IMG/VR virus record: IMGVR_UViG_3300029983_000007
Location: 266,209-330,208 of that record
Reading direction: 5' to 3' (one strand)
DNA length: 64,000 nt
Shown here: positions 1 through 64,000 of the stretch, in pieces
How positions within the stretch are numbered: position 1 is the first letter of the stretch
Layout of the letters: every line of letters starts with the position of its first letter
Position numbers and translations under genes: made by a program
The notes under the pieces: model-generated
Told to the model about the DNA's origin: nothing
The model's database searches: none
Seen by the model: the letters and a program-made list of their open reading frames with translations, nothing else

Positions 1-2
1 TG

Positions 3-347
3 CCAATTGGCGGTGCAACAGATGAAGAATACGATGAAGTTGCTCAGGAGAATTGCGATTGGTATGATGGAACATTACAATCAATAAAAGATGGCATCAA
101 TACTGTCAACTCTTTTGATTTTGCAAGTGAAGGACCAGATTTTGTATTGGGCATAAATTATGAAGGAAACTTAGAAGATGAATCAGCAGAATTTGGTGAT
201 CTTTATATTTTTTTTAAAGATTACAGAAAGATTGAACTGATTTTTGTTTATGATTGTAAAAAGGAGAAATATTATAGTCCACACATATTCAAAAATCTTT
301 ATCGTACTCCTGGATTATACAATAATATAGATAAATTTAACTTATGA
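3..347 (+). CDS. KFNL-tag family protein, 5'-truncated by window edge
   Basis: Frame is open from base 3; ends IDKFNL with ATGA overlap to next ORF. Confidence 0.8.
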   Translation, partial: PIGGATDEEYDEVAQENCDWYDGTLQSIKDGINTVNSFDFASEGPDFVLGINYEGNLEDESAEFGDLYIFFKDYRKIELIFVYDCKKEKYYSPHIFKNLYRTPGLYNNIDKFNL

Positions 348-697
348 AATATATAAAAAAATTTGAAAAATTTGAAAATATTCTAAAAATAGGAGATTAT
401 GTTTTGGCTATATCAAAGGCTAATGATGTGATTTTCACCAGTTATATTAACAATTCAATCGGTGAAGTAATTAAAATTACTCCTGTATATTCTAAAAATG
501 AAGGAAATAAATATAAAGTATACGATGATATTGATATTAGATATTATGGTGTACCAAAAAGTGAAATTGATTTGTTTACAAAAGAAAAAAAGCATAACTC
601 ATATAAAATAAAATTTCCTTCGTATATGATTTATAAATTTTCAGAAAATAAAGAAGAATTAGAAATTGAAATAAACGCAAATAAATTTAACTTATGA
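344..697 (+). CDS. Dual-tag (MKYIKKFE...KFNL) small protein, GDYV SH3/KOW-like subfamily
   Basis: MKYIKKFE start, IGDYVL motif, ANKFNL end, ATGA coupling. Confidence 0.85.
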   Translation: MKYIKKFEKFENILKIGDYVLAISKANDVIFTSYINNSIGEVIKITPVYSKNEGNKYKVYDDIDIRYYGVPKSEIDLFTKEKKHNSYKIKFPSYMIYKFSENKEELEIEINANKFNL

Positions 698-1005
698 AAT
701 ATATAAAAAAATTCGAACAGAATATAGATTTACCAGAAAGAGGTGATTATGTATTAATGAATAGTTATGGAATATCTGAAGTTGAATATTTTGTAACTCA
801 TAATTATGGAGTATATCTTAATGCTTATATTGATAAATTGACTAAAGATCCAAAAATTAGAGTTAGATATGAAAATATACCAGGCAACATAGCTTTGTTT
901 TTTCATGATGACACAATAACATTTGATATGGAGTTATTAGTTGCTTATGGTAAAACAATAGAAGAGTTAGAAATGAAATTAAAAGCAAATAAGTTTAACT
1001 TATGA
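694..1005 (+). CDS. Dual-tag small protein, GDYV subfamily
   Basis: MKYIKKFE, RGDYVL, VRYENIP, ANKFNL. Confidence 0.85.
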   Translation: MKYIKKFEQNIDLPERGDYVLMNSYGISEVEYFVTHNYGVYLNAYIDKLTKDPKIRVRYENIPGNIALFFHDDTITFDMELLVAYGKTIEELEMKLKANKFNL

Positions 1006-1331
1006 AATATATTAAAAAATTTGAATTGAATACAAATATACCTGAGATTGGTGATTATATATTGACAGTATATGACATAAAAAATGATAGAAATACTTCT
1101 ATTAATCAGTTAAAAAAATTCATAGATAATACCATAGGAATAGTAGTAGATGACTTAGAATTTGGTGTACATAATAATTATGTTCGTGTAAAATATGAAA
1201 ACATTCCTGAAAATATAAAGAATTTTTTTATAGATGATAGAAAGAGATTTAATATTGTTAGCATAGTTGATTATGATAAAGATTTAGAAACATTAAAATA
1301 TAAAATTGAAGCAAATAAATTTAACATATGA
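1002..1331 (+). CDS. Dual-tag small protein, GDYV subfamily
   Basis: MKYIKKFE, IGDYIL, VKYENIP, ANKFNI. Confidence 0.85.
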   Translation: MKYIKKFELNTNIPEIGDYILTVYDIKNDRNTSINQLKKFIDNTIGIVVDDLEFGVHNNYVRVKYENIPENIKNFFIDDRKRFNIVSIVDYDKDLETLKYKIEANKFNI

Positions 1332-1663
1332 AATATATAAGGAAGTTTGAAGAAAAAAATAGTGAACCAAAGGAAGGAGATTATGTATTAATGAATTCTA
1401 CAATGATGAATCCTAATCTAAATGAATTTATTGATAATGAAGTTGGTAAAATCGTAAAAATTGATGATAAACGTGGTTTCATATCAGTAGAAGTTGAATA
1501 TGAAAATATTCCTATGGAAATTGCAAGCTTATTTGGATATAATGATTATAAAAATCATGAAAATACAGGAATAAAAGTTTTTTTAATGAGTAGTATAATT
1601 GAATTTTCTGATAACAAAACAGATTTAGAATATAAAATAAACGCAAGAAAATTTAACTTATGA
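1328..1663 (+). CDS. Dual-tag small protein, GDYV subfamily
   Basis: MKYIRKFE, EGDYVL, VEYENIP, ARKFNL. Confidence 0.85.
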   Translation: MKYIRKFEEKNSEPKEGDYVLMNSTMMNPNLNEFIDNEVGKIVKIDDKRGFISVEVEYENIPMEIASLFGYNDYKNHENTGIKVFLMSSIIEFSDNKTDLEYKINARKFNL

Positions 1664-1998
1664 AACATATAAAAAAATTTGAAATATATAAACAGTGGGA
1701 TAATGAAAATAGATATTGGGAAGTGACATTGTTACGTCCATATTTTATTTTATCATTAAGAAAAATCGGAGTTCCAAATGATTTAATTGCGGAATGGGAT
1801 GAACAGTACTTAAATGAAGATCATATTGTATACGTATATAAAGAAGAAATTAAAAATTATGATAGTTTGATTGATGACTATGATATTATAACTGAATGGA
1901 GATTGCAGCTAGATAAAGATGACAGAGATAAATATATATTTGGAGGTAGAATTAAACTTAGAGAATTTGAAATAGATGCAGATAAATTTAACTTATGA
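1660..1998 (+). CDS. Dual-tag small protein (paralog of 37152-37469)
   Basis: MKHIKKFE ... EIDADKFNL. Confidence 0.85.
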   Translation: MKHIKKFEIYKQWDNENRYWEVTLLRPYFILSLRKIGVPNDLIAEWDEQYLNEDHIVYVYKEEIKNYDSLIDDYDIITEWRLQLDKDDRDKYIFGGRIKLREFEIDADKFNL

Positions 1999-2393
1999 GA
2001 TACATAAAAACTTTTGAAAGTTCTTTAAATCAAGAAGAAAAAGAAACATTACTAAATAATACTGCTTATTATTTAGAAGAAGTTATACCAAAAATAGAAG
2101 GATTTTAAGAATGCGTATGGTCAGCCACTGATTGGATTGATTATGATGTTGATAACGATGTTGAATTTACATTTTATTTTGATACTATGTATTTTGAAGA
2201 TGAGGAAGATTTTGAAAAATTTGAAGAGTTCTTAACTGAAAACAATTTAGATAATGATATAAAAGAGAGTTATTATGACATAAAAGATAATTTTATTAAT
2301 AAAAGAATGTTAAGCATGTCAATAAAAATACCAATAAAAAAGGTGATTGAATTAGGAGAGTTATATAATTCTATGCATAAATTTAACATATAA
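1995..2393 (+). pseudogene. Dual-tag family gene interrupted by one in-frame TAA (2106-2108)
   Basis: ATG 1995 gives MRYIKTFE...EGF-TAA; the same frame continues ECVWSATDW... to MHKFNI at 2393. Confidence 0.75.
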
Positions 2394-2410
2394 AAACCAA
2401 AATAAAAAAT

Positions 2411-2419
2411 TAATATATA
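2411..2419 (+). promoter_or_regulatory. TAATATATA putative phage late promoter
   Basis: Same 9-mer recurs upstream of tag-family clusters; analogy to T4 late TATAAATA. Confidence 0.5.
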
Positions 2420-2491
2420 ATTATAACCATATCAATATTTTATCATTTTTTTATTTAAAAATGAAGATAAAATTAATATAGAGTTATAATT

Positions 2492-2704
2492 ATGAAAGTT
2501 AAAATAAACGATTTAAATCAAATCACGAAAGAAATAGCATTAGATAAACTTTCTGAATCAAACACATTAGATTTAGATCAAATCGATGAATATCTTGATA
2601 TTTTATCTGCTTTGAAGGACGGAATGATTGTTTTTAATATATCAACAACTGCAGGAGATTATATATTATTTATAACTGCGAATCAATCTAAAAATTTAAT
2701 ATAA
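2492..2704 (+). CDS. Hypothetical protein
   Basis: 70-aa ORF co-oriented with cluster, downstream of TAATATATA. Confidence 0.65.
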   Translation: MKVKINDLNQITKEIALDKLSESNTLDLDQIDEYLDILSALKDGMIVFNISTTAGDYILFITANQSKNLI

Positions 2705-2707
2705 TTC

Positions 2708-3223
2708 ATGAAATACTTAAAAACTTTTGAGAAACAAAAAGAAAAGGAAAAAGAAGATATTATATTATATAAAAATGAGGATTTTACAATTACAGTAAAT
2801 GATAAAGGTAATATGACTTATTTTAATGATTATATGTCAAAATCTCCAATTTATGGTATAATGTTTGAAATAAAAAACAAATCTAAATATTTAAATGATA
2901 CTGAATTACGAGATATTAAAATAACAGAATCAGAAAAATACTTTGCTATATTATCATTAGATCCAAAATATGAAAGTAATAGGGTTAAATATCATTCCTC
3001 TATTATAAATAACTTCTTGATAAGAAATGGAAATAAAATAGAACTATCAGATATTTCAGATAAAGCTTACACAGCATTGAATGAAAGATATTTTCCTATG
3101 ATAGAAGATATTATAAAAAAATCTGAAACAATTGGTGATTTAATTGATTATTTTAAAGTTTTATATGATGAAATAACAGAGAATTTACCTACCTATTTGG
3201 CTACATCAAAATTTAACATATAA
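2708..3223 (+). CDS. Dual-tag protein, 171 aa
   Basis: MKYLKTFE ... ATSKFNI. Confidence 0.85.
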   Translation: MKYLKTFEKQKEKEKEDIILYKNEDFTITVNDKGNMTYFNDYMSKSPIYGIMFEIKNKSKYLNDTELRDIKITESEKYFAILSLDPKYESNRVKYHSSIINNFLIRNGNKIELSDISDKAYTALNERYFPMIEDIIKKSETIGDLIDYFKVLYDEITENLPTYLATSKFNI

Positions 3224-3253
3224 AAAACTCATCAATTAAATTGATGAGTTTTT
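3223..3253. terminator. Bidirectional intrinsic terminator
   Basis: AAAAACTCATCAATT/AATTGATGAGTTTTT inverted repeat between convergent genes. Confidence 0.8.
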
Positions 3254-3255
3254 AT

Positions 3256-3948
3256 TTATTTCCATTTTTTAATAAATTCTTTTTCATTTTTTCTAAATAA
3301 AAGATCAAATCTATATCCATCACAAGTAAGAATTTTGTCCACAGAATATTTGAATTTAACTTTACCATAATGTTCATTATACTCAAACATTTTCTTACCG
3401 CAAATTTTAAATATTTTCTTACGCTTTCTTGGTAATCTCTTTCTAACCATTTCCCAACGAGAAGGATTTGGATTTTTTGGTTTTGTGTATGAATGTTTTT
3501 TACAATAATAATTGTCTTTATAATCAGTGCTATATGATGTTGGTTTACCACATTTACAGCAAGTTGTTAGTGGTTCAAATACAGTAGCTGAATATGAGCA
3601 TTTTTTACAATATGCATATCCATCTGTTCTATCTCTACGTTCCATTTCATGTTCACACACTGAAATTTTTTGAAATTTTTGCCAAGCATTTTCTTCAGCT
3701 TCTTCAATTGTATTTCCTTCTCCTCTGATAAAACAATCTGGTTGTTTTGGAAATGCTTCAAAGAATGCTGTTTCATAACATTCTTTATTTGAAAGTTCAT
3801 CAGATAATGCATCTAAAGTATTACCAGAAAAGATTTTATCTAAACTACCTGATGGTAAAACAACTCCATGTTCTCCTCCTTGACAAAAACAATTCCATTC
3901 ATACTTAGAATCATATCCTTCTTTTTTGCCTGATATTTGTACTTTCAT
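3256..3948 (-). CDS. Hypothetical Cys-rich protein (possible Zn-binding)
   Basis: 230-aa ORF with several CxxC pairs (CKKC, CCKC). Confidence 0.75.
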   Translation of the reverse strand: MKVQISGKKEGYDSKYEWNCFCQGGEHGVVLPSGSLDKIFSGNTLDALSDELSNKECYETAFFEAFPKQPDCFIRGEGNTIEEAEENAWQKFQKISVCEHEMERRDRTDGYAYCKKCSYSATVFEPLTTCCKCGKPTSYSTDYKDNYYCKKHSYTKPKNPNPSRWEMVRKRLPRKRKKIFKICGKKMFEYNEHYGKVKFKYSVDKILTCDGYRFDLLFRKNEKEFIKKWK

Positions 3949-3951
3949 GAT

Positions 3952-4167
3952 TTATTCACTTATTTCGTTTAACTGTTTTAACTTTTTTTTTCTTATTTCT
4001 TTTTCAGTATAAAAATAATTATTTATATTTGATATGAATATTTCTTCAAAATCATAAAAATAATATTCATTAATAAATATAAATCCGTTATTATTCTCAT
4101 TTTTGCCATAATACATTTTTCCTACTATAAAATTATCATTGTATGCTTTTTTACATAAATATTTCAT
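3952..4167 (-). CDS. RKxKL-tail small protein, MKYLCKK paralog
   Basis: MKYLCKKAY ... IRKKKLKQLN. Confidence 0.75.
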   Translation of the reverse strand: MKYLCKKAYNDNFIVGKMYYGKNENNNGFIFINEYYFYDFEEIFISNINNYFYTEKEIRKKKLKQLNEISE

Positions 4168-4414
4168 TTAATTTTTTCAATTTAAGTTTTCTGTTTTCTC
4201 CAATATTAATAAAATAATCTTTTAATTTTGGTTCTAAATTTCCAGACACAACAAATTTGGTATTACAAACAAAAATATATTCATATGCTAAATATTTATT
4301 TTTCAATCTAATATTGCTTAGATTATATTTATTAAGATGAATAATATTATCACTATGATAATATTCTCCTGATTTAATATAACTAGAATAAGTTTTTATA
4401 CATTTTAATCTCAT
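4151..4414 (-). CDS. RKxKL-tail small protein, paralog
   Basis: MRLKCIKTY ... NRKLKLKKLN. Confidence 0.75.
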   Translation of the reverse strand: MRLKCIKTYSSYIKSGEYYHSDNIIHLNKYNLSNIRLKNKYLAYEYIFVCNTKFVVSGNLEPKLKDYFINIGENRKLKLKKLNEIFM

Positions 4415-4421
4415 ATGTAAT

Positions 4422-4646
4422 CTACTGTAATTTTTTCAATTTTATTTTTCGTATTTCTTTTTCAGTATAAAAATAATCTTTTAATTTTGGTTCTGCAATT
4501 CCATCAATTACAAATTTATATCCTTTTAGATTAATATATTTAAAAAAAGAACCTGATAATAAATAATCAGAATGAATAATATCATCACAACTGCAATAAT
4601 TTCCAACATTAATGTTTCTATATGTTTTTTTACATAAATATCTCAT
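4422..4646 (-). CDS. RKxKL-tail small protein, paralog
   Basis: MRYLCKKTY ... IRKIKLKKLQ. Confidence 0.75.
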   Translation of the reverse strand: MRYLCKKTYRNINVGNYCSCDDIIHSDYLLSGSFFKYINLKGYKFVIDGIAEPKLKDYFYTEKEIRKIKLKKLQ

Positions 4647-4681
4647 ATAATAATTTTAAGTAAAAACAAAGATACAATAAA

Positions 4682-4906
4682 TTATTTAATATTACACAAT
4701 ATTTCTAATTTTATTTTTCGTATTTCTTTTTCACTATAAAAATAATCATTTATTTTTGGAGAACAATATAGATTATTATCATCTGTTAAAAAAAGTAAAC
4801 TATTTATTTGAATCATTTTAGAATTAGTTAAAATAACACAATCATAAAATTTTCCAATAATAATATCTTTTGAATATGTTTTTTTGCATAGATATTTCAT
4901 TTGCAC
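4682..4906 (-). CDS. RKxKL-tail small protein, paralog
   Basis: MKYLCKKTY ... IRKIKLEIL. Confidence 0.75.
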   Translation of the reverse strand: MQMKYLCKKTYSKDIIIGKFYDCVILTNSKMIQINSLLFLTDDNNLYCSPKINDYFYSEKEIRKIKLEILCNIK

Positions 4907-5100
4907 TTATTCATTATTGTTAATATTTCATCTTTGTCATTGATAGTATATTTTTTTAAATCATTCATTATATTTAAAGAGAATGAATCTTCAAATAATA
5001 CTACATCACTTTTAAAATATTTAAAAAAATTCAAATAATCACCTGAATTTGATATATTTTTAAGTGAATCTTTTGATATAAATCTTTTGTTGAATCCCAT
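4897..5100 (-). CDS. Hypothetical protein
   Basis: 67-aa ORF starting MGFNKRFIS, coupled to next gene. Confidence 0.65.
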   Translation of the reverse strand: MGFNKRFISKDSLKNISNSGDYLNFFKYFKSDVVLFEDSFSLNIMNDLKKYTINDKDEILTIMNKCK

Positions 5101-5195
5101 AATTTTTTATTTTTAATTTATATGATTATTAATTTGGTATGTTTTATATTTAAGAATATTTAACCACAAAATAATGATATTAATTGACATATATT

Positions 5196-5225
5196 TTTGT
5201 ATATCAGATTTTTGTTGTACTTTTG
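5196..5225 (+). promoter_or_regulatory. Bacteroidota-type primary sigma promoter
   Basis: TTTG-N18-TACTTTTG upstream of ORF 5253. Confidence 0.55.
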
Positions 5226-5252
5226 TGTATCATTAATTAAAACACAAACAAC

Positions 5253-6014
5253 ATGAAATTAATTGGATTTGCAAATAAATTTTATACTCTGTGGAGTTAT
5301 TCAGAAGAAGAGTTATATACTACAGTTAATAATCAACCATATAAATATGGAGTCAAACAGATATATTCTTATATTAAGAATATTTCTTTTGATTTAGATA
5401 AAGTAAAAGAACTTTATCCTAATGTGAAAATTGATGATGATTTGAAAGGTAAAAGTGCAAGTTGGTCAACTGAACCAAAAATTCAATATCCTGCTGAATG
5501 TTTTCATTTTGGTAAATATGAAGGAAGTTTCATAAGTGAGTGTACAGATAAATCTTATCTGATTTGGTACTTTGAAAATGGTGTTTATGATGAGCGTCGT
5601 ACAATAACAACAAACAGATTAATTGAATTAGGATGTTATTTTTATAATGATATATTATTTCAATCTATTGAATTACTTAACCAGTATACTGATCATATCA
5701 AAAAGCAAGCTGAGATTTCAAAGATGATTATAGAAACATATGAAAAATATAAAATATCTGGTATTTTTTCATATAATTTTTATAATTCATTAAGTAGTGA
5801 AGGAAATTATAGAGATAATTCTTTTGAATTTAGATTTAATGAATTTTCTCAACAGTGTTATGCTGGATATGATTATGGCTTGCCTTTAATGAATGGAAAA
5901 TCTAAAAGAATTAAAAATAAAGTTCTTGAAATGGAAGTAATTACTGAAGAAGATAAAACTTTTGGTAATAAATATCTAAGAGTTTTAAGCATCAAATCTA
6001 TAAAAAATATTTAA
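5253..6014 (+). CDS. Hypothetical protein, 253 aa
   Basis: Long ORF heading an operon; contains an FGKYxG motif. Confidence 0.75.
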   Translation: MKLIGFANKFYTLWSYSEEELYTTVNNQPYKYGVKQIYSYIKNISFDLDKVKELYPNVKIDDDLKGKSASWSTEPKIQYPAECFHFGKYEGSFISECTDKSYLIWYFENGVYDERRTITTNRLIELGCYFYNDILFQSIELLNQYTDHIKKQAEISKMIIETYEKYKISGIFSYNFYNSLSSEGNYRDNSFEFRFNEFSQQCYAGYDYGLPLMNGKSKRIKNKVLEMEVITEEDKTFGNKYLRVLSIKSIKNI

Positions 6015-6015
6015 T

Positions 6016-6819
6016 ATGATCAAAGAAGAATTAATACAGGTATTTGAAGATACTAAACTACACAGTGAAGGTATATTGAAATCTGAAACAACATATCATT
6101 CATTTGATGACAGATTAATGTCAGATGTTAGTATTCCTTGTAGTCAAAACATACAGGTTATTAATTCTGATAGTGTATCTGCTATTACAGAATATAGCAA
6201 ATTAGGGAAAACTTGTGTTCTTAATATGGCATCATTTAAACGTCCAGGTGGTGGAGTTGCAAAAGGCTCAAAAGCACAAGAAGAATGCTTATTTAGGTGC
6301 TCAAATTTGACTCATCTTATTAATACTGATAACTATCCATTAGGAGATGATAAAGCTTTATATACAAAGGATGCAGTATTTTTTAAGGATGTATATTATA
6401 ACTATATGGATGAGGTTAAATCTGATGTCATAACAATTGCAGCACTAAATCTTAAAAATATTGAGGTTAATAGTAATTTTGATACAATATCGAAAGATAA
6501 CATATCATCAATAAATTCTGATGGAGCAAAAATATCAAGGCATGATTATGAAGAATTAACAAAGGAAAAAATAAGATTAATGTTATCACTTGCAATTAAA
6601 AATGATGTTGATATTATTGTATTAGGTTCATTCGGTTGTGGTGTTTTCCAAAATGTTCCTGAAACAATGGCTAAAATGTTTAAAAAATTATTAGTAAATG
6701 AAGGATATTCTAAATATTTTGAGAAAGTAATATTTGCAATCATCAATGATAAAAACTCAGTTGGTAATAATTATGAGATTTTCAAAAATGTTTTTAGTGA
6801 TTATAATTTAATATATTAA
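6016..6819 (+). CDS. Bacterial-type poly(ADP-ribose) glycohydrolase (TIGR02452/DUF2263 macrodomain)
   Basis: VLNMAS-x3-PGGG-x6-AQEE catalytic motif, LGSFGCGVF. Confidence 0.85.
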   Translation: MIKEELIQVFEDTKLHSEGILKSETTYHSFDDRLMSDVSIPCSQNIQVINSDSVSAITEYSKLGKTCVLNMASFKRPGGGVAKGSKAQEECLFRCSNLTHLINTDNYPLGDDKALYTKDAVFFKDVYYNYMDEVKSDVITIAALNLKNIEVNSNFDTISKDNISSINSDGAKISRHDYEELTKEKIRLMLSLAIKNDVDIIVLGSFGCGVFQNVPETMAKMFKKLLVNEGYSKYFEKVIFAIINDKNSVGNNYEIFKNVFSDYNLIY

Positions 6820-6821
6820 AA

Positions 6822-7574
6822 ATGAAAAATAAGTTAAACATATTACAAACAAGAAAATTGAGTGATATTGTAAGCAATTTATATAAAGATGGTGAATTAG
6901 AAAAAATTCTACCTGAATTATGTAAATTACATACTACTACTAATGGTCATAAAAATAATTTTTATCATACATTAGGAGTACTTAACAACGTGATTGAATA
7001 TGATAATGATAACTTAAAAATGAAGATTGTCGCTTTATTACACGACATTGGAAAGATTTCTGTTAGAACAAAAAACAATGAAGGAAATTGGACATTTCAT
7101 GATCATGAAAATGTAGGTGCAAAAATGATACATAAAATTTTAAAAAGATTCAATATAACTAATAAGAAAACTGTTGATTATATTTACAGAATGGTAAAGT
7201 ATCATGGTAGGGTAAAGATGCACAGGGATGTAACAGAATCAGCTATAAGAAGGTTAGATGTAGAAGTTGGACATGATATAGTATTAGAGTTAATAGAGTT
7301 CTGTAAGTGTGACATAACAACTAAATATGATGATAAGCGTCAACGTATTGTTTCAGGATTAGATGAAATAAAGAATAGAATATTAGAGGTTCGTGAGAAA
7401 GACAAAGAATCTAAATGGCGTTCTCCAATCACAGGTATTATAATAATGAAAATGTTAGAAATTACTACTGGTAGAATGGTTGGAGACATAAAGAAAGTAA
7501 CTGATGAAAAAATAAAATCAGGTGAATGGACTGAAGAAGATGCTATTAAATATATTAATACATTTAGAAAATAA
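6822..7574 (+). CDS. HD-domain protein resembling the C-terminal half of a CCA-adding enzyme
   Basis: ILPEL, FYHTLGVL, ALLHDIGK, FHDHENVGA, C-terminal SPITGIIIM...GRMVG tail. Confidence 0.75.
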   Translation: MKNKLNILQTRKLSDIVSNLYKDGELEKILPELCKLHTTTNGHKNNFYHTLGVLNNVIEYDNDNLKMKIVALLHDIGKISVRTKNNEGNWTFHDHENVGAKMIHKILKRFNITNKKTVDYIYRMVKYHGRVKMHRDVTESAIRRLDVEVGHDIVLELIEFCKCDITTKYDDKRQRIVSGLDEIKNRILEVREKDKESKWRSPITGIIIMKMLEITTGRMVGDIKKVTDEKIKSGEWTEEDAIKYINTFRK

Positions 7575-7707
7575 TATGTAGTGTAATTAACACACTTGAT
7601 ACCCAAAAAAGGAAAACAATTATACTCAAGAGATACTGTAAAATCAGTCATATTCAGAAAAAGATAATACTTAGGTATTATCTTTTTTGTTTTATAACTC
7701 ATTATAT

Positions 7708-7716
7708 TAATATATA
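7708..7716 (+). promoter_or_regulatory. TAATATATA putative late promoter
   Basis: Motif 16 nt upstream of epimerase ATG. Confidence 0.45.
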
Positions 7717-7731
7717 AATAAAAAATAAAAA

Positions 7732-8601
7732 ATGCAAAGAGTATTAGTAACAGGAGGTTCTGGATTTGTAGGAACTAATCTTATTAAATATTTAAATAAA
7801 AATTATAAAGGTATTGAAATATCATCATTAGACAATTACTTCACAGGTAAAGAAGAAAATCATGTAGATGATGTTACATATTACAATGGTAATACATGGG
7901 ATGCTCCTGAAATATTAAAAAATAAGAAATTTGATACAGTTTTTCATTTTGGAGAATACTCTAGAATTGTAAAATCATTTGATGATATTAAATATGTCGA
8001 AAAAACAATTTTATATGGCACACCAATAATAATGGAATTGTGTAGAGAATGGAATGCAAAATTAATATATTCTGCTTCATCTTCTAAATTTGGAAATAAT
8101 GGTGAAAATGAAAATTTAGCTCCTTATTCATGGATGAAAGCAAAGATTGTTGAACTTATAAAAAATTACAATAAATGGTATAATTTACAATATGAAATTT
8201 GCTATTTTTTTAACGTGTATGGTGAAGGTCAAATAATGACAGGAGATTATGCTACTGTAATAGGCATATTTGAGCATCAATACTCAGAAGGTAACAAATG
8301 TACAGTTGTTGAGCCAGGTACTCAGAGCAGAGACTTTACCCACATTGAGGACATTGTTAGAGGTGTAGTATTATCATCTTTTACAAATATGAATCATGAA
8401 TGGTATTTACGTTCTGGAATAAATACTAGCATTATAGATGTTGCTAAAATGTTTGGAGAATTTGAATTTGTGTCTAAAAGAAGAGGAGAAAGATATAATT
8501 CAGAAGAATTTGAAACTGATACAGAAAGAGAATTAAATTGGGTACCAGAACACAAATTAGATGATTGGATTAAATCAATAAAAAACAAAAAGAGAGATTA
8601 A
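7732..8601 (+). CDS. NAD-dependent epimerase/dehydratase (extended SDR)
   Basis: VLVTGGSGFVG Rossmann motif, YSASSS, YxxxK (YSWMK), FFNVYG, RDFTHI. Confidence 0.9.
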   Translation: MQRVLVTGGSGFVGTNLIKYLNKNYKGIEISSLDNYFTGKEENHVDDVTYYNGNTWDAPEILKNKKFDTVFHFGEYSRIVKSFDDIKYVEKTILYGTPIIMELCREWNAKLIYSASSSKFGNNGENENLAPYSWMKAKIVELIKNYNKWYNLQYEICYFFNVYGEGQIMTGDYATVIGIFEHQYSEGNKCTVVEPGTQSRDFTHIEDIVRGVVLSSFTNMNHEWYLRSGINTSIIDVAKMFGEFEFVSKRRGERYNSEEFETDTERELNWVPEHKLDDWIKSIKNKKRD

Positions 8602-8616
8602 AAATCTCTCATTTTT

Positions 8617-8838
8617 TTATAATGCTCCTGATGTCCTCATATCATCTTCTAATTTTAAAACTCTTTCTTCAAGAGCTTCTTTTTTATCTTTCCACATGTA
8701 AGCTACGTTATTGTAGAATTCTAACCTCCATAATCTATTTGAATATTTCCATTCTGAATGACGTTTTAATCTGTCAATTAATGAATAATATTCAGGACTA
8801 TAAGTTTGTGAGACGTTTTGAGTTGAGTCGTTTCTCAT
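8617..8838 (-). CDS. Hypothetical protein
   Basis: ORF at end of minus-strand run. Confidence 0.6.
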   Translation of the reverse strand: MRNDSTQNVSQTYSPEYYSLIDRLKRHSEWKYSNRLWRLEFYNNVAYMWKDKKEALEERVLKLEDDMRTSGAL

Positions 8839-8843
8839 GATTA

Positions 8844-9101
8844 TTATTTAGTTACTCTTACAATAGTAAATTTTTCAGAAAAATCACCATTATCATGCTT
8901 TGTTTTTTCAACTTGAAATTCTCCTTTATTTAAAGAATTTAAGTATTTAGAAAAATTTGATTCTTCTCCTTTTGAATTTTTTCCTGAATAACCTATACAG
9001 TTAAATTCTTTTATTTCTTCTTCTGTGAGAAAATTTAATTTATCATAAAAAGATGATAAATATCCACTATTTGTTACTATGTTATGAATTTCTATAGCCA
9101 T
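8844..9101 (-). CDS. Hypothetical protein
   Basis: Internal ATG (MAIEIH) avoids overlap with upstream ORF. Confidence 0.6.
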   Translation of the reverse strand: MAIEIHNIVTNSGYLSSFYDKLNFLTEEEIKEFNCIGYSGKNSKGEESNFSKYLNSLNKGEFQVEKTKHDNGDFSEKFTIVRVTK

Positions 9102-9105
9102 AATA

Positions 9106-9492
9106 TTAATTAATTTCACATATTTGTAATTCTGAATTAACTTTTTCAACGAAAATTAATATTTTTTCTACAACTTTTTCTATTGATTTGACTGTACATT
9201 TTCTGAATTTAGAATTTAATCTATCTCTACTTGATGAATTTTTTTGATGTAAAGAACATTCAAATACTTCTACTTCACCAGATTGTTCAATACAAAATCT
9301 CAAATAGTTTGAATTTTGAATATAGCCATAATGCCAATTTTCTTTTTTATCAAAAGATAAAGTCAACATAATAGTATCTTTACCAATGCTAGCCTTTGAT
9401 ACATCAAGATACTCTACTTTGCCAGTTAGTTCATTACGTAAAAATTCAATTGCATCTACTCTTAATAAATTTTCAATATTGAAGATTCTCAT
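9106..9492 (-). CDS. Hypothetical protein
   Basis: 128-aa ORF behind TACTTTTG promoter element at 9526-9533. Confidence 0.7.
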   Translation of the reverse strand: MRIFNIENLLRVDAIEFLRNELTGKVEYLDVSKASIGKDTIMLTLSFDKKENWHYGYIQNSNYLRFCIEQSGEVEVFECSLHQKNSSSRDRLNSKFRKCTVKSIEKVVEKILIFVEKVNSELQICEIN

Positions 9493-9586
9493 ATATTTAT
9501 AACTTTAAATGATTAATTTATAATACAAAAGTACAAATAATTAGTCACATATGGAAAAAACATAAAAAGTTTTAATATTTTTTATA

Positions 9587-9913
9587 CTATTCTTCTATTA
9601 TATTACCTAATTTATCTAACTTAGTCTTTCTTACATACTGAACACATTCATCATAATATTTTTTACAATCTCTATTATAAAAAGTTTCTACATTCTGCCG
9701 TCCTTTCTCATTTGCTTCTTTAACAACATCTTTTAAGCATTCTTCACAACAGTATGACCACAATGTACTCATTCTAGTATCATCACCAAGAAAAACTGAA
9801 AATTCTTGTTTATGAGTTTTGCAGTTGTTACATAATATTGAACTTGTTCCTGAATATCCTACTATAACATGACTAAATAGTTTATAATATTCATTTTTAT
9901 CTGGTTTTTTCAT
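9587..9913 (-). CDS. RKxKL-tail protein with Cys motifs
   Basis: Start at MKKPDK; CNNC, CCEEC; ends VRKTKLDKL. Confidence 0.7.
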   Translation of the reverse strand: MKKPDKNEYYKLFSHVIVGYSGTSSILCNNCKTHKQEFSVFLGDDTRMSTLWSYCCEECLKDVVKEANEKGRQNVETFYNRDCKKYYDECVQYVRKTKLDKLGNIIEE

Positions 9914-9914
9914 A

Positions 9915-10331
9915 TTATAATATAAATCCAAATTTGATACCAATTCCTGTGCTATTAGTATAAAATACACTAGTAATCAATGTATTTTCATAAATATATC
10001 CTATCTCTGCTCCTCCACTAAATAATTGTTTATTACTTACTAATTTAATATCATTTTGAGGTGTTGCACACATACCAGCTAACCCCATAATATAAAAATT
10101 AGAATCAAAAACATAACCTATTCCATAATTAAAATAATCTGGTAGTCTATCATCAACTGGTAATGATATGCTTAAACATTGATAAATTGATTTTTCAGAA
10201 ATATATCCAAAATCTACACCAACTGATTTGCTAGAGTATGATAATTTTGTGATTAACTTAGTCTGATCATTTTGTGAAAACATTGAAATTGATATAAATA
10301 ACAATACAATGATTAATTTAAAGTTTTTCAT
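9915..10331 (-). CDS. Putative secreted/outer-membrane beta-rich protein
   Basis: Signal-peptide-like N-terminus, alternating beta pattern, aromatic-rich C-terminal strand. Confidence 0.6.
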   Translation of the reverse strand: MKNFKLIIVLLFISISMFSQNDQTKLITKLSYSSKSVGVDFGYISEKSIYQCLSISLPVDDRLPDYFNYGIGYVFDSNFYIMGLAGMCATPQNDIKLVSNKQLFSGGAEIGYIYENTLITSVFYTNSTGIGIKFGFIL

Positions 10332-10624
10332 AATTTATTTAATTTATTTAATTTTTTCCTTCTCAAAAATTGCTCAATTTTCATATCAAGAAGTTGTTTA
10401 CTAACAAAATAACTACCTCTTCCTGCGGTATAATCACACTGATCAAGCCATAATTCAAATGATATTCCGTCATCTTCAATATTTTCATGAATAATACTAG
10501 AATATTTTCCAAATTGACCAGATTTATTTAAAATTTCAGTAGCCAATTCTAAATATTGTTCTGTAATAGAATCAGCTTTAATTATTAATTTTGATCTTTT
10601 TTCAAATGTTTCGTCGTAGTTCAT
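10328..10624 (-). CDS. RKxKL-tail small protein
   Basis: Ends LRRKKLNKLNKL. Confidence 0.7.
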   Translation of the reverse strand: MNYDETFEKRSKLIIKADSITEQYLELATEILNKSGQFGKYSSIIHENIEDDGISFELWLDQCDYTAGRGSYFVSKQLLDMKIEQFLRRKKLNKLNKL

Positions 10625-10956
10625 TGAATTTCATCTTTTAACCAATTTAAAAAATCTTCTTCATTTGAAAAAGACAAAATAGAATCTTCATCATATGGAA
10701 ATTCACACATAACACTTGAACCAGATGTATTTTTTTCTATTTTTATATTATCTGATGTGAAAATAATTTTGACTTGAGTAGTTTCTCCTTCTTCATAATC
10801 AGTCCAACCATAAGTTGCTTCAATAATATTATCAAAAGTTACATCATAATCTAATATTGGTCCAGTTTCACTACCATTACTATAATGTTCAGAATTTATT
10901 TTTTCTTCTTTATCAAATAAAGCAATAGCATTTAACATTACATCTGTTACATTCAT
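10621..10956 (-). CDS. Hypothetical acidic protein
   Basis: First ORF behind TATCTTTG element at 10988-10995. Confidence 0.7.
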   Translation of the reverse strand: MNVTDVMLNAIALFDKEEKINSEHYSNGSETGPILDYDVTFDNIIEATYGWTDYEEGETTQVKIIFTSDNIKIEKNTSGSSVMCEFPYDEDSILSFSNEEDFLNWLKDEIQ

Positions 10957-11060
10957 AATATTTATATTATTAGAGATTATTAGAATGCAAAGATACTAAA
11001 TATAATTCGAATAAAAAAATATTATTTGTTTTTTTAAATTTTATTTTTAATGATTATATT

Positions 11061-11069
11061 TAATATATA
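11061..11069 (+). promoter_or_regulatory. TAATATATA putative late promoter
   Basis: Immediately upstream of MKYLKTFE start at 11077. Confidence 0.55.
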
Positions 11070-11076
11070 TAGTCAT

Positions 11077-11427
11077 ATGAAATACTTAAAAACATTTGAA
11101 TCATTATTATATAGTGATTATAAGGCTGGAGATTACGTACTACTTGATTTAATTAAAATAAAATCTAATAACAAAGATAATGATTATGAAATGGATGAAG
11201 TTGATGAATATGGCAATTCTATACCAATTGATGAATTTGCATTAATAAAGGATAAGACTGTTGAATTAAATAATGGACTTTATTTATATAGTGTAACTTT
11301 TTATAATTATAATAATGAAAAAAATGATTCTTATGGTGTTGAGTCAGATGAAATAATAAGAAAGCTAAATACAAATGAGATAGAAGAGTTCAACAGAAAA
11401 AAAGAAGCATTGAAATACAACATATGA
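11077..11427 (+). CDS. Dual-tag small protein, GDYV subfamily
   Basis: Likely start MKYLKTFE at 11077; AGDYVL; ends LKYNI. Confidence 0.8.
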   Translation: MKYLKTFESLLYSDYKAGDYVLLDLIKIKSNNKDNDYEMDEVDEYGNSIPIDEFALIKDKTVELNNGLYLYSVTFYNYNNEKNDSYGVESDEIIRKLNTNEIEEFNRKKEALKYNI

Positions 11428-11858
11428 AATATTTAAAAAAATTTGAAAATAGATTAACTAACGTATTTAAATCTAAAGATGTAGATATGTGGGATGAATA
11501 TATAGAAACTGAGTTAGAAACCGAATATGGATATAATAAACTCATTGGGGCTGTACATGCTGGAAATCTTAAAAGATTTGAATATTTATTACCAATATAT
11601 AAAAATAAAATAAATAATATTTATGATGGAAAGAATGTATTAATTGAGGTTATAATACGAGATATTGATTTATATGAAAAAAAGAAAATGATTGAATTAT
11701 TATTGGATAATGGAGTTAATTATAAGCTCGAGTTTGGAGGTGATACATTTTATGATTTGATTACTAATGATAAATTAAAAAAATGGTTTGACGATAAATA
11801 TCCAGATATAGTAAAAGAGCTTAATTTATATAAAAATACAAATAAATATAATTTATGA
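11424..11858 (+). CDS. Dual-tag protein with ankyrin-like repeats
   Basis: MKYLKKFE; LIGAVHAG, IELLLDNGVN; TNKYNL. Confidence 0.75.
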   Translation: MKYLKKFENRLTNVFKSKDVDMWDEYIETELETEYGYNKLIGAVHAGNLKRFEYLLPIYKNKINNIYDGKNVLIEVIIRDIDLYEKKKMIELLLDNGVNYKLEFGGDTFYDLITNDKLKKWFDDKYPDIVKELNLYKNTNKYNL

Positions 11859-12169
11859 AATATATAAAAACATTTGAAAAATTAGATAGAAAAATAAAAA
11901 AAGGAGATTATGCTATAATCGATTTTAAAACAACTAATCCTGGAGTTACAGAATTTTTTCAAAATAATATTAGTAAAATTATCGAAGTAAGAGGAATATG
12001 GATTAAATTTGGTTATAAATATGTACCAGAAGAAATCAAGGAATATTTTTATAAATCTAGAGTATATTATATATATCAAATAGAGTTAAACTTAGAAGAT
12101 GTTTACTCTTATGCTATCTCAAAAGAAAAATTAGAATTAGAATTATCAACAAAAAAATTCAACATATGA
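11855..12169 (+). CDS. Dual-tag small protein, GDY subfamily
   Basis: MKYIKTFE, KGDYA, TKKFNI. Confidence 0.8.
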   Translation: MKYIKTFEKLDRKIKKGDYAIIDFKTTNPGVTEFFQNNISKIIEVRGIWIKFGYKYVPEEIKEYFYKSRVYYIYQIELNLEDVYSYAISKEKLELELSTKKFNI

Positions 12170-12744
12170 AATATATAAAAACATTTGAATTATCAACTTT
12201 TTATGATGAAAAAGATATATTTTGGTATATCCATAATATTAATTTACCTAAAATTAAAGAATTAGTATCTGAAATACCTAATATTAATCTTAATATTAAA
12301 GATAGTACTGGTGAAACACCTTTGCTTCAGTCAGTTAGGTTTAGTTTATATAACGTGTTTAAATTTTTGATAGAATCAGGAGCAGATGTAAATTGTACAT
12401 GTACTAATGGAGTCACTCCATTGATGATAGCAGCAAGAAATAAAAAAGAAGAATTTGTTCAAGATTTAATAGATGCTCACGCAGATTTGAATATTAAAAA
12501 TGATGACGGCGAAACTGCATTAATTATGATTTCTAGCTACACAGATAAAAAGGCTTTTAAAATAATTGAAAACTTAATTGAAAGTGGTGCAGATTGGAAT
12601 ATATCTGATAATTATAATAATACTTTTTTGATGCATTTACAACCTGCATATATGAAAAAAATAATAGAAAAATATCCAGATAAATATGAAGAATTTATTA
12701 AAGAATATAATTTTAAAAATGATATAAAAAAATTCAATTTATGA
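12166..12744 (+). CDS. Dual-tag ankyrin-repeat protein
   Basis: GETPLL, GVTPLMIAA, GETALIM, LIESGAD repeats; IKKFNL. Confidence 0.9.
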   Translation: MKYIKTFELSTFYDEKDIFWYIHNINLPKIKELVSEIPNINLNIKDSTGETPLLQSVRFSLYNVFKFLIESGADVNCTCTNGVTPLMIAARNKKEEFVQDLIDAHADLNIKNDDGETALIMISSYTDKKAFKIIENLIESGADWNISDNYNNTFLMHLQPAYMKKIIEKYPDKYEEFIKEYNFKNDIKKFNL

Positions 12745-13142
12745 AATATATAAAAAAATTTGAAAGTGAAATATCAGATGATGAGAAAGCTATTTTGGAT
12801 AGTCAAAAAGCGGAAGATAATTATCTTAGACAAAGATATAAAGATATGAAGAAATATTTATTTTTTAAAGATAGAACGGGTAATATAGATAATGGAACAT
12901 ATTTTATATTAGAAAAAGATAGAATGGAAGCAGTATATGATCACACTAACCTTTTTATTGTGACTAACAAATTATATACATATAATTTGAACACAGATAA
13001 ATTGAAAAATGAAAAAAGAAAAGATAAGCATTACAATTTAAATAAATATAAACTTGGTTATATAATGACAGATTCAGATAATTTACAGGATTTATTAGAT
13101 TATATACCTGCTCTAAAACACACAAATAAATTTAATCTATGA
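12741..13142 (+). CDS. Dual-tag protein
   Basis: MKYIKKFE ... TNKFNL. Confidence 0.8.
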   Translation: MKYIKKFESEISDDEKAILDSQKAEDNYLRQRYKDMKKYLFFKDRTGNIDNGTYFILEKDRMEAVYDHTNLFIVTNKLYTYNLNTDKLKNEKRKDKHYNLNKYKLGYIMTDSDNLQDLLDYIPALKHTNKFNL

Positions 13143-13612
13143 AACACATTAAAACGTTTGAAAATGCATTCACTGACATATTTAAAAAAAGGAAGAAATT
13201 ACCTCACGAAGTTATTAATTTTGGTGATGTATTAACTAAATTTATAGAGAAAAATATTGATATGGAATGGGATGTTTATTCAAATACATATGAAAGTAGT
13301 AATAAAAAATATTATGATGTTGTAAGAATTTTTATTGACCCACATGATATAGATGATGCTGCTGAAGTTTTGGAATTGCATTATAATTATGATAGAAATT
13401 CTATTTTATATTGTTACCATCCAATAATGAATTTTATGGAAGATATTAAAGACTATTTAGGAAATATTGTAAAGAATAGTTCTATTGAAGATGTTTCATC
13501 TGCTGGAGATAATAGATATTGGATACCACTAGATAAATTACCTGAAATAATAAATAAAATAAATAGCTCTGATTTTGATTATTATAAGTCGACAAAAAAA
13601 TTTAACATATGA
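13139..13612 (+). CDS. Dual-tag protein
   Basis: MKHIKTFE ... TKKFNI. Confidence 0.8.
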   Translation: MKHIKTFENAFTDIFKKRKKLPHEVINFGDVLTKFIEKNIDMEWDVYSNTYESSNKKYYDVVRIFIDPHDIDDAAEVLELHYNYDRNSILYCYHPIMNFMEDIKDYLGNIVKNSSIEDVSSAGDNRYWIPLDKLPEIINKINSSDFDYYKSTKKFNI

Positions 13613-13986
13613 AATATATAAAAAAATTTGAACGTAAAAAGAATGAATTTTATACAATTAAAAATGAATTAATTAATGCTGTATATCATGGTAATTATTC
13701 TAAAACTAAAAAATTATTAGATTCTGGCTTTGATGTTAATAGTAATATAGATGGAAGAAATTCTGCATTATTATATGCTTCTTATAAAGGAGAATGGAAT
13801 ATTTTATTTCTAATATTAAAATATAATCCTGATTGGTACATAAAAGATATTTCAAAATATGATTTTATTGACTATATAAATGATCATATAGATGGAGATA
13901 AAGTAATAGAAAAAATAACAAAAAAATATCCTGTTAAATACAATGAGTATTTAATGATAAAAAAATCAGAAAAATTTAATTTATAA
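13609..13986 (+). CDS. Dual-tag ankyrin-repeat protein
   Basis: LINAVYHG, LLDSGFDVN, GRNSALLYA; SEKFNL. Confidence 0.85.
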   Translation: MKYIKKFERKKNEFYTIKNELINAVYHGNYSKTKKLLDSGFDVNSNIDGRNSALLYASYKGEWNILFLILKYNPDWYIKDISKYDFIDYINDHIDGDKVIEKITKKYPVKYNEYLMIKKSEKFNL

Positions 13987-13988
13987 AT

Positions 13989-14294
13989 ATGAAAGTAGAA
14001 AAATTTAATGAGCATAATTTTACAACATTTGATGATGATATTGTATATGCAGGTAAATCTAAATACCCAGTAGGCACCAAAATTAAATTTAAAGATGATG
14101 GTGAGTATTTAACTGGTACTTTGACACATCCATTTGGTTATGGTGATGTTGGTGTATTCTTAGATGAAAAAGGTAAATATAAATATGATAGGGTATCACT
14201 AAAAAACAATGAATATACAGTAATTGATGATGATGTTGATAAATTCATTAAAGATCACAATTTCAAAAAAGATATAAAAAAATTCAATTTATAA
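13989..14294 (+). CDS. Dual-tag protein (variant N-terminus MKVEKFNE)
   Basis: Ends IKKFNL. Confidence 0.8.
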   Translation: MKVEKFNEHNFTTFDDDIVYAGKSKYPVGTKIKFKDDGEYLTGTLTHPFGYGDVGVFLDEKGKYKYDRVSLKNNEYTVIDDDVDKFIKDHNFKKDIKKFNL

Positions 14295-14340
14295 GTGAAA
14301 TAGCTTATAACTTATGTTTATAAGTGAAATAGCTTATAAC
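14289..14340. repeat. Two tandem copies of a 23-nt self-complementary hairpin
   Basis: TTATAAG-TGAAATAG-CTTATAA-C at 14289 and 14318. Confidence 0.85.
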
Positions 14341-14341
14341 G

Positions 14342-14382
14342 AAAAAATCCTATCTAATTTTTCAATTAGATAGGATTTTTTT
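14342..14382. terminator. Bidirectional intrinsic terminator
   Basis: AAAAAATCCTATCTAATT/AATTAGATAGGATTTTTT. Confidence 0.85.
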
Positions 14383-14387
14383 TAATA

Positions 14388-14519
14388 TTGCTTGAGAATA
14401 CAGCATTATAGAGAAGAACTTTAGAAACTATTATTTTTTTCTCACTAACATTTGAATTAGTATTCTTCTAATACAATCTAAGAAATAATTAAACTTCTTT
14501 TGTTGTTAGATAGTTCGGT
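14388..14519 (-). ncRNA. Degenerate stand-alone copy of the 3' module of the large ncRNA
   Basis: Shares TAACAACAAAAG and AATAATA..TT.TAA..TTCTTCT.TATAA....ATT.CTCA blocks with 14725-14870; both abut a terminator. Confidence 0.5.
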
Positions 14520-14675
14520 AAAATGATAAAAAATAATTAAATTCATTAAATTTTAATTAATATTTTACTTTTTTTTCTTCATTCATAGAGGATCTAATGG
14601 ATTTACTCTCCTGAAGCGTTAATTTGGGTGAACTCAACCCTATTTTAATATTTTTTTATTAAAAATAAATAAATG

Positions 14676-14715
14676 AAAAAAAACACTACTTAATATTGAA
14701 TTAAGTAGTGTTTTT
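14676..14715. terminator. Intrinsic terminator after large ncRNA
   Basis: AAAAACACTACTTAAT/ATTAAGTAGTGTTTTT. Confidence 0.8.
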
Positions 14716-14724
14716 ATTTGTAAT

Positions 14725-15735
14725 AGGCTGAGAAATATACCTTATACAGAAGAATCTTAAAAAGTTATTATTGTTTCTACTTTCTTTCCACTAATATTGG
14801 TTTCCCTAACATTAGTAATTCTCAATGACAGTCAATTAGATTAACTAATCCTTTTGTTGTTAATTACTCTCTCAGTACTTATTACCTATCTAGGTTGCCA
14901 CCCAAACTCAATCTTGCTACAGATTTAAGGAATTTTTCTGAAAATCATGTCAAACTTGGGGTTCTTCACGGCTACGACGATTTTCATCTCATAACTAGTA
15001 GTCACCTTTCATCAACAACAGTCGAACACTTTTCCTTTATTTGTTTTATTTTAATTGTGCATTAAATTTGCAATTTAAAGTTTGTTTTGTGGATAATGAA
15101 AGTAGTGGTTCGACAACCAGCGTCTCCATCTTTTGAACGGAAATATACTAAACTACTCTCTGAGATATCCCTATCTCCATATTTTAAGTCAACTAAGATA
15201 CTCTCATAGCACTTGGTAATGCTAAGGTAACCTTAATAACAGCACCACCTGTACATTGTATTACAATCTAATATTACCTTTCGGTTTTAAGCTAACTCTC
15301 ATAATGGACAACGCAATTATACAACTGGAAATCGTATTTCTTGCAATAATCCTTCAGGTTATTCTTATTGATGTTCCCATCTCACTTAGACTACCCACAT
15401 AGCCTTTGCATTAAACCACTTTCTCTACAGTGTTACCCTCGATAATTAAGGTTTAATGATATCCTGATTGTCTGCTCAAACACTAAATAATGTATTAATA
15501 ACAAATTAACTAACTATTAACTATTCATATTAATGAGTATGTGAAGAATCTTACCGAAGCAAAATCAATTACACACAAAAAAATGTGTCAAATTAATAAT
15601 TGTTGTATCTGTTGATTAATAAATAATTTAATGTCGCAAATATATAGAAACAACTACATATTCACTTTATCCTACTTTCGTAGTTTATTTAATGACTACA
15701 GACAGCCAAATATTTTCAATTTTTACAAAGAACGC
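14725..15735 (-). ncRNA. ~1-kb ornate structured ncRNA, ROOL/GOLLD-like (family unverified)
   Basis: ORF-free and GC-richer; minus-strand GNRA hairpins CTAC-GAAA-GTAG (15672-15683), ACC-GAAA-GGT (15276-15285), GAGATA-GGGA-TATCTC (15162-15177); many other stems; terminator at 3' end. Confidence 0.65.
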
Positions 15736-15899
15736 TTTTAATAAAAAACAAACATTTAGATTGTAGTAAAAATTTATACTATCACTTCTTAACTAAAAGA
15801 AGTTAGTTCTAATAAAAGGAATTAACCTTTTAAACTTGTAAATTAACCATTTTCATAGTTATATATACTAATCAATCTAAATGTGTTGTTTCTTGTTGT

Positions 15900-15919
15900 T
15901 TCAAGTACGTTTACTTGAA
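15900..15919. promoter_or_regulatory. Palindromic operator-like site TTCAAGTA-N4-TACTTGAA (copy 1 of 5)
   Basis: Other copies at 16671, 16981, 17569, 18034. Confidence 0.6.
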
Positions 15920-16039
15920 AAATGACACAAATCTATTTCAGTCCATTTTTTTCTTTTCAGAACTTTTTTCAGTGGAACAATAAACATTTGGTATGTTCAT
16001 TATATTTACTGTTATAATATAAATCCTTAAATTTGTATT

Positions 16040-16565
16040 ACATTTGCAACATTTACTTCTGTAATATTAATCGTACACTTTTGCAAGCTTCAAGTTGGCT
16101 TTTGCCTTTGATTATTTTTATTACTTTTTCAATTTCATTAATATCTAAGTGTGTTTAGTTGCACTATCTCCTTTTGCAAGCTTCAAGGTGGTTTCTGTAC
16201 CATTAGATTTTTCATTGCTTTTACTATCTAAGTGTGTTTAATTGCACTATCTCCTTTTGCAAGCTTCAAGGTGGTTTCTATACCATTAGATTTTCAGTTT
16301 CATTTACAATTTAGTTTATTTCTACATGTGTTCATTTATAGTTATACACCTATTGCAAGCTTCAAGGTGATTTCTGTATCAACATTTTTCATTGTATTTG
16401 AAATATATAAGTGTGTTCATTTGCACTATCTCCTTTTGCAAGCTTCAAGGTGGTTTCTATACCATTATATTTCTCATTGTATAAGCAAGATAATTAATAT
16501 GTAAGTGTGTTCATTTGCACTATCTCCTTTTGCAAGCTTCAAGGTGGTATTTTATACCATTACAT
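16040..16565 (-). repeat. Tandem array of six ~66-nt pseudoknot/three-way-junction RNA units
   Basis: Units at ~16040-16097 (degenerate), 16143-16208, 16226-16291, 16322-16385 (degenerate), 16405-16470, 16499-16565; compensatory changes in three stems. Confidence 0.9.
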
Positions 16566-16612
16566 TTTTCATTGCTTCAATCTGAAATTTGATTTGTTTC
16601 ATTATTGTAGTT

Positions 16613-16644
16613 CAAAATTACAAAAAGTTTTTTGTTTTACCAAA
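16613..16644 (-). promoter_or_regulatory. Bacteroidota-type promoter driving the RNA array
   Basis: Minus strand TTTG-N20-TAATTTTG; palindrome upstream at 16671-16690. Confidence 0.75.
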
Positions 16645-16810
16645 TATTTAATGTTAAAGTTTTGAACTTTTTCAAGTACTCTTACTTGAATGAGTATTAA
16701 AAAACCAAGTCATTTATAAGTTCTGTTAGCTTCTCAGCTTAGAAAAATAAACTTTCATTTGTCATATTTATTCTTGTAACTTTACAAATCTGCGAAATGT
16801 ATTATTATCA

Positions 16811-16877
16811 ATCTAAGTGTGTTCATTTGCACTATCTCCTTTTGCAAGCTTCAAGGTGGTATTTTATACCATTAGAT
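16811..16877 (-). ncRNA. Seventh copy of the 66-nt pseudoknot motif
   Basis: Near-identical to 16499-16565, own promoter at 16921-16952. Confidence 0.8.
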
Positions 16878-16920
16878 TATCTATTAAATCTGATATATGT
16901 TTTGCTTTTTTATTGTAGTT

Positions 16921-16952
16921 CAAAATTACAAAAAGTTTTTTGTTTTACCAAA
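16921..16952 (-). promoter_or_regulatory. Bacteroidota-type promoter
   Basis: TTTG-N20-TAATTTTG. Confidence 0.75.
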
Positions 16953-17072
16953 TATTTAATGTTAAAGTTTGAACTATTTTTTCAAGTACTCCTACTTGTT
17001 TTTGTTATGAATAATAATCAAGGAACTTACTTCTTCTGACAAGTCAGTGTTTCAGTGTTAAAATTAATATTC

Positions 17073-17163
17073 ATAGTGAAGATAGATGGAGTTGAACCCA
17101 GTGTCAGTAACACTTGCCTTCTGCACAATTCGAATCGTGCTGCACCCTGTGTGCTTATCTTCA
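17073..17163 (-). tRNA. tRNA(Sec)-like element with non-canonical anticodon loop
   Basis: 8-bp acceptor TGAAGATA/TATCTTCA, D stem GCAC/GTGC, anticodon arm GCACGA-TTCGAA-TTGTGC (6-nt loop), long variable arm, GTTCAACTCC T-loop; no CCA. Confidence 0.55.
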
Positions 17164-17506
17164 TCATTTTTATAATTTAATCAATAGTCAGTCCTTGTAG
17201 AGAAATAATAGCAGTCAGTCACTGATCATCTGACATTAGGTTCACACATCATCAAAAATTAATTTGATAGGTAATTTCCACGGTGTAGTTACTATTTACA
17301 TTTATAACAAGATAAGTTCTACAGTTCTCATATCTATTTCAATGGACTTTTCATCTTTGATAATTTTCATTATCATTAACTCACCACTATTAGCATCAAA
17401 TTCATCTGGTTCATATATATTTTGTTACAAACATATACACTCTGATTTCAGATATTGCTGATATTTCTTGTTTAAATCTGATTTTTTGATTTAAATTATT
17501 GTAGTA

Positions 17507-17538
17507 CAAATATACAAAAAGTTTTTTGTTTTACCAAA
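17507..17538 (-). promoter_or_regulatory. Bacteroidota-type promoter
   Basis: TTTG-N20-TATATTTG. Confidence 0.7.
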
Positions 17539-17760
17539 TATTTTTTGATATTTTTTCTACATTTTTTACTCAAGTACGTTTACAAGAGTTTTAAAAAATC
17601 AAATCATTTTTCAGTTCTTTTTATCTTCACAGATTAGAAATAACATTTTTTCATTTGTTATATTTACTTCTGTAACATTAAATTTATGTATTTTCAGTTT
17701 CACTATAATCTTGTTCAAGATTAAGGGTGGTTTCCTTACTACTAAATTGTGATTACTTTA

Positions 17761-17826
17761 ATCTAAGTGTGTTCATTTGCACTATCATTCTCTTGCAAGC
17801 TTTGAGAGGTTTTTATACCATTAGAT
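17761..17826 (-). ncRNA. Eighth, divergent copy of the pseudoknot motif
   Basis: Pseudoknot stem CCTT/AAGG replaced by TCTC/GAGA; other stems kept. Confidence 0.8.
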
Positions 17827-17865
17827 TTTTTTCAATCTGAAATTTGATTTGTTTTTATTGTAGTT

Positions 17866-18125
17866 CAAAATTACAAAAAGTTTTTTGTTTTACCAAATAT
17901 TTAATGTTAAAGTTTTGAACTTTTTTTCAATTGAAATTTAATTTTTGTGATTATATTTCTTTTGATATTGTAGTGCAAAATTACAAAAAGTTTTTTGTTT
18001 TACCAAATATTTAATGTTAAAGTTTTGAACTTTTTCAAGTACTCTTACTTGAAGTTTTTTGTTTTTTATTGTAGTACAAAATTAATAAAAGTTTTTGATA
18101 CTACCAAATATTTAATGTTAAAGTT
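17866..18125 (-). promoter_or_regulatory. Three stacked near-identical Bacteroidota-type promoters
   Basis: TAATTTTG elements at 17866, 17976, 18077 within a repeated ~60-nt block. Confidence 0.7.
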
Positions 18126-18131
18126 TCAGTT

Positions 18132-18470
18132 TTAATATACGCATTCATATCCATCTGAATTCTCAAGTGTTTCAATAATTTCCAATAAAAAATCATTAAA
18201 GTTTTTACTTGTATAATCTTTTGAAAAGAAATAATGATATTTTTCTAAAATCTCATCTCCTCTATTATAAAACAATTTTAATTTTGTTGCAGTATCTAAT
18301 GCATCATCTTTTGACATTTCATGAGCCATATCTGCATAGTGCTCATTTTGACAATATTCATTATCTTGAAATTTCGCACCAATTTCTCTACATAAAGTTT
18401 CAATTAGATGTTCTCTATTTATGCTTGTTATAAACTTAATACCACTTTTTGTAATAATAGTTTTACTCAT
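18132..18470 (-). CDS. Hypothetical protein
   Basis: 112-aa ORF behind promoter at 18496-18527. Confidence 0.7.
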   Translation of the reverse strand: MSKTIITKSGIKFITSINREHLIETLCREIGAKFQDNEYCQNEHYADMAHEMSKDDALDTATKLKLFYNRGDEILEKYHYFFSKDYTSKNFNDFLLEIIETLENSDGYECVY

Positions 18471-18545
18471 ATATTTATGTTTTTAAACTGAATTACAAAA
18501 TTACAAAAAGATTTTCATACTACCAAACATTCACAAGTTAATTTT

Positions 18546-18890
18546 TCAATTATTTTTAAAATCTTCCAATGTTTTGTAATAACTACACATATTTTCAATT
18601 GAATAGAAAACTAATATATTATTTTTTATTGCAAATTCAACTTCCTTATCTGCACCACTTGATTCTCCTGGTAATCTCAATATACAATCACATACTGGAA
18701 TCCACTCAAAATCAATTTTAAGCCAATCTTCATATGGTCTAGGATGAGCCATATGCTGAAAATGTGAATATAATGGTGTAAATGGCACAAAACCTTTATT
18801 CATTAATTCATCTGCTGTGTCCATTTGTATTTTAACATTAACAGCAACATCACCTTTTGTATATGGTGAAGCTATATAAACTTTAATCAT
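18546..18890 (-). CDS. DUF4406/DUF1937-like nucleoside deoxyribosyltransferase-fold protein
   Basis: KVYIASPYT, CDCILRLPGESSGADKEVEFA. Confidence 0.75.
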   Translation of the reverse strand: MIKVYIASPYTKGDVAVNVKIQMDTADELMNKGFVPFTPLYSHFQHMAHPRPYEDWLKIDFEWIPVCDCILRLPGESSGADKEVEFAIKNNILVFYSIENMCSYYKTLEDFKNN

Positions 18891-18925
18891 ATTTTTATTT
18901 TATTTTTTAATATATATATGATATA

Positions 18926-19453
18926 ATGAAAAATATAAAAAGTTTTGATAAATACAATGAAGATGTACTAACTGATGGTTTTACTCCTGAGAATGCAAGG
19001 TATAATGCAGGTATAAAAGCAAATAGAATAATATATCAACTTAAAAATTTATTATTACCTGTTGGTAAATTAACTGAGCAAGTTGTCACAAGGTCAATTG
19101 AATCAATAAATTCATTAAATAGAATTATTAATGATGAAATTATTGAAGATGATGCTATGATAACTCAATTAAAAAAATCAGATACTTCAAATACAATATT
19201 TGATGTTATAAAAAATATTGAAGTTAATCAAAATGGTATAAATAGATCTACAAATAAATACTCAGCTACAATAAATACTTTGTGGTTAGGAGGAAAAAAA
19301 TATGATTTAATAGTAAAGCCATTATCATTTTGGTTGAATATGGCAAAAAAAGACAGAGAAACAGAAAATAAAATATCCAATCAACTATGTGGTTGGATAA
19401 ATAGTAATATAAATTTAACTATTGAATCATTAAATAAAATAACACACAAATGA
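18926..19453 (+). CDS. Protein with N-terminal tag only (MKNIKSFDKYNE)
   Basis: TAATATATA at 18908-18916; tag-like start, no KFNL end. Confidence 0.7.
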   Translation: MKNIKSFDKYNEDVLTDGFTPENARYNAGIKANRIIYQLKNLLLPVGKLTEQVVTRSIESINSLNRIINDEIIEDDAMITQLKKSDTSNTIFDVIKNIEVNQNGINRSTNKYSATINTLWLGGKKYDLIVKPLSFWLNMAKKDRETENKISNQLCGWINSNINLTIESLNKITHK

Positions 19454-19995
19454 GCAAACCAATTAAAATAATAGGTATAATATTATTTAGTTTTATACTT
19501 ATTTTTATAGCATATGAAATATTCATACCAACTAAAGATTATCCTTTTAGTAAAATTGAAATTGTTAATTATCATCATCTATATAACTTAACAAATAGAA
19601 CTTATCTAGATACAATTGTAGAATCAGGATTACAATCACTTAAAATTGATACTGTTACTGTTGTTATTAAAAATATTGATAAATCATCAATAGTAATTAA
19701 TGGCGAAGATATTGATTTGAAAGCATATATAGTAGTTAATAACGATACATATTATATATTTATTGGTGACTATAGTAGAAATGAAAGTATTACAATATTA
19801 TCTCATGAATTAATTCATTTAAGACAATATTATGACAAAATGTTATTAATTAGTAGAACAGGAGTTTATTTATGGCTTGGTGATGTTATAGATATATCAA
19901 ATATGGATTATAATCAAAGACCTTGGGAAATAGAAGCATTTGATAATCAATCAGATAATGCAAATGCAATGAAATATATTTTATATAAATTATAA
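19450..19995 (+). CDS. Membrane-anchored HExxH metallopeptidase-like protein
   Basis: N-terminal TM helix, LSHELIHLRQ, PWEIEA. Confidence 0.75.
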   Translation: MSKPIKIIGIILFSFILIFIAYEIFIPTKDYPFSKIEIVNYHHLYNLTNRTYLDTIVESGLQSLKIDTVTVVIKNIDKSSIVINGEDIDLKAYIVVNNDTYYIFIGDYSRNESITILSHELIHLRQYYDKMLLISRTGVYLWLGDVIDISNMDYNQRPWEIEAFDNQSDNANAMKYILYKL

Positions 19996-20337
19996 GTTGA
20001 ATTTTTTTGATGCATTAATTATATTATAAAACTCTTCTGTTGTAAATTTATTTGGAAAAAAGTATTTACTATCTCCGTCATCTTTATCACAAATAATATA
20101 TCCTTTTTTATCTCTAAGTGTTATTATATCTCCATCACCTATTTTATAAACATTATTATAAGATCTCTTACCATTATATTCTGAATATTTTAAAATAGAA
20201 TCAATAATATATATCTCACCATATTTCAAATAATTACTCTGAAGTCCAATATATATAATTTCATCACCTATTTTTAAATCATTTAAGTAATCAGGATTAT
20301 CATGTTGTACTTCATATATTTTAAAATTTGTTATCAT
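19990..20337 (-). CDS. Dual-tag protein (MITNFKIYE...KKFNL)
   Basis: Variant N-tag, IGDEI motif, C-tag. Confidence 0.8.
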   Translation of the reverse strand: MITNFKIYEVQHDNPDYLNDLKIGDEIIYIGLQSNYLKYGEIYIIDSILKYSEYNGKRSYNNVYKIGDGDIITLRDKKGYIICDKDDGDSKYFFPNKFTTEEFYNIINASKKFNL

Positions 20338-20687
20338 ATATTAAATTTATTAGTTTGTGTTAAAAATTCTAATTTTGATTTATCATCAGATATATGAATC
20401 AATTCTTCTAATGAAAAAGACATGGCATTTTTATATTTTTTGCTATAATCTATTTCGCTATGATAAATTTGATATGATTCTAAATAATCAGGAATATAAT
20501 CAAATTGAACTATAAATCTATCCCAACGATATTTAATATCAATAATTTCTATTATCTGTCCTATATTACTTAATGTAAAACTATTTAGTTCAGTAAAATC
20601 AATACTTTCACATATAACATAATCTCCAATAGATGGTAGTATTGATGATTTTTTATTTTTTTCATATATTTTAAAATCTGTTATCAT
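20334..20687 (-). CDS. Dual-tag protein (MITDFKIYE...NKFNI), GDYV subfamily
   Basis: IGDYVIC motif, ATGA coupling. Confidence 0.8.
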   Translation of the reverse strand: MITDFKIYEKNKKSSILPSIGDYVICESIDFTELNSFTLSNIGQIIEIIDIKYRWDRFIVQFDYIPDYLESYQIYHSEIDYSKKYKNAMSFSLEELIHISDDKSKLEFLTQTNKFNI

Positions 20688-20983
20688 ACATTAAAATTGT
20701 TGGATTTATTAATTAATTTCAGTCTATCTTCTAATATTTTTCTAACTGATGAGTATTTGTATACATCTTTTTTATCTATCCAAAAACCATCTTCATGATA
20801 ATAATCTTTAAAATCAATTTTATATTGTGATTTACTTTTATTTATTATTTTAAAAATATTATTGCTTATTTTGGTTTTATATTGAATATCATAATTTATT
20901 CCTTTAAGAACAGGTATAACATAATAATCAACAGGTATTTCTATCTGGTTATTAACAAATTCATATTTTTTTATATATTTCAT
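20684..20983 (-). CDS. Dual-tag protein (MKYIKKYE...NNFNV)
   Basis: Minus-strand TAATATATA at 21017-21025. Confidence 0.8.
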   Translation of the reverse strand: MKYIKKYEFVNNQIEIPVDYYVIPVLKGINYDIQYKTKISNNIFKIINKSKSQYKIDFKDYYHEDGFWIDKKDVYKYSSVRKILEDRLKLINKSNNFNV

Positions 20984-21089
20984 AATTATATTTTATAATT
21001 TATATTTTTGATATACTATATATTAAAAATAAAAATAACAATCTTATTTTTTTATATATAATATAAACAATAAAACAGCACAATTATAT

Positions 21090-22733
21090 ATGTTAAAATA
21101 TGATGATTATAATAAATTGAATGAGGCTTTCTTTCATCGTAGTAAAGATGAGTTAGAAAATCTCATACATTCATTTAAAAGCTTGATTATAAATCTAAAA
21201 CAATCAATAGATAAAAAATATACATTAGATTTCTATAAAACTCAAATCAAAGAGGATTTAGAATCATATAAAATAAATATATTGAATAATTACAATAAAA
21301 ATACAATTAGTAAATTTAAAGATTTGTTTAAAGAATTTTTAAATAATGTAGATAATGACATAATTAAGCATATGAAATTAGGTAAATTTGCTAATGATAT
21401 ATTAAAGATATATTCTATTAATAATTCTTTTGATATTAACATAAAGAATGTAAATAGTGTGTTTAAAGCTTATCTTGATAATGTTGATAGATATATAGAC
21501 AACACATATGATTTTTTCTACAATAAGATTGAGACTGATAAATCATATGAACCATATAATAAAATTGATATTAAAATAAATAAAGTCCCTATTGATGAAT
21601 ATCAAAAAACAAAATACAAATATCAAATTGAGTTATTAAAATTACAAGAATGGATTACATACAACAATAAAAAAGTATTGATTATATTTGAAGGTAGGGA
21701 TGCTGCAGGAAAAGGTTCAGCGATTAGAAATATCACAAGATTTCTAGATCCAAAGCATTTTAGAGTACAGACATTTGGTATACCTACAGAAGAAGAGAGT
21801 AATAATTGGTTTGATAGATATGAAAAATCTTTACCTAAAAATGGAGAAATTGTTTTTTTTGATAGATCTTGGTATACAAGAGGTTATGTTGAACCAGTGA
21901 TGAAATATTCAACTGAAGATAAATATAATAAATTTATGAAAGAAGTCAATAACTTTGAAGATAAATTAATAGATGATGACATCATACTTATAAAAATATG
22001 GTTCTCCATATCTCAAGATGTACAAAAAATGAGATTTGAATTAAGAAAATCTAATCCATTGAAATACTGGAAGTTTAGTAAGAATGATGAGCAAACATTA
22101 GACAAATGGGATGAATTTACTAAATATATAAATGAGATTTTCAAAAAAACAAATACTAAAGATTCTCCTTGGATAATAATAGATGCTGATGATGAAAATT
22201 ATTCAAGATTAGAATCTTTCAATAGTATAATAAAATCAATAGAAAAAGATAAATCAAACATCAAAGAGGGTGGAATAAAAGTAATATTTGAAGATTTAGA
22301 TGGACCATTAATTCCATATGATAAAAATTCAGATACCGACTATCATAAATTTTTTAATGATCCAGAAAAATGGAGTAAGACTGCTATGAGCAATTTAAAC
22401 AATATTATTGAAAAGACAGAAGCAAAAGTAGTATTATCTTCTTCATATAGAGATGATAAACCATTAAGCGAAATAGAAAAGATGATGAAAACTGCTGGAT
22501 TTAAATATAAAATATATGACGTTGTTCCAAATGACAAATCTAAAAAACGTGGATCTGATATAAAAGATTGGTTAAAGAATAATAAATCAGTTAGTAATTT
22601 TATTATTATTGACGATAATAAGCATGACTTATATGAAGTATTTAGCAAAAAACACATTGTTAAAACTACTCATGAATTAGGAATAACAGATGATATTAAA
22701 GATGAAGCTATTGATAAATTAAATACTAAATGA
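21090..22733 (+). CDS. ppk2: Polyphosphate kinase 2 fused to C-terminal HAD-like domain, with N-terminal extension
   Basis: FEGRDAAGKG Walker A, FDRSWY Walker B, LKYWKFS; C-terminal FEDLDGPL, VVLSSSYR, FIIIDD. Confidence 0.9.
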   Translation: MLKYDDYNKLNEAFFHRSKDELENLIHSFKSLIINLKQSIDKKYTLDFYKTQIKEDLESYKINILNNYNKNTISKFKDLFKEFLNNVDNDIIKHMKLGKFANDILKIYSINNSFDINIKNVNSVFKAYLDNVDRYIDNTYDFFYNKIETDKSYEPYNKIDIKINKVPIDEYQKTKYKYQIELLKLQEWITYNNKKVLIIFEGRDAAGKGSAIRNITRFLDPKHFRVQTFGIPTEEESNNWFDRYEKSLPKNGEIVFFDRSWYTRGYVEPVMKYSTEDKYNKFMKEVNNFEDKLIDDDIILIKIWFSISQDVQKMRFELRKSNPLKYWKFSKNDEQTLDKWDEFTKYINEIFKKTNTKDSPWIIIDADDENYSRLESFNSIIKSIEKDKSNIKEGGIKVIFEDLDGPLIPYDKNSDTDYHKFFNDPEKWSKTAMSNLNNIIEKTEAKVVLSSSYRDDKPLSEIEKMMKTAGFKYKIYDVVPNDKSKKRGSDIKDWLKNNKSVSNFIIIDDNKHDLYEVFSKKHIVKTTHELGITDDIKDEAIDKLNTK

Positions 22734-22737
22734 TATT

Positions 22738-23145
22738 ATGAAATATTTAAAAAAATATGAAATGTTAAACAAATTAGACACATCAGATAATCCTATATTT
22801 ATAGAATTTATGATTAATTTCATAACATCTTTAGATTATGACTTAACCACAAATTACAATAAAAAATACTCTAGAAATGAGATATTTTTTTATAACAAAG
22901 ATATAAATTCTGAGGGTTTAAAATTTTGTATTGAAATAACAAATGATGAATTAATTTTTAAAAAATACCATAATAATTTTAAGATTATTGAAGAATATTT
23001 AGAAACTATCAATGGATTAAATTTAATAAATATTGATCATCACATATACAACTTTAAGATATCAGGAAATACTCTAGATATCGAAGAACAGATAACAAAA
23101 AAGAATTTTGATATGTTTAGAGAAGCAAATAAATTTAATTTATGA
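22738..23145 (+). CDS. Dual-tag protein
   Basis: MKYLKKYE ... ANKFNL. Confidence 0.8.
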   Translation: MKYLKKYEMLNKLDTSDNPIFIEFMINFITSLDYDLTTNYNKKYSRNEIFFYNKDINSEGLKFCIEITNDELIFKKYHNNFKIIEEYLETINGLNLINIDHHIYNFKISGNTLDIEEQITKKNFDMFREANKFNL

Positions 23146-23483
23146 AATATTTAAAAAAGTTTGAATCTAAAGAAGTAGATTTATTTAATGCTATTGTAAA
23201 TGACAACACAAAAAGAGTTGAATATTTAATTAGACTTAATGCTGATATAAACATTCAAGATGCTGAAGGTAGAACTCCATTATTTTATGCAGCAAATCAT
23301 GATTTTATGAGTATTGTTAATATACTTATTGAAGCAGGAGCGGATTGGAATATTATTAACAACAAAGGATATGATTTTACATATTTATTAAGTGATAAAC
23401 AATTTGATTATATTATGAAAAAATATCCTGATGAATATAAAGAATATTTAATGAAAAAAACAGCAAACAAATTTAACTTATGA
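23142..23483 (+). CDS. Dual-tag ankyrin-repeat protein
   Basis: LFNAIVND, GRTPLFYAA, LIEAGADWN; ANKFNL. Confidence 0.9.
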   Translation: MKYLKKFESKEVDLFNAIVNDNTKRVEYLIRLNADINIQDAEGRTPLFYAANHDFMSIVNILIEAGADWNIINNKGYDFTYLLSDKQFDYIMKKYPDEYKEYLMKKTANKFNL

Positions 23484-23911
23484 ACCATTTAAAAATATAT
23501 GATAATTATAAAGATAAAATGAATTCAAAGAACAAATTCAATAATATGATAAATGAGTATATACCAGGATATTACATGATATATAAATCTAATACTTATC
23601 ATTGGAAGCAACATAGATACAATGAATATATAGTATTATGTAGAATTATAAATCCAGAAGTTTTTGATGAAGTGGATCTAAGATTAAACATAGATATTCT
23701 ATCTTATTTTTGTGAATTAGAACAACATGAATTAAGGGAAGATGAAAAAATAAAGACTGGAAAACAAATAATAAATCCAAATCATTCAACGTTTGAAAGA
23801 TTATTTTTGTCATCGTCATTAAAAACATCTCAAGATAAATTTGAAGAATTGAAAGAAACTACATATTATCAATGGGAATTAAATAAAGTCACAGATAAAT
23901 TTAACTTATGA
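23480..23911 (+). CDS. Dual-tag protein
   Basis: MNHLKIYD ... TDKFNL. Confidence 0.8.
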   Translation: MNHLKIYDNYKDKMNSKNKFNNMINEYIPGYYMIYKSNTYHWKQHRYNEYIVLCRIINPEVFDEVDLRLNIDILSYFCELEQHELREDEKIKTGKQIINPNHSTFERLFLSSSLKTSQDKFEELKETTYYQWELNKVTDKFNL

Positions 23912-24294
23912 AAACATTCAATCAATACAATGAATCTATAAAAAATAAACATTTTCCTATATATTTTAGAAGATATTATGAATCAGGTAGATATAAAATA
24001 TCAGATATATATTACGACATTGAACAAGCAAATAAATATAGTATTGAATATGTTCTATTTAATAATACCACTAAAGGAGATGAGTTCTTTTACTTATATT
24101 TATTTCCATGTAATGAAAATGAATCTAAAATTATTAGTTCTGAGTTAATAGGTATGTTTAATCTATCAAGTATATTTAATGAAGACTTAACAACAGAAGA
24201 AAATATAGAATTAATAAAAACATCAAAAAATGCGAATATTATAAATTTAGAAGATGTAAATTTAATAATAAATTCAAATAAATTTAATATATGA
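23908..24294 (+). CDS. Dual-tag protein, T4-CTS-like start MKTFNQYNE
   Basis: Paralog of next two ORFs; INSNKFNI. Confidence 0.8.
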   Translation: MKTFNQYNESIKNKHFPIYFRRYYESGRYKISDIYYDIEQANKYSIEYVLFNNTTKGDEFFYLYLFPCNENESKIISSELIGMFNLSSIFNEDLTTEENIELIKTSKNANIINLEDVNLIINSNKFNI

Positions 24295-24722
24295 AAACAT
24301 TTATACAGTTCAATGAAACTGAAAATTATGGAGAACCAATGTACAGTAATACAAATAGAATAACTCTTAACCTTTATTCTTATAATGACGAAGAAAATGA
24401 TTTTCCTCTTTTAGAACGAGATATCAAAAAATTAGAAGAAAATAATATTTATTATATTATAATTAGTACAACAGACAATTATATTAACTCTACACAATTT
24501 CAAACAATGTTTAAAATTTATGCATTACCAAAAAATAAAGAACAGAGAGATATAACTTATTATAATATGAATTTTTCTTATAATACTAAAATTAACATAG
24601 AATACAATGGTGAAAATTTAGATGAAGTTTTAGATGCAATTAAAAAAAGAAATAAAAATTTTTCAATCATAAATAAAGAAGACTTATATGTTATTATAAA
24701 TTCAAATAAATTTAATATATGA
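24291..24722 (+). CDS. Dual-tag protein, start MKTFIQFNE
   Basis: INSNKFNI end. Confidence 0.8.
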   Translation: MKTFIQFNETENYGEPMYSNTNRITLNLYSYNDEENDFPLLERDIKKLEENNIYYIIISTTDNYINSTQFQTMFKIYALPKNKEQRDITYYNMNFSYNTKINIEYNGENLDEVLDAIKKRNKNFSIINKEDLYVIINSNKFNI

Positions 24723-25078
24723 AAACATATCAACAATTTAATGAAATGAGCAATGTTGGATGTACTATATTTTTCAAAGTATATTTTAAATTTGAAAATG
24801 TGTATAAACAAATTGAGATATTAGATGAAAATAGAATAGATTATGATATATCTTATCATAATAAATTCATTAAAATAGATGCTTATGCTTATTCTATAAG
24901 TGAGTATAATTTTCTTATATCAATTGAATTCAAAATAAATAAAAAATCACAAGAACTAATAAATCCAAATATGTCACTTGATAAAATTAGAAGTATTGTA
25001 AAATCAGACAAAGGTTGGACGCCAACAAGTAAAGAAGAATTACCATACATTAATGATATAAATAAATTCAACTTATGA
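24719..25078 (+). CDS. Dual-tag protein, start MKTYQQFNE
   Basis: INKFNL end. Confidence 0.8.
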   Translation: MKTYQQFNEMSNVGCTIFFKVYFKFENVYKQIEILDENRIDYDISYHNKFIKIDAYAYSISEYNFLISIEFKINKKSQELINPNMSLDKIRSIVKSDKGWTPTSKEELPYINDINKFNL

Positions 25079-25581
25079 AATATATAAAAAGATTTGAAAG
25101 TATAATAACAGAATTGAATTACTCAAGTAAAGGATTAACTTCTTTACCTGAGTTGCCTGATACATTAAAGAATTTGGGATGTCATCATAATAAATTAAGA
25201 TATCTACCAGAATTACCAACTACATTAGAAGAATTGTTTTGTGGCGATAATGAGTTAAAAAAATTGCCAACTTTACCAAACACAATAACAAATTTAATGA
25301 TTCATCATAATGATTTGACAGAATTGCCAGATCTACCAGATTCATTGATAAATTTTTCATGTGGGCATAATAATTTAACTGAAATACCAAAATTACCAAA
25401 TAATTTAGTATATTTTTTATGTGATAATAATAATTTATCTGAATTACCAGAAATGCCAGAAACTGTAACTCAATTTAGTTGTAAGTATAATAATTTACCA
25501 TATGAAGATTTGAATGGATATTGGGATTGGTTTTATGATAGAAATCCAGAAAGAAAACAAGCAAAAAAATTCAACTTATGA
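25075..25581 (+). CDS. Dual-tag leucine-rich-repeat protein
   Basis: Repeated LxxLPxLPxxLxxLxCxxN 20-aa units; AKKFNL. Confidence 0.9.
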   Translation: MKYIKRFESIITELNYSSKGLTSLPELPDTLKNLGCHHNKLRYLPELPTTLEELFCGDNELKKLPTLPNTITNLMIHHNDLTELPDLPDSLINFSCGHNNLTEIPKLPNNLVYFLCDNNNLSELPEMPETVTQFSCKYNNLPYEDLNGYWDWFYDRNPERKQAKKFNL

Positions 25582-26093
25582 GATATTTAAAAAAATTTGA
25601 AAAATATAATGCATCTTTAGATTTAAATTATATTTTAGAAGATGATGTATATAGTGATTCAGATGCAATAAAATTATTAAAAAAAGTGAAATATGCTATT
25701 GACAATGATTGTGTTATTGATAATATTAATATACATTGGATGGAAAGAACTCCTTTAATTACATGCGCTGTTTTAGACTGTCATATAAAAACCCAGTCTA
25801 AATATAGAAATATATTTGAGCAAATAGCAAAAGAACTAATTAATTCAGGAGCTAATATAAATCATATAGATAAAGATAACAGAAGTGCTTTAATATGGGC
25901 TACAGATAGAGGACATTTTGATGTAATGGAACTATTAATTGAAAATGGCGCAGATTGGAATATTATGGATGTATTCCATCATGAATTTCATGAATATTTG
26001 AGTGATGAACATTTTGAAAAAATTATTCATAAATATCCAGAACAATATGAATTGTATAACATGAAAAACAACACGAACAAATTCAATTTATGA
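25578..26093 (+). CDS. Dual-tag ankyrin-repeat protein
   Basis: RTPLITCA, LINSGANIN, RSALIWAT, LIENGADWN. Confidence 0.9.
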   Translation: MRYLKKFEKYNASLDLNYILEDDVYSDSDAIKLLKKVKYAIDNDCVIDNINIHWMERTPLITCAVLDCHIKTQSKYRNIFEQIAKELINSGANINHIDKDNRSALIWATDRGHFDVMELLIENGADWNIMDVFHHEFHEYLSDEHFEKIIHKYPEQYELYNMKNNTNKFNL

Positions 26094-26581
26094 AACATAT
26101 AAAAACATATACTCAGAAAGAATTGGATGATAATTTGTTGAAATATTCAGCAAAACAGGCATCTTTGCAAAAAGTAAGAGAATTGATAACAGATGGAGCT
26201 AACGTTAATTGTTTTGATCGTATCAGATATAACACGCCATTAATTAACGCATCACAACAACTAAATTATAGTACAATTAAATTGTTAATAGAAAATGGTG
26301 CTGATATAAATTTAGTAAATAAAAACAATAAAAATTGTATATTTTATATTGTTAATCAAAACACATATACTTATACTAAATATAAAAATAAAATTAATAA
26401 TATAATTGATTTATTAATTTCATCTGGAATAAATTTAAACAATAAAAATAAAAGTGATGTTGATATTTTTGATAATATTCAAGAATCAAATCCTTTTATT
26501 CTTCAATATATAATAGATAATTATCCAGAAGAATACAAAGAATATTTAATGAAAAAAACTGCAAACAAATTTAACTTATGA
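26090..26581 (+). CDS. Dual-tag ankyrin-repeat protein
   Basis: LITDGANVN, NTPLINAS, LIENGADIN; ANKFNL. Confidence 0.9.
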   Translation: MKHIKTYTQKELDDNLLKYSAKQASLQKVRELITDGANVNCFDRIRYNTPLINASQQLNYSTIKLLIENGADINLVNKNNKNCIFYIVNQNTYTYTKYKNKINNIIDLLISSGINLNNKNKSDVDIFDNIQESNPFILQYIIDNYPEEYKEYLMKKTANKFNL

Positions 26582-26898
26582 AATATATTAAAGCATATGA
26601 AACAGTTGAAGTCTGGAACGATAATAAAAGGATAAAAACATATGATTCATCAGAATACGAATTAAGTGATTATGTGATTTTGAATAAGCTTTATTTTCCA
26701 GATATAAGTGATAATTACACATATCTTATAGGTAAAATAATAGACATTTCAGAAAATAATAATATGTTTTATTGGGTTATTAAATTACCAGATAAAAAAG
26801 TAGTATGGACTGGAGATTATGAAATACATAAAACTATAACAAAAGAAGAATATGAAACGCTAGAAATAAAAAATTCATCAGATAAATATAATATATAA
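26578..26898 (+). CDS. Dual-tag small protein
   Basis: MKYIKAYE, SDYVIL, SDKYNI. Confidence 0.8.
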   Translation: MKYIKAYETVEVWNDNKRIKTYDSSEYELSDYVILNKLYFPDISDNYTYLIGKIIDISENNNMFYWVIKLPDKKVVWTGDYEIHKTITKEEYETLEIKNSSDKYNI

Positions 26899-26902
26899 GA
26901 AT

Positions 26903-27235
26903 ATGATAAGTAAATATAATGACTTCATTTTAGAAAATAAATATGAAGATGAACGTGAAGATGTCACAGGTAAAGTTAACAGAAGTAAAAAGTTATCGAA
27001 AGAAATGAAGGAAAAAATATTACCTTTGATTATTCCTGGTAATACAAAATACAAAAATGGTAGAATTTTTGATTTACATATACCTAAAATCGAAGGTAAA
27101 TCATTTAAATTAGTAAGCTTAGGTGCAGATAAAAATGGATTTTTTGTATTTACTCATAGAGCAAGATGTAAATCTAAACCAAATATTGAAGATATTCCAA
27201 ATAAAGATATTGAATTTATTGAAACAACAGGATAA
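26903..27235 (+). CDS. Protein with N-tag only (MISKYNDFILE)
   Basis: Co-oriented ORF; FVFTHRARCKS. Confidence 0.7.
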   Translation: MISKYNDFILENKYEDEREDVTGKVNRSKKLSKEMKEKILPLIIPGNTKYKNGRIFDLHIPKIEGKSFKLVSLGADKNGFFVFTHRARCKSKPNIEDIPNKDIEFIETTG

Positions 27236-27253
27236 TAAAATAATATATAGAAT

Positions 27254-27472
27254 ATGAAAATTAAAAAATTTAAAGAATTAAATGAAGCTGATACTAATCA
27301 GATACCAGGTACATCATTAGATAAATATTATTCTTATTATAAAAGATGGTGTGATGAAAATGGATTTGAATATAATTTTAAAGATATATCAGAAGATGAA
27401 ATTATTGAGATAGCAAAAAAATACGCTGATGATAATAATTTACCGAATATGACATATTACAGAAATGATTAA
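27254..27472 (+). CDS. Protein with N-tag only (MKIKKFKELNE)
   Basis: TAATATATA at 27241-27249. Confidence 0.7.
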   Translation: MKIKKFKELNEADTNQIPGTSLDKYYSYYKRWCDENGFEYNFKDISEDEIIEIAKKYADDNNLPNMTYYRND

Positions 27473-27485
27473 TATATTTAACAAT

Positions 27486-27520
27486 AAAAAAATGAATTAT
27501 TTATTATAATTCATTTTTTT
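27486..27520. terminator. Intrinsic terminator
   Basis: AAAAAAATGAATTAT/ATAATTCATTTTTTT. Confidence 0.7.
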
Positions 27521-27554
27521 TGATTATATTCGTAGATAAAAATAAATAGATAAA

Positions 27555-27737
27555 ATGACAAAAATATTAGATATTATAAATAAATTATTCTTATTTTTTG
27601 CTTTGCTTTGGTTAGCCTTATCATTGTGTGTAATAATTATATTATCATTAATTAAAACTTTTTTGAGAATAACATATAAATCAATTAAGAATAAAATCAA
27701 AAGAAAAAATGAAAAAAAAATTACTATGGTTGGATGA
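27555..27737 (+). CDS. Small membrane protein
   Basis: One hydrophobic segment plus basic tail. Confidence 0.5.
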   Translation: MTKILDIINKLFLFFALLWLALSLCVIIILSLIKTFLRITYKSIKNKIKRKNEKKITMVG

Positions 27738-28047
27738 TTCTCGTAATCCATTAGAAAATGATTGGTTAGTTTTTAGTCCAATTGGAAAAGATGTAGAAGT
27801 GAGTTGGGTTATGACTCAAACTGAATTTGAAGATTGTATTATGATTAATGGATTACCTGATGCAATATGTTTTGATCATGACTTGGGTACAGGTAATGGT
27901 GATGGATATGAGTGTGCCAAATGGTTATGTAGATACTGTGACAACAAAAAATTAAAACTACCTTTATATGCTATGCAATCAGCTAATACAGTAGGAAGAG
28001 AAAATATTGATTGCTATTTAAAAAATTATATGAAACACTGCTATTAA
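27709..28047 (+). CDS. Cyclic-phosphate-processing receiver domain protein
   Basis: LWLDDSRNP, ICFDHDLG, GYECAKWL, QSANTVG motifs. Confidence 0.75.
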   Translation: MKKKLLWLDDSRNPLENDWLVFSPIGKDVEVSWVMTQTEFEDCIMINGLPDAICFDHDLGTGNGDGYECAKWLCRYCDNKKLKLPLYAMQSANTVGRENIDCYLKNYMKHCY

Positions 28048-28051
28048 TATT

Positions 28052-28249
28052 ATGAAAAACGAAAAAGAAAAAGAAATAAAGGATTTTGAAAAATGGAGAA
28101 TAAAAGAAGAATTAACTCTTCAAATTTTGATTGGATTAAATAAATCAATTGAAGATTTTAAATCTACTACAATTGAAGGATATAAACCAACAAATAAAGA
28201 TATAAATTCTGTTCTAAGTACAATTTTAAGCAAAAGGTTAAATAAATAA
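28052..28249 (+). CDS. Hypothetical protein
   Basis: 65-aa co-oriented ORF. Confidence 0.55.
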   Translation: MKNEKEKEIKDFEKWRIKEELTLQILIGLNKSIEDFKSTTIEGYKPTNKDINSVLSTILSKRLNK

Positions 28250-28283
28250 AAAAAGAGTTATGATTTAAATCATAACTCTTTTA
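28250..28283. terminator. Bidirectional terminator
   Basis: AAAAGAGTTATGATT/AATCATAACTCTTTT between convergent genes. Confidence 0.8.
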
Positions 28284-28286
28284 TTT

Positions 28287-29009
28287 TTATTTCTGAAATG
28301 ATGGTTTCAGCCACATTTTTGTGTGTTTAAAAATATAATCTCTTAATTCTGGAAATTCATTCAGCATCAAAATTGTTTTTAATGTATCATACTTAAAACA
28401 CTTTGTAAGTTCATCTTGAATTCTTTCATTAGAAACTACTTTCATTTTTGATTCATAATCATAATTTTTGATAGCGATTTCAATATCATCAGTCATTCTG
28501 AATCCTTTTGTGATACAAAAACGGACGCATCTCAAAATCCGTAGGCTGTCCTCATCAAATGTAAGTTCACATGGTCTTGGAGTTCTAAGAATTCCCATTT
28601 TTAAATCTTTCACACCATCAAACAAGTCAATCAAAGTACCATTCTCATCAACAGCCATAGCATTTAATGTGAAATCACGTCTTATTAAATCATCTTCTAG
28701 TGTACCAAGTTCTAAAATTGGACGTCTTGTACCTTCATAATAGCCAATTTCCTTTCTTGCCATTACAAAATCTGCTGTCAATCCTTCATGCTTATGTCCT
28801 TTTGGAAATTTTGCTTTGATAGTAAAACATCTTGGTGTTGAATTGTATATAGTGTAACCATTTTTACGTAGCCATAACTCCATATCCATAAATCCAGATT
28901 CAACTGATTGATTCATATCATCTAATACAAAAGTAAAGTCAATGTCTTTACAATCAACTCCTAAAATACGGTCACGAACCGCTCCTCCCACTTCATAAAT
29001 TTTTGGCAT
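28287..29009 (-). CDS. cca: tRNA nucleotidyltransferase/poly(A) polymerase catalytic half (class II)
   Basis: YEVGGAVRD, DIDF, DLIRRDFTLNAMA, EDSLRILR, SNERI; no HD domain. Confidence 0.85.
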   Translation of the reverse strand: MPKIYEVGGAVRDRILGVDCKDIDFTFVLDDMNQSVESGFMDMELWLRKNGYTIYNSTPRCFTIKAKFPKGHKHEGLTADFVMARKEIGYYEGTRRPILELGTLEDDLIRRDFTLNAMAVDENGTLIDLFDGVKDLKMGILRTPRPCELTFDEDSLRILRCVRFCITKGFRMTDDIEIAIKNYDYESKMKVVSNERIQDELTKCFKYDTLKTILMLNEFPELRDYIFKHTKMWLKPSFQK

Positions 29010-29081
29010 ATTTTTATTTTTATTTAATTCTCACAAAGATATGGAGAATAATTGATACTAGCAAATCTTTAAGTTAAAAAA

Positions 29082-29645
29082 TCAATCTATAGGTAATCCA
29101 CCAAAAGTCTTTTGAGCCCATACAGCTAATGAGTGTCTTTCGGAATCTGTGTAATTATTAACATGGTTGTGGTAGTAATTATAAGTTTTAACTTCCTCAG
29201 CATATCTTCTATCTTCTATTTCCGATTTTAAAGTACTGTTAACTTCTATACCTTTTATATTATTGTGATTGAGTAACGTTTCTAGTATTGAAGTTTTAAT
29301 ATCTTCTAACTTGTAATCCTTAATTACAGAACCTATTACAATAGGTAACCTCTTTGTATTATCCAATACTGAATTGAGTGTGTTTGGATCAGTAAACTTT
29401 AAATATACATAAGCCCCATACATATCAATATCTAAGTTATACATGTCAAATAGTATTACGTTCTTGGAACAATAATTACCATGACAAAGAAGAGAATGTA
29501 AACTAATATGATTCTCATGAAGACAATACCTATCATCTAGTGATAACTCTTTTAATACTTTCTCAAAATATTCAGGAGTAGTTTTCTTATCTTGAACTGC
29601 CTGATGGACAATTCCTGCATTAGGGTGATATTTGTAATCTCTCAT
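29082..29645 (-). CDS. Hypothetical protein
   Basis: 187-aa ORF. Confidence 0.7.
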   Translation of the reverse strand: MRDYKYHPNAGIVHQAVQDKKTTPEYFEKVLKELSLDDRYCLHENHISLHSLLCHGNYCSKNVILFDMYNLDIDMYGAYVYLKFTDPNTLNSVLDNTKRLPIVIGSVIKDYKLEDIKTSILETLLNHNNIKGIEVNSTLKSEIEDRRYAEEVKTYNYYHNHVNNYTDSERHSLAVWAQKTFGGLPID

Positions 29646-29650
29646 GATTT

Positions 29651-30289
29651 TTATTTTTTATATTTTTTAAACCACATACTGTAAATCGAATATATATACA
29701 CACTTAGAAGAAACAAAATAAACACACCTAGTATAATACAAATACTAGTAAAATCTACATTATGATTATTTATATTTGAATTATAAATTATCATAATAAC
29801 TTTAATTGACATTGAAATAAGATACATATACATAGCTGATACTGCTATTGTACCGAAAATTTTAAAAAATTTAATGTTCATATCTTTTTTTATTTATATG
29901 TTTATCTTCTATTTTATCAGCGAATTCATTAATATCTTCTGATAATGCTATTAATAAGAAGCCTATTAATATAACACAAGTAAAAATACCAATGAAGCCT
30001 ATTAATAAAGCTAATAATCTCAATAATGTTATTATGAATCTCATATTATTTTTTTTTATTTTTTTAATATCTTATATGAAAAAATTAATATTATAATAAT
30101 TAAAAAAAGAGTGATAATTGTTCCTATTCCAAAAAAAATATAATTCTCTATACATTTATTTAATGAATAATAATTAACATCATATAGATAATGTGTCATT
30201 TTAATTCCATCAATTATATAATATAACATGTATCCGTATCCAATCAATAACAAAAAATTAAAAACTATATTAAAAATTTTTTTCACCAT
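29651..30289 (-). other. Run of small membrane-protein ORFs (29651-29881, 30056-30289, plus a <60-aa ORF between)
   Basis: Two-TM hydrophobic ORFs in a co-oriented run. Confidence 0.55.
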
Positions 30290-30297
30290 AATATTAT

Positions 30298-30570
30298 TTA
30301 TAGTTTAAATACATAACCTTCTGGAAACTTCTTTCTACATTCTGAACCAACTCCCATAACCCATGCATTATCATAAGTTTCTTTATCATCTGCTTTATAC
30401 ATTCCACCACCAAATATTGAATTGATGAAATATTTTGGCTCTTTTAATATTCTACCGCAACATGGACAATGATCCATATTCATACTATCTGCTTTATCAG
30501 CATTAGAATAATATAAATCAAGATTCTCAATTGTAGGAATACTAATAATATCTTCAGGTTCTTTATTCAT
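30298..30570 (-). CDS. Small Zn-binding-like protein
   Basis: HCPCCGR ... GSECRKK. Confidence 0.65.
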   Translation of the reverse strand: MNKEPEDIISIPTIENLDLYYSNADKADSMNMDHCPCCGRILKEPKYFINSIFGGGMYKADDKETYDNAWVMGVGSECRKKFPEGYVFKL

Positions 30571-30662
30571 ATAGTTGATTATTTATAATTACAATACAAA
30601 GGTATATAAAAAGCCTTGAATAAAAAATATTCAAGACTTTATTTAATATATTTTAATACTAA

Positions 30663-31601
30663 TTAGAAAAAATTGGAAGCGTCAACATATTTGAATCCAC
30701 ATCTTTTAGCGAATGTTTTATCACTTGTCAAATCTCCAACCATTGTACATTGTGATGAGTCAAGTTTATATTTTTCAATAAAATCTACACCTAATCCTAC
30801 ACCTGGTTTTCTACAATAACAAATTATTGGAGGTACTGAATGTCCACAATATTTATAATCAATATTAACTCCTAACATTTCATTTGTTTTTTCAAAACAA
30901 GCTATTGCAGTTTCATGAGTTAATAAGCCTTTTGCTATACCGCTTTGATTTGAAACCCCTAGTAGTATATAACCTTGTTTCTGTAATTCTAAAAGTTTTT
31001 CTGTTCTACCAGGAATAATTTCTATATCATTCACATCAGTAGGGAAATGTCCTCCACTTTTAGTTACTCTTAAAGTACCGTCATAATCAAATAAAATAGC
31101 TTTATTTGTATATTCTGATGGTTTACGTTTAAAATCAATTTTTTCTATATCATCAATTCCTTCTGATAGTTCTGGTGCTTCAAAATGTTTATTAATTTTA
31201 TAAAGTGCTGCAACAGGAAACATATGTGGATCATTAACTTTAGAATAATCACTTAAATTTGTAAACAACCTACCTTGAGTTTTTATCATTCTGGTAACAG
31301 CATTGAACATACAATCTTCAATTTTTGTTGTGAAATAAAGACACAATACATAGTAGCCATATTTTTTTGCTAATGCAATAGCATCAGCCCTAGATAACTT
31401 AGTAGAATATGTACCATCTAAGATAATATCTACTCCATCTATCATCAAGTTTTCAAGTTTTTTGTTGAGTGAACTTAATGTACCACCTTCAATATCTCTT
31501 GAAAGTAATGTACACTTATAATCAACCCATTTTTCAACAATACTTGATTTTCCTGCTGCTGGTAATCCACAAGTTATAACTAATTTTTTATCTTTTATCA
31601 T
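30663..31601 (-). CDS. Polynucleotide kinase/3'-phosphatase-like (P-loop kinase + HAD)
   Basis: TCGLPAAGKS P-loop; LFDYDGTL, SNQSG, CRKPG, MVGD HAD-IIIA motifs. Confidence 0.85.
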   Translation of the reverse strand: MIKDKKLVITCGLPAAGKSSIVEKWVDYKCTLLSRDIEGGTLSSLNKKLENLMIDGVDIILDGTYSTKLSRADAIALAKKYGYYVLCLYFTTKIEDCMFNAVTRMIKTQGRLFTNLSDYSKVNDPHMFPVAALYKINKHFEAPELSEGIDDIEKIDFKRKPSEYTNKAILFDYDGTLRVTKSGGHFPTDVNDIEIIPGRTEKLLELQKQGYILLGVSNQSGIAKGLLTHETAIACFEKTNEMLGVNIDYKYCGHSVPPIICYCRKPGVGLGVDFIEKYKLDSSQCTMVGDLTSDKTFAKRCGFKYVDASNFF

Positions 31602-31932
31602 TTTTTGATATTTTTTTTATAAAATCACAATATTCTAACCACATCACACTTGAAACATCAGTAGAATATCCTATATCCTTATATGACTTTATAAATAATT
31701 CTTCAGTTATTTTGTCAGAAATTTCGTTTTTATATATAATATTAGTTGTTAATCTATCAAGATGCTCCCTGGCATATGATAATATTCTTTGTTTTACGAA
31801 TTTACTTTTTTGTTCTTGTAATTCTTCTTCTGTTTCTAAAATTTCAGTCTTAGTTGTTTTTGAAGTATGGCCTTCATATGTTTTCATGTCACCTCCCCAG
31901 TGTTCAATCAACATTTTACCAAATGCACCCAT
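31588..31932 (-). CDS. Hypothetical protein
   Basis: 114-aa ORF coupled to PNKP-like gene. Confidence 0.65.
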   Translation of the reverse strand: MGAFGKMLIEHWGGDMKTYEGHTSKTTKTEILETEEELQEQKSKFVKQRILSYAREHLDRLTTNIIYKNEISDKITEELFIKSYKDIGYSTDVSSVMWLEYCDFIKKISKNDKR

Positions 31933-31944
31933 ATTTATTACTAT

Positions 31945-33156
31945 TTAATATCTATAATTATTCCATTTATCATTTTCATCTACAATTTTTCCATTGTTAT
32001 CATAATAATAGTTATTAATAATTACATAAGTAGATAATCCTAATGATACTATAAGTATAATAATAAATAACCAAATTTGCTGTGTTCCACTTAAATCTAC
32101 ATCAATATAATCAAAATCTTTAAATTGCTTTCTTTGCCAGTATTTTGGTATATTGCTTTCTGTCCAATTTGCTAATTCTTCTAGATTTAATTTATCTTTA
32201 CCATTATAGTAACTTCTAAAATTAACTTCAAATGTTGGTTTATCACTCCATGAGAATGCATCTACCCACTGTAGTTTTTTTGATACTGAGTCCATACCAA
32301 AACATAATATGAGTTCATTCTTATTACCACCTAACCAATAGCTTTGTTGTTCTTTTACTATTGAACGAGATTTATTATAATAAAACATTAAAAATACTCT
32401 TATCTGATTTCTTGGACCATAATAGCCATTGATATATTGCCAAGATTTCAATTCTTTTAATGTTGGTTTATAACCTAAAAAAGGAGATTGCTCAGTTGTA
32501 CTGCTTCCTGAAAACATACCACTATCACCATCATTATTTGAATATAATTTTGGATAATCATATAATCCATCTATTTTTGCATCCTCTTTAGAAATTTTTG
32601 AAAATCCAAATATAGAATATGAACTATTTATTTTATTCGTGTATGTATGTTCAGTTGTTATTGTTTTTGAACTATAAATATTATTGTCCCATTTGATATT
32701 ATACATATTACCATCATGATTATAAAAATCTCTGTTCATATCTACAAATATTTTTTGAGCATTCCAAGATTTCAACAATCTATAATATTCATTTTTTGAG
32801 ATTTCTTGCTCTTTACCATTTGATAATACTTGTGACCAATGTTCAGGATGATCGTCTCTATGAGAACAATCATATGATTCACTGTGAGATTTACCATTAC
32901 CATCATCTACTGTTCTTGAACAAGTTTCTGTAATCCATTCATCCCAAAATTCATAATAATGTGCCTCAGTAACATAGTTACCAAAATACTCAGTTGCTTG
33001 TGTCTTACTATGAATCATTATAGTACTAATAAGTAAAGTTAGTAATATAGATGGTACAATAACAATGAGATATTCCCACCAAACAACTTTTGTTCTGAAA
33101 AAAATAAAAATTAAGATAGCAATTAAAATTGGAATGAAATAAATGAATGTTGTCAT
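31945..33156 (-). CDS. Membrane protein with large extracytoplasmic domain
   Basis: Two N-terminal TM helices and one C-terminal TM helix, 403 aa. Confidence 0.8.
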   Translation of the reverse strand: MTTFIYFIPILIAILIFIFFRTKVVWWEYLIVIVPSILLTLLISTIMIHSKTQATEYFGNYVTEAHYYEFWDEWITETCSRTVDDGNGKSHSESYDCSHRDDHPEHWSQVLSNGKEQEISKNEYYRLLKSWNAQKIFVDMNRDFYNHDGNMYNIKWDNNIYSSKTITTEHTYTNKINSSYSIFGFSKISKEDAKIDGLYDYPKLYSNNDGDSGMFSGSSTTEQSPFLGYKPTLKELKSWQYINGYYGPRNQIRVFLMFYYNKSRSIVKEQQSYWLGGNKNELILCFGMDSVSKKLQWVDAFSWSDKPTFEVNFRSYYNGKDKLNLEELANWTESNIPKYWQRKQFKDFDYIDVDLSGTQQIWLFIIILIVSLGLSTYVIINNYYYDNNGKIVDENDKWNNYRY

Positions 33157-33180
33157 AATTTTAAAATTTTAGTTTTTAAA

Positions 33181-33600
33181 TTAAATATATTTATTTTTAT
33201 GTTCTGAATAATATTTTTTCAATTCTTCAAAAGATTTCATATCTTTGTGAATAACACATCTTTTATAAGATTGTAATTCTGATAAAGAAAAATCGGAGAA
33301 TTCATTATTTGGTATAAATTCATATTCATTATTCTCATTTAATTTCAAATACTTCTCTAAATATTCATCTCCATCCATAAACCAATGATCAACAGATGAT
33401 GAAAAACTAACACTTGAAATATTATATTTTTCTTTTTCTTCTCCATCAAATACAATTTTACAGAAATCGTACCAGTCAATCAAAGGATTACCAGTATCAA
33501 ATCTCATTTCTTTCTTATCACCATAATATAGAATAAGAGCCACATATGATGATTGTAATGAATCATCATAATCTACAGTTAAAAATCCAGAGTTATCCAT
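33181..33600 (-). CDS. Hypothetical acidic protein
   Basis: ORF behind TATCTTTG element at 33625-33632. Confidence 0.7.
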   Translation of the reverse strand: MDNSGFLTVDYDDSLQSSYVALILYYGDKKEMRFDTGNPLIDWYDFCKIVFDGEEKEKYNISSVSFSSSVDHWFMDGDEYLEKYLKLNENNEYEFIPNNEFSDFSLSELQSYKRCVIHKDMKSFEELKKYYSEHKNKYI

Positions 33601-33634
33601 ATTGATTGAGTTTTAAATTGTGTACAAAGATAAT

Positions 33635-33673
33635 AAAAAAAAGTCACTTATATACAAATAAGTGACTTTTTTT
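33635..33673. terminator. Intrinsic terminator
   Basis: AAAAAAAGTCACTTAT/ATAAGTGACTTTTTT. Confidence 0.75.
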
Positions 33674-33691
33674 AAATAAATTTAATTTTTA

Positions 33692-34231
33692 TTATAGAGA
33701 AATCTCATTATCATCTACTCGAGTCTTCATTACTTCTTTTGTTACTGAGCAAGAAATTGGAACATATACAAATTGTTTAGAATTTTCTTTTGTTACAAAC
33801 CATTTTGCTGGTATTTGAGTTATATATGTATCATAATCACGTTTCATATCAATCATTCTTTTTTGCTGATTAGCGAAGTTTGTACGTTGAATTTCAATAC
33901 TATTCATTAAAGTTACATAGAGAGTATTATCAAATTTAGGATTAGATTCTTGAATCCATTTCATTAATGTACCATCACCTTTTGAATAACGTCCACCAAT
34001 CATATCAGTATAAATTTTATCAAAATTGTCTGCATATGCTGCAGGAACTTTTGCTTGATCTTTAAGAATTGTCCACATTTCATTATGAACTGCTTCAATG
34101 TTACCGTTCTGCGCTCCACAAGCTTTGTACTTTTGAATTGCATTGTTATTTACTGATACATAAGTAAAAAATACTGAAATTGCTAACAGTGCAACAATTC
34201 CTACAACAGTGAGAATAATAATTTTTTTCAT
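33692..34231 (-). CDS. LemA-like membrane-anchored protein
   Basis: N-terminal TM helix, helical body, YITQIPAKWF near C-terminus. Confidence 0.55.
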   Translation of the reverse strand: MKKIIILTVVGIVALLAISVFFTYVSVNNNAIQKYKACGAQNGNIEAVHNEMWTILKDQAKVPAAYADNFDKIYTDMIGGRYSKGDGTLMKWIQESNPKFDNTLYVTLMNSIEIQRTNFANQQKRMIDMKRDYDTYITQIPAKWFVTKENSKQFVYVPISCSVTKEVMKTRVDDNEISL

Positions 34232-34407
34232 TTTTTTAAAAAATTTTTAATTGTTTTTATTAATATTTATTTGCATTTAGAATTAAAAAGTTCTGATATA
34301 ATTATTTTATTTTACATTTTATTGTTTTTAAATTATATGCAAAGATAATTATAATTATTTATATAAAAAATTATATTTACAATATTTAACAAAAAATGTT
34401 ATAATAT

Positions 34408-35085
34408 TTATTTTATAAATCCAAGTAGTTCTATTAAAAATTCATCTTTACCTTTAATTAATTGAATTGTAGATTCTTTTGCAAAATTTCCTTCATATCC
34501 TACGTTATTACGTCCAAAATTTTCATTTTCAATTAATAATGGTAGAATTTCTATTTTAGTTCCAATCCAGAATTCTTTAGTAATTTCAATTTCATTAAGA
34601 TATTCTTTAGTTGGAAATTCAGTAGTAGGAATCAACATCTTTCTCAAACTTCTCATTTTAGAATCCCATGATATATCTGCTTTATTATATGTTATTTTTT
34701 TCCATTCATTATTACATTCATTACATTTATTAATTTCAACTGTATCTATACTACCACTAATTGATGAAGAAGATATGAAATTAGGTAAATTTGTTGATGA
34801 TGATGAAGCTTCAATATTACCTTTCAATTGACATATTTTATCAACCACTTTATTGGATTTACATTTTGGACATGTTTCATTTTCGTGCTTGACTCTTTTA
34901 TTTTCTTGAATTTCATAATTTGTTTTTTCTTCAAATATTTTATCATTTAAACGCTCACTTTCTATTAAATAAAGTGCATGTAATCTATCATCTTCAAGTT
35001 TTTTAGAAATCTCTTCCTGTTTAACTATATCAGATTTAATTCTATCACGTTCTTTACGTGCACTACTTTTTAAAAAATTCCACAT
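34408..35085 (-). CDS. Coiled-coil plus Zn-ribbon protein
   Basis: CPKCKS ... CNECNNEW. Confidence 0.7.
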   Translation of the reverse strand: MWNFLKSSARKERDRIKSDIVKQEEISKKLEDDRLHALYLIESERLNDKIFEEKTNYEIQENKRVKHENETCPKCKSNKVVDKICQLKGNIEASSSSTNLPNFISSSSISGSIDTVEINKCNECNNEWKKITYNKADISWDSKMRSLRKMLIPTTEFPTKEYLNEIEITKEFWIGTKIEILPLLIENENFGRNNVGYEGNFAKESTIQLIKGKDEFLIELLGFIK

Positions 35086-35108
35086 AGTATTTAATTTTTA
35101 GGTTATTT

Positions 35109-35738
35109 TTATACATCAAATCCATTTATATGAGTATTATTAATCAAGAAATCATCAATTTTTTTCATATTTTTAAGTGGATAAATTACAACATCATATT
35201 CAACTCCAACCACGTTATTCTTTTTTCCTATTTTATATCTTTTATATTGTATTTCAAGTCCTGACATTTCTTTTTCTAAATCTTCTATTGAATAATCAGT
35301 AGATAAAAAATGAACAACATATAATTTAGAATGATGAAAAGTATCAAATATTTTCTCAAACTTAAATAATACAATCATAACTATTAGCACAACTAATAGA
35401 ACGAATAGAGCTAATGAATAATGTTGATATCCTATGCACATACCTATTGCTGATGCCATCCAAATGATAGCGGCAGAAGTTATACCACGAACATTTCCTC
35501 CTTCTTTAAAAACAACCCCAGCACCAATGAAGCCAATTCCTGTTACAATATTTGAAGCTATTCTATCGCCACTAATCAAATTAACTGATAGTATAGTAAA
35601 CAAGCATGAACTAACGCAAATCAATATCATTGTTTTGAAACCTGCAGGTTTACCATGAAATCCTCTTTCTATTCCTAATATAGATCCAGCAGCTAATGAT
35701 GCTAATATTTGTATTATATTTTCGTATTCTGGTAGCAT
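35109..35738 (-). CDS. MgtC/SapB family membrane protein
   Basis: LGIERGFHGKPAGFKT, RIASNIVTGIGFIGAG, GITSAAIIW. Confidence 0.9.
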   Translation of the reverse strand: MLPEYENIIQILASLAAGSILGIERGFHGKPAGFKTMILICVSSCLFTILSVNLISGDRIASNIVTGIGFIGAGVVFKEGGNVRGITSAAIIWMASAIGMCIGYQHYSLALFVLLVVLIVMIVLFKFEKIFDTFHHSKLYVVHFLSTDYSIEDLEKEMSGLEIQYKRYKIGKKNNVVGVEYDVVIYPLKNMKKIDDFLINNTHINGFDV

Positions 35739-35741
35739 ATT

Positions 35742-35951
35742 TTATTTTTTTTCTAAAAAATTACAACATTTTTCTTTAGCATCTTTAATATTACCTTCTC
35801 TTGAACTAAAATATCCTACTGTTGGTATAGCAAAACCGACATATCTTTTACAAAGAGCAGAATGAAAACAAACCGCACCACAATAGTACATTTTGTTTTC
35901 TTTCTTTATATCCTTTTTTTTATTACCAAACAACATTTCAAATAAGTTCAT
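35742..35951 (-). CDS. Hypothetical protein
   Basis: 69-aa Cys-containing ORF. Confidence 0.55.
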   Translation of the reverse strand: MNLFEMLFGNKKKDIKKENKMYYCGAVCFHSALCKRYVGFAIPTVGYFSSREGNIKDAKEKCCNFLEKK

Positions 35952-36220
35952 ATTTTATTGAATTGAATAATACTTTTATGATTTAGGCGTACATATTTTA
36001 TTTTCTACTTCTTTTCTTGATTGAATTGCTTTATAAATAAAATCTGTATTTATAAAATCTGTATTGAACACATCAAATACTTTTTTATAATAGTCTGATA
36101 ATAATAATTTATTGTTTTTTTCTTCAGTCTTTTGCATATCATTTTTAATTATGATGCAAAACTACTATTTTTTTTACTGTGTTCCAAAAAATAAAATACT
36201 ATTTATATTTTTTTCACAAC

Positions 36221-36745
36221 TTAATTATATTTATTAATGTTTTTTTCAGATATATAATCATAAACATGTCCAATATTTTTCAATTTATATAGCCAATCAT
36301 ATCCATCAAAGTACATTTTTTCTATTATGACATTCTTTTTATCATAATTGAATTTAACTTCATTACTATATTTTGGATAAGTTTTTGGTTTTTCAGGTTT
36401 GATAATTTCGAAATGGGATTTGATTATTTCATCTGTGACATCATTTGTTTTATATAATTTTTTTATTTTACCTCCTAAAATTTCATAAGGAATTTTACAT
36501 TTCGCATAAAGCTCATTTATATCAAATTTTTCTCCTACAAAAACAGTTTTCCACAAACGTTTATTCCAACCAATGCTATTAGGAGCATCGCTATAACAAT
36601 TAAACTTTGAGTCAATCATTCCTTCAAAATCTTCTGCCCAAAGTTTACTTTTTAATGCATAATCATAAACTATCGCAACTTCTCTGAAATGTTCAGCAAA
36701 TTTCTCAATAAAATATATCTTATAATCTACAACTTTGAATTCCAT
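36221..36745 (-). CDS. Hypothetical protein
   Basis: 174-aa ORF behind TATTTTTG element. Confidence 0.7.
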   Translation of the reverse strand: MEFKVVDYKIYFIEKFAEHFREVAIVYDYALKSKLWAEDFEGMIDSKFNCYSDAPNSIGWNKRLWKTVFVGEKFDINELYAKCKIPYEILGGKIKKLYKTNDVTDEIIKSHFEIIKPEKPKTYPKYSNEVKFNYDKKNVIIEKMYFDGYDWLYKLKNIGHVYDYISEKNINKYN

Positions 36746-36818
36746 AATTTTACTTTTTTAAATATTGTCCACAAAAATACAACAATTATTTCAATTGAAG
36801 AATTTAATTAAGTTTTTT

Positions 36819-36827
36819 TAATATATA
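36819..36827 (+). promoter_or_regulatory. TAATATATA putative late promoter
   Basis: Directly upstream of the first dual-tag gene of cluster. Confidence 0.55.
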
Positions 36828-36831
36828 AAGT

Positions 36832-37155
36832 ATGAAATATATAAAGAAATTTGAAAATACTGAAGATAAACCAAAAGTTGGTGATTATGTATTGATATCA
36901 ATTGATAATGATGAAGAAAATGATTTTTACTCTAATAATCCAGGACAAATTATTAAATTTTTTACTCTACAAAAATATAGGTTTACAGTTATGATATCAT
37001 ATGGTAAAAACATTCCTGATAACATGAAAAATATATTATTACTTAATAAAAGATGTGGTTATTATAAAATTTTTGACTATGAAGATATCTTCATATTTTC
37101 TAAAAATAAAGAAGATTTAAAACTAAAAATAGCATCAAATAAATTTAACTTATGA
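36832..37155 (+). CDS. Dual-tag GDYV protein (close paralog of 37466 and 37786)
   Basis: PKVGDYVL, NNPGQIIKFF, ASNKFNL. Confidence 0.85.
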   Translation: MKYIKKFENTEDKPKVGDYVLISIDNDEENDFYSNNPGQIIKFFTLQKYRFTVMISYGKNIPDNMKNILLLNKRCGYYKIFDYEDIFIFSKNKEDLKLKIASNKFNL

Positions 37156-37469
37156 AATATATAAAATCATTTGAAAAAATAAATAATACAATTCATTATA
37201 AAATTCCAGCATATCCGTTAGAAGTATATTTTATTGCAATAACTAAAATTGGTATGACACAAGATGAAATATCTCATTGGATTAATAATAAATACGCTCA
37301 ATATTGGAATAACTCACATTTTAAATTTATATATTTAAATAACACATACAATGATTATACTAAAAAATATCAATGGAGTTGGACAAATAACATAAATAAA
37401 GCAAATGAGACTGTAATAGAAATAACTGTTGAAGATTATGAAATTGATGCAAACAAATTTAACATATGA
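37152..37469 (+). CDS. Dual-tag protein (paralog of 1660-1998)
   Basis: MKYIKSFE ... EIDANKFNI. Confidence 0.85.
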   Translation: MKYIKSFEKINNTIHYKIPAYPLEVYFIAITKIGMTQDEISHWINNKYAQYWNNSHFKFIYLNNTYNDYTKKYQWSWTNNINKANETVIEITVEDYEIDANKFNI

Positions 37470-37789
37470 AATACATTAAGAAATTTGAAATGATTGAAGA
37501 TAGCCCAAAAGTTGGAGATTATGTCTTAATGAATATTAGTTATGATAAAAATTCAGATTTTTATCTTAATTATCCAGGTAAAATAATTAAATTTTTTACA
37601 ATAGGAAAATATCGTCAAGGTGTAAATATATCATATGGAGATAATATTCCTGATAATATGACAGAAATATTAGGGTATACAAAAAAACATGGATATTATA
37701 AAAATTTTCAATATAAAGAGATATATGCATTTTCAAAAAATAAAGAAGATTTAAAAATTAAAATAAGCGCAAATAAATTCAATATATGA
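37466..37789 (+). CDS. Dual-tag GDYV protein
   Basis: PKVGDYVL, NYPGKIIKFF, SANKFNI. Confidence 0.85.
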   Translation: MKYIKKFEMIEDSPKVGDYVLMNISYDKNSDFYLNYPGKIIKFFTIGKYRQGVNISYGDNIPDNMTEILGYTKKHGYYKNFQYKEIYAFSKNKEDLKIKISANKFNI

Positions 37790-38154
37790 AATACTTGAAA
37801 AAATTTGAAGATAATATAAATGAGCCTGAAGTTGGAGATTATGTATCTATAATAGGTAAAAAATTTATTAATCATTTAAGAAGATACTATGATGATAAAG
37901 ATATTGTTAATTTGAAAAAATATCTTCTTAATTTTCCTGGAAAAATTCATAGTACCTTTAATGATAAAAGAATAGGTGTGACATATGGTTTTGATGTTCC
38001 AGAAGATGTAAAAAAATTTTTACAATATGATAAACCTTATGGAGGTTACAATAAAATATTTAATTATGAAGATATAAATGCATTTGGAAAAACAATAGAA
38101 GAATTAAAATATAAAATAGAACTTAAAAATAACATTAACAAATTTAATATATGA
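37786..38154 (+). CDS. Dual-tag GDYV protein
   Basis: PEVGDYV, NFPGKI, INKFNI. Confidence 0.85.
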   Translation: MKYLKKFEDNINEPEVGDYVSIIGKKFINHLRRYYDDKDIVNLKKYLLNFPGKIHSTFNDKRIGVTYGFDVPEDVKKFLQYDKPYGGYNKIFNYEDINAFGKTIEELKYKIELKNNINKFNI

Positions 38155-38462
38155 AATACATAAAATCATTCAAAAATAAAAATTTAGAATATGAGGTAGG
38201 AGATTGTGTTAAAATAAAAATAATTCCTGATTATGTAAGTCATATAGAAAGAATTGAAGATAATTTATTTGTAAAAATAATAGAAATGAATTTTTTGACG
38301 AATCATAATAATAGTGATATTGATAATATATTTATTGTGTTTGAAACATTAATCACTAAACAAAAAATATCTGGTAATATATATTTCATTTCTAAAAAAA
38401 TGACTGAATCAGAAATAGATTATTGTAAGATTAAATCAGAAACAAATAAATTCAACTTATGA
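38151..38462 (+). CDS. Dual-tag protein
   Basis: MKYIKSFK, VGDCV, TNKFNL. Confidence 0.8.
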   Translation: MKYIKSFKNKNLEYEVGDCVKIKIIPDYVSHIERIEDNLFVKIIEMNFLTNHNNSDIDNIFIVFETLITKQKISGNIYFISKKMTESEIDYCKIKSETNKFNL

Positions 38463-38752
38463 AATACTTAAAAAAATTTGAAGATATTGAAAATACTCCA
38501 GAAATTGGTGATTACATTATTCCAAATGTAGAAACATTGAATCATCTTATTGACAATAAAATTAATAATCATGTATATCAAATAATAGGAACAAAAGAAA
38601 GAAATATGGGTGGTTTTTTATATATCATTAAAGTAAAATTGAATGATAATCAATTAGATGACTGGTATTTATCCAATTATGAAATAATGCATTTATCAAA
38701 AAACAAAGAAGATTTAGAAGTATTATTACAATCAAATAAATTTAACATATGA
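38459..38752 (+). CDS. Dual-tag GDY protein
   Basis: PEIGDYI, SNKFNI. Confidence 0.85.
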   Translation: MKYLKKFEDIENTPEIGDYIIPNVETLNHLIDNKINNHVYQIIGTKERNMGGFLYIIKVKLNDNQLDDWYLSNYEIMHLSKNKEDLEVLLQSNKFNI

Positions 38753-39030
38753 AATATATAAAAACATTTGAAAGAATTAATTATTATATACCAGAAAAAG
38801 GTGATTATGTTATTTGTGGTGGTAATAATACATGGGATAGTAAATTCGCAAAATTTATATCAAACAACATTGGAGTATTAATAAATCATTTACCTAATCA
38901 ATATAGAATAGATTATGATTATATTGATCCATATTCAATATATTTAACAAATAGAAAAGATATATTATATTGGTCAAGTGATAAGAAAGAATTAGAAGAA
39001 ATTCTACAAGCAAACAAATTTAATTTATGA
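38749..39030 (+). CDS. Dual-tag GDYV protein
   Basis: KGDYVIC, ANKFNL. Confidence 0.85.
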   Translation: MKYIKTFERINYYIPEKGDYVICGGNNTWDSKFAKFISNNIGVLINHLPNQYRIDYDYIDPYSIYLTNRKDILYWSSDKKELEEILQANKFNL

Positions 39031-39338
39031 AACACATTAAAACATTTGAAAATAATTATGAATATGCAGAAGTTGGAGATTATGTTATTATTAATGTGAA
39101 TAATCTAAAATTCAGCAATGATAATATAGGTAATATTTACAAGAAAATGTTAACTGATAATGTATATAAAATAATTGACAGTAAAATAGTATCAGGAAAC
39201 AGACAAATATATCTAATTGATTTATATGACGATGAACATATTAACGGATATTATATTGATAGTAAGAATGTATTAGCATTTGATAAAGATAAAGAATTTG
39301 TTAAATGTAAAAATGATATAAACAAATATAATTTATAA
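39027..39338 (+). CDS. Dual-tag GDYV protein
   Basis: VGDYVI, INKYNL. Confidence 0.85.
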   Translation: MKHIKTFENNYEYAEVGDYVIINVNNLKFSNDNIGNIYKKMLTDNVYKIIDSKIVSGNRQIYLIDLYDDEHINGYYIDSKNVLAFDKDKEFVKCKNDINKYNL

Positions 39339-39668
39339 AATATTTAATTTTTCTAACTTCCTCTTTCTTTGAATTGATTTATAATCAAAATGCTCAATTA
39401 TTTCTTCTTCAGTTAATAAGGCTAAATTACAATTACGATTAGAATAAATATATATTTCTGATTCTACTGTATAACATTTATATTCAAGGCAATAATGTGC
39501 ATATTTATATTTATTACCTTTTATAAATGTGTGATTTTGAAAACCTAAATCATATTTTGTCCAATCATCTAATGATATTAGAATATCTCCTACACTTAAA
39601 TCAAGCTTATTCATATCTATTAATTTTATATCAAACAAAGATACAAAATATTTTTGGTTAAATAACAT
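39333..39668 (-). CDS. RKxKL-tail small protein
   Basis: VGDIL motif, ends QRKRKLEKLN; real start may be internal. Confidence 0.65.
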   Translation of the reverse strand: MLFNQKYFVSLFDIKLIDMNKLDLSVGDILISLDDWTKYDLGFQNHTFIKGNKYKYAHYCLEYKCYTVESEIYIYSNRNCNLALLTEEEIIEHFDYKSIQRKRKLEKLNIL

Positions 39669-39714
39669 TTTAATAATAAACTTTCATATAATTTTTGATA
39701 CAATAAAATAAACT

Positions 39715-40608
39715 ATGAAAGAATTAGAATTAAAAAAATTAGTACATTCAACTATAGACAACACTATCAAGTATATTTTTTATACTGAAGATAAATTGAT
39801 AGTTGAATTTTCTTATATCAATAAGAATGATGGTAAAAATATTATTTGCTGTCCAGTTTCAACATTTTGTAATATAGGCTGCAAATTTTGTCACACAGCA
39901 GAATATATTGGTAAAATTAAAAATAGAAACCTAACATCATTAGAGATTTCAAATGGAGTTGATTATATTTATAATGATTTGAAACTATCTGAAAACCCAA
40001 AAACTTTATTGATAAGCTCCATGGGTATTGGTGAAATTGTAACCAATGTTGATGAAGTTGTAGAATCAATGATAAATATTCAAAATACTTATCTTAAAGA
40101 TATATATGTTAGATTTGCATTTGCAACATCTTTACCTGAATCTCACAAAATCGAGTTTTTCAAATTGACAAATAAAATTGCAGAGAATAATTTACCTGTT
40201 AAGTTGCATCTATCATTACATTATACAACAGATGAATTAAGAAGTCAATGGATGCCAATGTCAATGAAAATTGAACCAACTATTGCAGCAGTTGATTACT
40301 ATAAAGCAACTACAGGAAATGATGTTGAAATACATTATGCACTAATAGAGAATGTTAATGATAAATCAGAAGATGCTATGAGATTAAGCAATCTTATTAA
40401 AGGTAAAGGTTATAATGTTAAATTTTTATTCTATAACAAGAAAGATAATATAGACGCTGAACCATCTAACATTTCTAAAATTAGAAACTTTGTTGATATA
40501 TTTAGTCTTGTAGGAATAAAACATGAATACTATGTACCTCCTGGACTCACAATTGGAGCATCTTGTGGTCAACTATCTATAAATGAGTATATTAAAATAA
40601 AAAAATAA
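39715..40608 (+). CDS. RlmN/Cfr-like radical SAM RNA methyltransferase
   Basis: CxxxCxxC (CNIGCKFC), SMGIGE (cf. MGMGEP), HLSLH, C-terminal IGASCGQL. Confidence 0.85.
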   Translation: MKELELKKLVHSTIDNTIKYIFYTEDKLIVEFSYINKNDGKNIICCPVSTFCNIGCKFCHTAEYIGKIKNRNLTSLEISNGVDYIYNDLKLSENPKTLLISSMGIGEIVTNVDEVVESMINIQNTYLKDIYVRFAFATSLPESHKIEFFKLTNKIAENNLPVKLHLSLHYTTDELRSQWMPMSMKIEPTIAAVDYYKATTGNDVEIHYALIENVNDKSEDAMRLSNLIKGKGYNVKFLFYNKKDNIDAEPSNISKIRNFVDIFSLVGIKHEYYVPPGLTIGASCGQLSINEYIKIKK

Positions 40609-40626
40609 TAATTAAATAATAATTAA

Positions 40627-42087
40627 ATGAATAATAGAAACTTCATATTACATATAAAAGAAGATAAATACAAAAAATTATTAATTGATTATATTTTTAA
40701 ATATCGTCAATTCGAAAACTTATATCTTATAATATTAAAAGAGAATAAGGATGATTTTAATTTTTTATCTAATTATAAAGTAATGAGAGCTATTCTTGCG
40801 GAAACTACTGGAGGTAAAGATAAAAATGAAGTTGATTTTATTAGATATAAATATAAAGAAAATGATAAAATGAATGAATTAATTATTTTATCAAAAAGTC
40901 TTAAAATACATAATATTTCAGATTTGATTAAAAGAGTAAAATCAAATTATAAATCTTTTTTCACTAAAATAAGAAATAAAGTTAAAGCCAACGTTCCATG
41001 TACAAAAAAGTTATCACTATTGACTAAATATTCCATTCTAGTTGATAAAATTGCATTTTCAATAAAGAAAAAGGATAAAATTGGAATCAACTTGAGTAAT
41101 AAAATGTTTTATATTGATTTTAAGCATAAAATATTACCAGATAATATACAAAGTCTTAAAGTCGTTTACTCAAATAAAGAAGTTTATTTACATTTTAATT
41201 ACTTGACTGAAGATATATTAAACACAAATAATTCATTAATAAAAGAAGCAGGAATAGATGTAGGTATTAATAATTTATTAGCTATATTTATTGATGATAA
41301 AACATCTAAATCAATAATTGTTGACGGAAATATTTTTAAAACTTATAATTCAAAATTCAACAGGTTCTTGTCTAAACTTAATGAATCAATTTCTAAAGAA
41401 GTCATAGAATTTAAACTCAGTAATACTGGTACTAAATATGCAGTTAAGTGGACTAAAAGAGGAATAGAATTACGTAAATATAAGACATTTATTTATGAAA
41501 AAAGAAATCGTTATTTTTATGATCAATTTCATAAAGTTAGTAAACGTGTGGTTGAATTATTGAAATTAAATTCTGTAAACAATCTAACAATTTCATACAA
41601 TCTAGCTAGATTAAAATATAATGGTGATTGTAAATTAAATAAAAAAGTAAAACAAAATTTCATACAAATTCCTTTCATAAAACTACTAAATTACATTCAA
41701 TATAAAAGTAATGAAGTTGGAATTCAAGTAGATATAATTGATGAATCTTACACATCAAAGTGCTCATGTATTAGTGATAATGTGAATGATCCGTTAGATA
41801 AAGAACTAAATGGTGTTCGTTCTAAAAGAGATTTATTTACTGATAAACTAATAAATAAAACAATGAATGCTGATTTGAACGGTGCTGTCAATCATATAAA
41901 AAAATCAAACAAAAATAATAATTTTTCTTGGTTGGAAAATTATATGTTTAAACTGTGTAATCCAGTTAAAATTAAATGCGACTACGATTTCTTTAAATAT
42001 TTAAAGAATAGTGTGCTCTGGCAAGGAATTTCATCAAAAGAAGTTCAAACGTCACTTCATGTACAAAATTGTACAAGTTTAAGTTGA
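40627..42087 (+). mobile_element. tnpB: Solo TnpB (IS200/IS605/IS607 family RNA-guided nuclease), rearranged RuvC
   Basis: AGIDVGINN (RuvC-I), DESYTSKCS, MNADLNGAVN (RuvC-III); 3' stem-loop CGTCA...TGTACA-AAAT-TGTACA...TGACG at 42050-42089; no TnpA adjacent. Confidence 0.85.
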
Positions 42088-42212
42088 CGAATTTGATTAC
42101 TGCTGTATATGTTAAGTAATTTTAATAAAATTAAAGATGATGAATTTCATGAATTAAGAAGACAATATATTGAAAAGTTCAAAATTATTAGAAGATTATA
42201 TAAATAATAAAT

Positions 42213-42428
42213 GTGATGGAAAAATTTAAAATTGGAGATAATGTAATTAAAAATAAAGAAATCTGGATAAGTAATGATTTTGATGGTTGGGGTAGAGGAA
42301 TTGGAATTGGTATTGTTATGGAACCTCCATTTGAGATGAATGACAATGAAGTTGATATTAGATGGAACGGTGGTAGATGTTTTGAATTTACAGAAGAATT
42401 AATAAATATTAGTATAGAAAATGAATGA
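42213..42428 (+). CDS. Small KOW/SH3-like hypothetical protein
   Basis: FKIGDNV ... GIGIV ... VDIRW. Confidence 0.6.
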   Translation: MMEKFKIGDNVIKNKEIWISNDFDGWGRGIGIGIVMEPPFEMNDNEVDIRWNGGRCFEFTEELINISIENE

Positions 42429-42447
42429 GTAATCACGCATTAAGTAT

Positions 42448-42490
42448 AAAAAAACAAAAGATTGAATGAGTAATCATTCAATCTTTTTTT
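42448..42490. terminator. Bidirectional terminator
   Basis: AAAAGATTGAATG/CATTCAATCTTTT. Confidence 0.75.
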
Positions 42491-42744
42491 ATAAATTATT
42501 ACAGGTATTTATTTATAAAATGGCATACTTCAGTTCTTTTTTGGATCCCTCTGTAACTTAGACCTATTAATTTTTTTAGTCCTGCGACGAACTTGCTATC
42601 GTTTTTCAATGGCATCGTAGTTCCACTTCGTCTTACAAATATAATATCATAAAATCACCAAGACAGTATGGTATCGCTTGTTGTAATTTCAACAAAATGA
42701 ATAACATAACTTTACAATAATAATACTTTAATAATTTATATTTA

Positions 42745-43916
42745 TTAATTAAAGCTAAAGTTAAAAAATAAAAAATTTAAAATATCATCACATTTCCTTA
42801 TAGAATTAATGAACTCTAATCTATTTTGATATAATGCTTCTAAACCAATTGAAATACCATCAAACTCTTCTAATTTATACTTAGTCCTTGGTACATTAAA
42901 ATAATCATAACCACCAAAAATTTTATGAGTTATCATAGATATATTAGCAAGACAAAAGTGTGTTCTCAAATCAGGTTGTAAGTAAGTATTGTTAATCTCA
43001 CTCACTTCCTTTAATGCATATTCTATAAGCTTCCTTTCAACAATATTACGAACAATACCATTAAACTCTATTTGGTGAGTATCAATTGTTAATTCTTCTT
43101 CTGGTGGATAAACTGCTACTGACATAATTATAGTGTTTTTTAATTGTTTGACTTAATTGAATACAAAGATACCACATATAATTAATATATGTGGTATCTT
43201 AAAAGTTAAATAATATTATTAATAACTAATATGTATTAAAACGCTATTTCTTACTATGGCTTTTTTAAGAATATCTATAAATTCTGCATGTTCTTCATCA
43301 GTCCAATGCTTATTTTCTTTCATTAAACTTTTTATGTTTATAATATCGCTCTCTTTCATATTTACAATACAATCATTGAGTTCATTATTTTTATAGAAAG
43401 ATTCTTTATCATCTTTTATAATTCCATACTCTCCAATCAAATAAGATAGAAGAACCCAATTATTTCTAAGATAGTAAATCTCTGTTACTAATTTCTCAAA
43501 GTCTTCAAATATGATTGAATCTTTTTTTTGTTCATCACTATATTCTACATCTTCATATATAACTGGAGTAACTTCCTTATATGAATCCTTTGTTTTATAA
43601 AATGTTATATCAAGTCCCATAATTATGTTGTTTTTTCTTTGTGTCTAATCATCAATCCAGTACCACTTGGAGAATTTAAGCAATAATATATTTCCAGATT
43701 ATGAGTAACTAAATATCTAATTAATCCATTATATTCTTCTGCTGATACTTCTTTTGATTTTTGTGCTCTCAATTCTGTACCATCAATAAATCCTTTTGAA
43801 TACCCTAACTTTCTACCATTCTCAAATGATTCAGTATCATTTTTGTATTTTAAAAGAGTAATTTTAATTCTCATCTCGCATATCATATTAAAGATATAAT
43901 CAAAAAATTTTTTCAT
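42745..43916 (-). other. Three hypothetical CDS (42745-43125, 43219-43620, 43623-43916)
   Basis: Co-oriented ORFs with host-type TATCTTTG element at 43164; 43219 starts MGLD, common among phage hypotheticals. Confidence 0.65.
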
Positions 43917-44139
43917 TTGATATTTTATTTAATTTACGTTTTCTATATTCTGATAATGTTATAAATTCATGATATTCAGTTATAAAAACAACATCTTTAA
44001 ATTCAAGAAATTCAAAAGCAGTTTCATTATTACCAATACAAATAATATGTAATGGTTTAAAAAGTGGAAAATCATTATTCATAACTTTATTATTAGTACA
44101 AATTACTATATCACCTATTTTCATAATCCTATTGTCCAA
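43900..44139 (-). CDS. RKxKL-tail small protein
   Basis: IGDIVIC ... FITLSEYRKRKLNKI. Confidence 0.7.
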   Translation of the reverse strand: MDNRIMKIGDIVICTNNKVMNNDFPLFKPLHIICIGNNETAFEFLEFKDVVFITEYHEFITLSEYRKRKLNKISNEKIF

Positions 44140-44299
44140 TCAATTGGTCCTTCTTCAATATAAACACTTTCATACTTTGTTTGAAGTTCATCAAAAATGC
44201 TACTAATTAGTTCATATTCAGAAACTGTTAAATATCTCTCAATTCTCATATTATCTGTTCCAGATATTTCAAGATTATATAATTTTTTTTCGGTTTCCA

Positions 44300-44620
44300 T
44301 TATATTTTTGGTTTTAAATTTTTAACTTTTTTTCTTCTTAAATATTTTTCAATAACATCAACACCAATTGTATCTAAAAATTTATCATCAATTAAAGCCT
44401 TAGGATTCATATAGTATTCCCATCCGTCAGCCCACTCATGTAAATTAAAGTCATGATGAAGATCCATAAAAATTTTACTTTTAGTAAATATAACATAGAT
44501 TCTATTATTAAGTATTCCTAAAAATATCATTTCTTCTCCTAAATAAGAACCATCATCTCCATGTGATCTTTCTGTTCTAACTATGCTATCTCCTTTTTTG
44601 AATTTTAAAATTGAACTCAT
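44300..44620 (-). CDS. RKxKL-like tail small protein
   Basis: FKKGDSI ... YLRRKKVKNL. Confidence 0.7.
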   Translation of the reverse strand: MSSILKFKKGDSIVRTERSHGDDGSYLGEEMIFLGILNNRIYVIFTKSKIFMDLHHDFNLHEWADGWEYYMNPKALIDDKFLDTIGVDVIEKYLRRKKVKNLKPKI

Positions 44621-44628
44621 TTATTTGT

Positions 44629-45120
44629 TTAAAATTTTGTTGTCCATTTTGGATTAGGTAAATAATTAACCTCTTCATATTTTTTTAATAGTTTATAAAG
44701 TGGTTCCCAATCTGAATCTGGAAAAAACGCTGCCTTATCATCCAGGATCACGTTGAAATACATCTTCTTATCATAGAATCCGAAATTTCCATTATTAGAT
44801 GATATGTTTGGATTTTCATTTATATTATCAAAATGTATAAAATTATTATCAAACTCTTTTATATAATTACTAATTTCATTTTGATATGATGATGTCCACA
44901 TTATTATATGAATATCATTTCTATTAGTTAATATTTGAAGTACTTCTTTTGCGAAAGGATAGAACTCAATAGTTTTATCATTCAAGTTATAACTTGGTTT
45001 AATTACAGTTGAATGCAAATCTATAACCCAATAAGTTGTATACCATTCTTTTTTAAAAGAATTGGTAAACACCTTATCAATGTATTTAGTCATGGATGTC
45101 GTTAATAATTCTTCAAACAT
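44629..45120 (-). CDS. HAD-superfamily hydrolase-like phage protein
   Basis: VIDLHSTVI, IMWTSS, ILDDKA. Confidence 0.7.
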   Translation of the reverse strand: MFEELLTTSMTKYIDKVFTNSFKKEWYTTYWVIDLHSTVIKPSYNLNDKTIEFYPFAKEVLQILTNRNDIHIIMWTSSYQNEISNYIKEFDNNFIHFDNINENPNISSNNGNFGFYDKKMYFNVILDDKAAFFPDSDWEPLYKLLKKYEEVNYLPNPKWTTKF

Positions 45121-45123
45121 ATT

Positions 45124-45432
45124 TTACTTATTATCTATATCAAATTCCTTTTTCAACTCAAGATATCGTTCTAATCTATTTTGTTTCAACCTTTCGTCTG
45201 TTTTCACCTTTTCAATCATTCTTTGATTATATTGCTCATCAGTTTCTTCTATCATTCTACTAATTTCGACATCGAAATATCCATCATGTTCATATTTTGT
45301 TGTACACTCAGGTTCTATATATTCACAAATGATTATATCATCATCCTGAAATTGTATATGTTTCAATTCTTTCCAAGTAATATTATTATCAGAAGTTTTA
45401 GAAAAAATTATTTTTTTAATTTTCTTTTTCAT
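45124..45432 (-). CDS. Hypothetical protein
   Basis: 102-aa ORF, C-terminal coiled coil. Confidence 0.65.
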   Translation of the reverse strand: MKKKIKKIIFSKTSDNNITWKELKHIQFQDDDIIICEYIEPECTTKYEHDGYFDVEISRMIEETDEQYNQRMIEKVKTDERLKQNRLERYLELKKEFDIDNK

Positions 45433-45436
45433 ATTA

Positions 45437-45844
45437 TTAGTCGAATGGTTCTATAATTTTCTTAATATATTTAACTGGTATATCAACTTCACAACACAAA
45501 TGATTTCTATTAGATGACATATCTTGGTTTGAGAAGTTATCATCATAAAAAGTTATACCATCTTTAATTAATTCTTGTGTATCAAGTGCAACTATAAATG
45601 AATCATCATAATACCTAAACATATCGCCAGTTGTATGTTTAATAGGATACGAAAAGAACAACATTCCTGTATCAACAATTGATTTGTGTTGTGGTTGGTT
45701 AATTTTTAGTCCTTCTTTTTCAATATTTTCTATTCTATCTTCAGTAGTTACATGGTATAAAACATCATATTTGCTAATATCATGCTGATTAAACTCTTTT
45801 TCATACGTTTCACCTGTAAAAGGTGATGTGAATTGTTTTTTCAT
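45437..45844 (-). CDS. ADP-ribosyltransferase/Tpt1-like fold protein
   Basis: LYHVTT...IEKEGL, LFFS, IPVKYI pattern. Confidence 0.55.
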   Translation of the reverse strand: MKKQFTSPFTGETYEKEFNQHDISKYDVLYHVTTEDRIENIEKEGLKINQPQHKSIVDTGMLFFSYPIKHTTGDMFRYYDDSFIVALDTQELIKDGITFYDDNFSNQDMSSNRNHLCCEVDIPVKYIKKIIEPFD

Positions 45845-45845
45845 A

Positions 45846-47918
45846 TTATTTAATTAAAGTACAATTATTACATTTTTCAATTAATTCTACTGTGTGAATT
45901 TCACTATTTTCAACAGAATAATAAAAAAATGTCCAGTTTTTCATTGCATATCCTATATTGAATGGCTCTGTAGTACCAAAATCCTTTATACATGAAGGAA
46001 TGAATAAATATTTTAATTTATTTTTAAATTCTTCTCGACTTGTTACTATTTCAGTAGTATTCATATTATTTCATCATTGTTTTTGCTTCAACTAATTCTT
46101 TAATTATTTGTTCCATTTGAATGATGTTGTTACTGTGTAGTCCTGGTATTTTTTTATAAACATCATTAATTAAATTATCAAAATTTTCTGATTGATATAT
46201 GAAATTATGAGTTGGAAACCATTTTTTGAGTACATCTTCTAATACATCACAACTTTCATCACCATCAAATGGTTCTTCCAATCCTAAAATAATATTATTT
46301 TTATCATCAATAGCAATAACATTATCAGATATTGGTTGAAGTGTACCCCAATTATTATAATATGACATAAATCTTAATTCATATCTTTCATTGAAAATTC
46401 TTTGACTTTCAAATTTAAATGGTAATCCAAGTGAACAATCATAAAACTCATCAGATGAATTATTTAGGAAATCTATAATTTAATTTCCATTAATTTTATC
46501 TAAATTAATCATTATCTTCAATATAATAATCCAAATCTAAACCATTTTTATCACAATAATCTTCAAATTCTACTGAGTAATCAGTACCATATTTTTCAAT
46601 TAATTCATTACAATTGTCTGGCATACCATCGCAAACACCAAAATAGCATACTTCTCCATCATATTTATCTGATGATACATATAAATTTCCACAAGGAACA
46701 TTATTTTCTTTTGAGAATTTTTCAAAGAAATGTAAAACAATATTTATTGCCTCTTTACTATTTTTAATATGTTCTTTATAGAAAATATCAAGAGTGTCTA
46801 TAATCATATAAAAATCTTTTGATTTTTCACTTGTAATAACTGGGTAATCTTTAAAATCTTTCATTATTTTATTTTATTTTATTTTGTTTAATTGTTCTAA
46901 TTTCTTTTTTCTTACATAATCCTCAATATCTTTCAGTTTCATATCACCAAGAACATTCCAACCATATTGCATAAATAAAAATTCTAGTTGTTTTGCTGTC
47001 CAATCTCCTGGATTATTCTTAATATTTTCAGAAAAAATTTAATATTCATGATTTATTTTTTTATTTCAATGCAACCATGTCTTGTTCCTTTATAACCAAT
47101 CATAATTTCTAAGAATGGTGTAATCTGTAAAGAATAAATGCTTGATTTATTACTAAATTTAGTTATGCTCACTCCGATTACAAATGGAATTATTCTATAA
47201 AATTTTGTATTAATAATACCTTTATAAGTTTTCATTTTTATTTATTTTCATTTTTATATTCATTTAAAAATTCTTCAATATATTTTAATTCTATACTTTC
47301 AAGAACACTATATATTGGATTATCATTTTCTTTACTAATTAAAGATTCATCTAAACATTCCAATTTCTTAATTCTTAAAAAAGATTCAATATTTTTAATA
47401 CTCATACCTTTAAGTGATTTATTGATTATATCTATTTTAAACCTAAGGTTAGATAACTTACTTTGTATTTCTACACAATCATCATTGGCTATGCTCCAAT
47501 ATAAATTACCGCCCATCATATCTCGAATTTCAATGGCTTTATCCAAATTTTTCTGTCCTTCTTCTACTTTATCAAAGTTCAATAGTTCACTGAAATTATG
47601 CATATTTTAATAGTGTAAATTTTTAAATTCTAATTTTATACCATTCAATTTTTCAGAAATAAATTTATCTTTATTCCATAAAATTAAAAACTTCTTCCAC
47701 TTTTTAGATAAATTATTATATTGTGTTTTTGTTAAATGTTTATTATGATCATCATAATTCATAATATTAAACCAATGTTTATTTATGACAATATTCATTT
47801 CTACTGATTTTTCAATAATAAATTCAGCATAAAGTTCTTCTACATTATCAAAATTTACATCCCAAACACTTTCAATATAGCTATAATAATCTGAATATCT
47901 ACTTGTTATACAAATCAT
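45846..47918 (-). other. Run of small hypothetical CDS (45846, 46066, 46505, 47053, 47238, 47607 and shorter ones)
   Basis: Tightly packed co-oriented ORFs; a <60-aa ORF near 46870-47050 ends YVRKKKLEQLN. Confidence 0.6.
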
Positions 47919-47933
47919 ATTAAAATATTTTAA

Positions 47934-48551
47934 TTAGTGATATAAATTATTTTGATGTATGTATTTATCAACATCTAATGGTACAAAGATACTAATATCT
48001 TCTGAATTGGCAACATTATTTCTTATTTTTGTTGATGATAATGATGATATTTTAAAATCTTTAAGAAAAACAGTATCTTTATTTATAATTACATTATCAC
48101 TAAGTAATTCAGATTTTTTATATTCAAAACATTTTTCATTTGTTTCATTATCAAAATCTCTTGGTAAAACTAAAAAAGGATAGTTTTTACATATAACTTT
48201 AAAATTTTTCCATTTATCTATATCTAGCCAAATATCTAATCCCATTATCATATAATAATTAGTATCTGGATTAGAATTACTTAGTGAAGTTAATGCATTA
48301 ATTGTATATGATGGCAAAGGTAAATACTGTTCAACGGTATTGACACTAATATTATCATAGTCTTCTACAGCTAATTTACACATATTACATCTATCCAAAT
48401 AATCAGCCAAGTCATATTTGAAAGGATTTTGTGGTGATACTACTAATTGTACTTCGTCAATATAATTTAGCTTATATATATACTCAGCTATCTTAACGTG
48501 TGTATTATGGCAAGGATTGTAGCTACCAAAAAAAAGTGCAACATTTTTCAT
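47934..48551 (-). CDS. nadD: Nicotinate/nicotinamide-nucleotide adenylyltransferase
   Basis: ALFFGSYNPCHNTH (HxGH-like), SPQNPFK, PSYTINAL, MIMGLD, SSTKIR. Confidence 0.88.
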   Translation of the reverse strand: MKNVALFFGSYNPCHNTHVKIAEYIYKLNYIDEVQLVVSPQNPFKYDLADYLDRCNMCKLAVEDYDNISVNTVEQYLPLPSYTINALTSLSNSNPDTNYYMIMGLDIWLDIDKWKNFKVICKNYPFLVLPRDFDNETNEKCFEYKKSELLSDNVIINKDTVFLKDFKISSLSSTKIRNNVANSEDISIFVPLDVDKYIHQNNLYH

Positions 48552-51500
48552 TTGAATATGTTATTGAGTTTTACTGAAATTTCATTATTTGTTGATACAT
48601 AAAATTTATGTAAATCAACTAAATCATCAACAAAAATTTCCAAATCTGATTTGGTTGATAATTTTTTTTCTTTATTCTTACTATATACTAAAGAAATATT
48701 ATTAGAGCTAAAACTCATCAATCCAATATTTTCATGTTCATTTTTACAATCATCATCATATTTTCCACCACAAAATATAATATTCGATGCAAACCAATTT
48801 AATGGATAATCTTCTCTATATTTCTCAGTGGAGTCTTTTAATGTCAAAGTAATATTAAAACTACTAACAATTGAATTATTGAGTATATTTTTAATATCAT
48901 CTAATACTAAAGTGTTAAATTTAACACAATCATAATCTCTAACTATATTTTCTCCATTTATACTAAAATGATATGTTGATTTATCATCAGAAAAAATATT
49001 ATGCATTAACAATTCTTCAAAAATTAGTATAATGAAATTTTTTATTTCTTCCATGATATATTTTTATATTCACCTAAATAGTTATCAAATGCTGTCATCC
49101 AAGCATATACATCTTCTTCATATGATGTATCTGGATCATAATAATCCAATTTGACTTTCATTGACATATCATCAGAAAAAATCAAATCATATTTAGCATT
49201 CCAGCTCAAGTCAGAATTTACAATTTCATGAGCTTCTATGTTTAAATCTATTAATTCACCTATTTTCATATTGTTTATTTTAATTCAATTCTTATTTTAT
49301 AATAACAATTTTCTAACCCAGCATTTTTCAGTGCGTTGTAAACTTTCATTGCTTCTTCTTCATGATTATATGAAGTAAAAACTTCAATTGCCACTTTAGC
49401 CTTACCTTCTAATTCTCCTCCTCTTATCCAAAGTTCACGTGGATTATTATTTAACACATTCAAATTATCATTCTTGTCGATGTAAAAACTTTCTGAATTT
49501 GCCATGATTATTTAATTTTTTTTATTGACAATATAATAAATACTATACCGCCTGAAAAAATCACAAAAGAAAAAATAAATGATATTATCGCTAAATCTAA
49601 TACACTAAAAGGTGATTTACCAACTAATGATAAAAGAAAAAAGAATAACCATGTTGTTAATATGGTATATTTCATTTCCAGCATAACTGAAAAATATAGT
49701 TTTAAAAATTTTTTCATGTTATTTAAGTTTTTTATAATTGTTATACGAAAAAATATTAATAATCAATAGTATAGGAAGAATAATTCCAGCAGCAATAAGA
49801 ATAGAAGATTGTCCTTTGTCACAAATATACAAAATAAAAATAGCAGACCAAATGAATACAGTTGATATAGAAATTCCAATTATGTCAGTTTTCATTTATT
49901 TATAATTTACATTTTTAGTTTTTTTATTATATTTAGGTCTTGAATATTTATTCTTTTTTGCATCAGTAATCCAATATTGAAGAAAATGAAATAATCTTTC
50001 ATTGTCAGATATTCCGCCATAATTAGCCAGTTGAAACCTAACTTCTCTACAAATATCTTCTGCAGATTTGTTTCTGCGTTGTTCACGTTTATTTACAATT
50101 GATTTCATATTGAACATTTTAATGTTATTAAATACAAAAGTAATAAATAAATATTACATTAAAACTAAATTATAATTTATTAACAGAAAATTATAGATTA
50201 TTATACCATTTAATATTTTCAACTAACTGTTTCCAGGCATCATCTATTTCATAGCATGATACCTCATTATCTAATTTATCGCACAATTTTTCGTATTCAC
50301 TATAATATTGTATTACTAAAATATCTTTATCATTAATTACGTCCCATTTTTTACAAACAGGCATAAATAAATCCCATTTAGCATTAAAAAGTAGTGGATT
50401 ATCTTCTCCATTATTATTTTCCAATGAATTTGCGATATTATCTAAATGTAATAATGCATCATCATAACCGTTACCCCATTCAGATTCTGATATAATATAT
50501 AATTCTTTTTCTATATCATATGATATACCAATGAATTTTGAAATCAGTTTATTTCCTTCAATAATGTTTTTTTTCATAATTTAGTCTATTTCTTCAATAG
50601 TTATTTTAACTTTTTTACCTATAAATTTATCAAAATCTTTATGCTCTAAGTTTTCATCCCAAGAGCACAATTTTATAAACATACCATTATCAGCATTTTC
50701 ATCCAAATCGATATGAAAACATTTGTAATGCATATCATCTTCAGTGTCCATCTCTTTTTCATTTAATTTATAATCAAAAGATACAAATGATTTTTCTTCT
50801 GTTGGTTTTTTTAATTCTTCCATTATTTATTTAATTTGTAAATTATTTCAATTTTATTGTAATCATCAATAATATAAAAATATCTATCATTTTTATATTC
50901 ATAAATTGATAATGTATAAATATCATCTGTATAGAAGCTATCTAGACTTATATTATTACTATAATTTTCAAGTTTCTCATTTAAATAATAATAGACAGTA
51001 GTATTATTTAATGCTAAAGTTATTTTTCTATTATCTTTGTCAATATACAATTGTCCATTTATCTTTTGCCAAGGTTGCCAATTATATAGAGAATAACAAT
51101 TTTCATATTTAACATTATTGACTCTTACTTTAACACTATCAATAATATATTTGTTGATAGGATATATATTTAAAAATATACCTGATACAAATATGAAAAT
51201 TGTTATTATTCTTTTCATTTCTATAATTTATTTAACATTATCAATTGAATCTTCTTCTGTTTCATTATAAGATTCATTAATATCAACATCAGGTGTCAAT
51301 ACAGTTGATTCAGTTACTTCAGTTTCAGGAATTTCATGTTCTACATATGAATTGATTCCAATTTCATTTACCCCCACACAATACGTTGCTTTTTTCATTT
51401 TATTTAATTTATTTGTTTTTTCTTTTTAATATAAATAATACTATTTTTAATTTCTAATGCGTTTGATAAAGATGCAATAAAAAACAAAAAAGGTAATATA

Positions 51501-52348
51501 AGCATAAGCCACAATGATTGAATCTTATTATTATCATTCAATAAAAAAATAAGAACATCATAAATTATACTCCAATAAATCATTTTTTTCCAATTATTAC
51601 ATTTTTTCCATATTTCAAAATATGACAAATTTAAATAATTTTGACATAAGAGTTCATCTGTCAACTCTTTTTCCTTTTCTTTAATTGAATACAATTGATC
51701 TTGTAATTCTTCCTTTGTTAATTTGCTTTCCATTTTATTTTAATCTTTTTAATTTTTCAACCTCAGTATCTCTTATATAAATTCCGTTGACTTTTTTACC
51801 CAACATGAAATCAGAGAATTTTAATCCAGAATAACATTGCACAAGTCCGTCAAATTTAGCATCAAATGGATTAGTGAAATGTTTATCACAATGATATGTA
51901 AAATCATGATTATCTTTTCCCCTTACTTTTGATATTTGATATCCACAAAATTTTTTAAAACTTCCATTTTTAAAATCCATTGAACAGTAGCTAGTACAAA
52001 TATAAATATTAAAGTTGTCATATAGCCATTTAATTATTGATTCAACTTCTAAATAACTTTCCAGTCCTTTTGGTTCATATCCTAAAATCTTGTATCTTTT
52101 TATTAATGTTTCATATTTCATTATTCTATATTTTTAATGTTGGTTTGTTTGACTTTTTCTTCTTTATTTAATATTGAATAACAAAAAACACAAGTCCAAT
52201 ATGTCAATAATGCTATGTTAAATAATAAAAATTTAATTTTAATCTCAACACCTAATACATAATAAGATATCATATCTATTAATAGATATGTTATTACTAA
52301 CATCAATAAATAATAGAATAATAACTTCATTTTTTTGACTATTTTCAT
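48548..52348 (-). other. Run of ~12 small hypothetical CDS (48548, 49042, 49275, 49508, 49896, 50191, 50581, 50823, 51404, 51735, 52121...)
   Basis: Abutting or overlapping co-oriented ORFs, several with TM helices. Confidence 0.6.
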
Positions 52349-52746
52349 TTTAGATACAATTTTAATAATGATTCACAAATATCTTTCCAGTTAATTGTTT
52401 TATCATTAAATATGCACATGACTTTTGTTTCATCATTAATAAATTCCATGGCATCATCATCATCATCAAGATGCCAAATAAATTCTGGATTATCTAAAAA
52501 AAATTTATATTTATCTTTCATATTAAGAAAATGAATATTGTTTTTATCAATGCCCAATTTATTTACAACTTCAAATAAATATTTATTATTATATGCACAT
52601 TTAGTAGTATCTTCAAATCTATCAGTAACAATATGAACTTCTATTCCTTTTTCGATTAAAGATTTAGCATATTCCTGAATATCAGTTTTTGATAATGTAC
52701 TATCGAAATCAAATGAAACTTTTAGTTTTTTAGTTTGACTGTTCAT
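52345..52746 (-). CDS. HAD-superfamily phosphatase-like protein
   Basis: VSFDFDSTL, HIVTDR, WHLDDD. Confidence 0.8.
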   Translation of the reverse strand: MNSQTKKLKVSFDFDSTLSKTDIQEYAKSLIEKGIEVHIVTDRFEDTTKCAYNNKYLFEVVNKLGIDKNNIHFLNMKDKYKFFLDNPEFIWHLDDDDDAMEFINDETKVMCIFNDKTINWKDICESLLKLYLK

Positions 52747-52951
52747 CAGTTTGATTATTAAAATTATCTTCAGTCTTGTCTTTGTCAGTTTTTATTAATG
52801 CGATTAAAATATATGGATATAATGTAACATTTATAAACATTAAGAATAAGATTCTGATTAATAATAAATCAACATTAAAATATTTCGACAATCCAGAGCA
52901 AACTCCACACACCATGCCATTTTTAGTATCTAAATAAAATTTTTCTTTCAT
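52730..52951 (-). CDS. PspC-domain membrane protein
   Basis: FYLDTKNGMVCGVCSGLSKYFNVDLLLIRILF. Confidence 0.85.
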   Translation of the reverse strand: MKEKFYLDTKNGMVCGVCSGLSKYFNVDLLLIRILFLMFINVTLYPYILIALIKTDKDKTEDNFNNQTDEQSN

Positions 52952-53181
52952 ACTATTTTTTTGATATTATTTAATTTTTTTTTTCTATATTCAGTATTAG
53001 TTATAAAACAATCCTCTGAATATGTAAACTCTGGATGTTCCTCAATATAAATATCATATCTTGTAAATCCTACTATATGATAATCTTTTAGAGTATAAAC
53101 TCTATCTACATACAATCTTGGTTTAGGATCATATGCACCTCTTTTATTCAATATACAAACAATCTTATCACCTGGTTTCAT
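52948..53181 (-). CDS. RKxKL-tail small protein
   Basis: MKPGDKIVC ... FITNTEYRKKKLNNI. Confidence 0.7.
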   Translation of the reverse strand: MKPGDKIVCILNKRGAYDPKPRLYVDRVYTLKDYHIVGFTRYDIYIEEHPEFTYSEDCFITNTEYRKKKLNNIKKIV

Positions 53182-53185
53182 AGGA

Positions 53186-54293
53186 TTAGTAAGATATTTT
53201 ATATTTTTCTAAAATTGGAATAGAATCAGGACGATTAATAGCTAACAAAGCTATATCATATTCTGTCTCGTGTTCACCATCTGTTAAATAACATCTATAT
53301 GTGTCATGAACGTCATCAACTTTAAGAATTAGATTGGCATCCACTTTTTCTGAATGTCCCCACATGTTTCCTAAGTTAACTTTACATGATACAGAATAAA
53401 CAGTTTTATATTTACTTTTAGTAAATAATTTTTTAAAAAAATTCATAATTGTATAGTTTTTTAATTAATTAGATATTTTTTATAAAATTTATATTTAATT
53501 TAAGATTTCATATTTAGCATCTACATTATATGTAAAATCAGAAGGAGTATCCCACCAATGTTCAGTTTTAAATGGATATATCCGAATTTGTTGTTTTTCT
53601 ATCCATTGAGGTCTGTTATATATAATTTCTTCTGTATATAACCAAACAGTTTTTGAAATATCTGTAATTGTTCTTGTCTTTTTATTTGTGGAAACTTCAA
53701 AATTAACATTCTCTATATCATTAACAAGTTTTACCATTGTTGGTGAATTGCCATGCACAACATTAAAATCTTTACTTAATAATTCTGATAATGATTCTCC
53801 AGGTAAATCGCATTTTGAACATCTCAAATATTTATCAGATAAATCTAATATTGCTTCAATTTCTGTTAAATATTCACCTTCTACTGTCAATTTCCATGTT
53901 TGTAGTCTATATTTCATATTCTTAATTTTCATATTAATAATAAATCCATAATATAATGTACAAATATACAACTATATTATGGATTAACCAAATAAAAAAT
54001 CTAATATTTTAATATTATTTCAAAGATTCAAAAAAATCTTTATCTTGATCGCAAACTTCCCATTTATTACATTTAGGACCGTCATAATCTACAAATCTAG
54101 TTATCTTAGATTTTGTGTTTTTATCTAATAAGCATATTCCTGCAGATGCATAATAATTTTTAAAATTTTTACATGTACAGCAACAATCTAACATAAATGT
54201 TCTCTCAAGAATAGCATCTTCTTCTGTGTATTCTTCTATTTTTTGATTTTCTATATCAAAAAAACTACTAAAATCTAATTCTTCTGTTTTCAT
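53186..54293 (-). other. Three hypothetical CDS (53186-53446, 53495-53971, 54015-54293)
   Basis: Co-oriented ORFs; last is Cys-rich. Confidence 0.6.
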
Positions 54294-54483
54294 AATTTAA
54301 AATTTATTATTCAGCATAATAACCGCCGTGTCTACCTATTTTCAAATATAAATATCCTAAAATTCTTAAATATCTATAACCTTGTAATGTATATACAATT
54401 CTAACATCTGTATAGTCAGCAAATATAAATTTAAATAAAGTATTGTTTTTTTTGAGTATGAGTTTTCATATTTTTAATTTTGT

Positions 54484-54577
54484 AGGAAGAATGACTGGAT
54501 TCGAACCAGTAATAATTTATAATTTTTTACAAATGCTTTTTTGGCTACTAGTTTACCGATTAACTTACATTCTTCTA
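54484..54577 (-). tRNA. tRNA-like gene with collapsed anticodon arm (possibly Leu-derived)
   Basis: Acceptor AAGAATG/CATTCTT, D stem AGTT/AACT, T arm ACTGG-TTCGAAT-CCAGT; anticodon region GCCAAAAAAGC barely pairs; extra 8-bp arm. Confidence 0.6.
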
Positions 54578-54579
54578 TT

Positions 54580-54657
54580 TGGTGGAATTATGGGAGTCGA
54601 ACCCAAGTTTAATCAATTTAAAATTGACGCTTTAATGGCTATAAAATCCGTTATTCC
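54580..54657 (-). tRNA. Atypical tRNA with TTA anticodon (would read UAA)
   Basis: Anticodon arm GTCAA-TTTTAAA-TTGAT, T loop TTCGACT, encoded ACCA end; weak D arm and acceptor mismatch. Confidence 0.55.
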
Positions 54658-54705
54658 ATTTTTTTAAGTATTTTAAATATTTTTGGTATATTAATATTTT
54701 AACTG

Positions 54706-54805
54706 TAGTTAAGGCGGGACTCGAACCCGCATGAGAAATTAATCTCTGAGATACCTCATTAATAGGATTTTAATCCTAAACGTCTAACCATTTCGTCACC
54801 TAACT
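54706..54805 (-). tRNA. tRNA-Leu(TAA)-like gene with 6-nt anticodon loop and 32-nt variable arm
   Basis: Acceptor AGTTAGG/CTTAACT, D arm ACGAAATGGTTAGACGT, TAGGA-TTAAAA-TCCTA, GCGGG-TTCGAGT-CCCGC. Confidence 0.75.
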
Positions 54806-55111
54806 ATCTCCACCTGAGTCTACGATGAATGGATGTAACCGATGTTTTATTTACTTTGAAAAAACAACTTAATCATCTTACTGAATAAAAAAAGTCACCT
54901 AAAAATGGGGAATTGGTTATTCCTAATCCATTTAGCACTAACTAAACCATAGTACAATCTGTATCATTTTTATACGTAAATGATAAATCGTTAAGTGTCT
55001 CTTGCTTAATTAATTGAAAATTAAATTAATAATATTCAATCATAAACTATATATAAATATTTTAAATTTGCAATTTGCAAATTGCAAATATAATTTATAG
55101 TTCTTTGTTAA

Positions 55112-55318
55112 TCAATTATTTAAGCTCTCTTTTTCTATTAAAAATTCGACAATATCGTTTGTTAAATATGCTGTTGATTCTAGAGTATCTCCTGCATCAG
55201 AATGCTTCTTTCCTATTAAGTATGCATTTTGTAGCATTTCATTATTTGGTACATTAAAATAATCCATTTCATTTTTGAATCCTAACATATAGAATTCTAA
55301 TAATCTTTCATTTTTCAT
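55112..55318 (-). CDS. Hypothetical protein
   Basis: 68-aa ORF. Confidence 0.6.
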   Translation of the reverse strand: MKNERLLEFYMLGFKNEMDYFNVPNNEMLQNAYLIGKKHSDAGDTLESTAYLTNDIVEFLIEKESLNN

Positions 55319-55530
55319 AATTTATTAATTTTATCAAGTTTTTCTTTTCTTAATTCTTTTTTATCATAATATAAAAATGTGTATATTAATTCGTTATTAT
55401 CATTAAATGATTGTTTAAATTCTTTAATTTCAATATCATTATTGTAATTTAACCATTTGGTTATATCAGATTCAAAATCTCTCAAATCATATGAATCTCT
55501 CACATGGTTTTTAAATATTTTAATTTTCAT
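55315..55530 (-). CDS. RKxKL-tail small protein
   Basis: Ends LRKEKLDKINKL. Confidence 0.7.
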   Translation of the reverse strand: MKIKIFKNHVRDSYDLRDFESDITKWLNYNNDIEIKEFKQSFNDNNELIYTFLYYDKKELRKEKLDKINKL

Positions 55531-55534
55531 ATGA

Positions 55535-56236
55535 TTAAATATTTAAAATATAACAAAAATCAGGTAGAGCATCAATATAAGTAATGGATGTATTATCTTT
55601 TTTTGATTCATTATGAGCTATCTTATCTAAGTGAGTATGGCCACAAATTTGATGATAATTTTTTAATGATTTAGTCCATGTTTCAGTTTTATCAGCCCAC
55701 AATGGACCGCCAACCTGGAAACGACCGTTTCTTATATATCCACAATCAACTAAACAACTCAATTCAAATTCTTGTGCTAAATTTAATTTTTCTGCTATTG
55801 TACCTTCAAAATCTGATATTTTTTTAAATTCTCTCAAAAATTTATCATACCATCCACGGTGAATACCAGCATGAGTCCAAATATAATTTTCATATTGATA
55901 TGACATTTGAAATAATTTTAAATTGATGTGGAATATATCATACAAATCGAAATGCATATCTGCTCTATAACCAGTACAATATCCTAATATTTTCATTTGG
56001 GGTGGGCGTATTGCATATTGGTAATCGTGATTACCTAATAATAAAACAACTTTATCTGGATATTGTTTTTTAAATTCAATTATATCTAATAAATTATTTA
56101 ATATTGTAATATTACTTAGATTATATTCATCTACATAATCTCCAACAAATATAATTTTATCATATTCTGATATATCTTTAACGAATTTCTTCCATGAATC
56201 AAAACCATGAATATCACCTATACTTAAAATTTTCAT
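55535..56236 (-). CDS. Calcineurin-like metallophosphoesterase
   Basis: IGDIHG, FVGDYVD, LLGNHD, THAG, GHT. Confidence 0.9.
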   Translation of the reverse strand: MKILSIGDIHGFDSWKKFVKDISEYDKIIFVGDYVDEYNLSNITILNNLLDIIEFKKQYPDKVVLLLGNHDYQYAIRPPQMKILGYCTGYRADMHFDLYDIFHINLKLFQMSYQYENYIWTHAGIHRGWYDKFLREFKKISDFEGTIAEKLNLAQEFELSCLVDCGYIRNGRFQVGGPLWADKTETWTKSLKNYHQICGHTHLDKIAHNESKKDNTSITYIDALPDFCYILNI

Positions 56237-56408
56237 TTGATAATAAAATTTGAAATGTCCCTACTAATAATATTACATGCTACAACAATAGCATCTTCAT
56301 CTATATCGAATTCACTTATTTCAATTGAGTCTAATACGTCATCGACATTTTTAGTATCTTCAACATCAATAATCAATTTAAAAACACAATCAATTTCTAT
56401 CCTTTTCA

Positions 56409-58533
56409 TTATATTAATATGAAATTTTCATTTAAATATTCTTCTGAATGAGAACCTAATGATGTTTCAATTTCATTCACATCAAATATAATATAATTAT
56501 TCATTGCAACTGATTCACTTATCATACCATATTCTCCTCGATGAGATATTATTAAAACATTCTCATCTCCATAGATATCTTTTCCAGCTTTTAATGTATC
56601 TTCGTGTGTTTTATTGAATGATTCAACTGCATTATTGATTTCATCAATAATTGCAAAATCTCCTACCCATTGAAACACCAATATATCTTCTAATCTTCTA
56701 TATCTTTTCATGTTATTGTAATTTCTTTTATTGTTACTTTGATTTTATCATTGATAACATTCATTCTTTCAGATAATGAAATATCGTGTTCCATAGAATG
56801 TTCTAAATGATCTATATTCCTATAACCATTACAATCTAAATCAACTTCAAGTCCAAATTCTTTAAGAGCTTTTACAATTGCTAATGTAACTGTAGATTTG
56901 CCTATAGCTGTTGCTCCTTCAACTTTAATAGTAATATTATTTTTGTTCATTATTTTTGTTTTTATTTTGTGTTGTTTTTTTTTCTAAATATAAAAAATAT
57001 TTTAAATATGCTAAAAAAAAGACTGATATGATTACAATTTGTAATTTAATATCAAAAGGATAAGACATTAGATATCCTAAAACTCCAAATGATATAATAA
57101 GTATAAATAATTTAAAATATGTTGTTTTTTTCATTTTAATTTTCATTTTTCATAATACAAATTTTTAAAATCTATTCTAAATTTATATTCAGATGCATTT
57201 TTATCAACTGTAATATATTTAAGTTTAAAATTATTAACTATTGGACTTAATAATTCAGAACCAATTAAAAAATATTCAGTATCTTCACTGATAGTATCTT
57301 TATCAAGAGTACTATCATTATAAGTTTGAACGAATAAAACATAGTTATTTTTAACTCCTATAACTTTTTTATTTATTTTAATCTCTTGTTTAAATGGATC
57401 ATTTTTATAAATATTATAACTCCATGTTTGACCAACTTCAATTTTTTGTTTAATAGTAGGTGTCATTAAAGTTACATAATCTTCTTTTTCTGATTCTTGA
57501 CTAATCATAGTTCCAAATTGAAAAGACATAAATGAAACGAACGCTATACCTACAACAATTAGAGCGTGTTTAAAAGATGATAATCTCCTAGATTGCTTGT
57601 AATCATAATAATCATTTTCTTCCATAATAAAATTTAAATTATTTTTTGTTTAATATAACATTTCACAAAGATACAATAAAATATTGATATATTGTTTATA
57701 TAGTAATATTTTTTTTATGTTTAACTTTAAAATCTAATATTTGATAAGCCATATTTTTTTAATATGGTATAAAAACTTGTCCAGGTTACAAAATATTGAT
57801 TCTTATTGTGATGAGATTCGTAAATGATGCAAATTTCAGTGTCTCCTTCTAATATTGGCTTAGAAATACTGATACATGGTTTAGAACTACTATAAGGAAT
57901 TACAAAAATTTCAGTTGGTGATTTTTCAATAAATAATTTTTTTATTTCATGAAATGTCAATTCAATTTCAATTTGTTTTGTTATTGTTTCAATTCTTATT
58001 AATCTATTATCTGTCATTTTTTATATAATTTTTAAGGAAGTGATAAACTAAATGGCGAATATACATAAACATTAGCATCTATTGATATTATTCCACCGTG
58101 TTTAGTTTTAAAATAGTCAAATATAGCCATCTCAGCTTCAAAGAATGAATCATAATGATAATTAAAATTTATCAACATATGTACACTCACATCACTTGCT
58201 ATCACCCAACCAATAAAATTCTTCTTATATACTACAAAATATGTTTTATTATGTTGATATGTATGAACTTGTTTAATTATTTTAAATTTATCCATATGTT
58301 TAATATTTAGGAAATGCATGATTTTTATCTAACCAATAAATTGAGCCACACCACAATTTAGTCCAAAAATAGTCATGATTAAATATTGATAAAAACATAA
58401 AAATGATTGCGAATGGAAATAATACTAAACCGATAATACAATAATTAATTGTAATAAATATCATTTTTAATATACTTAAAATTATCAGCAATAAAATTTT
58501 AATTATCAGCAATAAAATTTTAATTATTTTCAT
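56409..58533 (-). other. Run of hypothetical CDS (56409, 56708, 56937, 57143, 57727, 58032, 58300)
   Basis: Co-oriented ORFs; 56708 has a P-loop-like GATAIGKST; several TM proteins. Confidence 0.6.
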
Positions 58534-58535
58534 GT

Positions 58536-58805
58536 TTATTTGTTATTTTCATTAATTTCATCTAATTTTTCTTTTCTTAAATTCATTGGATCAATAGTAA
58601 GCAATTTATCTAATTCTGATAGAACTTTATTTACTTCTTCAGATGAATCAAAATCAATAATCAATTCACAGATACCATCTTTAGATTTCCTTTCAACTAT
58701 AATATTCCAAAAATTTAATCTATCGCAAGGATAATATGCAAATATGCTATTTAAATTTAATCTATAAATACCAATTTTAATACACTTTTTTATTTTACAT
58801 TTCAT
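58536..58805 (-). CDS. RKxKL-tail small protein
   Basis: Ends LRKEKLDEIN; paralog of 58795. Confidence 0.7.
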   Translation of the reverse strand: MKCKIKKCIKIGIYRLNLNSIFAYYPCDRLNFWNIIVERKSKDGICELIIDFDSSEEVNKVLSELDKLLTIDPMNLRKEKLDEINENNK

Positions 58806-59055
58806 CTTTATTTAACTCAATAAGTTTCTCTTTTCTTTTGTAGTTATTAATATTTAAAACAAACAAAGAATCTAATTCATCTATTGTTATTTTCAAATCT
58901 AATTCGTTTTCAAAAGATATATCAAATTCGTCTATATTATCCAGTAACAGACGTTCAATAACAAGATTTTTATTATTATAAGTATAGTAGCCAAATATAC
59001 TATCAATTTTTATTCTTCTACCTCCAATTATTATTTTATCTTTATCTATTACCAT
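58795..59055 (-). CDS. RKxKL-tail small protein
   Basis: Ends KRKEKLIELN. Confidence 0.7.
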   Translation of the reverse strand: MVIDKDKIIIGGRRIKIDSIFGYYTYNNKNLVIERLLLDNIDEFDISFENELDLKITIDELDSLFVLNINNYKRKEKLIELNKDEM

Positions 59056-59387
59056 AAATCTTCTGATGTTAATTCACTACCTAATAACTTATTTTTTAAT
59101 TGCCCATTTGATTTAACTAATTCTAATGCTTCTTCTCTTGTTAGAAATCTATTTTTTGTAGTTAGAAATCCCTGTACTGTTAACTCACCATATTTTTCAA
59201 ATGGATAAATTCTATTTGTTTGTTCAAATATAGAAGGATGACGATTACCGCTATATACAATTCCTTTATTTATATTATATGGTTTATATAAATAATCAAT
59301 TCCGTCATCAATCCAATTTGCTGCACACACAACATATTCTATCTCACCATTATTAAGGTGGACTTCTAATCTTTCTTTGTCTATCAT
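59049..59387 (-). CDS. Conserved-looking phage hypothetical protein
   Basis: VVCAA...SGNRH...QGFLTTKNRFLTREEA...LTSEDLW. Confidence 0.7.
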   Translation of the reverse strand: MIDKERLEVHLNNGEIEYVVCAANWIDDGIDYLYKPYNINKGIVYSGNRHPSIFEQTNRIYPFEKYGELTVQGFLTTKNRFLTREEALELVKSNGQLKNKLLGSELTSEDLW

Positions 59388-60109
59388 TTACAATTCATGG
59401 TTTTGTTCCAACTTTTTATTACAACATCTCTCAATGTATCAAGAGTAAAATCATCATATACTAATTCCTCAGAATTTTGTCTCATTTCTAATCCACAAGT
59501 GTTACATTTAACATAAGCATAACCACAATTATTTAATCCTGTATGACTACAATTAACTTCAGCATTACCTCCACAAACACATTTACTAACACCACTTTCA
59601 GAAAATGATGGATTCCACCTATCTATTAATTTCTTATAAAAGAATAATAATTCATAATCACCAATATTAACAAAGTCTAAATCACTAGCATCTTTACAAA
59701 TATTTCCATATGAAAAATCTTTAAATTCATCACCTGTAAAATTATTAGTTTCTTCTCTAATATTTTCTATCTCTCTTAGTATAAAAGTTCTATTCATCTA
59801 TTTTTATTTTTAATTATAATTTGGATAGATTATTGATTCAAATTTATCAGTTAATCTTTCTTTAATATTATCAATAGCTTCTTCTAGCGTAATAACATTA
59901 ATACCAATACTTGAAATATGAGTTTTAAAATGTTCATCATATTGTTCATCAGACATTTTTTTAAAAAAATTGCATGATTTGCGATTTTTAATATAATATT
60001 CTTCAATCTTTATATCATAAAGTTTAGTTGCTTCATCTTTATCTGAAAAAACTTCAATTATTTCAGATACGCATAAATCATATACTACCCAAGTGTCAAT
60101 TAATTTCAT
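59384..60109 (-). other. Two hypothetical CDS (59384-59797 with CVCG...CNTC Zn ribbon; 59810-60109)
   Basis: Co-oriented ORFs. Confidence 0.6.
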
Positions 60110-60116
60110 AACATTT

Positions 60117-61223
60117 TTATTTTAGCCAATAATTAGTTTTATTTGTTCCTTTTACATTCATCATTTGTAAGAATTCTTTTGGAAATTCTGTACCCCATGC
60201 AAATCCAACATCACAATGAGTATCTTCAGAAAAATCTGTTATTATATTTGATGTAGAAAAAATTAGAGGATCTTCCCTTCTTGCTAATGCTTGCTGAACT
60301 TCAAGCTTCAATGTTTTAATTTGTTCTGCTTGCTGTATAGCCATTTGCTGTTGACGAATTTGTTCTTTTGATATTTTTTCAAGTTCAGATTGTATTCTAC
60401 CAATATTTTGTTCGATTCCTTTTACTTGTTCTTTGAGTATCTTTGTTGAATTTTCAAGTGCATCTACTCTATTACCAAGATTTACCATTGTTTCATACAT
60501 ACTTCTAAATAATGGTAAATTCATACCAACATTCATACTAACCATTGATAATGAATTTGGAAAATATACATCGTAATATTTTTGACTCTTTACGTGTTTT
60601 TCAAAATCATAAAAACCAATAGGACATAATATATAAAAGTTTCTTTCTGAGTTAGCATTTTTGTAGTTATTAATAGCAGACTCAATATCTTTTGATGCCC
60701 TTTTTGGGTCACAAGTCAGAATGGAATTTTTTGCTAATTCTAATGGAATAATCATAAATCCAAAAGTCTCTGCAATTTGAACAATAGAACTAAGATTCGA
60801 ATTTAATCTTGAGTTAAGGTACTGATTGTAATTTTTGTCTATTTGAATTTCAACTTGATCATATCTGTCGCCTGAAGAAGTTCTTTCTTTTTTTATCAAG
60901 TTGTATTTTATTAAGTTTTCAGGAATCTTAACATTATATGATTTCAAACTGCCTAATATATTATTATATTCAGTAACTTTTTCGTTGATTGAATATCCTA
61001 ACTGTTTAAAAATTTCCCTTTTAGTAGAAAAATTAGTTTTGGTTTCATCATAATAGGAATTAGATCTAATAATATTGGCTTTTTCTAACACTTTTAATGT
61101 TAACATAAATTCTTTTAAATCAGAGTCTATTAATTTTAGCTTATCAATTAATAATTGACTCTTTTCAGTGCTTTTTGCTGCACCTGATACATTTTTTGTT
61201 GGAGTGACATTTAATAAATTCAT
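60117..61223 (-). CDS. Coiled-coil-containing hypothetical protein, 368 aa
   Basis: Gln/Glu-rich heptads in C-terminal third. Confidence 0.75.
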   Translation of the reverse strand: MNLLNVTPTKNVSGAAKSTEKSQLLIDKLKLIDSDLKEFMLTLKVLEKANIIRSNSYYDETKTNFSTKREIFKQLGYSINEKVTEYNNILGSLKSYNVKIPENLIKYNLIKKERTSSGDRYDQVEIQIDKNYNQYLNSRLNSNLSSIVQIAETFGFMIIPLELAKNSILTCDPKRASKDIESAINNYKNANSERNFYILCPIGFYDFEKHVKSQKYYDVYFPNSLSMVSMNVGMNLPLFRSMYETMVNLGNRVDALENSTKILKEQVKGIEQNIGRIQSELEKISKEQIRQQQMAIQQAEQIKTLKLEVQQALARREDPLIFSTSNIITDFSEDTHCDVGFAWGTEFPKEFLQMMNVKGTNKTNYWLK

Positions 61224-61313
61224 AATAATAATTTTTAATTACACAAAAATTGAAATAATTTTTAATTTCAAACACAAAGATAATAAAAAAAATCAATTAC
61301 ACAAATTAATTGT

Positions 61314-61754
61314 TCATATATTATTCAATTTATTTAGTTTTTTCTTTCTTAAATATAAATTATAATTACCATTATGATTTAACATATTAATATAATCTTT
61401 TAATGTCAATTCAGATAACTCAGAAATATATTTATTTAGTTTTACTTTATAATCTCTAAGACTAACTAAAAAATCTTTATCAAAAAAATAAAACATCAAT
61501 AATATTAAATCAAAAAAATCAGAAATTTCTTCATTTTTTATTCGTAGTAAGTCATCTTTTAATTTTAATGACAAATCATATAAAGAAATAAATTTATAAT
61601 CATTTTTTTGATATTCAATTATAGTATTTAATAATTGATAAAAAATACGGGAATATCTTTCATCAATAGCCTGAATATCTACTAAAAAAAGAAATCTATT
61701 ACGATATAACATATCATTATATTTCTTAGTATCAAGTTTTTTGATTTCAATCAT
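61314..61754 (-). CDS. RKxKL-tail protein
   Basis: Ends LRKKKLNKLNNI. Confidence 0.7.
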   Translation of the reverse strand: MIEIKKLDTKKYNDMLYRNRFLFLVDIQAIDERYSRIFYQLLNTIIEYQKNDYKFISLYDLSLKLKDDLLRIKNEEISDFFDLILLMFYFFDKDFLVSLRDYKVKLNKYISELSELTLKDYINMLNHNGNYNLYLRKKKLNKLNNI

Positions 61755-61962
61755 TAATTTTTTTTGATAATTGTATTAACTTCTCTTTTCTAATTTCTAT
61801 CTTCGCTTTTGAATAATATTCTAAATAGTTATCGTGTTCTAACAGGAAATCAAAAAATGTATGATTTACACCACGATAAGGTGTATCTTCATCTTGACCA
61901 CAATATAAATCATATGCTTTATGATCTAATTCAGTAATAATATAATCATTATAATTAATCAT
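61747..61962 (-). CDS. RKxKL-tail small protein
   Basis: Ends IRKEKLIQLS. Confidence 0.7.
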   Translation of the reverse strand: MINYNDYIITELDHKAYDLYCGQDEDTPYRGVNHTFFDFLLEHDNYLEYYSKAKIEIRKEKLIQLSKKIND

Positions 61963-62272
61963 TTGATTCTGTTATTTTATTTAACTTATCTATTCTTAAT
62001 TTAGTTTTTAAATTAAATGCAACAGCATGAGCATACTTTGAGTGACAATCATCTATTGATTTCATAATATAAATATATTCATCATAATCTTCTTCATTGG
62101 TTATTTCAAATTCTTCATTTAGTTTAATTTTTTCAAAATAACGTAATTCTGATTCAAAATAATTTATTTCTGATAGTATATTTTTTTCATTTATCATAAT
62201 TTTATATTTTACCTTGAACAAAAAACTCAAGTATAAATACAAGTTTAGACTCAAATTCTTTATCTTCTTCAA
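61955..62272 (-). CDS. RKxKL-like tail small protein
   Basis: Ends LRIDKLNKI; real start likely internal. Confidence 0.6.
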   Translation of the reverse strand: MKKIKNLSLNLYLYLSFLFKVKYKIMINEKNILSEINYFESELRYFEKIKLNEEFEITNEEDYDEYIYIMKSIDDCHSKYAHAVAFNLKTKLRIDKLNKITESND

Positions 62273-62450
62273 TCTCTTTCAACATTTTATAATAATATGA
62301 TGTGTCTAATGTATTATCATCAGGCTCACCACTTCTTAAAAACATCTGATAATGTTCATTAACATAGTTGTCAATATTTCCATATTTATTTATCTCAACT
62401 ATAGATTCTTTTATCTTATTGATAATTTCTTTTGATTCGCTATATCTCAT
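62202..62450 (-). CDS. Hypothetical protein
   Basis: 82-aa ORF. Confidence 0.6.
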   Translation of the reverse strand: MRYSESKEIINKIKESIVEINKYGNIDNYVNEHYQMFLRSGEPDDNTLDTSYYYKMLKEIEEDKEFESKLVFILEFFVQGKI

Positions 62451-62488
62451 TTTTGTAACTTTTTTATTTTTTTATCATATAATATAAC

Positions 62489-62977
62489 ATGGAAATATTA
62501 GATATTAAATTTAGAATGGAAGGCTTAGAAAAAAAACTATCGAATTTATATCCATATGAATTCGAGATTGATGGCGTATCTGTGGCTTCATATGAAGGCT
62601 TTATACAGTCATTAAGAACTCCAGACATACAAATTAAAGAGAGTATATGGAAACTATCAGGGTTTGAAGCATGGTCAGCTGGTCAATGTTTAGATTGGAT
62701 AGATACTCAAGAATTATATTGGATATCTACACCAATCAATAGACAATCTGAAGAATATGATGAACTAATAAAACGATCATATGATTGTTTATTTGAACAA
62801 AATGAATCTTTCAGAAACAGTTTAAAAGAATCAATACCTTATAAATTAGATCACACTATTGGTAAATCTGGCAAAACTAACACATTAATGACAAAAAGTG
62901 AATTCTTAATCCAATTAAATAGATTAAGATCCAAATTGACAGAAAAGAAGTTTTTTAATTTACTTGACTTGTTCTGA
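62489..62977 (+). CDS. Phage NADAR-family (T4 gp30.3-like) ADP-ribosyl hydrolase-like protein
   Basis: LSNLYPYEFEIDGVSVASYEGFIQSL, LYW, LDHTIGK motifs. Confidence 0.75.
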   Translation: MEILDIKFRMEGLEKKLSNLYPYEFEIDGVSVASYEGFIQSLRTPDIQIKESIWKLSGFEAWSAGQCLDWIDTQELYWISTPINRQSEEYDELIKRSYDCLFEQNESFRNSLKESIPYKLDHTIGKSGKTNTLMTKSEFLIQLNRLRSKLTEKKFFNLLDLF

Positions 62978-63304
62978 TTTATAATAATTTCTAAATCTCA
63001 TCAATGTTTCACAAACCCAAGATTCAACTTCTTTTGCTTTCCATCCATGTTTAAGCTGAAGTATTGCTAATTTAAGTACTCCTCTTTCATATCTGGTTGA
63101 TGCACCTCCTTTGTACATATAGATAAGACTTGCTACTTTCTCTGCTTCTGATACGTTTGTGCCATCACGTACAATAACTTTTCTACAGTTAACTGACTTA
63201 TTTGTATCTGCTTCGGCTTTAACATTACTTGAATGTCTATCTCTTAAAATTTCACAAGAAATAACCTTTAAATTCTTATCATAATAAACTGCTGTGTAAT
63301 CCAT
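62960..63304 (-). CDS. Hypothetical protein
   Basis: 114-aa ORF. Confidence 0.65.
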   Translation of the reverse strand: MDYTAVYYDKNLKVISCEILRDRHSSNVKAEADTNKSVNCRKVIVRDGTNVSEAEKVASLIYMYKGGASTRYERGVLKLAILQLKHGWKAKEVESWVCETLMRFRNYYKSEQVK

Positions 63305-63433
63305 GTTTTTTTGTTTAATTATTTAAATTTTGGTGGCTTTGGTATATTATATCCACCTTTATCTAGAAATGTGCTAATTGCCATATATATGAATAATATG
63401 GTAAATGGAACACAAATACATAATACTAATATA

Positions 63434-63736
63434 TCATCCATGATTTAATTGTTTATAGTTTTTATTCATTAATTTATAATAAGTTAAATATCCAATGAGC
63501 CAATATAGACTTAAATCATGACTATCAATATACACATCATGTTCTAAATTTTCTTTATCATTATCAATAATTCTATAAAAAGGATTATCTACATCATTAA
63601 CTATAATAACATCACATTTGTCATTACTATAATTATAATCATCAATTTTATTGAAGTCATTCTCTTCTAAAAAATCTGTAATTGGTCTGTAAATCATTTC
63701 TTTAGTTAATACCATATTATCGTATTGTATCACCAA
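63434..63736 (-). CDS. Hypothetical protein
   Basis: 100-aa ORF. Confidence 0.6.
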   Translation of the reverse strand: MVIQYDNMVLTKEMIYRPITDFLEENDFNKIDDYNYSNDKCDVIIVNDVDNPFYRIIDNDKENLEHDVYIDSHDLSLYWLIGYLTYYKLMNKNYKQLNHG

Positions 63737-64000
63737 CGTTATGAGTTTTTCCTATAATATTAGCCAAATTTGAATCATATTTATAATACTTAATTGTTTT
63801 TTCTGAATCTTTAACTACGATTGAATATGATGTATCAGGTACACTACCGCTCTTATCTATTGATAAATGAATTGTTTTATAACAACTGGTGGTTTTAACT
63901 TATTTAATGAATAATCAGCATACATATCATAATTATCAAACACTTTACCATCATAATTTATTTTTTCATTACAACTAAATAATAAAACACACAATCCACA

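What the first reader, a model, noticed from the sequence alone, without database searches (positions are those of the whole stretch)
3952..62272. Second, mutually exclusive C-terminal tag R-K-x-K-L-x-x-L/I on ~17 small minus-strand genes
Seen at the ends of ORFs 3952, 4151, 4422, 4682, 9587, 10328, 39333, 43900, 44300, 52948, 55315, 58536, 58795, 61314, 61747 and 61955, and a short ORF near 46880 (e.g. IRKKKLKQL, LRKEKLDKI, YRKRKLNKI). It never co-occurs with the KFNL tag, and the bodies are largely unrelated. Inference: a basic amphipathic helix that docks early proteins on one shared partner or surface (membrane, nucleoid, ribosome, RNA polymerase or a phage compartment).
Basis: partly seen in the sequence, partly recalled or inferred. 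Interest (0 to 1): 0.65.

Follow-up and report, generated by a model that had tools for sequence, protein, structure and literature searches.

The report
Shared C-terminal helix tag, megaphage proteins
About one in eight proteins of a roughly 700-kb peat-bog phage, with unrelated folds, end in the same short basic helix (K-x-h-R-K-x-K-L-x-K-L-N); it is a real, undescribed protein-level tag that most likely lets them all dock on one common partner, which is still unknown.

Summary
All 17 ORFs carry the motif. In the whole 330-kb record, 74 of about 600 ORFs carry R-[KR]-x-K-[LIV]-x-x-[LI] within 16 residues of the C-terminus, against 0.2-0.5 expected from shuffles. Selection acts on the protein, not the DNA: synonymous codons follow genome usage, the DNA word is almost only in sense frame 0, and 14 tagged genes have no downstream gene. 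AlphaFold puts the tag in a confident C-terminal helix on two unrelated folds, one SH3-like and all-beta, one all-alpha. It also follows a complete DUF6794 domain and a PHROG-2164 domain. The largest tagged family has 2,955 cluster representatives in metagenomes, none named. Related phage contigs have arrays in which 50-80% of genes are tagged. An unrelated myovirus contig carries a variant, R-K-x-K-I-x-N-L-L. Cellular genomes show no such C-terminal bias. The tag never co-occurs with KFN[LI]-COOH, and the two tags sit in separate gene blocks. It is hydrophilic and only weakly amphipathic, and position 0 is specifically Arg. That argues for a specific docking peptide rather than a membrane anchor. 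The partner and the 'early' timing remain untested.

The parts
3952..4167 (-). 71-aa ORF of the SH3-like 'LCKK...YFYTEKEI' family; tag RKKKLKQL encoded at 3970-3993, tail 5 aa
4151..4414 (-). 87-aa ORF of the SH3-like family; tag RKLKLKKL at 4169-4192, tail 5 aa
4422..4646 (-). 74-aa ORF of the SH3-like family (the one folded); tag RKIKLKKL at 4428-4451, tail 1 aa. The tag lies in helix 62-73, pLDDT about 91
4682..4906 (-). 74-aa ORF of the SH3-like family; tag RKIKLEIL at 4697-4720, tail 4 aa
9587..9970 (-). 127-aa ORF with another body; tag RKTKLDKL at 9608-9631, tail 6 aa. It overlaps ORF 9915-10331 by 56 nt, so its start is uncertain
10328..10624 (-). 98-aa ORF with another body; tag RRKKLNKL at 10340-10363, tail 3 aa
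39333..39668 (-). 111-aa ORF; tag RKRKLEKL at 39345-39368, tail 3 aa. No same-strand gene follows it
43900..44139 (-). 79-aa ORF with the N-terminal KIGDIVIC motif of the SH3-like family; tag RKRKLNKI at 43921-43944, tail 6 aa
44300..44620 (-). 106-aa ORF; variant tag RRKKVKNL at 44315-44338, tail 4 aa
46874..46972 (-). 32-aa ORF, possibly a remnant; tag RKKKLEQL at 46889-46912, tail 4 aa
52948..53181 (-). 77-aa ORF with the N-terminal KPGDKIVC motif of the SH3-like family; tag RKKKLNNI at 52963-52986, tail 4 aa
55315..55530 (-). 71-aa ORF with another body; tag RKEKLDKI at 55327-55350, tail 3 aa
58536..58805 (-). 89-aa ORF, paralogue of 58795-59055; tag RKEKLDEI at 58554-58577, tail 5 aa
58795..59055 (-). 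86-aa ORF; tag RKEKLIEL at 58813-58836, tail 5 aa
61314..61754 (-). 146-aa ORF with another body; tag RKKKLNKL at 61326-61349, tail 3 aa
61747..61962 (-). 71-aa ORF of the all-alpha 'ELDxLAYxLY...YYxKA' family (the one folded); tag RKEKLIQL at 61768-61791, tail 6 aa. The tag lies inside helix 43-70, pLDDT 92-96
61955..62272 (-). 105-aa ORF; degenerate tag RIDKLNKI at 61973-61996, tail 5 aa

Best explanation
The motif is a modular C-terminal alpha-helical recognition peptide of about 14 residues (K-x-[IL]-R-K-x-K-L-x-K-[LI]-N-x-[IL]). It is kept by selection on the protein and appended to many structurally unrelated small phage proteins. The most likely mechanism is as follows. The helix shows one conserved face: Leu+4 and Leu/Ile+7, flanked by Arg0, Lys+1, Lys+3 and Asn+8. 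This face inserts into the same acidic or hydrophobic groove of a single macromolecular partner. Dozens of different 'bodies' are thereby brought to one place. Shown here: the motif, its statistics, protein-level selection, helicity, modularity, its spread in a group of AT-rich phages, and its segregation from the KFN[LI] tag. Inferred: that it binds anything, and what it binds. I favour a specific protein site, host-encoded or common to tailed phages, because a variant of the tag occurs in an otherwise unrelated myovirus contig.
For: Enrichment of 74 against 0.2-0.5 expected, nearly all within 1-8 aa of the C-terminus. Protein-level selection: Arg codons are AGA 64, AGG 4, CGT 4, CGA 3, and Leu at +4 is TTA in 66% against 61% genome-wide, with CTN codons present. 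The x positions vary freely, and L/I/V exchange. The DNA word AGAAAANNNAAATTA lies in sense frame 0 in 29 of 34 cases. Helicity on two folds: an SH3-like beta body plus helix 62-73, and an all-alpha body with the tag inside helix 43-70. Modularity: the tag follows a complete DUF6794 domain (residues 6-88, tag at 118) and a PHROG-2164 domain (29-129, tag at 146). In 212 non-SH3 tagged proteins, positions -14 to -5 carry no information, while K-3, K+6 and N+8 stay conserved. Specificity: Arg0/Lys3 occurs 96 times against 32 for Lys0/Lys3 at C-termini, although Lys is four times commoner than Arg. Conservation: 2,955 clusters at 50% identity match the SH3-like family, the best 150 nearly all over their full length including the tag (152 of 159 proteins held have it). 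A second family also always carries the tag. Arrays in related contigs have 25 of 39, 22 of 42 and about 35 of 44 ORFs tagged. Contig G005 carries a variant tag and shares only one weakly similar protein with this phage. Negative control: 55 exact DNA matches in 596 Gb of cellular genomes sit at arbitrary places, not at C-termini.
Against: No partner was found and there is no experimental data. One complex prediction between two differently folded tagged proteins gave no verdict. The helix is short. In tandem arrays, the residues just after the tag overlap the next gene's start in another frame. Part of the end conservation (N-E-S-R) is therefore a coding constraint of the neighbour. A complete 640-kb phage that gave one exact match is not enriched for the tag (12 matches against 9 for the control), so the feature is lineage-restricted. 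The 'early' timing is unknown.
Confidence: 0.5

Rival explanations
1. Virion cargo-loading signal. The basic C-terminal helix binds the inside of the procapsid or the scaffold. The tagged proteins are then packaged and ejected into the host with the DNA. This would work like encapsulin cargo-loading peptides, the T4 capsid-targeting sequence, or the basic C-terminal helix-turn-helix of the P22 scaffolding protein. It is a special case of docking.
For: A short terminal peptide sits on many unrelated small proteins. The helix is basic. A capsid for a genome of about 711 kb is very large. A variant tag in an unrelated myovirus contig fits a partner common to tailed phages. What is known of encapsulins, T4 and P22 comes from my own knowledge, not from a test here.
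Against: Tagged genes lie in arrays of small genes away from the block of large, partly tail-fibre-like genes. The bins at 110-140 kb hold no tagged gene. There is no sequence likeness to known loading peptides, no virion proteome, and no cleavage motif.
Confidence: 0.12
2. No common partner. The helix is a generic structural cap of small domains, spread by tandem duplication and recombination in gene arrays. It is kept partly because the 3' end of each gene is also the A-rich translation-initiation region and, in another frame, the start of the next gene. On this reading it is a junction module.
For: About 60% of tagged genes have the next start within about 14 nt of the tag. In related arrays the tail N-E-S-R overlaps M-K-V-G-D of the next gene. 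The phage uses A-rich, G-poor regions upstream of starts, without Shine-Dalgarno motifs. About a third of tagged ORFs are one family.
Against: 14 of 75 tagged genes have no same-strand downstream gene. The distance from the tag to its own stop is tighter (sd 8.6 nt) than to the next start (sd 20 nt). Synonymous codons are used as in the rest of the genome. Shuffling the last 30 residues gives 0.46 matches against 74 observed. The tag is kept on two different folds and after complete foreign domains. It stays intact when internal in fused proteins. Arg0 is residue-specific.
Confidence: 0.15
3. Polyanion binding. The basic helix binds nucleic acid (phage DNA, an RNA hairpin as with arginine-rich motifs, or rRNA) or polyphosphate, and concentrates the proteins there.
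For: Net charge is +3.3. Several tagged bodies look like zinc ribbons placed just before the tag. The SH3-like body gives weak, sub-threshold hits to the phage ProQ-C-like Tudor domain (E 0.008-0.02). The phage encodes a PPK2.
Against: There is only one Arg, and the other basic positions are Lys. Strict residue identities (R0, K3, L4) point to a shaped pocket rather than to charge alone. No repeated hairpin target was sought or found.
Confidence: 0.13
4. Degradation or remodelling tag. This would be a C-terminal degron read by ClpX, Lon or a phage protease, timing the removal of these proteins (compare the basic C-terminal MuA-type ClpX signal).
For: It is C-terminal, basic and shared by many small proteins. 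The comparison with the MuA signal comes from my own knowledge.
Against: It is not at the extreme C-terminus: the tail is 1-16 aa and variable. It is internal in natural fusions. It lies in a confidently folded helix.
Confidence: 0.05
5. Membrane-targeting amphipathic helix of the MinD/FtsA type.
For: It is a C-terminal helix with basic residues and Leu/Ile three to four residues apart.
Against: Mean hydrophobic moment is 0.19 and mean hydrophobicity is -0.44, below untagged C-termini. Only two or three aliphatic residues are present, and no aromatic ones.
Confidence: 0.03
6. DNA- or RNA-level signal (promoter, terminator, ribosome-binding region), or a by-product of A-rich composition.
For: The genome has 24% G+C and A-rich gene ends.
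Against: See: conservation has codon periodicity, synonymous sites are free, the word is specific to frame 0, shuffles fail to reproduce it, and it is present without a downstream gene.
Confidence: 0.02

Closest known systems
Encapsulin cargo-loading peptides, the T4 capsid-targeting sequence, and the C-terminal basic helix-turn-helix of the P22 scaffolding protein
   Same: A short terminal peptide on otherwise unrelated proteins that brings them to one binding site. The P22 element is also a basic C-terminal helix.
   Different: There is no sequence similarity. The T4 signal is N-terminal and cleaved. Packaging is not shown here, and the tagged genes are not next to the large-gene block that holds the tail-fibre-like genes.
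Effector families with a constant delivery motif and variable bodies (C-terminal positively charged signals of type IV secretion; RxLR and PEXEL motifs of eukaryotic pathogens)
   Same: One short conserved motif sits on very many fast-evolving small proteins with unrelated bodies, encoded in expanded arrays.
   Different: Those motifs are unstructured or N-terminal, and they act in secretion. Here the motif is a folded helix in a phage, and no translocation machinery is implicated.
C-terminal clamp-binding tails of T4 proteins and beta-clamp-binding motifs
   Same: Many different proteins share a short C-terminal peptide that docks on one hub.
   Different: Those consensus sequences are hydrophobic or acidic (QL[SD]LF-like), not R-K-x-K-L. 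No clamp was examined here.
MinD/FtsA membrane-targeting sequences
   Same: A C-terminal helix with basic residues.
   Different: Hydrophobic moment and hydrophobicity are too low.
Arginine-rich-motif RNA-binding helices (lambda and P22 N proteins)
   Same: A short basic helix, with local likeness R-R-x-K-L.
   Different: Those are N-terminal and rich in Arg. Here there is a single invariant Arg, the other basic positions are Lys, and no RNA target is known.
Small SH3/Tudor-like phage proteins (Pfam PF24203 Phage_ProQ_C_like, PF27001 Phage_T4_Y07B)
   Same: The body of the largest tagged family is a small beta domain of this general shape.
   Different: Hits are below the curated thresholds (E 0.008-0.02; TM 0.46). 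Those families are not defined by the R-K-x-K-L helix.

Membership tests
Terminal cargo-loading / capsid-targeting peptides | A short conserved terminal peptide on structurally unrelated proteins | tested here: met
   Two folds by AlphaFold, plus the DUF6794 and PHROG-2164 bodies. No conservation upstream of the tag in 212 other bodies.
Terminal cargo-loading / capsid-targeting peptides | The tagged proteins are present inside the shell or virion | not testable with these tools
   No proteome exists for this uncultured phage.
Terminal cargo-loading / capsid-targeting peptides | Genes linked to the shell or structural genes | tested here: not met
   No tagged ORF lies in the 110-140 kb block of large, partly tail-fibre-like genes. 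The tags lie in arrays of small genes.
Membrane-targeting amphipathic helix (MinD/FtsA type) | High hydrophobic moment with a broad apolar face | tested here: not met
   Mean moment 0.19 and mean hydrophobicity -0.44, both below untagged C-termini.
C-terminal degron (ClpX C-motif type) | The motif is at the extreme C-terminus, with a free carboxylate | tested here: not met
   A variable tail of 1-16 aa follows the tag. The tag is internal in fusion proteins.
Arginine-rich-motif RNA-binding helix | Several Arg residues in a short helix that binds a defined hairpin | tested here: inconclusive
   The helix is confirmed, but only one Arg is conserved. No hairpin target was searched for.
Nucleotide-level signal (promoter / initiation region) | Conservation independent of reading frame and of amino-acid meaning | tested here: not met
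   29 of 34 DNA words lie in frame 0. Synonymous codons occur at genome frequencies. 14 tagged genes have no downstream gene.
Pfam PF24203 Phage_ProQ_C_like (body of the largest family) | Score above the curated gathering threshold (27 bits) | tested here: not met
   15.8-17.2 bits for two metagenomic members, and nothing for the window's members.
Curated protein families in general (Pfam, PHROGs) | Any model that covers the tag | tested here: not met
   No hit at E<=1 covers the tag in 10 + 10 tagged proteins. tblastn against 50,697 GenBank phage records found nothing relevant.

The most novel reading that the evidence does not exclude
The R-K-x-K-L helix and the KFN[LI]-COOH end are two addresses of a phage-encoded protein-sorting code. 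Together they mark about 30% of the proteome (74 + 102 of 600 ORFs). They never occur on the same protein, and they lie in separate transcription blocks. On this reading they send two sets of fast-evolving small effectors to two different destinations, for instance packaged in the giant capsid for ejection as against docked on a host hub.
Probability: 0.15. Interest if true: 0.9.

Novelty: new variant of a known kind. Interest (0 to 1): 0.62.

Why it matters
Most genes of huge phages are small ORFs of unknown function. A short tag shared by more than 10% of a proteome, and by most genes of some arrays, gives a single experimental handle on dozens of them at once. One peptide pull-down could name the hub they act on. 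The same tag would then serve to predict and classify thousands of metagenomic phage proteins that now have no annotation: 2,955 clusters for one tagged family alone. If the partner is a capsid or another compartment, the tag would also be a natural loading signal with uses in engineering. The two mutually exclusive tags hint at sorting or regulatory logic not yet described in phages.

Tried and rejected
Pfam and PHROG scans of 20 tagged proteins found no model that covers the tag.

tblastn of two family members against GenBank phages gave only chance hits to Aeromonas phages (E=2), or nothing.

Foldseek against the PDB gave only weak SH3 rows (E>=2). The ESM Atlas returned only unnamed Uroviricota clusters.

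Three literature searches found no description of the motif.

Complex prediction of an SH3-like tagged protein with an all-alpha tagged protein, to test whether tags bind each other, gave no verdict (score 0.15, mark 0.32). It is not evidence either way.

I looked for a complementary acidic terminal motif in the proteome and found none.

I tested whether the SH3-like bodies could be the receptor. This is unlikely, because contig G005 has the tag but no such bodies.

I looked for candidate partners shared by the two tag-bearing phages. Only one protein of unknown function is shared, at 26% identity, with no Pfam, PHROG or PDB match.

The complete 640-kb phage that gave one exact match is not enriched for the tag.

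No RNA run holds the region, so expression and timing could not be examined and read laying was not used.

Full report
What the window is. The window is the last 64 kb of a 330,208-bp IMG/VR virus record that CheckV rates 46% complete. It has 24% G+C. Identical proteins occur on a contig of 711,471 bp. The DNA is held almost only by peat metagenomes (JGI samples). Large proteins at 113-135 kb match tail-fibre and collagen-like PHROGs, so this is a tailed megaphage. Regions upstream of starts lack Shine-Dalgarno motifs. They are G-poor (about 5%) and 57-66% A at -9 to -17. This is the pattern known from Bacteroidota (my own knowledge), but the host was not identified.

The observation. In the whole record, a greedy non-overlapping ORF set of 600 ORFs of at least 40 aa holds 74 matches to R-[KR]-x-K-[LIV]-x-x-[LI] within 16 residues of the C-terminus, and 10 elsewhere. 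Shuffling each protein gives 0.24 C-terminal matches. Shuffling only the last 30 residues, which keeps the local A-rich, Lys-rich composition, gives 0.46 (maximum 4). The 1,304 off-frame ORFs hold 3. The tail after the core is mostly 3-6 residues. Genome-wide the tag is on both strands, so 'minus strand' is a property of this window only.

Protein or DNA? Four tests point to the protein.

- Codons inside the motif follow genome-wide synonymous usage. Arg is AGA 64, AGG 4, CGT 4, CGA 3 (genome: 77% AGA). Leu at +4 is 66% TTA against 61% genome-wide, with CTT, CTA and CTC present. Lys is about 90% AAA against 89%. Leu, Ile and Val exchange, and the x positions are free.
- The DNA word AGAAAANNNAAATTA lies in sense frame 0 in 29 of 34 occurrences.
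- Fourteen of 75 tagged genes have no same-strand gene downstream. The distance from the tag to its own stop (sd 8.6 nt) is tighter than to the next start (sd 20 nt).
- An exact 27-nt version of the word was scanned over 596 Gb of bacterial and archaeal genomes. It gave 55 matches at arbitrary places, not at the C-termini of small ORFs. In IMG/VR the same word gave 67 loci, nearly all in frame at the C-terminus of 60-150-aa ORFs.

Anatomy of the tag. I aligned 272 distinct tagged proteins from this phage and the IMG/VR loci. Positions my search pattern did not fix are conserved: Lys at -3 (42-53%), Ile/Leu/Tyr at -1, Lys at +6 (62-72%), Asn at +8 (37-51%) and Ile/Leu at +10. In the 212 proteins without the SH3-like N-terminal motif, positions -14 to -5 carry almost no information. 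The common unit is therefore about 14 residues: K-x-h-R-K-x-K-L-x-K-[LI]-N-x-[IL]. On a helical wheel (my own reasoning), R0, K1, K3, L4, L7 and N8 fall on one face, and the free positions 2 and 5 on the other. Position 0 is specifically Arg: Arg0/Lys3 occurs 96 times against 32 for Lys0/Lys3 at C-termini, although Lys is four times commoner than Arg. The segment is strongly hydrophilic and only weakly amphipathic. Its mean moment is 0.19 and its mean hydrophobicity -0.44, against 0.24 and -0.06 for untagged C-termini.

The bodies. With the tail removed, BLASTP gives 59 components among 74 bodies. The largest family has about 30 members here, with N-terminal K-[IV]-G-D-K-L-x-C and the tag preceded by Y-F-Y-T-x-x-E. 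AlphaFold gives this family a small beta domain plus a C-terminal helix at residues 62-73 (mean pLDDT 74, about 91 over the tag). Foldseek and the Atlas return only weak SH3-like rows and unnamed phage clusters. A second family (E-L-D-x-L-A-Y-x-L-Y ... Y-Y-x-K-A-x-x-I-I-R-K-E-K-L) is all-alpha, with the tag inside a long terminal helix at residues 43-70 (pLDDT 83 overall, 92-96 over the tag). Elsewhere in the genome the tag follows a complete DUF6794 domain (profile positions 1-82 of 83, residues 6-88, tag at 118). It also follows a PHROG-2164 domain (residues 29-129, tag at 146). The tag is thus a module on unrelated folds.

Spread. A profile of the SH3-like family finds 2,955 cluster representatives (50% identity) at E<=0.001 among 1.84 billion proteins. 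The best 150 nearly all match over their full length. None has a name or a curated family, and GenBank phages hold no relative. Related contigs contain arrays in which 25 of 39, 22 of 42, or about 35 of 44 genes are tagged, on many kinds of body including zinc-ribbon-like ones. In natural fusions the tag is internal and intact, so a free C-terminus is not required. A 37.8-kb myovirus-like contig, G005 (31% G+C, with terminase and tail sheath), carries a variant, R-[KR]-x-K-I-x-N-[LI]-L. About ten of its small ORFs have it, and none has the SH3-like start. G005 shares only one weakly similar protein with this record. A complete 640-kb phage that gave one exact match is not enriched. The tag is therefore typical of a group of AT-rich phages, not of megaphages as such.

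Relation to the KFN[LI] tag. 102 ORFs end exactly in K-[FY]-N-[LIV], and none carries the RK tag, where about 12.6 would be expected. The two tags lie in different same-strand blocks (32 with RK only, 20 with KFN only, 3 with both). Adjacent RK/KFN pairs number 5 against 25 expected, with a minimum of 11 in 2,000 shuffles. KFN[LI] genes form nearly pure arrays, and half of them start M-K-Y-[IL]. RK genes are scattered among untagged small genes.

How it most likely works. A residue-specific, hydrophilic helix is kept on unrelated folds through thousands of diverged homologues. It is not explained by the neighbouring gene or by composition. It is best read as a docking peptide for one common site (confidence 0.5). 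The variant in an unrelated phage favours a host factor, or a component common to tailed phages, as the partner. The rivals are a virion cargo-loading signal (0.12), a junction module or structural cap without a partner (0.15), polyanion binding (0.13), a degron (0.05), a membrane anchor (0.03) and a nucleotide-level signal (0.02). One caveat is real. In tandem arrays the residues just after the tag (N-E-S-R) are also M-K-V-G-D of the next gene in another frame. Part of the conservation beyond +8 is thus imposed by the neighbour. I tested whether tags bind each other; the result was no verdict. No partner, no timing and no localisation are known.

Novelty. No curated family, no GenBank phage and no paper found in three searches describes the motif. 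Terminal targeting or docking peptides are a known kind. This one is new in sequence, in scale (about 12% of a proteome) and in its pairing with a second, exclusive tag.

Noticed in passing
window 14725-15160 (-), with a partial second match at 14390-14491 (-): A full-length GOLLD RNA (Rfam RF02032, 243 bits against a gathering score of 150). It lies in the 3.8-kb stretch without ORFs between the KFN[LI] array and ORF 18132-18470.
   Followed up: partly
window 16137-16577 and 17847-18126: Tandem repeats of 83/179 nt (2.5-5 copies) and 110 nt (2.7 copies) in the same ORF-free stretch. Their function is unknown; they may belong to further non-coding RNAs.
   Followed up: no
window 54486-54574 (-) and 54706-54805 (-): Two long tRNA-like genes by Rfam (41 bits each). 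ARAGORN calls only the first, as tRNA-Phe with the odd anticodon AAA.
   Followed up: no
window 147-3223, 11050-14294, 22738-26898, 36832-39338 (+), 19990-20983 (-); 102 ORFs genome-wide: The KFN[LI] tag sits exactly at the C-terminus (91 of 107 occurrences). Half of these proteins start M-K-Y-[IL]-K-x-F-E. Asn is AAC in 50% of cases against 14% genome-wide. The last codon is almost always NTA, partly because of ATGA stop/start overlaps.
   Followed up: partly
L048:10904-12443 and L014:1842-2495 (related IMG/VR contigs): Proteins with an internal RK module, followed by another domain and then 3-5 repeats of L-S-D-T-T-K-L-N-V-Y-T-P (or K-D-S-N-K-F-N-V-F-T-P). This is a repeat also visible in the DNA, and it resembles the KFN[LI] end.
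   Followed up: no
L087:6702-7886 (+) (G000 226702-227886) and L154:7917-9341 (-) (contig G005): This is the only protein shared by the two tag-bearing phages (26% identity over 243 aa). Its conserved motifs D-I-x-N-S-Q-P-x-F, A-K-x-L-x-Y-x-x-L-F-G and H-D-S-I recall motifs A, B and C of family-A / T7-like single-subunit polymerases (from memory). It has no Pfam or PDB match; only the G005 copy gave one weak PHROG hit of unknown function.
   Followed up: partly
L155 (ENA contig, 20 kb) and window-wide: In tandem arrays the tail N-E-S-R-(R)-stop of one gene is read in another frame as M-K-V-G-D-K of the next gene. Overlaps of 8-23 nt are common here, besides the usual ATGA overlap (96 of 488 gene pairs).
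   Followed up: partly
window 21090-22733 (+), 6016-6819 (+), 6822-7574 (+), 30663-31601 (-), 39715-40608 (+), 40627-42087 (+): Auxiliary genes: a PPK2 fused to a 'Swiss Army Knife' HAD domain, a microbial-type PARG, an HD hydrolase, a polynucleotide kinase-phosphatase, a radical-SAM protein and a TnpB (OrfB_IS605 plus Cas12f-like TNB).
   Followed up: no
whole record G000, upstream of 545 starts: There is no Shine-Dalgarno signal. G is about 5% and A 57-66% at -9 to -17. This pattern is typical of Bacteroidota-type initiation and is the only clue to the host.
   Followed up: partly

What the first reader, a model, noticed from the sequence alone, without database searches (positions are those of the whole stretch)
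14725..15735. ~1-kb ornate non-coding RNA (ROOL/GOLLD-class candidate, apparently extended)
Seen: no ORF of 60 aa or more on either strand; raised GC; GNRA-capped hairpins only in the minus sense; further stems (AATAACC-TGAA-GG(A)TTATT, TAGCA/TGCTA, AATCT/AGATT, GTAGT/ACTAC); clean terminator at 14676-14715. Blocks such as ATAAGAATAAC..GCAAGA..TAATTGCG..TTATGAGAGT..GGTGCTGTTA recall ROOL RNA as I remember it (unverified). Known: ROOL and GOLLD are large phage/prophage-associated RNAs of unknown function, reported to form RNA-only multimers; ROOL is typically about 600 nt. A longer Bacteroidota-phage version beside a pseudoknot array would be notable.
Basis: partly seen in the sequence, partly recalled or inferred. 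Interest (0 to 1): 0.7.

Follow-up and report, generated by a model that had tools for sequence, protein, structure and literature searches.

The report
GOLLD RNA with an extra arm
The ORF-free ~1 kb stretch is a complete gene for GOLLD RNA, a known giant phage RNA that self-assembles into RNA-only cages, carried by a huge peat-bog phage; it is ordinary for its family except for one extra 156-nt hairpin arm that makes it unusually long.

Summary
Window 14725-15740 (minus strand) is a non-coding, GC-enriched, terminator-ended RNA gene. It is GOLLD, not ROOL. Rfam RF02032 matches 14725-15160 end to end at 243 bits (cut-off 150). The Rfam model covers only the 3' domain. The upstream ~580 nt are the 5' domain of the same type as the cryo-EM-solved env-38 GOLLD: the same blocks occur in more than 90 viral contigs, and 12 of 12 tested carry the Rfam 3' domain. 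Of 110 consensus pairs, 85 show compensatory change, and the window forms 99. The sequence determinants I could locate for inter-subunit bridges B1-B10 are present. The "extended" impression is real. One hairpin (P5 by order) is 13-31 nt in 84 homologues and 156 nt here, a 60-bp AT-rich UUCG-capped arm. Peat DNA assemblies also hold arm-less and alternative-arm alleles, so it is a strain polymorphism, not an intron. Peat metatranscriptome contigs cover GOLLD at high depth and the flanking genes at zero. The host genome is a ~330 kb fragment of a huge phage related to the 635-735 kb phages, probably infecting Bacteroidota. Verdict: a new member of a known family with an unusual expansion segment. 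Interest is modest.

The parts
14725..15740 (-). Complete GOLLD RNA: the conserved body, 1016 nt, comprising 5' leader block, 5' domain, linker and 3' domain
   Evidence: Rfam match plus conservation and covariation of the upstream part across about 90 homologues
14725..15160 (-). GOLLD 3' domain (P14-P27), the part that Rfam RF02032 models
   Evidence: 243.3 bits against a gathering score of 150, E 6.6e-68, model positions 1-416 of 416, not truncated
15161..15740 (-). GOLLD 5' domain of the env-38 type. The start of the env-38 construct corresponds to about 15709, and the conserved leader block GTTCTTTG lies at 15734-15725
   Evidence: Blocks shared with env-38 and with 36 diverse homologues. 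110 consensus pairs, 83-85 with changes on both sides; the window forms 99 of 110
15479..15634 (-). Expansion arm: hairpin P5 (named by order) lengthened to 156 nt, about 60 bp, with a UUCG-type cap and 20.5% GC
   Evidence: This site is 13-31 nt in 84 homologues and is a gap in at least 96% of homologues. It folds as one long hairpin, z = -5.3. Arm-less and alternative alleles occur in DNA runs
15672..15683 (-). P3/L3 hairpin CTAC-GAAA-GTAG. In env-38 the loop adenosines make bridge B1 to a neighbouring chain
   Evidence: The GAAA is invariant and the stem covaries (UA:19/CG:18, AU:22/GC:9 and others). B1 residues A34 and A35 come from Suppl. Table 2 of PMC12286853
15277..15284 (-). CC-GAAA-GG hairpin, matched here to env-38's conserved non-contacting loop L11a
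   Evidence: Conserved in the alignment. L11a is described in PMC12286853. The correspondence is my own reading of the env-38 sequence
15238..15254 (-). Invariant 17-mer GTACAGGTGGTGCTGTT. It holds the UGGU that makes bridge B5 with the ACCA at about 15207-15213
   Evidence: An exact 17-mer in more than 120 viral contigs.
15036..15097 (-). A-rich variable linker (J13/15), disordered and facing the cage interior in env-38. Its 3' end holds the GG that pairs with the L20 loop CCCAA (bridge B7)
   Evidence: Rfam alignment. GG/CC against GC/GC co-variation among homologues
15011..15020 (-). Pseudoknot, 5' strand (UGUUGUUGAU)
   Evidence: Rfam structure line '[[[['. It pairs with 14855-14864: 9 Watson-Crick pairs and 1 G-U
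14855..14864 (-). Pseudoknot, 3' strand (AUUAACAACA)
   Evidence: Rfam structure line ']]]]'
14679..14715 (-). Intrinsic terminator of GOLLD, a hairpin that reads as a terminator on both strands
   Evidence: 16-bp stem followed by a T-run. RNA-library depth falls below about 14700
15769..15798 (-). Putative weak Bacteroidota-type promoter (TTTT, 18 nt, TAAATTTT) followed by the same ACTACAAT start region as the strong cassettes upstream
   Evidence: Read from the sequence. Homologues carry TAnnTTTG at the equivalent place. This is an inference; the transcription start was not mapped
14380..14520 (-). Decayed tandem duplicate of the last ~165 nt of GOLLD, with its own hairpin and U-run at about 14342-14376
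   Evidence: Rfam sub-threshold match, 30.8 bits, model 306-415. Pairwise alignment to the main copy. Little RNA depth

Best explanation
This is the gene for a full-length GOLLD RNA of a huge tailed phage from peat. It is transcribed on the minus strand from about 15765 to the terminator at about 14680, roughly 1.09 kb. The RNA has the two-domain architecture of the solved env-38 GOLLD. A 5' domain (15740-15161) forms the cap of the cage. An A-rich linker follows. The conserved 3' domain (15160-14725) forms the ring. The sequence determinants I could locate for the env-38 inter-subunit bridges are present, including both L21a and L21b. I therefore infer that the RNA self-assembles, without protein, into an env-type homo-oligomeric nanocage, most likely a 14-mer. 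What is shown: family membership, the domain structure, the boundaries, covariation, and presence in RNA libraries. What is inferred: cage assembly and its stoichiometry. The extra length comes from one hairpin of the P3-P4-P5 junction, called P5 by its order. It has grown from about 20 nt to a 156-nt, roughly 60-bp, AT-rich arm. Its base helix, the part that takes the A-minor and ribose-zipper contacts in env-38, is kept through compensatory changes. In env-38 the tip of this hairpin makes none of the listed contacts. I read the arm as a tolerated, dispensable expansion segment, comparable to rRNA expansion segments, and polymorphic in the phage population. The biological role of GOLLD is unknown. 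The published hypothesis is a cage that holds or sequesters parts of the translation apparatus (tRNAs, ribosomes) during lytic growth. That is compatible with the tRNA and tmRNA neighbours in relatives and the RNA-repair genes in this window, but nothing here tests it.
For: Rfam GOLLD matches end to end at 243.3 bits against a 150-bit cut-off. The 5' blocks are shared with env-38 and with more than 90 viral contigs. 12 of 12 nearest homologous loci carry the Rfam 3' domain at 279-330 bits. Covariation: 110 consensus pairs, 83-85 with changes on both sides against 37-47 in slid controls; 96.8% of cells pair against 37-41%; the window forms 99 of 110. Bridge determinants read against Suppl. Tables 1-2 of PMC12286853: L3 GAAA, GAGGGUAAC, the GGAA loop, UCC x GGA, UGGU x ACCA, the L14 A-run, L20 CC x J13/15 GG with co-variation, GC in L21a and GCA in L21b, and the L24 GAAA. 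Arm: 156 nt against 13-31 nt in 84 homologues; one long hairpin, z = -5.3; no bridge or listed motif uses env-38 nt 78-96; arm-less and alternative-arm alleles occur in DNA assemblies. Expression: metatranscriptome contigs at depths of hundreds to about 2000 over GOLLD and zero over the flanking genes at 14000-14434, including a 100%-identical contig inside the arm; DNA runs show flat depth. Phage identity: tail-fibre proteins and relatives among the 635-735 kb phages.
Against: No assembly, stoichiometry or arm orientation can be computed here. Small secondary-structure differences are known to change GOLLD stoichiometry, giving 10-, 12- and 14-mers (PMC12990946). A 20-nm arm on every subunit could clash if P5 points into the cage or toward the cap pore. 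The Rfam score is the lowest among the relatives tested (243 against 275-330 bits). Most RNA-library contigs are 90-95% identical, so they come from related strains. They are assembler contigs, not reads, so transcript ends are not mapped. Unlike most GOLLDs, this one has no tRNA within about 39 kb. My mapping of bridge residues uses a PDF-extracted env-38 sequence whose numbering drifts by 1-4 nt, so some assignments are approximate.
Confidence: 0.85

Rival explanations
1. The arm is a functional add-on. It could be a long dsRNA spike that recruits a phage or host dsRNA-binding protein, changes cage stoichiometry or opening, or serves as a decoy, and is kept in part of the population by selection.
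For: It is a clean, coaxial, capped helix and not random sequence (z = -5.3). A second allele with a different 120-nt sequence of similar length occupies the same site, so arm length may be retained while sequence changes. The arm-bearing form is present in RNA libraries.
Against: Arm-less alleles coexist in DNA and RNA at 90-95% identity. The arm's GC (20.5%) equals the genomic background, not the RNA's 32.8%. None of 84 homologues has anything similar. I had no homologous arms with which to test covariation.
Confidence: 0.12
2. The gene is a decaying GOLLD. A palindromic insertion disrupted the 5' domain, so the RNA no longer assembles and is on its way to loss.
For: It has the lowest Rfam score among relatives. 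A decayed partial duplicate lies next to it. GOLLD is patchy in the clade, absent from three of five large relatives. The inserted sequence is AT-rich like the genome.
Against: 99 of 110 consensus 5' pairs are kept, as are the pseudoknot and all the bridge determinants I could locate. The insertion extends a helix from its tip and does not interrupt a strand or a junction. Near-identical RNA is abundant in metatranscriptomes. The arm is single-copy, so it is not a dispersed element.
Confidence: 0.08
3. The arm is removed after transcription, like an intron or by processing, so the mature RNA has normal GOLLD length.
For: RNA-library contigs join 15479 to 15662, skipping 182 nt, in two runs.
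Against: The same arm-less joint occurs in a DNA assembly (15476->15660, X1), and the joined contigs differ from the window at many other positions, so they are other strains. An RNA-library contig 100% identical to the window runs across the 3' base of the arm (15440-15613). A 156-nt plain hairpin has no features of a group I or II intron, and no Rfam intron family matched.
Confidence: 0.03
4. It is a ROOL-class RNA.
For: Only a recalled resemblance of sequence blocks.
Against: Rfam's only significant family is GOLLD, and nothing else reaches E<=1 except a chance snoRNA hit. The recalled blocks align to the GOLLD env-38 5' domain.
Confidence: 0.01

Closest known systems
GOLLD env-38 (marine metagenome; 833 nt; cryo-EM 14-mer, PDB 9MEE; Kretsch et al. 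2025, PMC12286853)
   Same: It has the same two-domain plan and the same type of 5' domain, with shared blocks from the first helix onward. It also shares the L3 GAAA, the L11a-like GAAA, both L21a and L21b, the pseudoknot, the A-rich linker, and the sequence determinants I could locate for bridges B1-B10.
   Different: P5 is 156 nt here and about 23 nt in env-38. Total length is about 985 nt from the equivalent start, against 833. The sequence is very AT-rich. No Met-tRNA lies directly upstream, as it does in env-38 and LR745206. The B7 kissing pair is CC/GG, whereas the Rfam consensus has GC/GC.
GOLLD genes of the huge uncultured phages LR745206.1 (635 kb) and LR756502.1 (642 kb)
   Same: These are related phages (36-37% identity over a 1059-aa protein), each with one GOLLD of the same 5'-domain type (287 and 275 bits).
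   Different: They have a short P5. LR745206's GOLLD sits directly after a tRNA-Met. I found no paper that mentions GOLLD in these phages, but that is only a text search.
Streptococcus agalactiae GOLLD (700 nt; 12-mer; 3' domain alone mainly a 10-mer)
   Same: It has the same 3' domain family and forms cages.
   Different: The Sag RNA lacks P9, P11a-c and P21b (PMC12990946). The window has the L11a-like and L21b elements, so it is closer to env-38.
ROOL RNA (Rfam; 8-mer or 6-mer cages)
   Same: It is also a large phage-borne RNA that forms RNA-only cages, so it probably works in a comparable way.
   Different: Its sequence and secondary structure are unrelated, and it has no Rfam match here. 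The window's RNA is not a member.
Ribosomal RNA expansion segments (an analogy, from general knowledge)
   Same: A lineage-specific helical extension grows from the tip of a peripheral conserved helix while the core contacts are kept.
   Different: It is a different molecule. Here the extension is polymorphic within one phage population.

Membership tests
GOLLD (Rfam RF02032) | Covariance-model score at or above the curated gathering score over the whole 3'-domain model | tested here: met
   243.3 bits against 150, model 1-416 of 416, E 6.6e-68
GOLLD (Rfam RF02032) | Long-range pseudoknot of the 3' domain | tested here: met
   15011-15020 pairs with 14855-14864: 9 Watson-Crick pairs and 1 G-U, at the model's bracket positions
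GOLLD (Rfam RF02032) | A structured 5' domain upstream of the 3' domain, joined by a variable linker | tested here: met
   The 5' domain is homologous to env-38 and to 36 aligned homologues. 110 pairs, 83-85 compensatory; the window forms 99 of 110. The A-rich linker is at 15036-15097
GOLLD (Rfam RF02032) | Sequence determinants of the inter-subunit bridges seen in the env-38 cage (B1-B10) | tested here: met
   L3 GAAA, GAGGGUAAC, the GGAA loop, UCC x GGA, UGGU x ACCA, the L14 CAAAA, L20 CC x J13/15 GG (co-varying), L21a GC, L21b GCA and L24 GAAA were read. The residue mapping is approximate, and for B1, B3, B6 and B10 only the donor side was checked
GOLLD (Rfam RF02032) | Self-assembly into a closed RNA-only homo-oligomer | not testable with these tools
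   This needs in-vitro transcription followed by mass photometry or cryo-EM
GOLLD (Rfam RF02032) | Encoded by a phage or prophage | tested here: met
   The record is an IMG/VR virus record. It has tail-fibre and virion proteins and relatives among huge phages
GOLLD (Rfam RF02032) | Location next to tRNA genes (typical of the family, not obligatory) | tested here: not met
   The nearest tRNA is about 39 kb away, and no tRNA is found in 15700-18200 even with introns allowed. Relatives do have a tRNA upstream, and 5 of 12 have a tmRNA nearby
GOLLD (Rfam RF02032) | Expressed as an abundant discrete RNA | tested here: inconclusive
   RNA-library contigs reach depth of about 2000 over GOLLD and 0 over the flanking genes, while DNA runs are flat. 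These are contigs, mostly from 90-95% relatives, and no transcript ends were mapped
ROOL / OLE (other large ornate RNAs) | A match to the family's covariance model | tested here: not met
   Permissive Rfam scan of 14000-18500 at E<=1 returned only GOLLD (twice) and a chance snoU30 hit
Lak megaphages (genome context) | TAG-recoded genetic code, a gut Prevotella host, and close sequence similarity | tested here: not met
   Code 11 gives 82% ORF coverage with no gain from TAG read-through. The source is peat. Only 66 nt of DNA similarity and 28% identity in one protein. Lak-B1 has no GOLLD

The most novel reading that the evidence does not exclude
The 156-nt P5 arm is not neutral. In this reading the cage carries fourteen ~20-nm double-stranded RNA spikes, or is forced into a different stoichiometry or an open state. 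The arm, alternative-arm and arm-less alleles coexisting in peat would then reflect selection, for example an arms race over a host dsRNA-sensing or RNA-binding factor. That would make this locus a natural experiment on what the GOLLD cage surface does.
Probability: 0.1. Interest if true: 0.6.

Novelty: new member of a known kind. Interest (0 to 1): 0.3.

Why it matters
GOLLD function is an open question, and its cage structure was solved only in 2025. This locus adds three modest points. First, GOLLD occurs, patchily, in the clade that holds the largest known phage genomes. Second, environmental metatranscriptomes from peat, permafrost and wetland hold GOLLD at depths far above the neighbouring phage genes, which is evidence of expression in the field. 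Third, it is a natural case of a long helix inserted at the tip of P5, together with arm-less and alternative alleles in the same population. That marks P5 as a site that probably tolerates insertions, which is useful for anyone engineering these cages, and it supplies matched natural variants for assembly experiments. None of this changes what GOLLD is understood to be.

Tried and rejected
- **ROOL or OLE membership.** No Rfam match.
- **Arm as a dispersed repeat or mobile element.** It is single-copy in the 330 kb record.
- **Arm as an intron or processed segment.** The arm-less joint also exists in DNA, and an RNA-library contig identical to the window crosses the arm base.
- **Arm site as L11a, the conserved loop facing the cap pore.** This was my first thought. 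Residue numbers and contact tables place the site at env-38 nt ~76-98 in the P3-P4-P5 junction, and the L11a-like GAAA lies elsewhere, at 15277-15284.
- **tRNA-like element at about 17090-17175.** ARAGORN does not call it, even with introns allowed and relaxed thresholds, and neither does Rfam.
- **Alternative genetic code, as in Lak phages.** No support.
- **Lak-phage membership.** Not supported.
- **L006 as an independent homologue.** It is the same sequence as window 12324-24293.
- **First MAFFT pairwise alignment.** It misplaced the 5' end because of the arm. This was corrected by BLAST and multiple alignment.
- **First regex anchoring attempt.** It failed and was redone.
- **B7 regex.** It parsed only 18 of 94 sequences, so that co-variation count is a sample.

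Full report
**Observation.** The interval is as described. Between 14295 and 16231 no ORF reaches 60 aa on either strand. GC rises to 0.30-0.35 against 0.19-0.24 in the flanks. A 16-bp hairpin followed by a T-run sits at 14679-14715.

**Identity.** Rfam release 15 places a complete GOLLD match (RF02032) at 14725-15160 on the minus strand. It scores 243.3 bits against a gathering score of 150, E 6.6e-68, covering model positions 1-416. A permissive scan of 14000-18500 adds only a 30.8-bit partial GOLLD match at 14390-14491 and a chance snoRNA hit. So this is GOLLD, not ROOL.

**The remaining 580 nt.** The Rfam model covers only the conserved 3' domain. Kretsch et al. [quoted passage not shown]

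- The env-38 sequence in their Supplementary Table 4 begins with the same blocks as window ~15709 onward.
- A 17-mer from this region (GTACAGGTGGTGCTGTT) occurs in more than 120 IMG/VR contigs, and a second block occurs in 25.
- BLAST and multiple alignment of 93 non-identical homologues show conservation from the block GTTCTTTG (15734-15725) down to 14725.
- All 12 of the nearest homologous loci carry a full Rfam GOLLD 3' domain at 279-330 bits directly downstream. The 5' blocks therefore belong to GOLLD.

**Covariation.** In an alignment of the window with 36 homologues below 88% pairwise identity (A2), RNAalifold predicts 110 pairs, and 83 keep pairing through changes on both sides. In my own recount, 96.8% of cells pair, against 37-41% when partners are slid by 1-3 columns. 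85 pairs show double-sided change, against 37-47 in the slid controls. The window forms 99 of 110 pairs, against 33-46 slid, and five of its eleven misses are alignment artefacts at the arm.

**Cage determinants.** I read the window against the intra- and intermolecular contact tables of the paper and the helix names in the review PMC12990946. I could locate the following:

| Bridge | Determinant in the window |
|---|---|
| B1 | L3 GAAA |
| B2 | GAGGGUAAC |
| B3 | GGAA loop |
| B4 | UCC facing GGA in UAGGGAUA |
| B5 | UGGU facing ACCA |
| B6 | L14 CAAAA |
| B7 | L20 CCCAA facing GG in J13/15 |
| B8, B9 | GC in L21a, GCA in L21b |
| B10 | L24 GAAA |

- For B7, the pair co-varies among homologues: GG with CCCAA in 13 cases, GC with CGCAA in 4, one exception.
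- The 10-bp pseudoknot is intact.
- The residue mapping is approximate, because the PDF-extracted env-38 sequence drifts by 1-4 nt.
- The window has the L11a-like and L21b elements that the 12-mer-forming Sag GOLLD lacks, so it resembles the 14-mer-forming env-38.
- Assembly itself is an inference.

- Between the anchors TGCG and RAGYA, 84 homologues have 13-31 nt, mostly a 5-8 bp stem with a GNRA or UUCG cap. The window has 156 nt.
- Total length from the 5' block to the 3' end is 982 nt, against a typical 780-860. A few others reach 916-1009 through insertions elsewhere.
- The segment 15634-15479 folds into one long hairpin of about 60 bp with a UUCG-type cap (-41.9 kcal/mol with its flanks, z = -5.3, no shuffle as stable).
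- In the MFE fold of the whole domain it continues the conserved base helix.
- In env-38 this hairpin spans about nt 76-98. Its base takes an A-minor and a ribose-zipper contact (A26, A44-45 with G76, U77, G97). Its tip appears in no listed contact or bridge. By order in the P3-P4-P5 junction it is P5.
- The arm is 20.5% GC, like the genome, while the rest of the RNA is 32.8%. It occurs once in the 330 kb record.

**Population and expression data.** The sequence is held by many peat metagenomes.

- In four metatranscriptome assemblies, contigs cover 14732-15479 and 15653-15739 at summed word depths of hundreds to about 2000. The adjacent genes at 14000-14434 are at zero in all four. One contig identical to the window lies at 15440-15613, inside the arm.
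- Two RNA runs also hold contigs, 90-95% identical, that join 15479 to 15662.
- In DNA assemblies depth is flat across genes and GOLLD. One run holds the same arm-less joint (15476->15660). Two hold an allele in which 118 nt of the arm are replaced by 120 other letters.
- The arm is therefore a DNA-level polymorphism at a hypervariable tip, not a processing product.
- These are assembler contigs, so transcript ends are not mapped. The fall in depth below about 14700 and above about 15750 agrees with the terminator and with a weak Bacteroidota-type promoter at 15769-15798.

**Genome context.**

- The window is the last 64 kb of a 330 kb IMG/VR record that CheckV rates 46% complete.
- It uses the standard genetic code and encodes tail-fibre and virion proteins.
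- A 1059-aa protein is 36-37% identical to proteins of the 635-735 kb uncultured phages LR745206 and LR756501-04. More distant matches are in Flavobacterium, Tenacibaculum, Chryseobacterium and Lak (Prevotella) phages.
- The Bacteroidota promoter motif TTTG-N(17-23)-TAnnTTTG is enriched, 22 matches against 7.7 expected. GOLLD homologues carry TAnnTTTG upstream. A Bacteroidota host is therefore likely but not proven.
- GOLLD is present in LR745206 and LR756502. It is absent from LR756501, LR756504, LR756500 and Lak-B1.
- The record has 13 tRNAs, none within about 39 kb of GOLLD. Most relatives have a tRNA just upstream, and 5 of 12 have a tmRNA nearby.
- Here GOLLD instead sits at the end of a 3.8 kb ORF-poor island of repeated promoters and ~70-nt units.

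**Verdict.** This is a canonical env-type GOLLD RNA gene in a new host lineage. It would be found by any Rfam annotation. It is unusual in one respect only: a polymorphic 156-nt expansion of P5. It is a new member of a known kind, of modest interest.

Noticed in passing
window 14380-14520 (-), hairpin and U-run at about 14342-14376: A decayed tandem duplicate of the last ~165 nt of GOLLD. It keeps the 3' pseudoknot strand TAACAACAAAAG and the 3' end TTCTCAGC, has its own terminator-like hairpin, and shows little RNA depth.
   Followed up: partly
window ~15900-18130 (-): An ORF-poor island upstream of GOLLD on the same strand. It has six near-identical Bacteroidota-type promoter cassettes (16613-16644, 16921-16952, 17507-17538, 17866-17897, 17976-18007, 18077-18108) and at least 7 copies of a ~70-nt unit with core CTTGAAGCTTGCAA (16094-16855). 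There is no Rfam match. RNA-library depth over 15914-16600 is 125-500 in one run.
   Followed up: partly
window 14607-14674: A short segment between the GOLLD terminator and the decayed copy is 82% identical to seven Prevotella Lak-B phages. In peat DNA assemblies it adjoins several different flanking sequences. It is single-copy in this record.
   Followed up: partly
window 21090-22733 (+) and 30663-31601 (-): RNA-repair-type genes: a PPK2 fused to the 'Swiss Army Knife RNA repair' HAD domain, and a polynucleotide kinase/3'-phosphatase-like protein (AAA_33 + PNK3P).
   Followed up: no
window 40627-42087 (+): A TnpB-like protein (OrfB_IS605 + Cas12f1-like TNB domain) next to a radical-SAM protein (39715-40608).
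   Followed up: no
window 54486-54574 and 54706-54805 (-): Two tRNA matches with long internal insertions of about 30 nt. ARAGORN calls only the first, as tRNA-Phe with the unusual anticodon AAA.
   Followed up: no
G000:C1:217514-217848: A cluster of four tRNA-Gln genes (three UUG, one CUG) in the same phage record. No suppressor tRNA was seen, and there is no sign of stop-codon recoding.
   Followed up: partly
L020, L052, L045, L069, L142 (relatives): Phage-encoded tmRNA genes lie within 1-3 kb of GOLLD in 5 of 12 related viral loci. Most of the 12 also have a tRNA on the same strand a few hundred nt upstream of GOLLD.
   Followed up: no
window 344-1998 (+) and 36832-39338 (+): Runs of five and eight consecutive ~100-115-aa ORFs with 4-nt overlaps, which look like tandem arrays of small paralogous genes.
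   Followed up: no
window 6016-6819 (+), 12166-12744 (+): A microbial-type poly(ADP-ribose) glycohydrolase domain protein and an ankyrin-repeat protein in the phage accessory region.
   Followed up: no

What the first reader, a model, noticed from the sequence alone, without database searches (positions are those of the whole stretch)
16040..17826. Promoter-driven array of eight ~66-nt RNAs with a covarying H-type pseudoknot: candidate phage RNA decoy, antitoxin mimic or new ribozyme
Seen: minus-strand unit ATCTAA-TGGT(N5-7)ACCA-CCTT-GAAGC-TTGCA-A-AAGG-AGATAG-TGCAA-ATGAACACAC-TTAGAT. Three stems show compensatory changes between copies. Closing stem: ATCTAA/TTAGAT (16143, 16226, 16811, 17761), ATATAA/TTATAT (16405), ATGTAA/TTACAT (16499). 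Hairpin: TGGT/ACCA becomes TGAT/ATCA (16322). Pseudoknot stem: CCTT/AAGG becomes TCTC/GAGA (17761) and ACTT/AAGT (16077). Each block sits just downstream of a host-type promoter, so early, high expression is likely. Known: type III toxin-antitoxin antitoxins (ToxI, AbiQ, CptI, TenpI) are tandem pseudoknot repeats, and phage phiTE escapes ToxIN by expanding pseudo-ToxI repeats. The stem/loop order and the TTGC...AGTGCA bases recall ToxI as I remember it (unverified). Inference: a structured small-RNA array that titrates a host defence protein; a self-cleaving or processing element is the alternative.
Basis: partly seen in the sequence, partly recalled or inferred. Interest (0 to 1): 0.92.

Follow-up and report, generated by a model that had tools for sequence, protein, structure and literature searches.

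The report
New multi-copy phage RNA beside GOLLD
A giant phage of a Bacteroidota-type host carries promoter-driven cassettes that repeat a roughly 67-base folded RNA matching no described RNA family, next to a GOLLD RNA; the RNA is real and new, but its job (most likely a high-dose decoy for some protein) is still a guess.

Summary
The repeat is real. On the minus strand, a covariance model finds six intact 67-68-nt units (88-101 bits) and three divergent copies (45, 42 and 23 bits), not eight equal ones. They sit in three cassettes, each built as Bacteroidota-type promoter, short leader, 1-5 units, conserved 3' tail and U-run. A fourth cassette carries a ~470-nt RNA with a tRNA-like element, and a GOLLD RNA (243 bits) lies just downstream.

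I found the family in only four related phage lineages: 19 intact units, 18 distinct. Compensatory changes support the closing stem P1 (C-G/A-U/G-C) and P3 (two covarying pairs). P2 has no covariation among intact copies. The second pseudoknot stem (UUGCA/UGCAA) always pairs but never covaries, and a small alternative hairpin fits equally well. So "covarying pseudoknot" is only half shown.

There is no Rfam match, including ToxI, tRNA and known ribozymes. No toxin gene, host copy or isolate-phage match was found. The ToxI resemblance is not supported.

My best reading, with low confidence, is a dosage-amplified trans-acting RNA recognised through its invariant loop core (protein decoy or sponge). 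The rivals are a GOLLD partner, a multimerising RNA or a new ribozyme.

The parts
17866..17897 (-). Bacteroidota-type promoter (TTTG-N20-TAATTTTG) of cassette TU1
   Evidence: motif 20 found vs 5.1 expected; part of an 87-nt repeat with 7 copies
17761..17827 (-). Intact unit (TU1); P3 is UCUC/GAGA
   Evidence: 87.9 bits. The orthologous units in three other lineages carry ACUC/GAGU, CCUU/GAGG and UCUC/GAGA
17682..17748 (-). Divergent copy V1, apparently decaying
   Evidence: 42 bits; only 58% invariant columns across three lineages, against 88-90% for intact units
17592..17681 (-). 3' tail module of TU1: hairpin AUCU-GUGA-AGAT (17623-17634), conserved GAACUGAAAAUGAUUUG, then a U-run (17592-17597)
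   Evidence: The GNRA-hairpin stem covaries between cassettes and lineages: AGCU-GAGA-AGCU, UUCU-GAAA-AGAA, GCU-GUGA-AGC
17507..17538 (-). Promoter of cassette TU2
17030..17500 (-). TU2 cargo: ~470-nt conserved RNA with a tRNA-like element at 17077-17162. It is a neighbour in the same island, not a unit
   Evidence: cloverleaf with GGTTCAAYTCC T-arm and 5 compensated pairs; not called by ARAGORN or Rfam
16921..16952 (-). Promoter of cassette TU3
16811..16878 (-). Intact unit (TU3, single copy)
   Evidence: 96.7 bits; 90% invariant columns across three lineages
16699..16810 (-). TU3 linker and tail (hairpin AGCU-GAGA-AGCU at 16728-16739; U-run at 16699-16704)
16613..16644 (-). Promoter of cassette TU4
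16499..16566 (-). Intact unit; P1 is AUGUAA/UUACAU
   Evidence: 98.7 bits
16405..16471 (-). Intact unit; P1 is AUAUAA/UUAUAU
   Evidence: 99.6 bits
16322..16388 (-). Divergent copy. P2 is compensated (UGAU/AUCA), P3 and the loop are kept, and the 3' pseudoknot strand is lost
   Evidence: 45.5 bits; alignment
16226..16292 (-). Intact unit
   Evidence: 101.4 bits
16143..16209 (-). Intact unit
   Evidence: 100.8 bits
16049..16115 (-). Terminal variant V2: hairpin GGC-AAAA-GCC, P3 ACUU/AAGU and the invariant loop GAAGCUUGCAA, with no P1 and no local 3' partner
   Evidence: 23 bits; 87% invariant columns in three lineages. P3 is CCUU/AAGG in lineages b and d. In lineage d the hairpin is replaced by CAUGAGC-UACG-GCUGAUG
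15918..16048 (-). TU4 tail (hairpin UUCU-GAAA-AGAA at 15951-15962; U-run at 15918-15922)
14725..15160 (-). GOLLD RNA, conserved 3' domain. The 5' domain probably reaches about 15750, and a strong terminator lies at 14679-14715
   Evidence: 243 bits vs a gathering score of 150; terminator; 5' part conserved in lineages b and d

Best explanation
SHOWN. These are RNA genes. A lineage-restricted family of ~67-nt RNAs folds into a three-way junction. P1 is a 6-bp closing stem, P2 a short variable hairpin and P3 a 4-bp stem. P3 carries an almost invariant 11-nt loop, (G/A)AAGCUUGC(A/G)A. Its UUGCA can pair with an invariant UGCAA 8-11 nt downstream, which would give an H-type pseudoknot. The units lie in three cassettes with the same build: a promoter fitting the Bacteroidota primary-sigma consensus, a ~30-45-nt leader, 1-5 units, a structured tail with a GNRA hairpin, and a U-run. 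These cassettes sit in a 4-kb ORF-free island that also encodes GOLLD.

INFERRED. Host RNA polymerase transcribes the cassettes early and strongly. Copy number in the main cassette has changed between lineages (1, 3, 4 and 4-5 intact units), so dosage appears to be the variable under selection. The RNA then most likely acts in trans and stoichiometrically. A protein, host or phage, recognises the invariant loop/pseudoknot core, and many copies titrate or load it (a decoy or sponge). P1 insulates each unit so that it folds independently. Which protein is involved is unknown.

My confidence that this is a real, new structured RNA family is about 0.85. My confidence in the decoy/sponge mechanism is about 0.3.
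For: Repeat and model.

Strand and transcription signals: for the promoters and for the conserved leader, tail and U-run. U.G pairs occur only on the minus-strand reading (P3 UG in 2 units, S2 GU in 2 units).

Structure. Across 18 distinct units from 4 lineages, 97.7% of cells are paired, against 32-45% when partners are slid. The covariation score is 0.122 against 0.051 in shuffles (0/500 reach it). P1 pair 6-71 is CG14/AU3/GC1. P3 pairs are CG15/UA2/AU1 and UA13/CG3/UG2. RNAalifold recovers P1, P2 and P3 on its own. At the orthologous TU1 unit, P3 differs compensatorily between lineages.

Constraint. Units have 88-90% invariant columns, like the promoter (87-88%). Tails and linkers have 72-82% and the decaying copy V1 has 58%. 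16 of 32 unpaired columns are invariant and are concentrated in the loop and pseudoknot region. V2 keeps P3 and the loop through four lineages even though its hairpin was replaced.

Dosage. Copy number varies per lineage.

Not protein coding. Periods of 83, 94 and 96 nt are not all multiples of 3, and the ATG inside the unit is not conserved.
Against: There is no expression data, so promoters and terminators are motif matches only. No binding partner is known.

The four lineages share 85-91% identity in this region. The covariation therefore rests on perhaps 7-8 independent events, and linkage to GOLLD counts as one event.

Predicted folding energies are weak (-7 to -12 kcal/mol) and no better than shuffles (z from -1.1 to +0.9).

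Pseudoknot stem S2 has no compensatory change. Three divergent copies lack its 3' strand, yet two of them keep the loop. The loop may therefore be read by something other than the intramolecular partner.

A decoy is the default guess for any multi-copy phage RNA. Nothing here points specifically to defence.
Confidence: 0.32

Rival explanations
1. GOLLD companion or tRNA surrogate. The units occupy the place that tRNAs hold beside GOLLD in other phages. On this reading they are small stable RNAs co-expressed with GOLLD, serving as cargo or partner of the GOLLD nanocage.
For: The units lie 0.9-3 kb upstream of GOLLD on the same strand in all four lineages. In 40 other GOLLD loci, 21 carry tRNAs, often a tRNA-Met at a fixed distance from the GOLLD core. 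The literature reports GOLLD near tRNA islands and proposes tRNA cargo (10.1101/2024.12.08.627333). The same island has a true tRNA-like element in TU2.
Against: The four lineages are close relatives, so the linkage counts as one event. 100 other GOLLD loci (986 kb) contain no unit at E<=1. The unit has no T-loop, no tRNA score in Rfam and no ARAGORN call. No significant complementarity to GOLLD was found.
Confidence: 0.15
2. Multimerising RNA. The loop holds two overlapping 6-nt palindromes (AAGCUU and UUGCAA). The UUGCA/UGCAA pairing would then be intermolecular (kissing or 'hand in hand', as in phi29 pRNA or the GOLLD/ROOL interfaces), building dimers, rings or chains.
For: The palindromes are invariant in all 19 intact units, and also in the variant copies that lack the intramolecular partner (16322 and V2). 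The neighbouring GOLLD is known to assemble through RNA-RNA contacts.
Against: There is no test of dimerisation. The loop lengths (L1 5 nt, L3 6-9 nt) allow an ordinary intramolecular H-type pseudoknot. The palindrome argument is post hoc.
Confidence: 0.12
3. New self-cleaving or self-processing ribozyme that cuts the polycistronic transcript into monomers.
For: The fold is compact, closed by a stem, and has many invariant unpaired nucleotides (RAAGC, AUAG, AACAC). The units are arranged in tandem. Small ribozymes are common in phage ncRNA regions (my own knowledge).
Against: No Rfam ribozyme model matches at E<=10. Two of the six units are solitary, so nothing needs separating there. There is no conserved candidate scissile site at the P1 base, and the flanks vary.
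Confidence: 0.08
4. Type III antitoxin mimic (pseudo-ToxI-like) that neutralises a host ToxN/AbiQ/CptN/TenpN-type endoribonuclease.
For: Repeated RNA with a possible H-type pseudoknot. There is a precedent in phage phiTE (PMC3475682).
Against: No ToxI Rfam hit. The unit is about twice as long, is closed by P1 rather than flanked by single-stranded tails, is spaced by linkers and is sometimes solitary (PMC5086642). No similar array was found in 185,579 genomes by exact pattern. Type III systems are reported mainly from Firmicutes, Fusobacteria and Proteobacteria.
Confidence: 0.04
5. DNA-level element (iterons, partition or operator sites, or restriction-site decoys) rather than RNA.
For: Inverted repeats and palindromes (AAGCTT, TTGCAA) in an AT-rich, ORF-free region.
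Against: U.G pairs fit only one transcribed strand. An oriented promoter, leader, tail and U-run architecture flanks every block. AAGCTT is not avoided elsewhere in the window (12 found vs about 16 expected). Three nested stems that each keep pairing are not expected of protein-binding sites.
Confidence: 0.04

Closest known systems
Type III toxin-antitoxin antitoxin RNAs (ToxI, CptI, TenpI, antiQ) and the phage pseudo-ToxI of phiTE (PMC5086642, PMC3475682)
   Same: Repeated small RNA units. A possible H-type pseudoknot with an A-rich third loop. There is a phage precedent for RNA mimicry whose effect depends on repeat number.
   Different: The units are 67 nt rather than about 34-45 nt. Each is enclosed by a closing stem and carries an extra hairpin, instead of having single-stranded tails. 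The units are separated by 16-29-nt linkers or stand alone. There is no toxin gene, no Rfam ToxI match and no host counterpart.
tRNA islands and tRNAs linked to GOLLD/ROOL in phages (10.1101/2024.12.08.627333)
   Same: Arrays of ~70-nt RNAs, each closed by a terminal stem, sit on the same strand next to GOLLD. The overall outline is a multi-branch junction.
   Different: The unit has no T-loop, no anticodon arm and no tRNA model score. The units are paralogues of one sequence, not a set of different tRNAs. They are absent from 100 other GOLLD loci.
RNA anti-CRISPRs (Racrs; PMC10651486)
   Same: Phage-encoded, promoter-driven small RNAs with no ORF, acting by mimicry. They occur as solitary or repeated units.
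   Different: Racrs copy a host CRISPR repeat (about 28-37 nt). Here the unit is longer, and the only repeat-like part (P1) varies freely by covariation, so its sequence is not what is recognised. The host repeats are unknown.
Protein-sponge RNAs with repeated binding modules (CsrB/RsmZ type; own knowledge)
   Same: Many copies of one small structured module on a transcript. Copy number sets the titration capacity.
   Different: In those RNAs the modules are simple GGA hairpins and the partner is known. Here each module is a 67-nt junction and the partner is unknown.
phi29 pRNA (own knowledge)
   Same: A phage RNA whose loop-to-loop complementarity could be intermolecular and drive ring formation.
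   Different: There is no sequence or architecture similarity, no link to packaging genes, and multimerisation has not been tested here.

Membership tests
Type III TA antitoxin / pseudo-ToxI | Head-to-tail tandem array of short (~34-45 nt) repeats | tested here: not met
   Units are 67-68 nt with a start-to-start spacing of 83-96 nt and 16-29-nt linkers. Two units are solitary.
Type III TA antitoxin / pseudo-ToxI | Array followed by a Rho-independent terminator and a ToxN/AbiQ/CptN/TenpN toxin gene (or, for a phage mimic, similarity to a host array) | tested here: not met
   Only further RNA cassettes and GOLLD lie downstream. The region 14300-18100 has no plausible ORF, and the neighbouring ORFs that were scanned show no toxin family. 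The genome scan gave one chance hit inside a coding sequence. That scan used an exact pattern only, so the host-array part is weak.
Type III TA antitoxin / pseudo-ToxI | Match to the ToxI covariance model | tested here: not met
   No hit at E<=10 in the 5.5-kb or 451-nt searches of Rfam 15.
Type III TA antitoxin / pseudo-ToxI | Monomer folds as an H-type pseudoknot with single-stranded tails that bind the toxin | tested here: inconclusive
   S1 (P3) covaries. S2 pairs in 100% of cells but has no double change. The fold is enclosed by P1, so there are no free tails.
tRNA / tRNA-like structure | Cloverleaf with a T-loop, scored by tRNA models | tested here: not met
   ARAGORN gives no call. The Rfam tRNA model gives no hit at E<=10. 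The 3' hairpin loop CAAAUGAA is not a T-loop.
Known small self-cleaving ribozymes (hammerhead, twister, twister-sister, pistol, hatchet, HDV-like) | Match to the family covariance model | tested here: not met
   No hit at E<=10.
Self-cleaving ribozyme (new class) | Site-specific self-scission in vitro | not testable with these tools
   Needs in-vitro transcription and cleavage assays.
RNA anti-CRISPR (Racr) | Sequence and structure mimic of the host's CRISPR repeat | not tested
   The host and its repeats are unknown. P1 resembles a Cas12a handle stem only loosely (from memory), and its third pair varies freely (CG/AU/GC), which argues against sequence-specific mimicry.
GOLLD-linked small RNA (tRNA-island type) | Recurrent co-location with GOLLD across independent lineages | tested here: inconclusive
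   Present beside GOLLD in 4 of 4 lineages that have the unit. Those lineages are close relatives, and 100 other GOLLD loci lack it.
Structured RNA gene (general) | Compensatory base changes that keep stems, on one strand, with transcription signals | tested here: met
   P1 and P3 covary. U.G pairs fit the minus strand. The promoter, leader, tail and U-run architecture is present.

The most novel reading that the evidence does not exclude
The units are a new class of phage effector RNA. One version is an RNA-only anti-defence decoy that titrates a host immune nuclease or a signalling ligand through the invariant pseudoknot core. The other is a multimerising partner or cargo RNA that works with the GOLLD nanocage encoded next to it. 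Either version would give the first functional handle on a phage ncRNA island that contains GOLLD.
Probability: 0.3. Interest if true: 0.85.

Novelty: categorically new. Interest (0 to 1): 0.64.

Why it matters
GOLLD is one of the largest bacterial and phage RNAs, and no function is known for it. Here it sits in a compact island where host-type promoters drive a second, unknown, multi-copy structured RNA and a third RNA with a tRNA-like end. This is a natural system in which several phage ncRNAs could be studied together.

If the units are decoys, they would add an RNA-based counter-defence outside the two known cases, pseudo-ToxI and Racrs. If they bind GOLLD or multimerise, they would speak to what RNA nanocages are for.

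The cassettes themselves (promoter, leader, cargo, structured tail) also look like a modular RNA expression device for Bacteroidota.

Tried and rejected
- **Rfam.** Searches at gathering score and at E<=10 on 64 kb, 5.5 kb and 451 nt gave nothing for the units.
- **tRNA finder.** Nothing in the island.
- **Isolate phages.** blastn against INPHARED found no match.
- **Pattern scans.** Three unit patterns in IMG/VR, one in JGI metagenomes and one in GTDB genomes returned only the same three lineages plus chance singletons.
- **Wasted scan.** One GOLLD pattern had the wrong gap length and found nothing. The corrected scan is.
- **DUF7768/DUF4406 gene as a synteny anchor.** It mostly led to unrelated phages without units. 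One relative (L055) has 15 tRNAs downstream of it, but I give this little weight.
- **Clade-specific 175-aa neighbour.** It has only 8 relatives, and their contigs stop short of the island.
- **Mini-ORF or Shine-Dalgarno reading.** AAGGAG-N9-ATG inside the unit is rejected because neither the ATG nor the AAGG is conserved.
- **Repeat-protein reading.** Rejected because the periods are not multiples of 3.
- **Cas12a-handle resemblance of P1 (from memory).** Rejected because P1 covaries freely.
- **Restriction-site idea.** Rejected because AAGCTT is not depleted elsewhere.
- **Complementarity to GOLLD, TU2 or the tail.** Not better than shuffles, and the method is crude.
- **Thermodynamics.** The P3-only and S2-only hairpins have about equal energy, so energy does not decide between pseudoknot and alternative.
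Full report
**1. What is there**

Window 14300-18100 has no ORF of note. On its minus strand it holds a series of RNA cassettes.

A 67-68-nt direct repeat is found at eight places by simple repeat search. Its core pattern occurs 6 times, against 0 in 100 shuffles. I built a covariance model from 16 copies and ran it without filters over all 64 kb. It finds copies only here.
- Six intact units score 88-101 bits: 16143-16209, 16226-16292, 16405-16471, 16499-16566, 16811-16878 and 17761-17827.
- Three divergent copies score lower: 16322-16388 (45 bits), 17682-17748 (42 bits) and 16049-16115 (23 bits).

The units are spaced by 16-29-nt linkers, not joined head to tail.

**2. Cassette architecture**

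The Bacteroidota primary-sigma promoter consensus is TTTG, about 19-21 nt, then TAnnTTTG (my own knowledge of Bacteroides and Flavobacterium promoters). It occurs 20 times in the window against 5.1 expected. Seven of these matches cluster on the minus strand between 16613 and 18527. They are the core of an 87-nt repeat.

Four of the promoters head cassettes with a common leader (AAAUCAAAUUUCAGAUU-like).
- TU1 carries unit 17761 and the decaying copy V1.
- TU2 carries a ~470-nt RNA, not a unit.
- TU3 carries unit 16811.
- TU4 carries four intact units, the 16322 variant and the terminal variant V2.

TU1, TU3 and TU4 end in a conserved tail. The tail holds a GNRA-loop hairpin whose stem covaries: AUCU-GUGA-AGAU, AGCU-GAGA-AGCU, UUCU-GAAA-AGAA, and GCU-GUGA-AGC in a relative. 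A U-run and a strong 8-bp hairpin follow.

The sigma-70 scan is not informative here. None of this is expression data.

**3. Neighbours**

Rfam finds a full-length GOLLD 3' domain at 14725-15160 on the same strand (243 bits against a gathering score of 150). A 16-bp terminator follows directly after it. GOLLD is a phage and prophage RNA of unknown function that forms 14-mer cages and often lies near tRNA islands (10.1101/2024.12.08.627333).

The protein genes around the island give no functional hint. They are ankyrin-repeat proteins, a DUF7768/DUF4406 nucleoside-deoxyribosyltransferase-like protein, a PPK2 fused to a HAD domain of the 'Swiss-army-knife' RNA-repair type, and unknowns.

**4. 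Distribution**

Three different unit patterns in IMG/VR, one in JGI metagenomes and one in 185,579 genomes returned only three related phage lineages, plus chance singletons.
- Lineage a is the window, a 330-kb contig.
- Lineage b comprises contigs of about 180-350 kb.
- Lineage c comprises contigs of about 113-177 kb.

A fourth lineage, d, came from a protein look-up. It is a 47-kb contig with the same gene order and its own GOLLD.

Several other searches found nothing.
- 100 other GOLLD loci (986 kb) contain no unit.
- 32 phages sharing the DUF7768 gene contain none.
- INPHARED has no match.

The clade is small. A neighbouring 175-aa protein has only eight relatives among 5.8 billion proteins.

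**5. Structure**

I counted pairs on 19 intact units (18 distinct) from the four lineages.
- P1 is 99% paired. One pair appears as C-G (14), A-U (3) and G-C (1).
- P3 is 100% paired. Two pairs covary: C-G 15 / U-A 2 / A-U 1, and U-A 13 / C-G 3 / U-G 2.
- P2 is 90% paired. It shows only mismatches and no compensation.

The covariation score is 0.122 against 0.051 in shuffles (0 of 500 reach it). Sliding the partners drops pairing to 32-45%. RNAalifold recovers P1, P2 and P3 on its own.

At the orthologous TU1 unit, P3 reads UCUC/GAGA (a, d), ACUC/GAGU (b) and CCUU/GAGG (c). This is true compensatory evolution. The U.G pairs fit only the minus-strand RNA.

The variants add support. The 16322 copy compensates P2 (UGAU/AUCA). 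V2 keeps a hairpin whose sequence is entirely replaced in lineage d (GGC-AAAA-GCC against CAUGAGC-UACG-GCUGAUG). V2's P3 also switches between ACUU/AAGU and CCUU/AAGG.

**6. The pseudoknot**

What would make the fold a pseudoknot is UUGCA in the P3 loop pairing with UGCAA 8-11 nt downstream. That pairing holds in all units, but with three invariant pairs and two one-sided changes to G.U, and no double change. A nested 3-bp GUG/CAC hairpin is equally compatible. Energies do not decide either: the P3-only and S2-only hairpins each come to about -2.3 to -2.7 kcal/mol.

Two points favour S2. The UGCAA is invariant while the three bases after it vary. The loop lengths (5, 1 and 6-9 nt) also suit an H-type knot.

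Two points count against S2 being the whole story. The 16322 copy and V2 have lost the 3' strand yet keep the loop intact. The loop also contains two overlapping 6-nt palindromes, AAGCUU and UUGCAA. The loop may therefore be read by a protein or by another RNA copy.

Overall stability is low and no better than shuffles.

**7. Constraint**

Across lineages a-c, units have 88-90% invariant columns. The promoter has 87-88%, tails and linkers 72-82%, V2 87% and V1 58%. Half of the unpaired columns are invariant, and they are concentrated around the loop and the segment before P1.

The number of intact units in TU4 is 4 in a, 3 in b, 4 in c and 1 in d. Copy number is therefore labile.

**8. What it is not**

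- It is not ToxI, a tRNA or any known ribozyme or riboswitch in Rfam 15 at E<=10.
- It is not coding. The periods are not all multiples of 3, and the internal ATG and AAGGAG are not conserved.
- It is not a restriction-site trap. AAGCTT occurs 12 times outside the array against about 16 expected.
- Type III antitoxins are defined by short head-to-tail repeats, then a terminator, then a toxin gene, with a knot flanked by free tails (PMC5086642). The first three features are not met here, and the knot is inconclusive.

**9. Mechanism**

Shown: this is a new structured RNA family in modular cassettes driven by host-type promoters, inside a GOLLD island.

Inferred: early and high transcription, action in trans, dosage set by copy number, and recognition through the invariant loop core. 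I commit to a protein decoy or sponge as the most likely single mechanism (about 0.3). I rank the other readings as follows.
- GOLLD partner or tRNA surrogate: 0.15
- Kissing-loop multimer: 0.12
- New ribozyme: 0.08
- Type III antitoxin mimic: 0.04
- DNA-level element: 0.04

The remainder is 'something else'.

**10. Novelty and verdict**

The family matches nothing described and I cannot assign it to any known kind, so I rate it categorically new as an RNA family. Two caveats apply. The function is unknown, and the evidence base is four close lineages.

Interest is 0.64. The feature is real, unusual and well placed next to GOLLD, but it has a narrow distribution, half-proven structure and no functional evidence.

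Noticed in passing
window 14725-15160 (-), probably extending to about 15750; also 14390-14491 (-): Full GOLLD RNA (243 bits), followed by a 16-bp terminator at 14679-14715. A second, weak hit to GOLLD model positions 306-415 (30.8 bits, E 2e-05) lies 230 nt further downstream and may be a remnant of a duplicated 3' end.
   Followed up: partly
window 17030-17500 (-), tRNA-like part at 17077-17162: Cassette TU2 encodes a ~470-nt RNA conserved in lineages a, b and d. Its 3' part folds as a cloverleaf with an 8-bp acceptor, a 4-bp D-arm and a GGTTCAAYTCC T-arm. The 'anticodon' arm is replaced by different long hairpins in each lineage. ARAGORN and Rfam miss it. It could be a 3'-end processing signal or a new large RNA.
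   Followed up: partly
window 17844-18141 (-), and L004 990-1620: Promoter modules occur in tandem with almost nothing between them: three in a row here and about six in lineage b. Some are followed at once by the 8-bp hairpin. These are either very short transcripts or a promoter array of unknown purpose.
   Followed up: no
window 17592-17681, 16699-16810 and 15918-16048 (-): A conserved 3' tail module is shared by three cassettes. It has a GNRA-loop hairpin with a covarying stem and the motif GRACUGAAAUGAUUUG before the U-run. It may be a structured terminator or stabiliser, or an RNA motif of its own.
   Followed up: partly
window, whole: GATC is strongly under-represented (57 found against about 179 expected from a first-order model), while other 4-6-nt palindromes are near expectation. 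This suggests avoidance of a GATC-specific restriction system. G+C content is 23.7%.
   Followed up: no
window 54486-54574 and 54706-54805 (-): Two over-long tRNA hits (89 and 100 nt). ARAGORN calls only the first, as tRNA-Phe with the unusual anticodon AAA. They may contain introns or be atypical tRNAs.
   Followed up: no
window 40627-42087 (+): A 486-aa ORF has OrfB_IS605 and Cas12f1-like TNB domains, making it a TnpB-type RNA-guided nuclease or transposon protein inside the phage.
   Followed up: no
window 21090-22733 (+): A polyphosphate kinase 2 is fused to a HAD domain of the 'Swiss-army-knife' RNA-repair type. It is conserved and syntenic in lineage d. Several ankyrin-repeat proteins flank the island (12166-12744, 13609-13986).
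   Followed up: no
GOLLD loci L205, L212, L216, L262 and L221, L222, L248, L253: In other phage GOLLD loci a tRNA-Met sits at one of two fixed distances from the GOLLD core motif on the same strand: about 685 nt upstream or about 265 nt downstream. This clade has no tRNA in either place.
   Followed up: partly
window 14288-14311 and 14317-14340: A perfect 24-nt direct repeat (TTTATAAGTGAAATAGCTTATAAC) with 29-nt spacing lies at the downstream edge of the island, next to a terminator-like hairpin at about 14340-14383.
   Followed up: no

What the first reader, a model, noticed from the sequence alone, without database searches (positions are those of the whole stretch)
23908..25078. Three tandem paralogs begin with near-literal T4 capsid-targeting sequences
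Seen: MKTFNQYNE, MKTFIQFNE and MKTYQQFNE, each also ending in the NKFNI/L tag. Known: the T4 IPIII CTS is MKTYQEFIAE. This is the clearest bridge from the MKYIKKFE family to a characterised signal. Variants MITNFKIYE, MKVEKFNE, MKIKKFKELNE and MISKYNDFILE fit a loose M-K-x-x-x-x-F/Y-x-E consensus.
Basis: partly seen in the sequence, partly recalled or inferred. Interest (0 to 1): 0.6.

Follow-up and report, generated by a model that had tools for sequence, protein, structure and literature searches.

The report
Terminal address tags on megaphage proteins
The three genes belong to a set of over 100 unrelated small proteins in a roughly 0.7-Mb peat megaphage that all share a short N-terminal leader and a C-terminal K-F-N-L/I ending, most likely sorting signals (possibly for loading into the capsid), so the T4 look-alike start is a local variant of that leader and not a literal T4 signal.

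Summary
Three ATGA-overlapping ORFs start MKTFNQYNE, MKTFIQFNE and MKTYQQFNE and end NKFNI, NKFNI and NKFNL. T4 IPII and IPIII do start MKTYQEFIAE.

The trio is 3 of about 102-106 genes (18%) in a 330-kb record of a Mahaphage-type peat megaphage. All pair an N-leader (MKYIKKFE, MITNFKIFE or MKIxKFNE) with a C-terminal K-F-N-[L/I] (odds ratio 226). The cores are unrelated: ankyrin, LRR, SH3-like, alpha/beta.

Selection acts on the protein. KFN is 96% conserved between relatives against 66% for cores, with normal synonymous change. Identical junction DNA also drives whole-cassette gain and loss; gene 2 is such an indel.

An ortholog of gene 3 in a relative starts MKYIKEYED, so the MKT form is drift within the family leader.

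Two other huge phages share the N-leader but use different second motifs (DPYGEExW, DMGEMGF). DPYGEExW is also the C-terminal tail of head-maturation proteases in the lineage of one of them. This gives indirect support for a procapsid-loading role.

Against a T4-like reading: the proteins are acidic, the C-tag has no T4 counterpart, and this phage's protease was not found. The function remains inferred.

The parts
23908..24294 (+). Gene 1, 128 aa, MKTFNQYNE...SNKFNI; no Pfam or PHROG family
24291..24722 (+). Gene 2, 143 aa, MKTFIQFNE...SNKFNI; absent from a relative at about 85% identity (a whole-cassette indel)
24719..25078 (+). Gene 3, 119 aa, MKTYQQFNE...INKFNL. The AlphaFold2 model (pLDDT 83) shows an alpha/beta core, a low-confidence N-leader (residues 4-9 below 50) and a C-terminal helix at 105-117
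23908..23934 (+). N-leader of gene 1 (9 codons). The same element lies at 24291-24317 and 24719-24745
24280..24291 (+). C-tag codons K-F-N-I of gene 1. The same element lies at 24708-24719 (gene 2) and 25064-25075 (gene 3, K-F-N-L)
24268..24300 (+). 33-nt junction repeat (C-tag, ATGA overlap, start of N-leader). It is identical to 24696-24728. The recombinant junction in the relative is a chimera of the two
22738..26898 (+). Array of 10 tagged genes holding the trio (unknown, ankyrin, unknown, g1, g2, g3, LRR, ankyrin, ankyrin, unknown). It sits 4 nt downstream of a PPK2-HAD gene and has no terminator-like site on its coding strand
21047..21061 (+). Promoter-like T-run plus ATATAT motif 41-43 nt upstream of the PPK2 gene that heads the array. 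The same motif precedes the first gene of most tagged arrays
344..3223 (+). Tagged genes at 344-1998 (five in tandem), 2187-2393 and 2708-3223
11050..14294 (+). Array of eight tagged genes
19990..20983 (-). Three tagged genes (MITNFKIYE, MITDFKIYE, MKYIKKYE)
36832..39338 (+). Array of eight tagged genes, mostly the SH3-like family of about 105 aa
26903..27472 (+). Two genes with loose leader-like starts (MISKYNDFILE, MKIKKFKELNE) but no C-tag

Best explanation
The three genes are ordinary members of a very large set of small accessory proteins in a roughly 0.7-Mb Mahaphage-type megaphage from peat. Structurally unrelated, mostly acidic domains are each framed by two short peptides. One is a flexible N-terminal leader of 8-9 residues ending in Glu (MKYIKKFE, MITNFKIFE, MKIxKFNE; here the local form MKT[FY]xQ[FY]NE). 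The other is a C-terminal helix that ends in K-F-N-[L/I] at the free carboxyl end. SHOWN: the peptides are modular, they co-occur, and they are kept by selection on the amino acids. The near-identical DNA at gene junctions lets whole cassettes be duplicated, deleted or swapped by unequal recombination. INFERRED: the two peptides are address labels read by one phage machine. The leading candidate is incorporation into the procapsid, analogous to the T4 capsid-targeting sequence and to protease or encapsulin C-terminal loading peptides. The N-leader may then be removed after its Glu by an S77-type head-maturation protease, and the cargo delivered into the host with the DNA as an anti-defence or host-takeover arsenal.
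For: Scale: 102 of 556 genes are tagged. With the tags trimmed, the cores fall into 62 BLAST clusters, including ankyrin (11-13 genes), LRR (2) and a 24-member SH3-like family. Coupling: N- and C-tags co-occur with odds ratio 226. Selection: in 68 ortholog pairs at 65% identity, KFN is 96% conserved and the N-leader 78%, against 66% for cores. Synonymous differences at identical residues are 26%, 18% and 22% respectively. Independence from coupling: 28 tagged genes with no same-strand gene within 10 nt downstream keep the tag, several followed by hairpins plus T-runs. Structure: AlphaFold2 gives a low-confidence N-leader and a C-terminal helix in two unrelated cores. Cassette turnover occurs exactly at junctions. 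Relatives: the N-leader recurs in LR756501 (735 kb) and in a 727-kb ENA scaffold, with different second motifs, DPYGEExW and DMGEMGF. In LR756501, 24 of 42 leader genes carry DPYGEE against 67 of 952 others (p = 6e-16). DPYGEExW is also the C-terminal tail, after a variable linker, of a protein matching phrog_207 head maturation protease (E 3e-19) and of 27 of the 235 S77-like proteases recovered. The four tagged genes in the ENA scaffold lie beside a gp13-type neck gene. The promoter-like motif upstream of arrays also precedes a collagen-like fibre gene and a gene whose PTm5 homolog lies next to a neck gene. T-even internal proteins are described as diverse defence proteins sharing only the CTS (PMC3012670).
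Against: No virion, cleavage or binding data exist. The tags are absent from every cultured relative tested. This phage's head protease, capsid and scaffold genes are not in the 330-kb record, and no protease ending in the K-F-N-[L/I] tag was found among 235 homologs; two merely end ...DSFNL and ...DAFNV, the domain's own terminus. The protease of the DMGEMGF lineage has no tail. The tagged proteins are acidic, unlike the basic T4 IPs. Residues around the Glu do not fit T4 L/I-x-E or phiKZ S/A/G-x-E rules (both from my own knowledge). Tagging 18% of genes is a great deal of cargo. A second tag in this genome, RKxKLxKLN, looks more like known protease tails than KFN[L/I] does.
Confidence: 0.42

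Rival explanations
1. The two peptides are recognition signals for a different common handler, not the capsid. Candidates are a phage or host chaperone or unfoldase, a timed-degradation system (the C-terminal basic-hydrophobic ending acting as a degron), or import into or export from a phage-made compartment.
For: The tags must sit at the extreme ends, and the free C-terminus is invariant, as with C-terminal degrons or PTS1-type signals (my own knowledge). The record encodes an Hsp70-like protein: the 624-aa ORF starts MGKIIGIDLGSY and matches only phrog_22485, of unknown function, so the Hsp70 reading is mine. The cargo is acidic and looks cytoplasmic-effector-like, with ankyrin, LRR and a DMP19 DNA-mimic-like hit. 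No protease of this lineage carrying the tag was found.
Against: No receptor candidate was identified. It does not explain why the partner motif in a relative is the tail of the head-maturation protease, or why tagged genes sit beside neck genes.
Confidence: 0.28
2. The conserved gene ends are primarily a DNA or RNA element, serving as a recombination site for cassette shuffling or as a termination-reinitiation signal at the ATGA overlap. On this view peptide conservation is a by-product.
For: 53 of 90 same-strand junctions downstream of a tagged gene are ATGA overlaps. The last codon is xTA in 98 of 106 cases, even with a TAA stop. AAC is used for Asn in 49% of tags against 13% genome-wide. 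The two junctions of the trio share 33 identical nt although the cores are only 29% identical, and a relative carries the recombinant junction.
Against: Between phages, synonymous sites in the tags change as fast as in the cores while the amino acids stay fixed. Tags persist on the first and last genes of arrays and before terminator-like hairpins. The N-leader is conserved in a 32% GC genome with different junctions.
Confidence: 0.08
3. The ends are structural. N- and C-terminal peptides pair within one protein or between proteins (head-to-tail), giving a common handle or polymer.
For: The two tags co-occur strictly. The leader is basic, while an acidic E-E-L-E patch lies upstream of KFN.
Against: AlphaFold2 leaves the leader at low confidence in both models. 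I could not measure the distance between the termini. No complex prediction was run.
Confidence: 0.08
4. The trio's leaders are true homologs of the T4 internal-protein CTS, by common descent or transfer from a T4-like phage.
For: 6 of 7 identities to MKTYQEF in gene 3.
Against: An ortholog of gene 3 carries MKYIKEYED instead. The similarity spans only 7-9 residues in a 24% GC genome. No T4-type genes were found nearby and the cores show no similarity to T4 IPs.
Confidence: 0.04

Closest known systems
T4 internal proteins IPI/IPII/IPIII and their capsid-targeting sequence
   Same: A short leader at the extreme N-terminus (MKT[YF]..F...E) sits on small, otherwise unrelated, fast-turning-over accessory proteins. 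The leader is the only conserved part (PMC3012670).
   Different: This phage is not T4-like. There are over 100 genes instead of 3. There is an obligatory, better-conserved C-terminal K-F-N-[L/I] tag. The cargo is acidic, not basic. The cleavage context differs, and neither processing nor packaging is shown.
C-terminal targeting tails of capsid maturation proteases (HK97 gp4) and encapsulin cargo-loading peptides (from my own knowledge, not tested here)
   Same: A short conserved peptide at the very C-terminus follows a variable linker. In relatives the equivalent motif (DPYGEExW) is the tail of S77-like head-maturation proteases and is shared with dozens of other proteins.
   Different: Sequences are unrelated. 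For KFN[L/I] itself no protease or shell partner is known. Here it is paired with an N-leader.
Ejection and inner-body proteins of giant phages (phiKZ, SPN3US) processed by the prohead protease
   Same: A large capsid carries many packaged proteins, with N-terminal propeptides removed after Glu (PMC5694885 and PMC7411985, listed and seen there as abstracts only; the cleavage rule is my own knowledge).
   Different: Those proteins share no uniform linear tags at both ends. Their cleavage motif is S/A/G-x-E. No homology was detected.
Hyperplastic regions and mobile regulatory cassettes (PeSL) of T4-type genomes (my own knowledge)
   Same: Short repeated sequences between accessory genes mediate modular shuffling. 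Here a cassette indel with a chimeric junction is documented.
   Different: Here the repeat is coding (the end of one gene overlapping the start of the next), it is under amino-acid selection, and it contains no promoter or stem-loop.

Membership tests
T4-type CTS-bearing internal proteins | Leader MKT[YF].EF... at the extreme N-terminus | tested here: met
   Identities to MKTYQEF are 6/7 for gene 3, 4/7 for gene 2 and 3/7 for gene 1. T4 sequences were read. The rest of the family shares only M1, K2, F7 and a Glu at position 8-9.
T4-type CTS-bearing internal proteins | Cleavage by a gp21-type protease after L/I-x-E | not testable with these tools
   Sequence context only: P3 is F in the trio, K/T/S in MKYIKKFE and I in MITNFKIFE. 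The rule itself is from my own knowledge.
T4-type CTS-bearing internal proteins | Phage encodes a T4-like prohead protease and scaffolding core | tested here: inconclusive
   No S77 hit in the 330-kb record (46% complete) or in three related IMG/VR contigs. S77-like genes are present in complete relatives.
T4-type CTS-bearing internal proteins | Small basic proteins packed with the DNA | tested here: not met
   Median pI is 5.3, and only 21% exceed pI 8. T4 IPs have pI 9.0-9.7.
T4-type CTS-bearing internal proteins | Presence in virions | not testable with these tools
   The phage is uncultured. The tags are absent from cultured relatives.
Protease-tail / encapsulin-like C-terminal cargo-loading peptide | Conserved peptide at the free C-terminus, separable from the folded domain, on unrelated cargo | tested here: met
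   K 103/106, F or Y 106/106, N 106/106 and L, I or V 106/106 at the last four positions, on 62 core clusters. It forms the end of a C-terminal helix in two models.
Protease-tail / encapsulin-like C-terminal cargo-loading peptide | The same peptide on a protein known to reside inside the procapsid | tested here: inconclusive
   Met for DPYGEExW in the LR756501 lineage. Not shown for KFN[L/I], because this lineage's protease was not identified.
Nucleotide-level recombination or regulatory cassette | Conservation at the DNA level exceeding what the protein requires | tested here: not met
   Synonymous differences in the tags equal those in the cores between phages. Local homogenisation of adjacent junctions does occur.

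The most novel reading that the evidence does not exclude
Huge Mahaphage-type phages use a two-part peptide address code. It combines a clade-wide N-terminal leader with lineage-specific second peptides: KFN[L/I], DPYGEExW and DMGEMGF. A further tail, RKxKLxKLN, lacks the leader. The second peptides are borrowed from, or shared with, the tail of the head-maturation protease. The code loads 50 to over 100 different small effector proteins into the procapsid for co-injection, which would be by far the largest injected-protein arsenal of any virus of bacteria. The arsenal is renewed by cassette recombination at the tag-coding junctions.
Probability: 0.3. Interest if true: 0.85.

Novelty: new variant of a known kind. 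Interest (0 to 1): 0.7.

Why it matters
If the tags are loading signals, they explain a sizeable share of the 'dark' genes of the largest known phages. They would define, by sequence alone, which proteins are delivered into the host. They would also give portable peptides for packaging foreign proteins into large capsids.

Even without the function, the finding provides a simple and highly specific marker: terminal motifs on 9-18% of genes. It offers a clean natural example of protein-level tags whose coding DNA also acts as a recombination substrate. It also yields a directly testable prediction through virion mass spectrometry and tag-GFP encapsidation.

No description of these motifs was found in the searchable literature.

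Tried and rejected
- Pfam and PHROGs on the trio found nothing above cut-off.
- Foldseek against the PDB, for the SH3-like model and for the gene 3 model, gave only weak hits (E at least 0.03).
- A homolog search with the trio returned only themselves and four orthologs, all keeping the tags.
- tblastn of a family member against GenBank phages found no match.
- The KFN[IL]-stop DNA motif is not enriched in LR756501 or LR745206.
- N-leader DNA patterns gave 0 hits in PAU, PTm5, pT24, Lak-A1 and MaF61.
- The hunt for this lineage's head protease failed. I tried Pfam S77 and S78 scans, a local profile search of the record, an IMG/VR scan, a word-based profile search and the full representative search. 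It yielded 235 S77-like proteins. None carries the K-F-N-[L/I] tag, and the AT-rich candidates belong to other phages.
- The 711-kb contig carrying these genes could not be scanned whole.
- The sigma-70 and terminator scan of the array was uninformative: 82 sites against 79 expected.
- No alternative genetic code was needed.
- Complex prediction was not used, because no partner is known.
- The translational-coupling-only and DNA-only readings were rejected as sole explanations.

Full report
**1. What is there**

The window is the last 64 kb of a 330,208-bp IMG/VR virus record with 24% GC, estimated 46% complete.

A conserved 1,059-aa protein places the phage nearest to the 634-735-kb 'uncultured phage' genomes LR745206 and LR756501-4. 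Sphingomonas phage PAU, Tenacibaculum jumbo phages and Lak phages follow. This is the Mahaphage clade, whose largest members are predicted to infect Bacteroidetes (PMC7162821).

The same genes occur on a 711-kb contig. The region occurs in many peat metagenomes.

The three ORFs are exactly as described. They are 23908-24294 (MKTFNQYNE...SNKFNI), 24291-24722 (MKTFIQFNE...SNKFNI) and 24719-25078 (MKTYQQFNE...INKFNL). Each stop overlaps the next start as ATGA.

T4 was checked directly: IPIII and IPII begin MKTYQEFIAE, and IPI begins MKTFKEFTSTTTPVSTITE.

**2. The trio is part of a very large tagged set**

- In the whole record, 106 ORFs of at least 40 aa end [FY]N[ILV], against about 2 expected.
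- After greedy gene calling, 102 of 556 genes (18%) are tagged. They are concentrated at 206-306 kb of the record, and 36 lie in the window.
- The last four residues are K (103/106), F or Y (106/106), N (106/106) and L, I or V (106/106). Upstream lies a looser E-E-L-x-h-x-h-x-[TAS]-[NK] stretch.
- N-termini fall into a few classes: MKYIKKFE-like (about 60), MITNFKIFE-like, MK[IV]xKFNE-like, and the local MKT form.
- The two ends are tightly coupled. Counts are 73 genes with both tags, 29 with the C-tag and a looser leader, 5 with the leader only and 449 with neither. That gives odds ratio 226, p = 1e-60.
- With both ends trimmed, the cores fall into 62 BLAST clusters.
- Pfam finds ankyrin repeats in 11 members and LRR in 2. 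It finds single hits for ExoX-like_C and DMP19 and a marginal one for CBM39 (E 6e-4), and nothing in the rest.
- A 24-member family of about 105 aa models as an SH3/Tudor-like barrel.
- The tags are therefore modular labels on unrelated domains, not relics of one paralogous family.

**3. The trio itself**

Genes 1 and 2 align end to end (29% identity, E 7e-8). Gene 3 matches them only over the N-terminal stretch: 18 residues of gene 2, 48 of gene 1.

AlphaFold2 on gene 3 with its orthologs gives an alpha/beta core with mean pLDDT 83. The leader is modelled with low confidence (residues 4-9 below 50). The C-terminal helix spans residues 105-117 and its tip is uncertain.

The SH3-like member shows the same layout. 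Residues 1-10 score below 50 and the C-tag ends helix 89-101.

**4. Protein-level or DNA-level conservation**

I compared 68 ortholog-like pairs between this record and related IMG/VR contigs. Mean amino-acid identity was 65%; the contigs are mostly 75-85% identical in DNA, with a few near-identical.

| Region | Amino-acid identity | Synonymous differences at identical residues |
|---|---|---|
| K-F-N | 96% | 26% |
| N-leader | 78% | 18% |
| Core | 66% | 22% |

The constraint is therefore on the amino acids.

- Tags persist on the 28 tagged genes that have no same-strand gene within 10 nt downstream. Several of these are followed by hairpins plus T-runs.
- Tags also persist on first genes that sit behind intergenic regions.
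- DNA-level features do exist. The last codon is xTA in 98 of 106 cases, even before TAA.
- AAC encodes the Asn in 49% of tags against 13% genome-wide.
- The two junctions of the trio share an identical 33-nt stretch, 24268-24300 and 24696-24728.

**5. Cassette dynamics, and the origin of the T4-like form**

In one relative (loci L050, L103, L075), gene 1 is followed directly by gene 3, and gene 2 is absent. The junction there is a chimera: the gene-1 3' end, then the first bases of the gene-2 leader, then the gene-3 sequence. This is what unequal recombination between the two junction repeats would produce.

The LRR gene is replaced in that relative by an unrelated tagged gene.

In a second relative (L028), genes 1 and 2 are missing. 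The gene-3 ortholog (52-55% identical) starts MKYIKEYED.

So MKT[FY]xQ[FY]NE is a drift variant of the family leader. Its near-identity to the T4 CTS is most simply coincidence within a shared loose pattern: M-K-x-hydrophobic-x-x-aromatic, then Glu.

**6. Wider distribution**

- The junction motif occurs in 87 stretches of other IMG/VR contigs. That includes contigs with no detectable DNA similarity to this record.
- These loci add 250 further distinct tagged ORFs.
- The tags are absent from PAU, PTm5, pT24, Lak-A1 and MaF61. They have no homologs in GenBank phages.

*LR756501 (735 kb, 32% GC).* It lacks KFN[L/I]. However, 42 of its genes start with the same leader class, such as MIKKFKLFE and MITKYNIFE. 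Its second motif, (L/E)DPYGEExW, occurs in about 90 of 994 proteins: at the extreme C-terminus in 40 and within the first 30 residues in 20. Leader and motif co-occur: 24 of 42 against 67 of 952, p = 6e-16.

*ENA scaffold (727 kb, 26% GC).* It has four tandem genes of the form MKYIKYFE...DMGEMGF, next to a gp13-type neck or adaptor gene.

**7. The link to the capsid**

LR756501 gene 11314-11850(-) matches phrog_207 head maturation protease (E 3e-19) and Pfam S77 at 24.7 bits, below the cut-off of 27. After a variable linker it ends ...LDPYGEENWSE.

In all, 27 of the 235 S77-like proteases recovered from metagenomes keep this tail.

A maturation protease must be built into the procapsid. In HK97 its C-terminal tail is the targeting signal, and encapsulins load cargo through C-terminal peptides; both points are my own knowledge. 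So in that lineage, the motif shared by dozens of small proteins is plausibly a procapsid-loading peptide, and the N-leader travels with it.

By analogy, the leader plus KFN[L/I] pair here would have the same job. This is inference. I could not find this lineage's protease. The protease of the DMGEMGF lineage has no tail.

Weak extra support comes from a promoter-like T-run plus ATATAT motif. It lies mostly 17-46 nt upstream of the first gene of most arrays. It also precedes a collagen-like fibre gene and the 1,059-aa gene, whose PTm5 homolog lies beside a neck gene.

**8. Points against a T4-like reading**

- The tagged proteins are acidic: median pI 5.3 against 6.8 for untagged small proteins, p = 3e-5. 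T4 IPs have pI 9.0-9.7.
- The strongest signal is C-terminal, and T4 IPs have no equivalent.
- Residues before the Glu do not fit known protease rules.
- 18% of genes is a large cargo list.
- A second, leader-less C-terminal tag exists in this genome...RKxKLxKLN.., on 25 genes against 0.2 expected. It resembles the tails of other S77-like proteases more closely than KFN[L/I] does.

**9. Verdict**

The family-wide bipartite tag, its protein-level selection and its junction-mediated cassette turnover are shown.

Capsid targeting is the best-supported function, but it is unproven (about 0.4). A different common handler is the main rival.

No published description of these motifs was found.

Noticed in passing
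LR756501 (loci L128-L166), e.g. L128:11317-11850(-), and arrays at 499-506 kb and 552-561 kb of the record: About 90 of 994 proteins of the 735-kb Mahaphage carry the short motif (L/E)DPYGEExW, at the extreme C-terminus in 40 and just after an MIKKFxxFE leader in about 12. The same motif is the C-terminal tail of its S77-like head-maturation protease and of 27 of 235 related proteases. A small protein resembling the tail-sheath C-terminal domain also carries it. No literature hit was found.
   Followed up: partly
window 10328-10624(-), 39333-39668(-), 55315-55530(-), 61314-61754(-), 4151-4414(-), 43900-44124(-), and 19 more in the record: There is a second, leader-less C-terminal tag, ...[YL]RKxKLxKLN.., on 25 of 556 genes (0.2 expected). 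Most are small proteins, some with an SH3-like 'IKIGDKL' start. Similar basic tails end several S77-like proteases of other phages. None occurs in LR756501.
   Followed up: partly
locus L252:386-3094(-) (ENA GROS21-1 scaffold_4, 726.6 kb, 26% GC): Four tandem genes of the form MKYIKYFE...DMGEMGF lie directly beside a gp13-type head-tail adaptor gene, about 7 kb from an S77-like protease that has no tail. This is a third lineage with the same N-leader and yet another C-terminal motif.
   Followed up: partly
record-wide; in the window 21047-21061(+) and upstream of 36832: A promoter-like motif, TTTTTT(A)ATATAT, lies mostly 17-46 nt upstream of the first gene of most tagged arrays and of a few large putative structural genes. 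The antisense strand of the MKYIKKFE coding DNA matches the same motif.
   Followed up: partly
window 21090-22733(+): A polyphosphate kinase 2 fused to a HAD domain of the 'Swiss Army Knife RNA repair' type heads the focal array. It is conserved at 90-93% in relatives while the array behind it turns over.
   Followed up: no
window 40627-42087(+) and 39715-40608(+): A TnpB/IS605 OrfB-like gene (Cas12f-like TNB domain) lies next to a gene with a sub-threshold radical-SAM match, immediately after a tagged array.
   Followed up: no
window 3952-4900(-): Four tandem genes of 71-87 aa start M[KR]YLCKKxY or MRLKCIKTY, forming another small paralog family with conserved ends.
   Followed up: no
record 1378-33935 (loci L010, L011): There are several large HNH/homing-endonuclease genes. 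The family-B-type DNA polymerase is split into separate ORFs, one of 453 aa next to homing endonucleases and another of 493 aa at 111.5-113.0 kb.
   Followed up: no
tag codons record-wide: The final sense codon is ATA or TTA, almost never ATT, even when the stop is TAA and no gene overlaps. Asn at position -2 uses AAC in 49% of tags against 13% genome-wide. Both remain unexplained; they may be a relic of ATGA junctions or a termination-context effect.
   Followed up: partly
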